Shown: positions 1 through 28,033 of the stretch, piece by piece
Layout of the letters: every line of letters begins with the position of its first letter
How positions within the stretch are numbered: position 1 is the first letter of the stretch
NCBI GenBank assembly: GCA_041611735.1
Contig: JBFIML010000049.1
Location: 1 to 28,033 of the forward strand
Direction: 5' to 3'
Length of the DNA: 28,033 nucleotides
Origin: Myxococcota bacterium
GTDB lineage: Bacteria; Myxococcota_A; UBA9160; PR03
Notes under the pieces: model-generated
Seen by the model: only the letters and a program-made list of their open reading frames with translations
Told to the model about the DNA's origin: nothing
Databases searched by the model: none
Translations under genes and position numbers: made by a program

Positions 1-24
1 CCGCGCGGCCCTCGAAGGGGCCGG

Positions 25-1491
25 CTAGTCGCTCGGCTGCTGCTCGTACTCGTCGAGGTGAGGCCGGCGCATGCTCCACCAGTAGCGCAGGCTCGAGCCG
101 GGCCAGAGCGCAAAGACGCGGCCCTTGTCGTCCTGGTACCAACTCTTGCAGCTGCCTTCCCAGATCATCTTCTGCATGCCGTCTCGGATTCCGGCTTCGA
201 ACTGCTGCGCCGCTTCCGCTCGGGGTGCCAGGGCCGCCAGCCTACGGGCCCTGAGCGCCCGAACGCACTGGACAACGTAGCCCACCTGCGACTCGATCAT
301 GAAGATCACCGAGTTGTGACCGAGTCCGCTGTTCGGTCCGAGCAGCATGAAGAAGTTGGGAAAGCCTGGCACGGCGAGCGTGCGATGCGCGCGGATGCCG
401 TCGCGCCAGACCTCGGAGAGCGCGACTCCGCCCGGCCCAACCACCTCGAGCGGCCAAAGGAAGTTGAAGGGCTGGAAGCCCGTGGCAAAGACGATCGTGT
501 CCACGTGGTGCTTGTCACCGTCCGCAGTGACGATTCCGTCCGGCTCCATGCGCTCGATGCCGCTCGTCACCAGCTCGAGGTTCTCACGCTCGAGCGACGC
601 ATAGAAGTCGTCCGAGATCAGGATCCGCTTGCAGCCGGGCGGGTAGTCGGGCGTGAGCCGCGAGCGAAGCTCGGGATCGGAGATCGCCTCGTCGAGATGC
701 TTGCGACATTGCCGCTCGACGAAGCCGCTCATCCAGCTTCCTTTCTTGAAGGCTGGGTAGCGGCTCTCGAGCAGCCCGTAGATCATCCAACGGTGCAGGC
801 GGGCCAGCCCGGGGACGCGCCGGAAACGCCGCCGGGCCCGCTGCGAATACGGTCGGTCGTTCCGCGGGAAGATCCAGTTGGCCGTGCGCTGGAACAGGAA
901 CAGCTTCTCGGTCGCGGGCGCGATCTGTGGCACCAACTGGATCGCGCTGGCGGCGCTTCCGATCACCGCCACGCGCCGGCCAGTGAGGTCGTGCTCGTGG
1001 TTCCATTGCGCCGAGTGGAAGTGCACGCCGGCGAAGGCGTCGAGGCCGGGGAGCTTGGGGACGTTCGGCTTGTGAAGACCCCCGAGGGCGCTCACCACCA
1101 CGTCGGCGGACACTTCCTTCCCGCCCGAGAGCTGGATGCGCCAGCGCCCGTCGTGGTGCTCCACCCGCTTGATCTCGCTTCGGAAGCGCAGGTGCGGGCC
1201 GAGCCCGTACTTCGTGGCCGTGCGCTCGCAGTACTCCTGGATCTCCCAGCCCGGCGGGAAGACGCGGCTCCAGTCGGGGTTCAGCTCGAAGGAATAGGAG
1301 TAGAGGTGCGACGGCACGTCGCACGCGACACCCGGGTAGGTGTTGTCGCGCCAGGTGCCGCCGACCTGGTCCGTCTTTTCGAGGATCGTGAACGAGTCGA
1401 TGCCGGCGCGCTTGAGCTGGATGCCCATGCACAGGCCCGACAGCCCCGCCCCGAGGACGGCGATCTCGGGAGTCCCGCCTCGCTGGGTCAT
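25..1491 (-). CDS. FAD/NADPH-dependent monooxygenase, type I Baeyer-Villiger (BVMO) family
   Basis: N-terminal GAGLSG Rossmann motif; GGTWRDNTYPGVACD and FAGVHFHSAQW BVMO fingerprints; second dinucleotide motif IGSAASA. Start placed at ATG 1491 (the ORF track starts at GTG 1515). Confidence 0.9.
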   Translation of the reverse strand: MTQRGGTPEIAVLGAGLSGLCMGIQLKRAGIDSFTILEKTDQVGGTWRDNTYPGVACDVPSHLYSYSFELNPDWSRVFPPGWEIQEYCERTATKYGLGPHLRFRSEIKRVEHHDGRWRIQLSGGKEVSADVVVSALGGLHKPNVPKLPGLDAFAGVHFHSAQWNHEHDLTGRRVAVIGSAASAIQLVPQIAPATEKLFLFQRTANWIFPRNDRPYSQRARRRFRRVPGLARLHRWMIYGLLESRYPAFKKGSWMSGFVERQCRKHLDEAISDPELRSRLTPDYPPGCKRILISDDFYASLERENLELVTSGIERMEPDGIVTADGDKHHVDTIVFATGFQPFNFLWPLEVVGPGGVALSEVWRDGIRAHRTLAVPGFPNFFMLLGPNSGLGHNSVIFMIESQVGYVVQCVRALRARRLAALAPRAEAAQQFEAGIRDGMQKMIWEGSCKSWYQDDKGRVFALWPGSSLRYWWSMRRPHLDEYEQQPSD

Positions 1492-1498
1492 CTGCCCA

Positions 1499-1507
1499 AG
1501 TGTGTCA
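1499..1507 (-). promoter_or_regulatory. Putative extended -10 element (TG-A-CACACT) 7 nt before the BVMO ATG; leaderless-type
   Basis: Minus strand reads tgACACACTtgggcagATG, with no Shine-Dalgarno in between. Confidence 0.35.
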
Positions 1508-1597
1508 GCTCTCACCCCCGCCTGCCAGAGCTACGCGCTCGGCTCTCGCGGATCCTCGATCCGAACGACGCACGCGTGGCGCGCTTCCGGTCGCTCG

Positions 1598-4500
1598 TCA
1601 CCCGGCCGGAGTGAGTCCGCAGGGCGCGCCGTGTTGCAGTGCGACAGCGAGCTGGCGCACGCGCCGGAGCTCGGTCTGCGCCCCCTGCCGCTCCAGCACC
1701 GCGAGTGCCCGCTCCAGATGAGCGCGCGCCATGGTGGGATCGTGGCGGGAGAGCAGGAGCGCAAGCTCGAGGCGCACGGTGCCCTCCTGGATGACGCCGG
1801 CCGGGAACTCCTCGAGGGCCCGCTCGAGCCAGGCCCGGGCGTGGCGCCGGGCGGGAAGCGCGTGGCGCAGCAAGAAGCCGGGATTGCGGAGCAGATCGCG
1901 CAGCTTCGGCTCGACGCGGGGGTCGCGGCGCGCGATCAGCGCGTAGACGCTAGCGACCACGGCACCGAGCCAGCGCCGGTTGTACAGGCAGCGGCGGCGC
2001 CCGGCGTCCTCGTGCAGCGCGAGGAGCTCCCGCATGCCCTTGGAGAGGCTGCCCTCCCCGAGGGTCGCGAGCGCCAGGGCCGCCTTCGCCAGGCTCGCCA
2101 CCGCGTGGTCGCCATGGGGTAGCGCGTGCGCCAGCACGTCCTCCGCGAGCGCGCGGCTCTCACCGAAACGCCCAAGCGCCGCGCCGGCCACCGCCTCGTA
2201 GGCGCTCGCCAGCGCGCGGACGTGCGGCTCCTGGGCTCGTTCCCGGGCGGCGTGAGCCGCCTCGCTGGCCCGCTCGTGCTCGTTCGCAAGCAGATGCCGG
2301 TGCGCCAGGCAGATGTGGCCCACCACGGCGGCGCGGGAATTGCCTGCGTTTGCGAAGGCGAGCAGCTCCTCCCCGATGCGGCGAGTGCGTTCGAGGTCGC
2401 CGCAGGCAGACGCCGTCAGGCCGATGCCGAGAAGCGATTCGCAGTAGACGTAGTCGCCTCCGGAGGGGAAGCGCGGCGCCAGTTCGCGGGCCGCCTCCGC
2501 TACCCGCAGACCCTCGGCGGAGCGGCCCAGCAGGAAGAGCGTATGGGATTGCCACGTGCGGGCGTAGGCAAGCACGCGCTCGCTCCCGCAGCGCTCGCCG
2601 AGCGCACAAGCGCGCTCGAGCTTCGCGAGGGAGGCGGGCAGCTCCTCCTGATGGTAGAGCGCGTAGCCGAGCCAGCCGAGGAACAGGCCCTCGAGCTCGG
2701 GATCGCCGAGCCGCGCGGCGAGCTCCTCGTGCGCCGCGAGCAGCTCGCGCAGCACGCCGAAGCGTCCCAGGTAGAAGTGGACCAGGCTCCACTCGACGAG
2801 CAGCTCGATCAGCGCGCGGTCCTCGGCCGGCGTGCGCTCCCGGCCCGCGAGCAGGGCGTACGCCTGGGCGAAGTGCACGCCGGCTTCGTCGAGGGCGAAG
2901 CGCCCGACGCACTTGCGGCCGGCTTCGACGCCGTAGCGCACTGCCTGCTCCACGACTCCGCCACGCAGGAAGTGGAAGGCGAGAGCTTCCGCGAACTCCG
3001 CCACGCGGTCGCCGAGCTGCGCCTCCAGGGCGCCGCCAGCCCGCGCGTGCAGCGCCTGGCGCTCGGCCTTGAGCAGACCGTCGTAGGCCACCTCATGGGT
3101 GAGCGCGTGCTTGAAGGCGTACTCGACCCCATCTCTGCCGGCGCGCTGGCGGATCAGGTCCGCCGCCTCTAGGGCGACGAGGCGAGCCTCGAGCCCGCCG
3201 GCGTCGCTGCTCACGCGAGCCAGCAGTCCCGGCTGGAACTGGCGGCCCACGACGGCCGCCTCCCGAAGCAGGCGGCGCTCGCCCGCGCCGAGCCGGTCGA
3301 TGCGCGCGGCGAGCACGCCGCGGATGCTGCTCGGGATCTCGGCCTCGGCCGGCGGACGGACCAGGCGCCAGCCCGGGCCCTCCACGGCCCCGGTCTCGAG
3401 CAGGGAGCGGACGATCTCCTCCGCGTAGAAGGGATTGCCGTCGCAGCGCTCCACGACGAAGCGCGCGAGCGCCTCGTCGGGCGGGTCGCCGCCCAGAAGC
3501 GAGGCCAGCAGCACCCGCGTCTGCTCCGGCCGGAGCTCGGCCAGCTCGAGGGCCCGCCCGCCCGCTCCGAGGTGGACGTCCGGCCGGTGGTTGAAGAGGA
3601 AGAGCGCCGGCGCGGAGAAGTCCCGGGTCACCGCGCGCAGCAGGCCCAGCGTCGAGGCGTCGGCCCAGTGCAAATCCTGGAAGCACACCAGTGTCGGCGC
3701 ACGCGCGGCCGCGGCGACCAGCAGTGCGCGCAGCGCAGCGAGGATTCGCGCGGGGAAGGCCTCACGGTCGATCGCCATCGTCCCGGCAAGCTCGAGCTGG
3801 TAGAGGCGGGCCAGGACCGGGAGCAGCGCCTCGACCTCGCCGCCGAGGGCCGCGATCCCGCCTTCCAGCTTCTCGCGCACGGCGGCGGGCGAATCGTTCG
3901 TGGCAATGCGAAAGCTCCGACTCAAGAGGTCGATCACCGGCGCGTAGGGAACCTGCTCCGCGTCGGCGCGGGCGCGGCCCTCGAGCCAGCGCACGTCGCT
4001 GCCGAGCCGCGCGCGCAGCTCCTCGACCAAGCGCGTCTTCCCGCTACCGGCGTCACCGACGATGGAGATGGCCCCGCCGCCGCCCGCGCGCAGGCGCTCG
4101 ACCGCGTCGAGCAGGGTCGCCAGCTCAGCCGCGCGGCCCACGAAGACGCCCCGGCGCGGGGCCGCGACCTCGCGGGCTGCGCCGCGCACCCGCGCCAGCG
4201 CCACCGGCGCCGCCTTGCCCTTGAGCTCGTGGAGCCCGAGCTCCTCGAGCTCGTAGGCGCCGGCGACGAGGCTGCGCGTGGCGGGTCCGACCCAGATCTC
4301 CCCCGGTGCGGCCAGGGCCATGATGCGCGCGGCGAGGTTGATGGTGTCGCCCAGCGGCCCCGCGGTGCCGCGGTCCAGGCGGAGCTCGCCGGTCACGACC
4401 AGTCCCGTGCTGATGCCGCTGTGAAGCGCGATGCGCGTTCCCGCCTGCGCCTCGACCTCGGGCGCGAACGTCTCCATCCAGTGGTGGAGCTCGAGGGCCG

Positions 4501-4855
4501 CGCGCACGGCTCGAAGCGGATCGTCCTCATGCGCCTGCGGGACACCAAAGAGCGCCATCAGCGCATCGCCGATGAACTTCTCGATGCGACCGCCGTGGCG
4601 GGCGACCACCTCGGCCGCGCTCCGGAAGATCTGCGCCATGATCTCGCGCGTCTCTTCGAGATCGAGCCGCTCGCTGAGGGTGGTGAAGCCGGTCAGGTCG
4701 GAGAAGAGGACGGTCACCTGCTTGCGCTCGGCGTCGCCCGGGGCGGCGCTCTGCGCGAGAGCCAACGCCGACCCGCACTGGCTGCAGAAGCGGGCCCCCA
4801 CCCCTGGCGAGGCGCCACAGGACGAGCACCTCACCTTGCTCTCCGGGCTCGACAT
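1598..4855 (-). CDS. Zinc-ribbon + class III nucleotide cyclase + STAND-type (AAA_16) NTPase + TPR-like helical protein
   Basis: CSSCG...FCSQCG ribbon; cyclase motifs VTVLFSDLTGFT, EKFIGDALM, GDTINLAAR; Walker A GDAGSGKT; Walker B-like CFQDLHWAD; GNPFY and YAFKHALTHEVAY motifs. ATG at 4855 preceded by GGAGGG. Confidence 0.9.
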   Translation of the reverse strand: MSSPESKVRCSSCGASPGVGARFCSQCGSALALAQSAAPGDAERKQVTVLFSDLTGFTTLSERLDLEETREIMAQIFRSAAEVVARHGGRIEKFIGDALMALFGVPQAHEDDPLRAVRAALELHHWMETFAPEVEAQAGTRIALHSGISTGLVVTGELRLDRGTAGPLGDTINLAARIMALAAPGEIWVGPATRSLVAGAYELEELGLHELKGKAAPVALARVRGAAREVAAPRRGVFVGRAAELATLLDAVERLRAGGGGAISIVGDAGSGKTRLVEELRARLGSDVRWLEGRARADAEQVPYAPVIDLLSRSFRIATNDSPAAVREKLEGGIAALGGEVEALLPVLARLYQLELAGTMAIDREAFPARILAALRALLVAAAARAPTLVCFQDLHWADASTLGLLRAVTRDFSAPALFLFNHRPDVHLGAGGRALELAELRPEQTRVLLASLLGGDPPDEALARFVVERCDGNPFYAEEIVRSLLETGAVEGPGWRLVRPPAEAEIPSSIRGVLAARIDRLGAGERRLLREAAVVGRQFQPGLLARVSSDAGGLEARLVALEAADLIRQRAGRDGVEYAFKHALTHEVAYDGLLKAERQALHARAGGALEAQLGDRVAEFAEALAFHFLRGGVVEQAVRYGVEAGRKCVGRFALDEAGVHFAQAYALLAGRERTPAEDRALIELLVEWSLVHFYLGRFGVLRELLAAHEELAARLGDPELEGLFLGWLGYALYHQEELPASLAKLERACALGERCGSERVLAYARTWQSHTLFLLGRSAEGLRVAEAARELAPRFPSGGDYVYCESLLGIGLTASACGDLERTRRIGEELLAFANAGNSRAAVVGHICLAHRHLLANEHERASEAAHAARERAQEPHVRALASAYEAVAGAALGRFGESRALAEDVLAHALPHGDHAVASLAKAALALATLGEGSLSKGMRELLALHEDAGRRRCLYNRRWLGAVVASVYALIARRDPRVEPKLRDLLRNPGFLLRHALPARRHARAWLERALEEFPAGVIQEGTVRLELALLLSRHDPTMARAHLERALAVLERQGAQTELRRVRQLAVALQHGAPCGLTPAG

Positions 4856-4974
4856 GGAGCGCCCTCCCGAGGGCGGGTGCCCGTCTCGTCGAACACGTGC
4901 TGGTCGAGGACCGTGGGCAGGGCCACGCCGTGGAGGGAACGGACCCGATCGGGAGCGAAGCTTCCCGACCGCAT
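4831..4974 (-). CDS. Possible small (47 aa) ORF or gene remnant overlapping the cyclase start
   Basis: GGAGGT-N8-ATG; MRSGSFAPDRVRSLHGVALPTVLDQHVFDETGTRPREGAPCRARRAR*; the central codons nearly all end in G/C. Below the ORF-track cutoff and no recognisable homology. Confidence 0.3.
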   Translation of the reverse strand: MRSGSFAPDRVRSLHGVALPTVLDQHVFDETGTRPREGAPCRARRAR

Positions 4975-5093
4975 GGGCGACTACCTCCGGCGGCCGCTCG
5001 AACCCGATGCCGAAACCGCGGAAGGATACACCCGCCGGGACAGGAGCGGGGAGCGGATCGGGCCACCGGGCCCATGGGCCTGAACCCGGGCGG

Positions 5094-5555
5094 TCACCTC
5101 GGGATCTGGAGCTCCTCGGGGAGCGTCCCGTCCAGGAAGGCCGACTCCTCGATGCGCTCGGCGATGCGCCAGCCCTCCCCGGTGCGCACCAGGCGGTCGT
5201 TGTAGTAGGCGCCCACCGTGAACATGTGGAGGCTCCCATCCTTCTTCGGGAAACCCATGGGATTCAGGACCGCGGTGCGCGCCCGGGCCGCGTCGCCCGA
5301 GAGCGTCACGGTCGAGTTCGTGACGTAGTGGACGTAGGTCGGGAAGGCCGCGAGCGCCTTCTGGAGCCACGCGCGCACCTCGGGGTAGGCGCCCTTCACG
5401 CCGCCGGCGCTGGTGTAGTCCAGGTGCGCGTCGGGGGTGAAGCAGGTGTCGAGGAGCTTCCAGTCCTTCGAGTCGAGCGCCGTGGTGTAGCGGATCAGCA
5501 GGTCGTTGATCTGGATGCGGTCGGAGATCTCGCGGAGCGTCATCTCGGCGGCCAT
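5094..5555 (-). CDS. Nuclear transport factor 2 / SnoaL-like family protein
   Basis: DRIQINDLLIRYTTALDSKDW...FTPDA...HYVTN...YNDRLVRTGEGWRI pattern typical of SnoaL_4 proteins; GGAGG RBS. Confidence 0.85.
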   Translation of the reverse strand: MAAEMTLREISDRIQINDLLIRYTTALDSKDWKLLDTCFTPDAHLDYTSAGGVKGAYPEVRAWLQKALAAFPTYVHYVTNSTVTLSGDAARARTAVLNPMGFPKKDGSLHMFTVGAYYNDRLVRTGEGWRIAERIEESAFLDGTLPEELQIPR

Positions 5556-5568
5556 TCGAAGCCTCCCC

Positions 5569-6759
5569 CTACTGCTTGACGATCGTGGCCGAGCCGTGGC
5601 CGAAGAGGCCCTGGTTCACGGCCAGCCCCACGCGCGCGCCTTCCACCTGGCGCTCCCCGGCCTGGCCGCGTAGCTGCCAGACCAGCTCGCAAACCTGCGC
5701 CAGGGCCTGGGCCGGGATCGCCTCGCCGAAGCACGAGAGGCCGCCGCTCGGGTTCACGGGGAGACGACCGCCGACCTGGGTGGCACCCTCGCGCAGCAGC
5801 TTCTCGGCCTCCCCGGGCTTGCACAGGCCCACGTTCTCGTACCAGTCGAGCTCGAGGGCCGTGGAGAGGTCGTAGACCTCGGCCAGGTGCAGGTCCTCGG
5901 GGCCGAGGCTCGCCTCCTCGTAGACCGCCTGGGCGATGGTGTCCTTGAAGGGTGCGTCCGGCACGGAGACGCCGAGCGTCGAGTCGGTGGCGAAGTTCGG
6001 CATCTCGAGGACCGTGTTCGGGTAGCGCGGGGTGACCGTCGAGACCGCCGCAAGGCGCACGGGGTCCCGGGCGTGCTTGCGGGCGAACTTCAGGCTCGTG
6101 AGCACGATCGCCGCCCCCCCGTCGCTGGTGGCGCAGATCTGGAGCAGCCGCAGCGGGTCCGAGACCACCGGCGAAGCCAGGACCTCCTCCTCGGTGAACT
6201 TCTTCCTGTAGCGCGCGTTCGGGTTGGCGAAGCCGTGGCGGCTGTTCTTGACCTTGACGCGGGCGAAGTCGCGCTCCGTGGCGCCGTGGAGCTCCATGCG
6301 CCGGCGCGCGTAGAGGCCGAAGTAGACCGGGTTGGTGGCGCCGAGGATGCGGAAGCGCAGCCAGTCCGGGTCGTCGGGGCGGTCGCCTCCGGTGGGGGCG
6401 AAGAAGCCCTTCGGCGCGGTGTCGGCGCCCACCACCAGGGCCACGTCGCAGAGGCCGGCCAGGATGCGGGAGCGCGCGGCATCGAGCGCCTGGGCGCCGG
6501 TGGCGCAGGCCCCGTAGGCGCTCACCACCGGGATGCCGGTCCAGCCCAGGGCCTGGGCAATGCTCGCGCCGGCCACGTAGCCCGGGTAGCCGTTGCGGAT
6601 CGTGTCGCCGCCGGCCAGGAACTGGACGTCCTTCCACTCGAGCCCCGCGTCGGCCAGCGCCGCGCGCGCGGCGGCGACGCCGTACTCGACGAAGTTGCGG
6701 CCCCACTTGCCCCAGGGGTGCATGCCGACGCCCAGCACCGCGACTTCGTTGGAGCTCAT
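5569..6759 (-). CDS. Thiolase-like 'lipid-transfer protein' (SCP2-thiolase/Ltp type)
   Basis: VAVLGVGMHPWGKW start, GACATG, SDGGAA, AEVYD, VNPSGGL, ELVWQLRGQAGERQVEGA. ATG 6759 overlaps the DUF35 stop (ATGA). Confidence 0.88.
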   Translation of the reverse strand: MSSNEVAVLGVGMHPWGKWGRNFVEYGVAAARAALADAGLEWKDVQFLAGGDTIRNGYPGYVAGASIAQALGWTGIPVVSAYGACATGAQALDAARSRILAGLCDVALVVGADTAPKGFFAPTGGDRPDDPDWLRFRILGATNPVYFGLYARRRMELHGATERDFARVKVKNSRHGFANPNARYRKKFTEEEVLASPVVSDPLRLLQICATSDGGAAIVLTSLKFARKHARDPVRLAAVSTVTPRYPNTVLEMPNFATDSTLGVSVPDAPFKDTIAQAVYEEASLGPEDLHLAEVYDLSTALELDWYENVGLCKPGEAEKLLREGATQVGGRLPVNPSGGLSCFGEAIPAQALAQVCELVWQLRGQAGERQVEGARVGLAVNQGLFGHGSATIVKQ

Positions 6760-7184
6760 GCAGCGGGCCTCCACTTCCAGATCAGGTACTCGTTCGTCTC
6801 GTCCTGCCAGAGGGGCTCCAGGACGAGCTCCATCTCCATGCCGGCGCGGAGATCCCCGATGCCCGTGCCCCGCGCCACCTGCCCGAGGACGACCATCTTC
6901 TCGTCGGGCAGCTCCACGGCCGCGATGGCGTAGGGCTCGAAGGGCTCGCGCGCCGGGTACGGCGGCGGCGGCGCGTAGGCGCTGTTGGTCCAGGACCAGA
7001 GGCGCCCGCGCCGGCCGAGGGGCACCTCCTCGAGCTCGGTCCTGCCGCAGGCGGGGTTGCGGCAAGAAGCCGTCTCCTTGGGGAAGAAGACGGCGCCGCA
7101 GGCGGAGCAGCGCGTGCCCAGGAGGCGGGGCTCCCCCTGCGTCGTGAACCACCCCGGGGCGGCGGGAACGCGCGTCTTGCCCAT
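6756..7184 (-). CDS. DUF35 Zn-ribbon/OB-fold protein (thiolase partner)
   Basis: MGKTRVPAAPGWF...RLLGTRCSACGAVFFP...CRNPAC...GRLWSWT...PYAIAAVEL; GGAGG RBS; translationally coupled to the thiolase. Confidence 0.88.
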   Translation of the reverse strand: MGKTRVPAAPGWFTTQGEPRLLGTRCSACGAVFFPKETASCRNPACGRTELEEVPLGRRGRLWSWTNSAYAPPPPYPAREPFEPYAIAAVELPDEKMVVLGQVARGTGIGDLRAGMEMELVLEPLWQDETNEYLIWKWRPAA

Positions 7185-7222
7185 GCTCGAGCCTCCGATC
7201 CCGGCAGCGTTTCTAGCACAGT

Positions 7223-8731
7223 TCAGATGGCACGGTCGCGGCCCGCCCAGTAGCGGTCGCGCAGCAGGCGCACGCGCAGCTTGCCGGTCGGGTGGCGCGG
7301 CAGCTTCTCCTCGAAGTCGACGGAGCGCGGCACCTTGTAGGCGGCCAGGTGCTGCCGGGCGAAGTCCAGGATGTCGGCCTCCAGCGCCGGCCCGGGCTCG
7401 AAACCCGGCCGCAGCTCCACGGCCGCCTTCACCGTCTCGCCCCACTCGTCGTCGGGGATGCCGAAGACGCCCACATCGGAGACGGCCGGGTGCTCGTGCA
7501 GCACCTGCTCCACCTCGGCCGGGTAGACGTTCACGCCACCGGTGATGATCATGTTGGACTTGCGATCGCACAGATGGACCCAGCCCTCGGCGTCCACCCA
7601 GCCCACGTCGCCGATGGTGAAGGTGGCCGGCCCGAGGTGCGCCCGCGCCGTCTTCTCCACGTCCCGGTGGTATTCGAAGACGTCCGGCAGCTTCTTGTGG
7701 CGACAGAAGAGCGTCCCGACCTGGCCGGGCGGCAGCGGCTGGCCGAGCTCGTCGGCAGCGAACACCTCGTAGGCCGGGACCGCGCGGCCCACGGTGCCCG
7801 GGTGGGCGAGCCAATCCTCGGAGCCCACCAGCGTGCAGACCCCGCTCTCGGTGGCGCCCCAGTACTCCACCAGCACGGCCCCCCACCACTCGATCATGCG
7901 GCGTTTCACGGCGCTGGAGATCGGCGCGGCGCCGTGCAGCACCAGGGAGAGATCGGGCGCGCGGAAGGCCGCACGCACGTCGGCCGGGAGGCGCAGCAGG
8001 CGCACGAACATGGTGGGGACCAGGTGCGTGTGGCGGATGACGCGCTCCTGGAGGGCGTCGAGCACCGCGCGCTCGTCGAAGCGCGGCAGGATCACGACGG
8101 ACGCCCCGTTCTGCTGGTCGTAGACCGCGAAGAGCAGCGGCGCCGCGTGGTAGAGCGGGCCCGTCACCAGGTGCGGGCCGCTCCCGTCCAGACCCAGGGC
8201 GGCGCCGGCCGTGCGCTGGTAGTCGAGGGCGGCGTCGAGCGTGGGTGGGCGCGTGCGCTTGACGCCCTTGGGTCGTCCGCTCGTCCCGCTGGTGTAGATC
8301 ATGGTGCCGCCGGGCGGGCCATCGCCGGGCATCGGCGCGTCGGAGACGCCGGCCAGGGCGCGGTCCAGCTCCTCGCCCACCCGGATCCGCTGCGGCGCGC
8401 CGGCGGCGCGGGCCGCCGCCTCGCGGGGCTCGTCGCAGAAGACCACGCGGCTGCCCGAGTCCTGGATCACGTGGGCGATCTCCTCGGGCGTCAGGTGGCG
8501 GTTGATGGGCGTCAGCCAGATGCCCGCGTGCAGGGCGCCCAGCACCAGCTCCACGCACTCCAACCGGTTGCCCAGCAGGAAGGCCGCGTGGTCGTCGGGG
8601 CCCAGCCCGAGCTCGTCGCGCAGCAGGTGGGCGATGCGGGCGGTGCGGTCGCGGAGCTCCGCCCGGCTGCGCTGCCGCACCCCGTCGTCGAGAGCGGGAG
8701 GACGTTGTTGACTGATTGGCTTCTCCCTCAC
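7223..8731 (-). CDS. Acyl-CoA synthetase (AMP-binding, bile-acid-CoA-ligase-like group)
   Basis: YTSGTSGRPKG, GPLYHAAP, EYWGATE, IGDVG, DRKSNMIITGGVNVYPAEVE, PTGKL. The start is uncertain because the N-terminus is encoded by a repeat arm. Confidence 0.88.
   Translation of the reverse strand: MREKPISQQRPPALDDGVRQRSRAELRDRTARIAHLLRDELGLGPDDHAAFLLGNRLECVELVLGALHAGIWLTPINRHLTPEEIAHVIQDSGSRVVFCDEPREAAARAAGAPQRIRVGEELDRALAGVSDAPMPGDGPPGGTMIYTSGTSGRPKGVKRTRPPTLDAALDYQRTAGAALGLDGSGPHLVTGPLYHAAPLLFAVYDQQNGASVVILPRFDERAVLDALQERVIRHTHLVPTMFVRLLRLPADVRAAFRAPDLSLVLHGAAPISSAVKRRMIEWWGAVLVEYWGATESGVCTLVGSEDWLAHPGTVGRAVPAYEVFAADELGQPLPPGQVGTLFCRHKKLPDVFEYHRDVEKTARAHLGPATFTIGDVGWVDAEGWVHLCDRKSNMIITGGVNVYPAEVEQVLHEHPAVSDVGVFGIPDDEWGETVKAAVELRPGFEPGPALEADILDFARQHLAAYKVPRSVDFEEKLPRHPTGKLRVRLLRDRYWAGRDRAI
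8698..8727 (+). repeat. Solo arm of the 30-bp repeat family (GAGGACGTTGTTGACTGATTGGCTTCTCCC)
   Basis: Direct match to the arms at 8732, 13450 and 21330; starts 34 bp before the next arm. Confidence 0.85.
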
Positions 8732-8820
8732 GGGGACGTCGTTGCCTGATCGACTTTTCGGCGGTGCAGAGGGAGCGGCAGCCGTTCAAACCGAAACGTC
8801 ATTCAGCCAACAACGTCCCC
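8732..8820. repeat. Inverted-repeat element copy A (89 bp; MITE/REPIN-like)
   Basis: Arms 8732-8761 GGGGACGTCGTTGCCTGATCGACTTTTCGG and reverse complement of 8791-8820 GGGGACGTTGTTGGCTGAATGACGTTTCGG; 25/30 identical; 29-bp spacer. Confidence 0.88.
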
Positions 8821-9860
8821 AGCAGCCGCGTCACGATGTTGTTGGTCTCCAAGTCCGACTGCGGTGGAATCAGGCCCGCCGCCACCAGCTGCTGGGCGAC
8901 GCGGATCATGATGACCGCGAAGCGGAAGGCGGCGAAGACCTCGTAGTAGTGGAGATGGCGGACGTGGTGGCCGGTGGCCTTCTCGTAGCGCGCCACGGTC
9001 TCCGCCCGGCTCGGGAAGCCGCGCAGGCGGTCCCGGCCCACTCCCTCGCTGTGGTGGCGATCCAGGAAGAGCCACCAGGCGAGATCCGCCTCGGGGCTGC
9101 GCAGGTCCGCCATCTCCCAGTCGAGGACGGCTACGCAGCGGCCGTCGCGGAAGATCATGTTGCCCGGGCGCGCGTCGCCCCAGGAGAAGACGACGGGCTC
9201 GGGCTCGTCGGGGGCGTTCTCCCGGAGCCAGGCGACGCCCGCCTCGGCGATGGGCTGCGGCTTGCCGCGCGCTGCCCAGGCAAGGAAGCGCTCGTAGGCG
9301 GCGAGCTCGTGCGCGAGCGGCGTCTCGCCGCGCTTCGGCGTCTCGAACAGATCGAGCCCGCGCCAGTCCAGGCGATGGATATGCGTCAACACCTCGAGCC
9401 CGCTCCACCAAAGCGCCTCGCGCTCGGCGGGCTCGATCTCCGTCACCCAGCCGCCCATGTGGTAGGGCGGATTGTCGGTGGGGATCCGGCCCTCCACGCG
9501 TTGCATCACGTAGAAGGGGGCGCCCAGCACCGCGGCGTCCGGCTCGAAGCCGAAGACCTGCGGCACGGGGACCTCGGTCGCGGCCAGCTTCTCGAGGATG
9601 CGCGCCTGGAGGCCCAGATCGTAGCTCGGGAAGACCGTGACCCCGCGCGGCTCGAGCCGCACGACGCGGCCCTGGCGGGCGACGACGCCGCTCTCCCGCC
9701 AGGCGAGCTCGAACAGCAGCGTGTCGTTCGAGTAACCGGTAGCCCCGGGGCGTTCCAGGCCGGAGACGCGCACATCGCGGGCCTCGGGCATGCGCAGCGC
9801 CAGCCACTCCTCCAGGCGCGTGCGAAGCATCTCCAGATCCGGGGGCGCGGCTGCCGGCAT
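8799..9860 (-). CDS. APH-like phosphotransferase family protein (Rv3168 / ACAD10-11 kinase-like)
   Basis: GYSNDT, VPVPQV, LGAPFYVMQRVEG, WGDARPGN catalytic loop, VLDWEMA, DLAWW. Confidence 0.88.
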   Translation of the reverse strand: MPAAAPPDLEMLRTRLEEWLALRMPEARDVRVSGLERPGATGYSNDTLLFELAWRESGVVARQGRVVRLEPRGVTVFPSYDLGLQARILEKLAATEVPVPQVFGFEPDAAVLGAPFYVMQRVEGRIPTDNPPYHMGGWVTEIEPAEREALWWSGLEVLTHIHRLDWRGLDLFETPKRGETPLAHELAAYERFLAWAARGKPQPIAEAGVAWLRENAPDEPEPVVFSWGDARPGNMIFRDGRCVAVLDWEMADLRSPEADLAWWLFLDRHHSEGVGRDRLRGFPSRAETVARYEKATGHHVRHLHYYEVFAAFRFAVIMIRVAQQLVAAGLIPPQSDLETNNIVTRLLGTLLAE

Positions 9861-9906
9861 GGCGAGGCCGCATCCTACCGCATCGCCCCGCGCCTACGGC
9901 GGGCTG

Positions 9907-9915
9907 TGGTATAAG
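9907..9915 (+). promoter_or_regulatory. Putative extended -10 promoter (TG-G-TATAAG) for the hydrolase gene
   Basis: tgTGgTATAAg in the divergent 78-bp intergenic region, followed by GGAGGT RBS at 9929-9934. A TAGGAT -10-like hexamer faces the other way at 9872-9877. Confidence 0.5.
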
Positions 9916-9938
9916 GGAAGGTTCCGACGGAGGTTTCC

Positions 9939-11072
9939 ATGTCGCTTCGCTCCCGCCTCGCCCTCGCCCTCTTCCTACCCGTCACGGCGCTCCTCGTCGC
10001 TCCGGCGCCCGCGCACGCCGACTCCAGAGGCCCGATCGCAGCGCCCGACGGCCCGGGACCCTATGCGGTCGGGCGCACGACCTTCGTGGCCCGGGACGCC
10101 GCCCGCGGCCGGAGCCTCACCGTGGACGCCTGGTACCCGGTGGACCCGGCGGATGCCGCTGGCCCCTCCGCGATCTACGACCTGATCTTCACCGGGATCG
10201 TGTCCTCGCGGGCCCGCACCGACGCCCCGCCCTCGGCAGACGGCCCCTTCCCGCTCGTGGTCTTCTCTCACGGCAACGGCGGCATCCGCTTCCAGTCCTA
10301 CTTCCTGACCGAGATCCTGGCGAGCCACGGCTTCGTGGTCGTCTCGCCGGACCACGCGGGCAACACCGCCCTCGACTTCCTGTTCGGTACCAACGTGCCC
10401 TTCCTCCAGGCTGCGCTCGATCGGCCCCAGGACGTCTCCTTCCTGATCGACGTCCTGCTGGCCCGCAGCGCGAACCCCGACGACCCCTTCGCCGGGCGCA
10501 TCGATCCGCGGCGCATCGGCGTGAGCGGCCACTCCTTCGGCGGCTACACGTCCCTGGCGGTGACGTCGGGGATCCCGGGCGTCCCTGCGGACCCGCGCGT
10601 GCGCGCCATCGCCCCGCTCGCCCCGGCCTCCAGCAGCCTCACCGACGCGCAGCTGGCCGGGATCCGGGTGCCGACCCTGATCGTGGGCGGGACGCTGGAC
10701 ACGACGACCCCCATCGACCCCCAGAGCACGCGGCCCTTCGAGCGGGTCACGGCGCGTCCGCGCTACCGGGTCGATGTGGTGGACGCGGGCCACGCCTCCT
10801 TCACCAACACCTGCGCCATCGCGGAAGCGCTGGGCTCCATTGGCCTTCCCCAGTCCTTTCTCGATGCCGTCCTGCGCGGTCTGATCGAGGAGGGGTGCGC
10901 ACCGGAACTGATCCCGATCCAGGACGCGCAGCAGGTCACGAATCGCTACGTGGTGGCCTTCTTCCAGCGCCATCTGGCCCTCGACCCGCGCTACAAGCGC
11001 TACCTGACGCCGGGCCACGCCCGCAACGATCCCGACGTGATCTACTTCCAGGTGGCTGGCGGCGGGCCCTAG
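9939..11072 (+). CDS. Secreted alpha/beta hydrolase (predicted dienelactone hydrolase/PAF-AH-like lipase-esterase)
   Basis: Signal peptide ending AHA|D; PGPYAVG, FPLVVFSHG, LASHGFVVVSPDH, DRPQDVSF, nucleophile GHSFGG, Asp in GTLD, His in AGHASF. Confidence 0.87.
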   Translation: MSLRSRLALALFLPVTALLVAPAPAHADSRGPIAAPDGPGPYAVGRTTFVARDAARGRSLTVDAWYPVDPADAAGPSAIYDLIFTGIVSSRARTDAPPSADGPFPLVVFSHGNGGIRFQSYFLTEILASHGFVVVSPDHAGNTALDFLFGTNVPFLQAALDRPQDVSFLIDVLLARSANPDDPFAGRIDPRRIGVSGHSFGGYTSLAVTSGIPGVPADPRVRAIAPLAPASSSLTDAQLAGIRVPTLIVGGTLDTTTPIDPQSTRPFERVTARPRYRVDVVDAGHASFTNTCAIAEALGSIGLPQSFLDAVLRGLIEEGCAPELIPIQDAQQVTNRYVVAFFQRHLALDPRYKRYLTPGHARNDPDVIYFQVAGGGP

Positions 11073-11084
11073 CAGGCGGATCGC

Positions 11085-12548
11085 TCAGTCGGTCCGCCGA
11101 CCCGGCAGGCGCGCCTCGCGCAAGGCCGAGCGGCGCAGCTTGCCCGCGTCGTCGCGCAGGGGCGCGTCCACGAACTCGAAGCTGCGCGGGATCTTGGTGC
11201 GCACCAGGTGGCGCGCCAGGTGCTCGCGCAGCTCCGCCTCGGAGACTGGTGTCGGCGCGTCCACGATGGCATGCACGCGCTGGCCGAGGTCTTCGTCGGG
11301 CAGCCCGATCACGGCGCTGGAGCGGACTGCCGGGTGCGCATCGAGGGCTGCCTCGACCTCGGCGGGATACACGTTCGCGCCGCCGGTCAGGATCATGTCG
11401 GTCTTGCGCTCCACCAGGTAGAGGTAGCCGTCCTCGTCCAGATAGCCGAGGTCGCCGAGGGATTCCCAGCCGTTCGCGGTGGCTACGGCCTCCGTACCCA
11501 CGTAGCGGTAGGTGGAGCCGCGCCCCCCGGGCGGCATCAAGAAGACCTCGCCCACCTCACGGGGCGCGCACTCGCTGCCATCCCGGCGCAGGATCCGGAT
11601 CCTGCGTCCGCCCCCGGGCTTCCCCACGGAGCCCGGGTGCGCGAGCCACTCGCTGCCCGAGATCAGCGTGCCGGCGATGCGCTCGGTGCCGCCGTAGGCC
11701 TCCCAGATGCGCTCCGGACCCAGCCACTCGATCCAGGCGCGCTTCAGCCAGACGGGGCTCGGCGCGCCGGTGCACATCACCCGCCGCAGGGACGAGAGAT
11801 CGAAGCGCCGCCGCTCCGGCTCCGGGAGGCGCCAGATGCGCTGCATCATGGTCGGGACGAAGAGCACCCACTCGACCCGGTGCCGCTCGATCAGTGCGAG
11901 AGCCTGGGCGGCGTCGAAGCGCGTCATCACCACCACGCGCCCGCCGCACAGGAGCTGCTGCCAGGCGGTGATGAAGGGGCCAGCGTGGTAGAGGGGGCCG
12001 GGAACCAGGGTGACGCCCCCCGGCCGCATGCCGTTCTCCGCCAGCTCCGGGTCGCACTCGGCGGGGGTCAGGTCCACGATGAGCTTGGGACGCCCGGTGC
12101 TCCCGCCCGAGGCCATGGCACGCACGTGCCTTGGCACCACGTCCGCAAGCGGGGTCTCGGCGAGGCCCCGGTCCGGCTCGAAACCCGAGGCCAGGGTCGG
12201 GCGCCCGCCGGCTTCGGCTTCGGGCGCGCCCACCACCAGGGCCGGGGCGGCGAGATCCACGATGGCGCGTCGCTCGCGTTCCGGGAGCTTCGCCGAGACC
12301 GGCTGGGGCGTGGCGCCGAGCTTCCACACCGCGAGGGTGGCCTCGAAGAACTCGATGCCGTTCGGGAGGGCCAGGGTCACGAGATCGCCCTCTCCTACCC
12401 CGAGCTTGCGGTAGGCGCGTCCCAGTCGGTTCGTGCGGCGTTCGAGCTCGTCGCGAGTGCGGGTGGCCTCCTCGTGCACGACCGCGACCGCGCCGGGATC
12501 GCGCTCGGCGTGCCAGCGCATGGCGCGCGCATGGGACATGCGGGGCAT
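11085..12548 (-). CDS. Acyl-CoA synthetase (AMP-binding, bile-acid-CoA-ligase-like group)
   Basis: SGGSTGRPK, GPLYHAGP, EAYGGTE, LGDLG, GGANVYPAEVE, DAGKL. Start ATG 12548 (GGAG RBS) or 12539. Confidence 0.88.
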   Translation of the reverse strand: MPRMSHARAMRWHAERDPGAVAVVHEEATRTRDELERRTNRLGRAYRKLGVGEGDLVTLALPNGIEFFEATLAVWKLGATPQPVSAKLPERERRAIVDLAAPALVVGAPEAEAGGRPTLASGFEPDRGLAETPLADVVPRHVRAMASGGSTGRPKLIVDLTPAECDPELAENGMRPGGVTLVPGPLYHAGPFITAWQQLLCGGRVVVMTRFDAAQALALIERHRVEWVLFVPTMMQRIWRLPEPERRRFDLSSLRRVMCTGAPSPVWLKRAWIEWLGPERIWEAYGGTERIAGTLISGSEWLAHPGSVGKPGGGRRIRILRRDGSECAPREVGEVFLMPPGGRGSTYRYVGTEAVATANGWESLGDLGYLDEDGYLYLVERKTDMILTGGANVYPAEVEAALDAHPAVRSSAVIGLPDEDLGQRVHAIVDAPTPVSEAELREHLARHLVRTKIPRSFEFVDAPLRDDAGKLRRSALREARLPGRRTD

Positions 12549-12687
12549 GGGGGCTCCCTGCCAAGGCCGTCCGCGGTGGGGCATCCGGCGATGCACGACG
12601 CTCCCGGGTGCGGCGCAGCGACGTCGGGCAACGTATGGTAGGCGCCCGGGGCCCGACAAGGGGCCGGCGAAGCGCGCGGGAGGAGAC

Positions 12688-13449
12688 GTGGACGGGCTCG
12701 TGGCGGGGAAGGTGGCGCTCGTCACCGGGGCGGGCTCGGGGATCGGGCGGGCCGCGGCGCGAGCCCTGGCGCGCGAGGGAGCCCGGGTGGCGGTGGCAGA
12801 CGTGGACCGGGCCGGCGGCGAGGAGACCCTTGCCGCGATCCGAAGTGCAGGCGGCCAGGCCGAGCTCGTGGCCTGCGACGTGTCCCGCGACGCGGAGGTG
12901 GCGGCGGCGGTACGGAGCGTCGTCGAGCGCTGGGGCCGGCTCGACTGCGCCGTCAACAATGCGGGGGTGGCCACGGAGGGGGGGCTCTTGCACCAGCTCA
13001 CCCTCGAGGAGTGGGAGCGCACACTGGCCGTGAACCTCTCGGGCGTCTTCTACTGCATGCGCCACGAGATTCCGGTGATGATCGGCCAGGGAGGCGGCGC
13101 CATCGTGAACACCTCCTCCGGAGCGGGGGTGGTGGCGGCGCCGCTGCTGGCCCACTACTGCGCCACCAAGCACGGCGTGCTCGGCCTCACTAAGACCGCC
13201 GCCCAGGAGAACGCACGCACCGGCGTGCGCGTGAACGCCATTCTCCCGGGCGTCGTGGACACGCCCATGCTGCAGCGGCACATGGCCAAGGGGCCGCTCA
13301 TCGAGCAGGGCATCCGGGCCGCGGCGCTGCGCGGCAGCCTGGGTCGACCCGAGGAGGTGGCCGAGGCGGCGGTGTGGCTGTGCTCGGATCGCGCCTCCCT
13401 GGTGAGCGGCGTCTCCCTCGTCCTCGACGGCGGCGCCCTGGGCAGGTAG
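12688..13449 (+). CDS. Short-chain dehydrogenase/reductase (NAD-type)
   Basis: GTG after AGGAG; TGAGSGIG, acidic VADVD, NNAG, YCATK, RVNAILPG, DGG. Confidence 0.88.
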   Translation: MDGLVAGKVALVTGAGSGIGRAAARALAREGARVAVADVDRAGGEETLAAIRSAGGQAELVACDVSRDAEVAAAVRSVVERWGRLDCAVNNAGVATEGGLLHQLTLEEWERTLAVNLSGVFYCMRHEIPVMIGQGGGAIVNTSSGAGVVAAPLLAHYCATKHGVLGLTKTAAQENARTGVRVNAILPGVVDTPMLQRHMAKGPLIEQGIRAAALRGSLGRPEEVAEAAVWLCSDRASLVSGVSLVLDGGALGR

Positions 13450-13537
13450 GGGGACGTTCTCGACTGATTGACTTCTCCTGCCGCCGACCGCCGCGGCTCT
13501 CGAAACCGGAAGAGGTCGATTAGTCGAGAACATCCCC
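13450..13537. repeat. Inverted-repeat element copy B (88 bp)
   Basis: Arms 13450-13479 GGGGACGTTCTCGACTGATTGACTTCTCCT and reverse complement of 13508-13537 GGGGATGTTCTCGACTAATCGACCTCTTCC; 24/30 identical; 28-bp spacer; begins at the base after the SDR stop. Confidence 0.9.
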
Positions 13538-13544
13538 CTTCCGA

Positions 13545-13550
13545 TACCCT
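13545..13550 (+). promoter_or_regulatory. Putative -10 hexamer TACCCT 7 nt upstream of the ipdA GTG (leaderless-type)
   Basis: cgaTACCCTggggggcGTG. Confidence 0.35.
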
Positions 13551-13557
13551 GGGGGGC

Positions 13558-14418
13558 GTGGAGAAGCGAGTCACCGCGGAGGAGGTCGTCGCCGAGCTGC
13601 GCGATGGGATGACCATCGGGATCGGCGGCTGGGGCGCGCGCCGCAAGCCCATGGCCCTGGTCCGCGCCCTGCTGCGCTCGCCGCTGCGCGACCTGACGCT
13701 CGTCAGCTACGGCGGGCCCGACGTGGGCCTGTTGTGCGCGGCCGGCAAGCTGCGCAAGGTGGTCTACGGCTTCGTCTCCCTGGACTCGATCCCGCTGGAG
13801 CCCCATTTCCGGGCGGCCCGGGAGAGCGGCCGCGTGGAGGCCCACGAGCTCGACGAGGGCATGCTGCAATGGGGCCTCTACGCGGCGGCCTGCCGCCTCC
13901 CCTTCCTGCCCACCCGCGCCGGTCTGGGCTCCGATGTGACGAAGACCTTCCCGAACCTCCGCATGGTGCGCTCCCCCTACGACGACGCCGAGGAGCTCGT
14001 CGCCATGCCGGCCCTCGAGCTCGACGCGGCCCTCGTGCACATGAACCGCGCCGACGCGGCCGGGAACGCCCAGTTCCTGGGGCCGGACCCCTACTTCGAC
14101 GACCTCTTCCTCGGCGCCGCGAAGCGCCGCTTTCTCTCCTGCGAGCGCATCGTGCCGACCGAGGACCTGCTCAAGGCGGGCGCCGTCCACACCTTGTGCA
14201 TCCCCCGCATGCTGGTGGACGGCGTCGTGGAGGCGCCCGGCGGCGCCCACCCGACCGAGTGCCCGCCCGACTACCCGCGCGACGAGGCCTTCCAGCGCGA
14301 GTACGCGGCCGCCGCCCGAGATCCCCAGGCCTGGTCCGCCTTCCGCGCCCGCTACCTGGACGTCCCGAGCGAGACGGCCTATCAGGAGGCCGTGCGCGCT
14401 CGGGGAGGGCCGCAGTGA
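13558..14418 (+). CDS. ipdA: IpdA, CoA-transferase-like ring-opening hydrolase alpha subunit (steroid C/D ring degradation)
   Basis: LRDGMTIGIGGWGARRKPMALVRALLRS, YGFVSLDSIPLEPHF, ELDEGM, LPFLPTRAGLGSD, GPDPYFDDLF match Rv3551-type IpdA as I recall it. Start placed at GTG 13558. Confidence 0.88.
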   Translation: MEKRVTAEEVVAELRDGMTIGIGGWGARRKPMALVRALLRSPLRDLTLVSYGGPDVGLLCAAGKLRKVVYGFVSLDSIPLEPHFRAARESGRVEAHELDEGMLQWGLYAAACRLPFLPTRAGLGSDVTKTFPNLRMVRSPYDDAEELVAMPALELDAALVHMNRADAAGNAQFLGPDPYFDDLFLGAAKRRFLSCERIVPTEDLLKAGAVHTLCIPRMLVDGVVEAPGGAHPTECPPDYPRDEAFQREYAAAARDPQAWSAFRARYLDVPSETAYQEAVRARGGPQ

Positions 14419-15182
14419 CCACCGCCACTCGCGCCGAGGTCTGCGCCGTGGCCCTGGCCGAGCTCTTCCGCGGCGACGGGGAGATCCTGGCCAGCCCGAT
14501 CGGGACGCTCCCCAGCATCGGGGCCCGCCTGGCGCGCCTCAGCTTCGCCCCAGACCTGCTGCTCACCGATGGCGTCGCCTTCCTGCGCGCCGACGTCCCG
14601 CCGCTGGGCGGCGAGGCCGACGCCAGCGAGGCCGTGGTGGAGGGCTGGATGCCCTACCGGCGCGTCTTCGACGTGCTCTGGTCCGGCCGCCGCCACGTGC
14701 TGATGGGCGCCACCCAGATCGACCGCTTCGGCAACCAGAACATCTCCTCGATCGGCGCCTTCGAGAAGCCCAAGGTGCAGTTGCTGGGCCCGCGCGGCGC
14801 TCCCGGCAACACCATCAACCACACCACCAGCTACTGGGTCCCGAACCACTCGCGCAAGGTGTTCGTGGAGGCGGTCGATCTCGTGTGCGGGATCGGCTAC
14901 GACCGCGCCCGGGCCCTCGGCCCGAAGGCGGCGCGCTTCCACGAGATCCGGGGGGTCGTCTCGAATCTCGGGGTCTTCGACTTCGCCACCCCCGATCGCC
15001 GCATGCGACTGGCCTCGCTGCACCCGGGCGTACCCGTCGAACAGGTACTGGAGAAGACGGGCTTCGAGCTGGCCGTCCCGGACGCGGTGCCCGAGACTCG
15101 CACGCCCACCGGCGAGGAGCTTCGATTGCTACGCGAGCGCATCGACCCGTCCGGGCTCGGCGCCAAGGAAGTGCGCGCCTGA
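14415..15182 (+). CDS. ipdB: IpdB, beta subunit
   Basis: TRAEVCAVALAELFRGDGEILASP, EGWMPYRRVFD, QIDRFGNQNIS, RGAPGNTINHTTSYWVPNHS; GTGA overlap with ipdA. Confidence 0.88.
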   Translation: MTTATRAEVCAVALAELFRGDGEILASPIGTLPSIGARLARLSFAPDLLLTDGVAFLRADVPPLGGEADASEAVVEGWMPYRRVFDVLWSGRRHVLMGATQIDRFGNQNISSIGAFEKPKVQLLGPRGAPGNTINHTTSYWVPNHSRKVFVEAVDLVCGIGYDRARALGPKAARFHEIRGVVSNLGVFDFATPDRRMRLASLHPGVPVEQVLEKTGFELAVPDAVPETRTPTGEELRLLRERIDPSGLGAKEVRA

Positions 15183-15199
15183 GCGAGGAGAGCCGCCCC

Positions 15200-16255
15200 A
15201 TGCATCCCGTCCTCCACACGCGCCTGTGCGAGCTGCTCGGGTGCCGGGTCCCGATCATCCAGACCGGCATGGGCTGGGTCGCGACGCCCGAGCTGGTGGC
15301 AGCCGCCTGCAACGCGGGCGCCTTCGGCTTCCTGGCCGCCGCCACGATCCGGCCCGAGGAGATCGACACCGAGATCGAGAAGGTGAAGCGCGCCACCGGG
15401 CGGCCCTTCGGCGTGAACTTCCTGATGGACGCGCCGGGCGCCGAGCGCATCGCCGACGCCGCGGTACGCCACGGGGTGCGCGCCGCCGGCTACCATCGGG
15501 CACCGAATCCAACCTTGATCAAGCGCTTCAAGGACGCCGGCGTGCTCTGCATCCCCACCTGCGGGGCGGTGCGCCACGCCCAGAAGGCGGAGAAGCTCGG
15601 CGCCGACGTGATCATCGTGCAGGGGGGCGAGGGGGGCGGCCACACGGGGACGGTCCCCACCTCGCTGCTGGTCTCCCAGGTGGCGGACGCTGTGGACGTG
15701 CCCGTGGTGGCGGCGGGGGGCTTCCGCGACGGACGCGGCCTGGTGGCGGCGCTGGCCTTCGGCGCCGCGGGGGTCGCCATGGGGACGCGCTTCCTGCTGA
15801 CCCGCGAGAGCCCCGTCCCGCACGTCACCACCGACCGCTACCTGCGCGCCGGCGTGGACGACGTGCGGGTGACGCGCGAGGTGGACGGCCTCCCGCAGCG
15901 CGTGCTCCGCAACGAGCTGGTGGACGAGCTCGAAGAGAGCGGCCCCGTGCGCCGCTTCGTGCGCGCGCTCCGCAGCGGCCTGGCCTTCCGCCGCGTGAGC
16001 GGCGCCTCGATCCCTCAGCTGCTGCGCGCCGGCTTCGCCATGCGCCGCCACGAGAAGCTGACTCGCACCCAGATGCTGATGGCCGCCAACGCCCCGATCC
16101 TGGCCCGCAGGGCCATGGTGGAGGGCGACCCGGTGCACGGCTACCTCCCGAGCGGGACGGTGGCCGGCGTGATCGAGGATCGGCCGAGCTGCGCCGAGCT
16201 GATCGACCGCATCGTGGCCGAGGCAGAGCGCACGCTGAAGGCGCTCGGCGCCTGA
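15200..16255 (+). CDS. ipdC: IpdC-like flavin enoyl-CoA oxidoreductase (nitronate monooxygenase family)
   Basis: PIIQTGMGWVA, QGGEGGGHTG, AAGGFRDGRGLVAALAFGA, MGTRFLLT; adjacent to ipdAB. ATG 15200 after GAGGAG. Confidence 0.83.
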   Translation: MHPVLHTRLCELLGCRVPIIQTGMGWVATPELVAAACNAGAFGFLAAATIRPEEIDTEIEKVKRATGRPFGVNFLMDAPGAERIADAAVRHGVRAAGYHRAPNPTLIKRFKDAGVLCIPTCGAVRHAQKAEKLGADVIIVQGGEGGGHTGTVPTSLLVSQVADAVDVPVVAAGGFRDGRGLVAALAFGAAGVAMGTRFLLTRESPVPHVTTDRYLRAGVDDVRVTREVDGLPQRVLRNELVDELEESGPVRRFVRALRSGLAFRRVSGASIPQLLRAGFAMRRHEKLTRTQMLMAANAPILARRAMVEGDPVHGYLPSGTVAGVIEDRPSCAELIDRIVAEAERTLKALGA

Positions 16256-16265
16256 GGAGTCCGCC

Positions 16266-17030
16266 ATGTACACGCAGGTTCGTGTGGAGAAGGGGATCGC
16301 CCAGGTGGTGCTCGACCACCCGCCCGTGAACGCCTTCGATAGCCGGGGCTGGGCGCACCTGGCCGAGCTCTTCACCTCGCTCGGCAAGGACCCGGCGGTG
16401 CGCGTGGTGGTGGTGGCCGCCGACGGGCGCGGCTTCTGCGCCGGGGTGGACATCAAGGAGCTGGCCGCCGACGCGAGCCGCATCACCCAGGTGAACCGCG
16501 GCTGCTACGACACCTTCGCTGCCATCCACGACTGCCCGGTCCCCGTGATCGCGGCGGTCCATGGCTTCTGCCTGGGTGGTGGCGTGGGCATCGCCGGCTC
16601 CTGCGACGTGATCTACGCCGCCGAGGACGCGAGCTTCGGCCTGCCCGAGATCGACCGCGGCGCGCTCGGCGCCGCGAGCCACCTGTTGCGCATGTTCCCG
16701 ATCCAGAAGGTGCGCCGCATGCTCTACACGGGGGAGAGCATCCTGGCCAAGGAGGCCTACCGCCTCGGCGCCCTGGAGGAGGTGGTGACCCTCGACGAGC
16801 TGCGGCCCGCCGCCCGCGCCCTTGCCGAGAAGATCGCCGGCAAGAGCCCCCAGGCCATGCGCCTGGCCAAGGAGTCGTTGAACGGGATCGAGCTCCTGGA
16901 CGTGAAGCGGAGCTACCGCTTCGAGCAGGGCTTCACCCTGGAGCTCTACACGTCGCCCGACTCCCAGGAGGCCCGCGACGCCTTCGTGCAGAAGCGCCAG
17001 GCGCGCTTCGGCGACGACGAGAAGAGCTGA
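16266..17030 (+). CDS. echA20: Enoyl-CoA hydratase, EchA20-like
   Basis: PPVNA, FCAGVDIKE, GFCLGGG, FGLPEIDRGALGAASHL, SYRFEQGFTLEL. Confidence 0.83.
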   Translation: MYTQVRVEKGIAQVVLDHPPVNAFDSRGWAHLAELFTSLGKDPAVRVVVVAADGRGFCAGVDIKELAADASRITQVNRGCYDTFAAIHDCPVPVIAAVHGFCLGGGVGIAGSCDVIYAAEDASFGLPEIDRGALGAASHLLRMFPIQKVRRMLYTGESILAKEAYRLGALEEVVTLDELRPAARALAEKIAGKSPQAMRLAKESLNGIELLDVKRSYRFEQGFTLELYTSPDSQEARDAFVQKRQARFGDDEKS

Positions 17031-17036
17031 GGCGCC

Positions 17037-18200
17037 GTGGACCTCCGCTACGACGCCGAGGAGCAGGCCTTCCGCGCCGAAGCCCGTGCGTGGCTCGAGG
17101 CCCACGTGCCCGGCGCGCCCCTACCCTCCTTCGACACCCGGGAGGGCTTCGAGGCGCACCGGGCCTGGGAGCAGCAGCTCCACGCCGGCGGCTGGGCCAC
17201 GGTCAACTGGCCGGTCGAGTACGGCGGGCGCGGCGCGAACCTGCTCGAGTGGCTGATTTTCGAGGAGGAGTACTACCGGGCCGGCGCCCCGAAGCGGGTC
17301 AACCAGAACGGGATCTTCCTGCTCGGCCCGACCCTCATGGAGTACGGGAGCGAGGCCCAGAAGCGGCGCTTCCTGCCGAAGATGGCCGCCAGCGAGGAAG
17401 TCTGGGCCCAGGGCTGGTCCGAGCCCAACGCCGGGAGCGACATGGCCGCCATCCAGGCCACGGCCCGGCGCGAGGGCGGCGAGTACGTGCTGAACGGCCA
17501 GAAGACCTGGGCGTCGCGTGGCGCCTTTGCCGAGTGGCTCTTCGGTCTGTTCCGCACGGACCCGGACTCGGAGCGCCACCGGGGCCTCTCCTTCCTGCTG
17601 GTCCCCTTGGACGCCCCGGGCGTGACCGTGCGCCCCATCGCCCAGCTCGACGGGGAGACCGGCTTCGCGGAGGTCTTCCTGGACGACGCGCGCATTCCGC
17701 TGGAGAACCGGCTCGGCGAGGAGAACCAGGGCTGGCGGGTGGCCATGTCCACCGCGGGCTTCGAACGCGGACTCATGCTGCGCAGCCCGGCCCGCTTCCA
17801 GGCCACGGCGCAGCGGCTGGTGGCCCTGCACCGGGAGCACGCGGAGCCCGTCGAGCCGTCCCTGCGCGAGGCCGTGGTGGGTTGCTGGCTCGACGCCGAG
17901 GCCTACACCCTCGAGACCTATCGCACCGTCTCGCGCCTGTTGGCCGGCGGGACGATCGGCTTCGAGGCGAGCCTCAACAAGATCTTCTGGTCGGAGCTCG
18001 ACCTCCGCATGCACGAGACGGCGCTGCGCATCCTGGGGCCCCTCGGCGAGCTGCGGCCCGAGGCGCCGGCGGCCCAGGGCGTCGCCGAATGGCTGGACGG
18101 CTTTCTCTTCGCCCTGGCCGGACCCATCTACGCGGGCACCAACGAGATCCAGCGCAACGTGATCGCCGAGCGCATCCTCGGCCTCCCGAAGGGTTCCTGA
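17037..18200 (+). CDS. fadE31: Acyl-CoA dehydrogenase, FadE31-like subunit
   Basis: FEEEYYRAGAP, WAQGWSEPNAGSD, GVTVRPIAQLDGETGFAEVF, ERGLMLRSPARF, GPIYAGTNEIQRNVIAERILGLP. Confidence 0.8.
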   Translation: MDLRYDAEEQAFRAEARAWLEAHVPGAPLPSFDTREGFEAHRAWEQQLHAGGWATVNWPVEYGGRGANLLEWLIFEEEYYRAGAPKRVNQNGIFLLGPTLMEYGSEAQKRRFLPKMAASEEVWAQGWSEPNAGSDMAAIQATARREGGEYVLNGQKTWASRGAFAEWLFGLFRTDPDSERHRGLSFLLVPLDAPGVTVRPIAQLDGETGFAEVFLDDARIPLENRLGEENQGWRVAMSTAGFERGLMLRSPARFQATAQRLVALHREHAEPVEPSLREAVVGCWLDAEAYTLETYRTVSRLLAGGTIGFEASLNKIFWSELDLRMHETALRILGPLGELRPEAPAAQGVAEWLDGFLFALAGPIYAGTNEIQRNVIAERILGLPKGS

Positions 18201-19261
18201 TGCGCTTCGGCTTCGACGAGGATGTGCTGCTCCTCCAGCAGACGGTGCGCGACTTCCTGGTGAAGGAGTGCCCGCCGACGCGGGTTCGCGCGCTCTGGGA
18301 GACCGCGACCGGGCGCGACCGAAAGCTGTGGCGGCAGCTGGCCGAGCTGGGCGTGACCGGGCTGTGCGTCGCGGAAGCGCACGGGGGCCTCGGCCTCGAC
18401 GAGATCGCCGGCGTGCTGGTGCTCGAGGAGGCGGGCCGGGCGGCGCTGGCCGAGCCGTTGGGGGACTGCGCGGCGGTGGCGGCGCCGCTCCTGGCCGAGC
18501 TGGGCGACGCCGGGCGCTGGGCGCCCTGGCTCCAGCGCATCGCGGCGGGCGAGGCGGTGGTGGTCGTCGGTCACCCGGTCGACGCCTTCGTCGCCGACGC
18601 CCACGTGGCGGACCTGCTGCTGCTCCCGACCGGCGACGAGCTGCACGCCGTCCCGCGGCAGGAGGTGGAGCTGACCGCCCAGCCGGCCAACGACCCGGCG
18701 CGTCGGCTGTTCCGCGTGCGCTGGAACCCGGGCGGGGCCACCCGCGTGGCAGAGGGGCGCGAAGCCCGGGAGCTCCTGGCGGCGGCGGGCGACCGCGGCG
18801 CCCTGGCCTGTGCGGCCCAGCAGCTCGGCGTAACCGGGCACCTCCTCGACCTGGCCGTGACCCATGCCAGCCAGCGACGCCAGTTCGGGCGCCCGATCGG
18901 CTCATTCCAGGCGGTGGCCCACCGGCTGGCCGACGCGAAGGTACGGCTGGAGTACGCGCGGCCCGTGGTGCAACGATCGGCCCACTCGGTGGCGCGCGGC
19001 GCCCGCGGCCGGGCGCTGCACGTCTCCCACGCCAAGCTCGCCGCCGACGCCGCCGCCCTCTTCGCCGCCAAGGCCGCGCTTCAGGTGCACGGCGCGATCG
19101 GCTACACCTGGGAGCAGGATCTCCACGTCTGGATGCGACGGGCCTGGTCGCTGGCGAGGGCGTGGGGGGACGAGGCCTTCCACCGGGCACGCGTGGCGGA
19201 CTGGCTGCTCTCGGAGGACGCCCGGATCGGGCCGGGAACCAGCTTCGAAGGAGGTAGCTGA
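18200..19261 (+). CDS. fadE32: Acyl-CoA dehydrogenase, FadE32-like partner subunit
   Basis: MRFGFDE..., RQFGRPIGSFQAVAH, LQVHGAIGYTWEQDLH. TGATG coupling to the fadE31-like gene is typical of heteromeric steroid ACAD pairs. Confidence 0.72.
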   Translation: MRFGFDEDVLLLQQTVRDFLVKECPPTRVRALWETATGRDRKLWRQLAELGVTGLCVAEAHGGLGLDEIAGVLVLEEAGRAALAEPLGDCAAVAAPLLAELGDAGRWAPWLQRIAAGEAVVVVGHPVDAFVADAHVADLLLLPTGDELHAVPRQEVELTAQPANDPARRLFRVRWNPGGATRVAEGREARELLAAAGDRGALACAAQQLGVTGHLLDLAVTHASQRRQFGRPIGSFQAVAHRLADAKVRLEYARPVVQRSAHSVARGARGRALHVSHAKLAADAAALFAAKAALQVHGAIGYTWEQDLHVWMRRAWSLARAWGDEAFHRARVADWLLSEDARIGPGTSFEGGS

Positions 19262-19263
19262 AG

Positions 19264-20415
19264 ATGGGCGAGGCCTACATCGTGGACGCCGTGCGTACGC
19301 CGGTGGGAAGGCGCGGGGGCGGGCTCTCCCAGGCCCACCCGGCGGACCTCGGGGCGCACGTGATCCGAGCCCTGGTGGAGCGCACGGGGATCGACCCGGC
19401 CGCCGTGGAGGACGTGGTGTTCGGCTGCTGCGACACCCTCGGTCCCCAGGCGGGCGACGTGGCGCGCACCTGCTGGCTCGCGGCGGGGCTCCCGGAGCAC
19501 GTCCCGGGCGTCACCATCGACCGCCAGTGCGGCTCCTCCCAGCAGGCGGTGCACTTCGCTGCCCAGGGCGTCATGAGCGGGACCCAGGATCTCGTGGTGG
19601 CGGGCGGGGTCCAGAACATGAGCCAGATCCCGATCTCCTCCGCCATGACGCTGGCCGAGCCCCTGGGCTTCGCCGATCCCTTCTCGGGCTCCCGGGGCTG
19701 GGTGGCCCGCTACGGGACCCAGGAGGTGTCCCAATTCCGGGGCGCCGAGCTCATCGCCGAGAAGTGGAGCATCTCCCGGGAGGACATGGAGGTCTTCGCC
19801 CTGGAGAGCCACCGGCGCGCGATCCGGGCCATCGACGAGGGGCGCTTCGAGAACGAGATCGTGCCCTACGGCGACGTGAAGACGGACGAAGGACCGCGCC
19901 GCGACACGAGCCTCGAGAAGATGGCGAAGCTGAAGACCCTCACCGAGGGCGGGCGGCTCACGGCGGCGGTCTCGAGCCAGATCTCCGACGGGGCCACGGC
20001 GGTGCTGGTAGCGTCGGAGCTCGCGGTGAAGCAGCACGGGCTGCGGCCGCGGGCGCGCATCCACCACCTGAGCGTGCGGGCGGACGACCCGATCTTCATG
20101 CTGACGGCCCCGATCCCTGCCACCCAGTACGCGCTCCGGAAGGCCGGCATGAAGCTCCAGGACATCGATCTGGTGGAGATCAACGAGGCCTTCGCGCCGG
20201 TGGTGCTGGCCTGGCAGAAGGAGACCGGCGCGGATCTCGCGCGGGTGAACGTGAACGGCGGGGCCGTCGCCCTCGGGCACCCCATCGGCGCCACGGGGAC
20301 ACGCTTGATGGCGACGCTCCTGAACGAGCTCGAGCGCACCGGCGGCCGCTACGGCCTCCAGACCATGTGCGAAGGCGGCGGCCAGGCCAACGTCACCATC
20401 CTGGAGCGGGTGTAG
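19264..20415 (+). CDS. fadA6: Acetyl-CoA acyltransferase (thiolase) FadA6-like
   Basis: DRQCGSSQQA, VQNMSQIPISSAM, RYGTQEVSQFRGAELIAEKW, NEAF, GHPIGATG, TMCEGGGQAN. Confidence 0.85.
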   Translation: MGEAYIVDAVRTPVGRRGGGLSQAHPADLGAHVIRALVERTGIDPAAVEDVVFGCCDTLGPQAGDVARTCWLAAGLPEHVPGVTIDRQCGSSQQAVHFAAQGVMSGTQDLVVAGGVQNMSQIPISSAMTLAEPLGFADPFSGSRGWVARYGTQEVSQFRGAELIAEKWSISREDMEVFALESHRRAIRAIDEGRFENEIVPYGDVKTDEGPRRDTSLEKMAKLKTLTEGGRLTAAVSSQISDGATAVLVASELAVKQHGLRPRARIHHLSVRADDPIFMLTAPIPATQYALRKAGMKLQDIDLVEINEAFAPVVLAWQKETGADLARVNVNGGAVALGHPIGATGTRLMATLLNELERTGGRYGLQTMCEGGGQANVTILERV

Positions 20416-20432
20416 AGAGGCGGAGAGGCGAG

Positions 20433-21347
20433 ATGTCCAAACTCTGCGACGGTCGCGTGGTGATCGTGACCGGGGCCGGACGGGGCATTGGCCGCGCCCA
20501 CGCCCTGGCCTTCGCCCGCCAGGGCGCACGGGTGGTGGTCAACGATCTCGGCGCCAATGCCGACGGCAGCGGGCGCGCCGAAGGCCCGGCTCAGGACGTG
20601 GTGGACGCCATCCGGGCCGCCGGCGGCGAAGCCATCGCCGACGGGGCGGACGTCGCCGACTGGGAGCAGGCCGGCGCGCTGGTTCGGGCCGCCCTCGACG
20701 CCTTCGGCCGCCTCGACGTGGTGGTGAACAACGCCGGCTTCGTGCGCGACCGCATGTTCGTCAGCGCTGGCGAAGCGGAGTGGGACGCGGTGGTCCGCGT
20801 CCACCTGAAGGGCCACTTCTGCGTGGCGCGCCACGCGAGCGCCCACTGGCGCAACGAGGCCAAGGCGGGCCGCCCCGTGGACGCCCGCCTCGTCAACACC
20901 AGCTCGGGCGCCGGGCTCCAGGGGAGCGTCGGCCAGGGCGCCTACTCGGCCGCCAAGGCGGGGATCGCCGCGCTGACCCTCGTCCAGGCAGCGGAGCTGC
21001 GCCGCTACGGGATCACCGCCAACGCCATCGCCCCGGCCGCGCGGACACGCATGACCGAGACCGTCTTCGCGGACATGATGAAGAAGCCGGAGCGCGGCTT
21101 CGACGCCATGGCGCCGGAGAACGTCTCGCCGCTGGTGGTCTGGCTGGGGAGCGCCGAGTCGCGCGACGTCACGGGCCGCGTCTTCGAGGTGTCGGGCGGG
21201 AAGATCAGCCTGGCCGACGGCTGGCGCACGGGACCCGCGCTGGACAAGGGCGGGCGCTGGGAGCCCGACGAGGTGGGCGCCGCCGTTGTGGAGCTCCTCG
21301 CCAAGGCCACCCCACCGCAACGCGTCTACGGGGACGTTGTTGACTGA
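20433..21347 (+). CDS. Short-chain dehydrogenase/reductase, Rv3548c-like
   Basis: TGAGRGIGRAHALAFA, VVVNDLG, NNAGFVRDRMF, VHLKGHF, GSVGQGAYSAAK, ARTRMTE, FDAMAPENVSPLVVWLGS. The last residues GDVVD* are encoded by a repeat arm. Confidence 0.87.
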   Translation: MSKLCDGRVVIVTGAGRGIGRAHALAFARQGARVVVNDLGANADGSGRAEGPAQDVVDAIRAAGGEAIADGADVADWEQAGALVRAALDAFGRLDVVVNNAGFVRDRMFVSAGEAEWDAVVRVHLKGHFCVARHASAHWRNEAKAGRPVDARLVNTSSGAGLQGSVGQGAYSAAKAGIAALTLVQAAELRRYGITANAIAPAARTRMTETVFADMMKKPERGFDAMAPENVSPLVVWLGSAESRDVTGRVFEVSGGKISLADGWRTGPALDKGGRWEPDEVGAAVVELLAKATPPQRVYGDVVD

Positions 21348-21438
21348 TTGACTTGTTCGCGCCGCAAGCGCACCCGGCCGCCCAACCGACCGGCCCGGAG
21401 CACCCCCGGGAAGAAGTCAATTAGTCAAGAACGTCCCT
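21330..21438. repeat. Inverted-repeat element copy C (109 bp)
   Basis: Arms 21330-21359 GGGGACGTTGTTGACTGATTGACTTGTTCG and reverse complement of 21409-21438 AGGGACGTTCTTGACTAATTGACTTCTTCC; 25/30 identical; 49-bp spacer. Confidence 0.9.
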
Positions 21439-21451
21439 GGCGAGGAGCCCC

Positions 21452-22657
21452 ATGGAGCTGGCGTTCACGGAGGAGCAGGAGGCGCTGCGGGAGACGGCGC
21501 GGGCGTTCCTGGCCGAGCACTCCTCCTCCGAGCATGTGCGACGCGCCATGGCGACGGAGGCGGGCTTCGAGCCCGAGGTCTGGAAGCGCATGGGCTCCGA
21601 GCTCGGCTGGCCGGCGGTGATCGTGCCCGAAGCGTACGGCGGCCTGGGCCTCACCTGGGTCGAGCTCGTGGCGCTCCTCGAGGGGATGGGCGAGGCGCTG
21701 CTGTGCGCGCCCTACTTCTCGACGGTCTGCCTGGCCGCCAACGCGATCCTCGCCGCCGGCACGGACGCCCAGCAGCGCGCCTACCTGCCGGGGATCGCCG
21801 AGGGCCGCACCCGGGCGACGCTCACCGCCACCTCCACCGACGCCGCCGGCCCGACGGCCCGCCGCGACGGCGCCCACTGGGTCCTCTCGGGCCGCGAGCG
21901 CCACGTCCTCGACGGCCACGGGGCGGACCTGCTGGTGGTCGCCGCCGGCGAGGCCAGACCTGGCCGCGCGCCCCAACCGGCCCGCCAACCGGAGCCGGCC
22001 CACGACGCCGGGCCGGGCCGCGCCCCCGGACCCAGCGGGTCGACCCCCCACCTCGGCCTCTTCCTCGTCCCCGCCGACACCCCGGGCCTCGCGCGCCGTG
22101 CGCTCCCGACCCTGGACCCGACCCGCCGCCTGGCGGAGATCGAGCTCGCCGACGTGCGCCTCCCCGCCGACGCCCGCCTCGGCACCGACGCCGACGCCGC
22201 CCCCGCCCGATCCCGCGCCCTGGACCGCGCGGCCATCGCGCTCGCCGCCGAGCAGGTGGGCGGCGCCCAGCGCTGCCTCGACCTGGCCGTGGCCCATGCG
22301 CGACAGCGCGTCCAGTTCGGGCGCCCCATCGGCTCCTTCCAGGCCATCCAGCACCGCTGCGCGGACATGATGCTGCGCGTGGAGGCGGCCCGCTCCGCCG
22401 CCTACTACGCCGCCTGCGTGGCCGCCGAGGGCCGCGACGAGCTCCCGCTCGTGGCCTCCCTGGCCAAGGCCTACGCCTCCGAGGCCTACTTCTTCTGCGC
22501 CGCCGAGTGCCTGCAGATCCACGGCGGCGTGGGCTTCACCTGGGAGTACGACGTGCACCTGCACCTGAAGCGCGCGCGCGCCGGCGAGGCCTTCCTGGGC
22601 ACGCCCGCCCAGCACCGCGAGCGCGTGGCCCAGCGCCTGCTGGACGCGCCGGCCTGA
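21452..22657 (+). CDS. Acyl-CoA dehydrogenase family protein (partner-subunit type) with Pro-rich insertion
   Basis: MELAFTEEQEALRE, PEAYGGLG, LDPTRR, RVQFGRPIGSFQAIQH, QIHGGVGFTWEYDVH; GAGGAG RBS. Confidence 0.85.
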   Translation: MELAFTEEQEALRETARAFLAEHSSSEHVRRAMATEAGFEPEVWKRMGSELGWPAVIVPEAYGGLGLTWVELVALLEGMGEALLCAPYFSTVCLAANAILAAGTDAQQRAYLPGIAEGRTRATLTATSTDAAGPTARRDGAHWVLSGRERHVLDGHGADLLVVAAGEARPGRAPQPARQPEPAHDAGPGRAPGPSGSTPHLGLFLVPADTPGLARRALPTLDPTRRLAEIELADVRLPADARLGTDADAAPARSRALDRAAIALAAEQVGGAQRCLDLAVAHARQRVQFGRPIGSFQAIQHRCADMMLRVEAARSAAYYAACVAAEGRDELPLVASLAKAYASEAYFFCAAECLQIHGGVGFTWEYDVHLHLKRARAGEAFLGTPAQHRERVAQRLLDAPA

Positions 22658-22664
22658 CGCGCGC

Positions 22665-24098
22665 TCAGCCCTTGCCGCGCCGACTCAAGGCCTTCCAGTC
22701 CGTGTGCTGCGGCTGGCCGGGCCGGTCCAGCCGCTCGTAGCCGTGGCTCCCGAACCAGTCGCGCTGGGCCTGGATCAGACTGGCGCTCCCGCGCCCCGTG
22801 GTGAGCGTGTCGAACCAGGCGAGCGACGCGGCGAGGCCGGGCACCGGGATCCCGGCGCCCGCCGCCGCGGCCAGCGTGCGCCGCCAGGCGGGAAGCCGGG
22901 CCGCGAGCTCGTCGCGAAACGCGGGCGCAAGCGCCAGCAGCTCCGGCGCGGCGGCAGCGAGGACCTGCCGCACCCGGTCCAGGAAGCGCGCGCGGATGAT
23001 GCAGCCCGCCTTCCAGATGCGGGCCACCTCGCCGAGGTCGGTTCCGTAGTCGTAGGCCGCGCTTCCCGCGCGAAGCAGCGCGAAGCCCTGGGCGTAGCTC
23101 GCGATCTTCGCGGCGTAGAGCGCGTCGCGCAGGTCGTCCGGCCCCAGGCCGGCGAGGCGCGCACTGCGCGGCCCGCCGAAGGCCTGCTCCGCCTCGACCC
23201 GCAGCGTCTTTGCCGCCGAGAGCACGCGCGCGTCCACCGCCGCCGCGAGGGTGGGGATCGCCACCCCGAGGTCGAGCGCCGCCTGCACCGCCCAGCGCCC
23301 GGTCCCCTTCTGCCCGGCCCGATCGAGGACCGCGTCGAGGAGAAGCGCGCCACCCCCCTGCTCCGGGTCGCGCGCCCGGAAGATCCCCGCCGTGATCTCC
23401 ACCAGGAAGCTCTCGAGCTCGCCCCGGTTCCAGGCGTCGAAGACGTCGGCCACCCGCTCGGGTTCCAGGCCAAGGCCGGCGCGCAGCAGCGTCGCCGTCT
23501 CGGCGATGAGCTGCATGTCGCCGTACTCGATCCCGTTGTGGACCATCTTGACGAAGTGGCCGGCCGAGCCGCGCCCGCACCAGGTGACGCACGGGCCGGC
23601 GTCGCTCTCCGCCGCCATGGACTCGAAGAGCGGACGCAGGGTCGGCCAGGCCCTCGGGTCGCCACCGGGCATGAGCGACGGGCCCTCGAGCGCTCCCTCG
23701 GCTCCACCGGAGACTCCCATCCCCACGAAGTGCCAGGGCCGCGACGCGGCCCGCGCCTGGCGCCGGTCCGTGTCCGCGTAGAGGCTGTTGCCCCCGTCGA
23801 TCACCACGTCGTCCGGGCCGAGCAGCGGGTCGAGGGCGTCGAGCACCTGGTCCACCGGCGGGCCCGCGGGCACCATCAGGAGGACGCGCCGGGGAGGCAC
23901 GAGCATCGCCGCGAGCGCCTTCCAGTCGCCGGCCACGCCGAGCCGGGCCTCCGGGTGGGCGGCGGCCAGGCGGCGCGCGTCCTCCACGCGCAGGTCGAAG
24001 CCCGCCACCCGATGTCCGCGACGCGCCAGGTTGCGCGCCAGGTTCGCGCCCATGACCCCGAGCCCCACCACCGCGATGTCGAACTCGGCGCGGCTCAT
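22665..24098 (-). CDS. gnd: 6-phosphogluconate dehydrogenase (decarboxylating, long-chain type)
   Basis: GLGVMGANLARN, LMVPAG, IDGGNS, GMGVSGGAEGA, GHFVKMVHNGIEYGDMQLIAE, GQKGTGRW, GCIIRA, QAQRDWFGSHGYER. Confidence 0.93.
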   Translation of the reverse strand: MSRAEFDIAVVGLGVMGANLARNLARRGHRVAGFDLRVEDARRLAAAHPEARLGVAGDWKALAAMLVPPRRVLLMVPAGPPVDQVLDALDPLLGPDDVVIDGGNSLYADTDRRQARAASRPWHFVGMGVSGGAEGALEGPSLMPGGDPRAWPTLRPLFESMAAESDAGPCVTWCGRGSAGHFVKMVHNGIEYGDMQLIAETATLLRAGLGLEPERVADVFDAWNRGELESFLVEITAGIFRARDPEQGGGALLLDAVLDRAGQKGTGRWAVQAALDLGVAIPTLAAAVDARVLSAAKTLRVEAEQAFGGPRSARLAGLGPDDLRDALYAAKIASYAQGFALLRAGSAAYDYGTDLGEVARIWKAGCIIRARFLDRVRQVLAAAAPELLALAPAFRDELAARLPAWRRTLAAAAGAGIPVPGLAASLAWFDTLTTGRGSASLIQAQRDWFGSHGYERLDRPGQPQHTDWKALSRRGKG

Positions 24099-24775
24099 GG
24101 CGACCCACCGAGCGCCAGGTCCGTCACCAGCACGAGGCCGGGCAGGCCGTGGGCCGGCAGCGTCGGGTCCCCGGCCAGGAGCCGTTCCAGGGCGTCGCGC
24201 TTGGCCTCGCCCGTCGCCACCACGACGCTCGCCCGCACCGTCTCGAGGATGCTTCGCGTCAGGGTCACGCGCCGGGGCGGCGGCTTCGGGCTCGCCCCCA
24301 GGTAGGCGACGCGCGCTCCGGCCGGCGCGGGCGCTCCTGGAAAGAGCGACGCCACGTGACCGTCCTCGCCCAGGCCGAGCAGCACCACGTCGAGGGCATT
24401 CTCGAAGCGCGCGACGAGCGCCGCCTCGACCCGAGCCACCGCCTGGGCCCCGCTCTCGCCGTCCAGGTGGAGGGGCAGCTCCGCCTCCGGCGGCTGCGCC
24501 GCATCGAGGATGCCGGCCCGATACGCACTGCCGCGGTTCGACTCGGGGCTCGCGAAGGGGACGCAGCGCTCGTCCACCCAGGTGAGGCGCACCCGGCGCC
24601 ACGCCGCCCCGAGTCGCGCCCGGGTTCCGTGCAACGCCGCCAGGGCCGAGCCGCCCGGGATCGCGAGGCGAACCCCGCCGCGCTGCACCAGGACCTGGTG
24701 CAGCGCCTCCTCCACGAGGCGCCTCCCTTCCCGCGCCGGCTCCGCGCACGAGACCACGCGCGGCCGCTCAACCAC
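24095..24775 (-). CDS. pgl: 6-phosphogluconolactonase
   Basis: PGGS, WVDERCVP...SN, DVVLLGLGEDGHVASLFPG, SPKPPPRRVTLT, GEAK; lies between zwf and gnd with overlapping ends. Start placed at GTG 24775. Confidence 0.88.
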   Translation of the reverse strand: MVERPRVVSCAEPAREGRRLVEEALHQVLVQRGGVRLAIPGGSALAALHGTRARLGAAWRRVRLTWVDERCVPFASPESNRGSAYRAGILDAAQPPEAELPLHLDGESGAQAVARVEAALVARFENALDVVLLGLGEDGHVASLFPGAPAPAGARVAYLGASPKPPPRRVTLTRSILETVRASVVVATGEAKRDALERLLAGDPTLPAHGLPGLVLVTDLALGGSP

Positions 24776-26285
24776 GCGACCAGCCGCCCTCGCAGCCGTG
24801 GAAGAGCGCCTGGGCCTCGGGCGGTCCCCAGCTCCCGGCCGGGTACTCGAGGAGCGGCGGCCCGTCGCCGTGACCCCAGGCGTCGAGCACGGCGTCCGCG
24901 TAGCGCCACGCCGCCTCGATCTCGTCCGCGCGCAGGAAGAGCGTCTGGTCACCTTCGAGCGCGTCGAGCAGCAGGCGCTCGTAGGCCTCCGGCGGGTCGG
25001 CGCCGAAGTGCTCGCGGTAGTCGAAGCCGAGGTTCGCCGGGGCCATCACCATCTGCGCGCCGGGCTGCTTGACGCCGAAGGAGAGCGCGATGGCCTCGCG
25101 CGGCTGGATCGCCAGGGTCAGCACGTTGGGTCGGATCTGGCACAGCGAGCCGTCGCGCAGGGCGCGGCGGAACTCGGCGGTGTCCATGTCGTCGGGGCGG
25201 TTGAAGAGCTGGATCGGCGCCGACCGGAACTGCACCTGCACCTCGGTGAACTTCCGGGTCAGGCGCTTGCCGTGCCGCAGCAGGAAGGGGACGCCGCTCC
25301 AGCGCCAGTTGTCGATCTCCGCCCGCAGCGCCACGTAGGTCTCGGTGCCCGAGTCGGCGGGCACGCCCGCCTCCTCCAGGTAACCCTTCACAGCTCGGCC
25401 GCCGACGCTCCCCACCGTGTAGCGCGCCCGCACCGTGTTCTCGCGCACGTAGGCCGGATCGGGACAGTGGAGCGCCCGCAGCACCTCCACCTTCTGGCTG
25501 CGCACATCGTCGGCGTCCAGCGAGGCCGGCGCCTCCATGGCCACCAGGGCCAGGATCTGGAGCATGTGGTTCTGGAGCATGTCGCGCAGCGCGCCGGCGC
25601 CGTCGTAGTAGCCGCCGCGCTCGCCGACGCCCTCCTCCTCGGCCACGCTCACCTGCACGAGCTCCACGTGGTGACGGTTCCAGAGCGGCTCGAAGATGGC
25701 GTTGTGGAAGCGGAAGCCGAGCAGGTTCTGGACCGTCTCCTTCCCCAGATAGTGGTCGATGCGGTAGAGCTGGTGCTCGCGCAGGTGGTCGTGCAGCGCC
25801 TCGTTGAGCCTCCGGGCGCTGGCCAGGTCGCTCCCGAAGGGCTTCTCGATCACCACCCGGCGCCAGGCCACCGGCTCGCCCTCGCGCATGGCCAGCAGCC
25901 CCGCCTGGGCAAGCTTCGCCACCGAGACCCCGAAGAGCTCGGGCTTGAGCGAGAGGTAGAAGAGACGCCCGGCCTGGACGCCGCCCGGGAGGGCGTCGAG
26001 GCGCCGGGCGAGGGCGGCCAGCGCGTCGGCGTCGGCCACGTCGCCGGGCTGGTAGAAGATGCGCGGCGCCAGCGCCTCGAAGCCCGCCCGCAGCTCCGCC
26101 GGCAGGGCCTCGCGGAGCTCGGCGCGGAAGGCCTCGTCGCTCTTCTCGCGACGCGCCACGCCCACCACGCTGAAGCCGGGCTTCGGCCGTCCCTGCCCGG
26201 CCAGGCTCGTCAGGGCGGGCACCAGCTTGCGGCGCGTCAGGTCGCCGCTCGCGCCGAAGATCACGATCTGCTGCGGGGCGCTCAC
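24768..26285 (-). CDS. zwf: Glucose-6-phosphate 1-dehydrogenase
   Basis: IFGASGDLTRRKL, IEKPFG, YRIDHYLGKETVQN, RDMLQNH, RWSGVPF, EAYERLLLD, YPAGSWGP. Confidence 0.95.
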   Translation of the reverse strand: MSAPQQIVIFGASGDLTRRKLVPALTSLAGQGRPKPGFSVVGVARREKSDEAFRAELREALPAELRAGFEALAPRIFYQPGDVADADALAALARRLDALPGGVQAGRLFYLSLKPELFGVSVAKLAQAGLLAMREGEPVAWRRVVIEKPFGSDLASARRLNEALHDHLREHQLYRIDHYLGKETVQNLLGFRFHNAIFEPLWNRHHVELVQVSVAEEEGVGERGGYYDGAGALRDMLQNHMLQILALVAMEAPASLDADDVRSQKVEVLRALHCPDPAYVRENTVRARYTVGSVGGRAVKGYLEEAGVPADSGTETYVALRAEIDNWRWSGVPFLLRHGKRLTRKFTEVQVQFRSAPIQLFNRPDDMDTAEFRRALRDGSLCQIRPNVLTLAIQPREAIALSFGVKQPGAQMVMAPANLGFDYREHFGADPPEAYERLLLDALEGDQTLFLRADEIEAAWRYADAVLDAWGHGDGPPLLEYPAGSWGPPEAQALFHGCEGGWSRG

Positions 26286-26291
26286 GGCGCA

Positions 26292-26297
26292 AGCGTA
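26292..26297 (-). promoter_or_regulatory. Putative -10 hexamer TACGCT 6 nt upstream of the zwf GTG (leaderless-type)
   Basis: Minus strand gcgcTACGCTtgcgccGTG; no Shine-Dalgarno. Confidence 0.4.
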
Positions 26298-26362
26298 GCG
26301 CGGGCGGCGTTGGCGAACCGGGAGCGCGTCGTGTACCCCTCACTCGAGCGCACGGGCGGGGC

Positions 26363-27145
26363 ATGAAGGACGCACTCGACTTCACGGGCAAGGTGGTGAT
26401 CGTGACCGGCGGCGGACGCGGCGTCGGTCGCGGCATCAGCGAGCGCTTCCTGGAAGCCGGAGCCGAGGTGGTGATCTGCGGGCGCAACGAGTCCGAGGCG
26501 CCTCCCACGGCCGGCCGCCGCAGCGCCCGCTTCGTGCAGGCGGACGTGCGCGAGCTCGACCAGATCGAGCGCGTGATCGCCTTCGTCACGGAGCGGCTGG
26601 GCCGGCTCGACGTGCTGGTGAACAACGCCGGCGGCTCGCCCCCCGCCGAGGCGGCCAGCGTATCGCCGCGCTTCTCGGAGTCGATCATCCGCCTGAACCT
26701 GATCGCGCCGCTCCACTTCGCCCAGAAGGCCAACGCCGTGATGCAGCGCCAGGACGAAGGCGGCGTCGTCCTGAACGTGGCGAGCGTCTCCGGCACGCGC
26801 GCCTCCCCCGGCACCGCCGCCTACGGCGCCGCCAAGGCGGGGCTGCTCAACCTGACGCAGACGCTGGCCGTCGAGTGGGCGCCCAAGGTGCGCGTGAACG
26901 CGGTCACCGCGGGCCTGATCCGCACCGAACAGGCGCACCTGCACTACGGCGACGAGGAGGGGATCCGGGCCGTGGCGGCCACGATTCCGCTGGGCCGCCT
27001 GGGCACCCCCCGCGACGTGGGCGACGCCTGTCTCTTCCTGGCCTCGCCGCTGGCCCGCTACGTCTCCGGCGCGAGCCTCCGGGTGCACGGAGGCGGCGAG
27101 TGGCCGGCCTTCCTCGGCGCGGCGAAGCCGGGGGACTCGCAGTAG
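26363..27145 (+). CDS. Short-chain dehydrogenase/reductase, Rv3549c-like
   Basis: TGGGRGVG, LVNNAGGSP, SPGTAAYGAAKAGLLNLTQTLAVEWAPKVRVN, YVSGASLRVHGGGEWP resemble the SDR that neighbours echA20/ipdAB in actinobacteria. Confidence 0.85.
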   Translation: MKDALDFTGKVVIVTGGGRGVGRGISERFLEAGAEVVICGRNESEAPPTAGRRSARFVQADVRELDQIERVIAFVTERLGRLDVLVNNAGGSPPAEAASVSPRFSESIIRLNLIAPLHFAQKANAVMQRQDEGGVVLNVASVSGTRASPGTAAYGAAKAGLLNLTQTLAVEWAPKVRVNAVTAGLIRTEQAHLHYGDEEGIRAVAATIPLGRLGTPRDVGDACLFLASPLARYVSGASLRVHGGGEWPAFLGAAKPGDSQ

Positions 27146-27214
27146 CCATCCCCCGGGCCCGGGGACGATCCCTCTGGCACGGCGATTGCTGGGATCAGGT
27201 CGGGAGAAACCCCA

Positions 27215-28033
27215 TTGAGCCTGCGCAGCGCCCGCAACTGGATCGCCCTGGAGATCGGCGTCGCCTTGGTCCTGCTGCTCGCCGCAGGCTCCGCCCGGGC
27301 CGGGACGCTCCCCTTCACGGGGACGCTCACGTTGCAGCTCGGGACCCTGCCGGCCCTCTCCGGGGTCGGGGCGGGCTGGCCCTGGTGAGCGCAGACGGGA
27401 ACCTGCACCTGCTCTCCGTCTCGCTTCCGGGGGGGGACCTTCGGACCGCTCAGTACCTCCATCCCGGAGACGGCCCAGGCGGGCCTTCAGTCGGTGCGCT
27501 TCACCGGCCTCCAGAACCTGAGCGGCGGGTTCGCCAATCTATCGGGCGGGCCGCCCGAGGCGGCGCTCTGCCCCTGCAGGGTATGGCCCGCTTCCGTCTC
27601 AGCTTCGATCCGATCTGCCAGATCGTGTTCTTTCCGATCCCCTTCACGCCGACGGGAGCTCCGTCGAAGGGCTTCGCGGTAGGGGGCGTCCAGACGCTGC
27701 CGGGATCGGTCAGCTTCACTCTCCACCACGCGGCCTGGACGATCGGGCAGCCGGTGATCGCGATCCACGTCCCGATGTCCACGGTGACGACCCCGATGCT
27801 CCCGGGCGGCTTCGCCCACGGCCCGGCGTCGGGCACGTCGAGCACGGCGCAGGCCTCCGGGGCGCTCCAGCTCGTGACGGCGACGCGCGTGTTCACGAGC
27901 CTGACGGGTGGGTGGCCGGAGCTCGCTCTGACGGGCGTCCTCACCCTCCACTTCGTCCCGGAGCCCGGGACGCTCGCCCTGCTCGTGTCCGGCGGGGTCG
28001 TGCTCACGCTGGCGGGGCGGCGCCGCGCCCGCC
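27215..28033 (+). pseudogene. Frameshifted PEP-CTERM sorting-domain surface protein (runs off the window end)
   Basis: Manual translation: TTG 27215 after GGAG gives a signal peptide (...LVLLLAAGSARA|GTLPFTGTL). The frame from about 27559 gives ...GFAHGPASGTSSTAQASGALQLVT...LTLHFVPEPGTLALLVSGGVVLTLAGRRRAR. Three 1-nt indels are needed (about 27377, G8 run 27429-27436, about 27558). Confidence 0.8.

Follow-up and report, generated by a model that had tools for sequence, protein, structure and literature searches.

Inverted-repeat arms in a 28-kb window as probable ends of TIRtron derivatives left behind by their transposase

The stretch of DNA analyzed here (the window, 28,033 nt) carries seven copies of a repeat arm of ~30 nt. 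In the reading that we favor, with a probability of roughly 0.8, these arms are the terminal inverted repeats of gene-less miniature derivatives of a TIRtron, whose transposase has apparently been lost from the window's genome (G000) and whose copies are decaying there. The class is already known under the names TIRtron and TIRYT (Di Nocera, De Gregorio and Rocco, 2013, BMC Genomics 14:522, PMC3733652), and this arm family is a further member of it. A preliminary description of the DNA had not recognized the arms as a described family. This holds for the arm sequence, which a literature search limited to the word TIRYT did not find, but not for the kind of element, which is set out in the TIRtron sections of that paper.

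Results

All seven arms were recovered at the positions first reported, as were the element lengths of 89, 88 and 109 bp (Table 1). The 21-nt core GACGTTSTYGACTRATTGACT matches with 0-3 mismatches at 8701, 8735, 8797-8817(-), 13453, 13514-13534(-), 21333 and 21415-21435(-), whereas 100 shuffles gave no match and none is expected by chance. A full 29-nt pattern recovers only five of the seven arms at ≤3 mismatches, because those at 8732 and 8791 are more degenerate. The arm at 8698 turns element 1 into a '++-' composite of 123 bp, an order that would fit two elements, one nested in the other or one partly deleted; the closest relative, G003, has a nested '++--' counterpart of this layout.

In each arm, two direct hexamer repeats come after a conserved outer box, (C)GGGGACGTT. 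The hexamer in G000 is TTGACT with an 8-nt period, and it differs between lineages. Conservation within the arm is position-specific, with GAC, AT and GAC kept and other positions free. As had been noted from the sequence, the arms are not self-palindromic: a single arm has neither self-complementarity nor a GTAG tag. The window contains no transposase gene, again as first described, and the suggested Rfam check returned no covariance-model match at E ≤ 1 over its whole length.

Table 1. Coordinates of arms, elements and adjoining genes in the window, and of elements shared with G003
Feature	Position	Strand	Remarks
Outer left arm, composite element 1	8698..8727	+	GAGGACGTTGTTGACTGATTGGCTTCTCCC
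Inner left arm, element 1	8732..8761	+	degenerate, TTGCCT/TCGACT variant
Right arm, element 1	8791..8820	-	holds stop codon of APH-like gene
Phosphotransferase (APH-family) gene	8799-9860	-	arm gives C-terminal tail ...LGTLLAE and stop (8799-8801)
SDR gene	12688-13449		TAG (13447-13449) immediately before element 2
Element 2	13450..13537	.	arm 13450-13479, 28-nt spacer, arm 13508-13537
ipdA-like CoA-transferase gene	13558-14418		begins 20 nt past element 2
SDR gene	20433-21347	+	last five codons and TGA stop (21345-21347) from element 3 arm; tail ...YGDVVD
Element 3	21330..21438	.	arm 21330-21359, 49-nt spacer, arm 21409-21438
Acyl-CoA dehydrogenase (ACAD) gene	begins 21452		after element 3
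Same-site elements, G000/G003	SDR/ipdA junction, C8:52458, C47:21088, C47:23967, C7:35148		

The three window elements all sit between co-oriented genes, at or inside the upstream stop codon, in agreement with the preliminary description; the stop lies within the arm at elements 1 and 3 and adjoins it at element 2. The arm motif TGAcTGAtTGA provides a stop in all three frames, and genes hit at their 3' end therefore terminate 3-7 codons into the arm. Throughout G000, 34 of 42 arm-abutting genes end at a TGA within the arm. For annotation, this means at least 34 G000 genes with repeat-supplied C-terminal tails (GRS, GDV(L/V)D or GTFLTD, each followed by the stop) and stop codons. Several tightly coupled catabolic junctions have been widened by ~100 nt through a strong hairpin, including two in the window's steroid ring-degradation-like cluster.

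The family extends across G000 (assembly 95% complete, 118 contigs), where 73 arms were found at ≤3 mismatches versus none for a reversed control. A genome-wide scan of the kind first proposed, made with nhmmer, gave 99 arm hits in 56 places, of which 39 are '+-' pairs, 15 consist of one arm and 2 of three, with spacers of 13-63 nt between arms. Most copies lie at gene 3' ends, and 17 of 47 occupy convergent junctions versus 14.8% expected. This distribution removes the idea that the arms are special to the lipid/steroid cluster, but the association with lipid genes is statistically real: lipid-catabolic genes, defined as the acyl-CoA dehydrogenase, enoyl-CoA hydratase, thiolase, acyl-CoA ligase and SDR families, make up 24 of 90 flanks compared to 142 of 3377 genes (4.2%; odds ratio 9.8, p = 6e-14). 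The copies are also spatially clustered, and the enrichment may reflect clustering around a transposase locus that once lay inside the steroid cluster. Many neighbors are housekeeping genes (TrpA, CoaE, Tmk, SecE, Der, LexA, citrate synthase). The corresponding count in G003, 4 of 23 assessable flanks, of which two belong to the transposase locus, is too small to judge. Random transposition does not predict an enrichment of ~10-fold.

The spacers, described earlier as unrelated, proved to be so among 40 elements of G000 (mean local score 6.4 versus 6.5 for shuffles), and the only spacer-related copies are the neighboring pairs C3:142648/143082 and C11:35617/38168. The absence of a target-site duplication was also borne out, since the flanks of the 40 elements are no more alike than chance predicts (k = 2-8). 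Random arm pairs differ at 6.2 of 26 positions. Unrelated spacers are not predicted by a simple copy-from-a-master model and need great age or turnover.

The arms are tied to a transposase in other genomes. At locus L018, arms at 808-833 and 1847-1873 enclose a 330-aa ORF (861-1853), whose product, P0001, matches Pfam Y1_Tnp above the cut-off (E = 1.6e-11, 44.9 bits). P0001 has a C-terminal Bac_DnaA_C-like region that scores below cut-off, and against NCBIfam NF047646 (REP_Tyr_transpos) it reaches 63 bits where the cut-off is 80. Y1_Tnp is also above cut-off in the G003 protein (41.1 bits), L074 (29.8) and L075 (44.1), and the motifs HFH/HVH and RY(I/V)H(L/R)NP are legible in the transposase sequences, in keeping with the HUH motif and catalytic tyrosine that characterize Y1 enzymes of the IS200/IS605 type. 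A role for the DnaA_C-like helix-turn-helix in reading the direct repeats was considered; it is weakened by the G003 enzyme (219 aa), which is without that part, so the role is not general.

Homologues of P0001 occur in six of seven genomes of the same family. The gene is multi-copy in five MAGs (G041-G045), in which 14 of 24 arms lie next to a homologue. Among 12 sampled loci of the window's phylum, the homologue is flanked by GGGGAC-box arms with a direct repeat at seven, and flanking arms are absent at five. The check for arms flanking a transposase, which had been suggested at the outset, thus came out positive for inverted arms in L018, in G041-G045, in G003 and at the seven phylum loci, but not inside G000. 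There, PF01797 (Y1 transposase) has no match, P0001 as query finds nothing at E ≤ 10, and the best local tblastn E values are 0.17 for P0001 and 0.11 for the G003 protein. The gene might sit in an assembly gap. Beyond G000, the motif was found in none of 40 relatives at ≤2 mismatches; a strict exact-pattern scan of species-representative genomes gave no match, and a looser pattern gave 12 loci there, all outside the window's lineage.

Comparison of orthologous sites shows both occupied and empty states. The SDR/ipdA junction of G003, which corresponds to the site of element 2, holds an arm, a Y1_Tnp gene and an arm, the arms being variants of those in the window. Empty orthologous sites, for which a search had been recommended, were found in more distant relatives, at the SDR/ACAD junction of element 3, which measures at most ~20 nt in 9/9 relatives' loci (-1 to +7 nt in the five resolved to the nucleotide) versus 104 nt in G000, and at the TrpA 3' end, where 14/14 other family members have no arm. 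Because the SDR/ACAD gap is so short in the relatives, the 49-nt spacer arrived with element 3. The idea that two arms inserted separately on either side of a native terminator, which then became the spacer, is therefore rejected at this site.

The two genomes also differ in how uniform their arms are. Dispersed arms of the G003 variant number 23 in that genome, and their mismatches to its own 25-nt consensus are 0 in 6 arms, 1 in 13, 2 in 3 and 3 in 1, under a ceiling of 3 mismatches. The spectrum in G000 is broad, with a mode of 4-5 of 25 (0 mismatches in 1 arm, 1 in 6, 2 in 12, 3 in 15, 4 in 18, 5 in 21 and 6 in 11). The arm population is thus diffuse in G000, without a transposase, and tight in G003, with one. 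This contrast matches the pattern of RAYT loss followed by REPIN decay, as presented in the relevant part of a preprint (bioRxiv 10.1101/2021.07.10.451892).

Discussion

Our favored model starts from an autonomous TIRtron, in which a RAYT-like 'TIRYT' Y1 (HUH) tyrosine transposase lies between the same two arms. This enzyme would act in trans on the gene-less elements, copying them by 'peel and paste' of a single strand, with the two arms paired as a stem. At the site of element 2, the transposase gene would have dropped out, leaving the arms and a 28-nt spacer, and the G000 population would now be an immobile, decaying relic. That the elements have moved at all is a reading of sequence comparisons: arms flanking Y1_Tnp genes elsewhere, empty orthologous sites and no target-site duplication. 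These observations support the preliminary proposal of a MITE/REPIN-like element that is non-autonomous and mobilized in trans, perhaps by an enzyme of the HUH/Y1 RAYT type.

The opposing proposal, a dedicated cis-regulatory structure for the cluster, is not supported, given the housekeeping neighbors and a position mostly at gene 3' ends. In its sharper form, with the arms as paired operators of a host regulator for a lipid/steroid catabolic regulon, we consider it very improbable. The enrichment of lipid-catabolic flanks and the position-specific conservation of the arms are what operators would show, but operators are hard to square with stop codons inside the arms, an excess at convergent junctions, a motif missing from all 40 relatives with orthologous junctions empty, and the same arms around transposase genes elsewhere; none of the three window elements contains a sigma-70-like promoter. 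A present role at the RNA level, with the elements kept as mRNA-stabilizing hairpins, processing sites or factor-independent terminators, is unlikely but deserves more weight. The predicted stems of the window elements are strong (-58 to -71 kcal/mol, with z-scores for elements 2 and 3 of -4.9 to -7.4 on both strands), the copies are biased to 3' ends and convergent junctions, and the two arms of one element have more non-consensus bases in common than expected (37 versus 23, p = 2e-4). Arm-to-arm transitions favor G.U over A.C on the sense strand (44 versus 30), although this bias is not significant (p = 0.13) and folding of the stems is about as good on one strand as on the other. Neither a T-tail nor a terminator-like consensus was found in the three window elements, which lie within operons, a setting that would make a terminator polar, and the arms give the impression of a decayed population, not a maintained one.

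A slightly longer shot is that the family is still active in G000, with its transposase gene in the 5% missing from the assembly or carried by an unbinned replicon. The assembly is incomplete, repeats do break assemblies (many G003 arms lie at contig ends), and one G000 arm equals the 25-nt consensus exactly while six are off by one base. However, the locus that carries the transposase in G003 is assembled in G000 and holds only arms and the 28-nt spacer, just 3 of the 56 places lie within 400 nt of a contig end, and the mismatch spectrum is broad. Decaying TIRtron derivatives remain our best explanation.

A further feature of the comparison with G003 is that elements recur at the same addresses. 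At five sites (Table 1), the G000 and G003 elements coincide to the nucleotide or to within about 10 nt, yet the arms are of the type proper to each genome, TTGACT at a period of 8 nt in G000 and TTGCCT at a period of 9 nt in G003. At the single site compared across the family, none of the 14 other members has an element, so the insertion there is ancestral to G000 and G003. Point mutation is insufficient to explain a parallel difference in arm type at many sites, given that G003 copies are 0-3 mismatches from one master. It is conceivable, though we would sooner bet against it, that elements stay at their genomic addresses and have their sequence replaced there, so that repeat and enzyme would co-evolve at fixed addresses. 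The transposase might cut resident copies at the GGGGACG box and paste the current master variant in place, or the master variant might be pasted into the loop of a resident copy (compare the nested '++--' layout in G003).

The closest described systems are TIRtrons, with whose families our arms were compared by description only, so that overlap with a listed one is possible (PMC3733652). As in the TIRtron sections of that paper, a RAYT-like Y1 gene is enclosed by long TIRs instead of REP hairpins, these repeats start with a G-rich box, and in some genomes they are moderately abundant as dispersed singles, dimers or clusters. The published box GGGGWSAS, stated there for some TIRs and not all, fits our box GGGGACGT at positions 1-6; positions 7-8 are GT instead of AS. 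The lineage-variable direct hexamer repeat does not figure in those sections, and G000 differs in having ~100 arms and no transposase gene. Subclass 2.1 of TnpA_REP proteins, equated with TIRYTs in the part of the work that treats it (Quentin, Siguier, Chandler and Fichant, 2018, BMC Genomics 19:475, PMC6006769), combines a Y1 HUH core with a C-terminal Bac_DnaA_C/HTH-like extension, as does P0001. In contrast, that part reports no REP-like sequences near subclass 2.1 genes, and such an extension is lacking in the protein that G003 has at the site of element 2.

Similarities to other repeats are partial. REPIN-RAYT systems are said to have been treated by Bertels and Rainey in 2011 (PMC3116915). 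The portions of the preprint cited above that cover them describe dispersed extragenic non-autonomous inverted doublets, a single-copy Y1 transposase flanked by repeats, as in G003, vertical inheritance with lineage-specific repeats, and decay of the repeats after transposase loss (bioRxiv 10.1101/2021.07.10.451892). Our arms differ in that they are not palindromic REPs and have no GTAG tag, their spacers are unrelated between copies, P0001 stays below the REP_Tyr_transpos cut-off, and the gene in the MAGs is multi-copy and insertion-sequence-like. Classical bacterial MITEs, for which the TIRtron paper names Correia/NEMIS, RUP and ERIC (PMC3733652), resemble the elements in size (~70-125 bp), in 30-nt terminal inverted repeats, in having no coding capacity, and in adjoining or overlapping gene ends with a strong hairpin once transcribed. 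Here, however, there is no target-site duplication and the enzyme is Y1 HUH, not DDE.

The little-studied TIRYT/TIRtron class thus gains an unannotated genome-wide repeat, and G000 and G003 form a natural pair for the life and death of such repeat populations. The combination of a conserved box with a lineage-variable direct repeat offers a testable hypothesis for end recognition by these enzymes.

Two other candidates were set aside. Integron attC sites have cores of the form RYYYAAC...GTTRRRY, opposite in orientation to the GTT...AAC of the arms. They had been considered for the gene-end position and variable center, but the flanks here are conserved operon genes. An actinobacterial origin, first suggested by the steroid genes and a G+C content of 72%, was rejected, as WhiB is absent and LpxC present. 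Occupied and empty states also face each other between L023 and G000: a gene at L023 ends ...RGDVVD and stops inside an element, and its G000 orthologue, without the element, has a tail 12 residues longer.

Probable orphaned elements of a known transposon type

The best explanation for the repeats of this genome (G000) is that they are miniature elements of the TIRYT type, orphaned and now decaying; elements of this kind are associated with RAYT-like Y1 (HUH) transposases flanked by terminal inverted repeats (TIRs). The repeat itself is real and genome-wide. A 21-nt core of the arm has seven matches in the window with 0-3 mismatches and none in 100 shuffles, at the places and on the strands that the preliminary description had reported, while the full 29-nt pattern retrieves five of the seven. 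The lengths of the three elements were also correctly described, and the additional arm at 8698 turns element 1 into a composite '++-' structure. Across G000 (4.09 Mb, 118 contigs, 95% complete), in which the window makes up the entire contig C49, 73 arms are found at up to 3 mismatches versus 0 for a reversed control. A profile made from those arms gives 99 arm matches at 56 places, of which 39 are '+-' pairs, 15 are single arms and 2 are triples. The host is a diderm and not an actinobacterium, since G000 encodes LpxC and no WhiB was found in it.

The arm consensus, (C)GGGGACGTTCTTGACTGATTGACTTYTYC, has a sharp outer edge, and the 21-nt cores of an element lie 25-75 nt apart. The spacers were said to be unrelated, and this holds for 40 elements (mean local score 6.4 versus 6.5 shuffled) except for two pairs of neighbours. 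No other pair has spacers as alike as those of two elements 435 bp apart, at C3:142648 and C3:143082; their spacers are nearly identical, which would fit a local duplication that took in the intervening small PNPOx-like gene. No target-site duplication was found at the elements, in agreement with the preliminary description.

Copies prefer gene 3' ends, with convergent junctions making up 17 of 47 copies versus 14.8% of all junctions (p 2e-4). Genes run into 42 of the 72 arms with E<1e-3, and for 34 of these genes the stop is one of the three TGAs in TGAcTGAtTGA, so that the arm supplies the protein tail GRS*, GDV(L/V)D* or GTFLTD*. All three window elements lie between co-oriented genes, as had been noted, with the upstream stop codon inside an arm in two cases (8799-8801 on the minus strand, and 21345-21347) and directly abutting the arm of element 2 in the third (13447-13449).

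Coordinates of the window elements, of a transposase locus in another record (L018) and of the G000 sites that coincide with repeat loci of the closest relative (G003)
Feature	Record	Position	Length	Structure
Element 1	window	8732-8820	89 bp	paired arms
Element 2	window	13450-13537	88 bp	paired arms
Element 3	window	21330-21438	109 bp	paired arms
L018 arm	L018	808-833
L018 ORF	L018	861-1853
L018 arm	L018	1847-1873
Coinciding site	G000	C8:52458
Coinciding site	G000	C47:21088
Coinciding site	G000	C47:23967
Coinciding site	G000	C7:35148

Arms flank Y1 transposase genes in other genomes

At up to 2 mismatches the arm motif is absent from all 40 relatives (16 of them from the same family), and the strict pattern has no match in a collection of species-representative genomes. 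A looser pattern matches metagenome contigs and MAGs labelled Deltaproteobacteria, Desulfobacteraceae or Thermodesulfobacteriota, in which an arm pair about 1.07 kb apart encloses a gene. The 330-aa product of this gene at L018, P0001, matches Pfam Y1_Tnp above the cut-off (E 1.6e-11), and its C-terminal region resembles Bac_DnaA_C below the cut-off (24.5 bits). In five MAGs, each with 1-27 matches to P0001 itself, 14 of 24 arms adjoin one of these homologues. Truncated gene remnants, and short derivatives made up of arm, spacer and arm, are present at two loci, L010 and L030. At L030, a metagenome contig whose positions 1-2760 form an RHS/YD-repeat locus, elements and a truncated transposase N-terminus separate the RHS core gene from the next RHS-type gene, and one element is inserted into the transposase remnant.

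Within the window's own phylum, transposase homologues occur in 117 of 401 sampled genomes, including 6 of 7 from the same family (1-2 matches each). Inverted arms flank the gene at 7 of 12 sampled phylum loci, and none were seen at the other 5. The arms at these seven have the same GGGGAC(G/A)(T/C)T box and, after it, a directly repeated hexamer that differs among them (GTTCAG, ACAACT, GTTGCG, TTTCAA, TTGCCT, TTGACT). At one locus (L079, genome G406) tandem arm arrays flank the homologue, two on one side and three on the other (1246-1345 and 2578-2730), with about 75-nt spacing and an ACAACT direct repeat.

The closest relative found carries a Y1 transposase gene

G003 is the closest relative found (its ipdA-like protein is 83% identical), and it carries a 219-aa Y1_Tnp gene (41.1 bits) exactly between the orthologues of the window SDR (12688-13449) and CoA-transferase (13558-14418). 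GGGGGACGTTCGTTGCCTTGGTTGCCT... and its inverted partner bound this gene, and the outer boundaries and flanks of the locus match window element 2. The G000 assembly has no Y1_Tnp gene, and neither P0001 nor the G003 protein has a homologue in it. Because G003 has the gene at this position and G000 lacks any Y1_Tnp, we read element 2 as the remnant of a transposase locus. The earlier guess of a Y1/RAYT-type enzyme is supported by the inverted arms around Y1_Tnp genes in L018, the MAGs and G003.

The 23 dispersed arms of G003 are of a TTGCCT type with a 9-nt period. This type is absent from G000, and the G000 type is absent from G003 at up to 2 mismatches. Against its own 25-nt consensus, the G003 set (searched to a ceiling of 3 mismatches) has 6, 13, 3 and 1 copies at 0, 1, 2 and 3 mismatches, whereas the G000 set has 1, 6, 12, 15, 18, 21 and 11 copies at 0-6. 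This contrast, in which the genome with the gene has the tight set and the genome lacking it the diffuse one, matches what has been described for REPINs after RAYT loss (bioRxiv 10.1101/2021.07.10.451892). G003 arms lie at the extreme ends of many contigs (C160, C178, C195, C199, C224, C289, C300, C8, C51), so the repeat breaks the assembly there and its copy number is underestimated.

Empty and shared insertion sites

Movement in trans had been proposed, and orthologous sites that are empty in relatives support it. Element 3 sits at an SDR/ACAD junction whose two genes are separated by no more than about 20 nt in all nine relatives' loci; in the five with stop and start resolved the interval is -1 to +7 nt, and the last SDR residues are ...QKVYGT*. 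The G000 SDR ends ...QRVYGDVVD* within the arm, 104 nt from the next gene. Conversely, L023, a metagenome contig about 75% identical to G000 genes at the nucleotide level, has a small gene that terminates within an element as ...RGDVVD*; the G000 orthologue is free of any element, and its tail is 12 residues longer. Downstream of TrpA, both G000 and G003 have elements that cut the protein at the same point (...ELK|TGTFSTH* and ...EL|RGRSLP*, respectively). None of the 14 other family members has an arm there, and 12 of them read through the insertion point as ...ALKAPLR or ...ALKAALR.

When 16 G003 arm loci were set against G000, 5 coincided with a G000 element, covering 4 G000 sites; 2 have a G000 arm nearby at a different point and 9 have none. 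Including the transposase site, the genomes share five addresses, where insertion points agree within 0-10 nt but each genome has its own arm type. Since the G003 copies differ so little from a single master, parallel point mutation cannot account for this. A nested '++--' double element occupies one G003 site. A speculative reading, less likely than not, is that resident copies were replaced by new copies or received their insertion.

Relation to known repeats and to host functions

TIRtrons and TIRYTs were defined as RAYT-like genes with long flanking TIRs, some of which have GGGGWSAS, and their dispersed TIR families are described as 'moderately abundant', occurring singly, in pairs (dimers) or in groups (Di Nocera et al. 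2013, PMC3733652). Most TIRYTs are placed in subclass 2.1, with Bac_DnaA_C/HTH C-terminal extensions (Quentin et al. 2018, PMC6006769). The present arms fit this kind, of which they would be an additional family. They differ from REPs and REPINs in that the arm unit is not palindromic and lacks GTAG, and in that P0001 scores 63 bits against NCBIfam REP_Tyr_transpos, under its cut-off of 80; the lack of target-site duplication separates them from DDE-type MITEs. The repeat had not been recognized as a described family, and an Rfam search of the entire window gave no family match.

A dedicated cis-regulatory structure for the window cluster had been offered as the alternative to a mobile element. 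Lipid-like genes, defined by phmmer searches that used the lipid-catabolic proteins of the window as queries, are indeed enriched beside the repeats. They make up 24 of the 90 genes flanking 48 element places, whereas the 3377 predicted genes include 142 of them (odds ratio 9.8, p 6e-14). By Pfam, the 84 flanking genes outside the window include many acyl-CoA dehydrogenases, hydratases, thiolases and ligases, but also TrpA, CoaE, Tmk, FtsJ, a MiaB-like enzyme, SecE, Der, LexA, citrate synthase, topoisomerase VI-A and MgtE. The family thus extends beyond lipid operons, and a structure dedicated to the window cluster is not supported. Element places are clustered (20 of 48 with a neighbour within 10 kb versus 8.7 expected, p about 0.0015), and we read the ancestral transposase locus as lying inside the steroid-type cluster. 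The likeliest cause of the lipid association would then be local spread together with the clustering of lipid genes.

Co-option of the elements for an RNA role is possible but unsupported. Long stems are predicted for the window elements as either RNA or DNA strand (-58 to -71 kcal/mol), with folding z-scores of -4.9 to -7.4 on both strands of elements 2 and 3. Among the 31 of 40 elements retained after an arm-quality filter, the two arms share more non-consensus bases than chance predicts (37 versus 23, p 2e-4), which fits either selection for pairing or a shared origin of both arms. However, the asymmetry of sense-strand G.U over A.C is 44 to 30 (p 0.13), and the window elements contain no promoter-like or terminator-like consensus.

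Gene context of the window elements

By a GC3-based gene call and Pfam, the window contains acyl-CoA ligases, an SCP-type thiolase and an APH-like kinase, as well as an SDR. A run resembling steroid ring C/D degradation consists of two CoA-transferase subunits, an NMO-family oxidoreductase, an enoyl-CoA hydratase, two acyl-CoA dehydrogenases, a thiolase, an SDR and another dehydrogenase; pentose-phosphate genes are also present. The names ipdAB, echA20 and fadA6 are applied to some of these genes by analogy.

In seven relatives (L056-L062), a motif …GATACGTCTCG… (or the reverse complement …CGAGACGG(G/C)(C/T)CGTATCG…) is kept about 20-50 nt 5' of the ipdA-like gene, the counterpart of that at window 13558, and looks like a candidate regulator operator. 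It is absent from the corresponding G000 site, and no TetR-family gene lies within the window. The called start of the acyl-CoA ligase at 7223-8731 (minus strand) is a GTG inside an element, which would make its first residues arm-encoded; the real start probably lies downstream of this GTG. Between element 3 and the next ATG, the 13 nt at 21439-21451 (GGCGAGGAGCCCC) hold a Shine-Dalgarno-like GAGGAG that has no equivalent in relatives, where the two genes are overlapping or almost contiguous. Adjoining the lipid-catabolic genes, 1598-4801 (minus strand) encodes a protein of 1067 aa in which an adenylate/guanylate cyclase domain precedes an AAA_16 ATPase domain.
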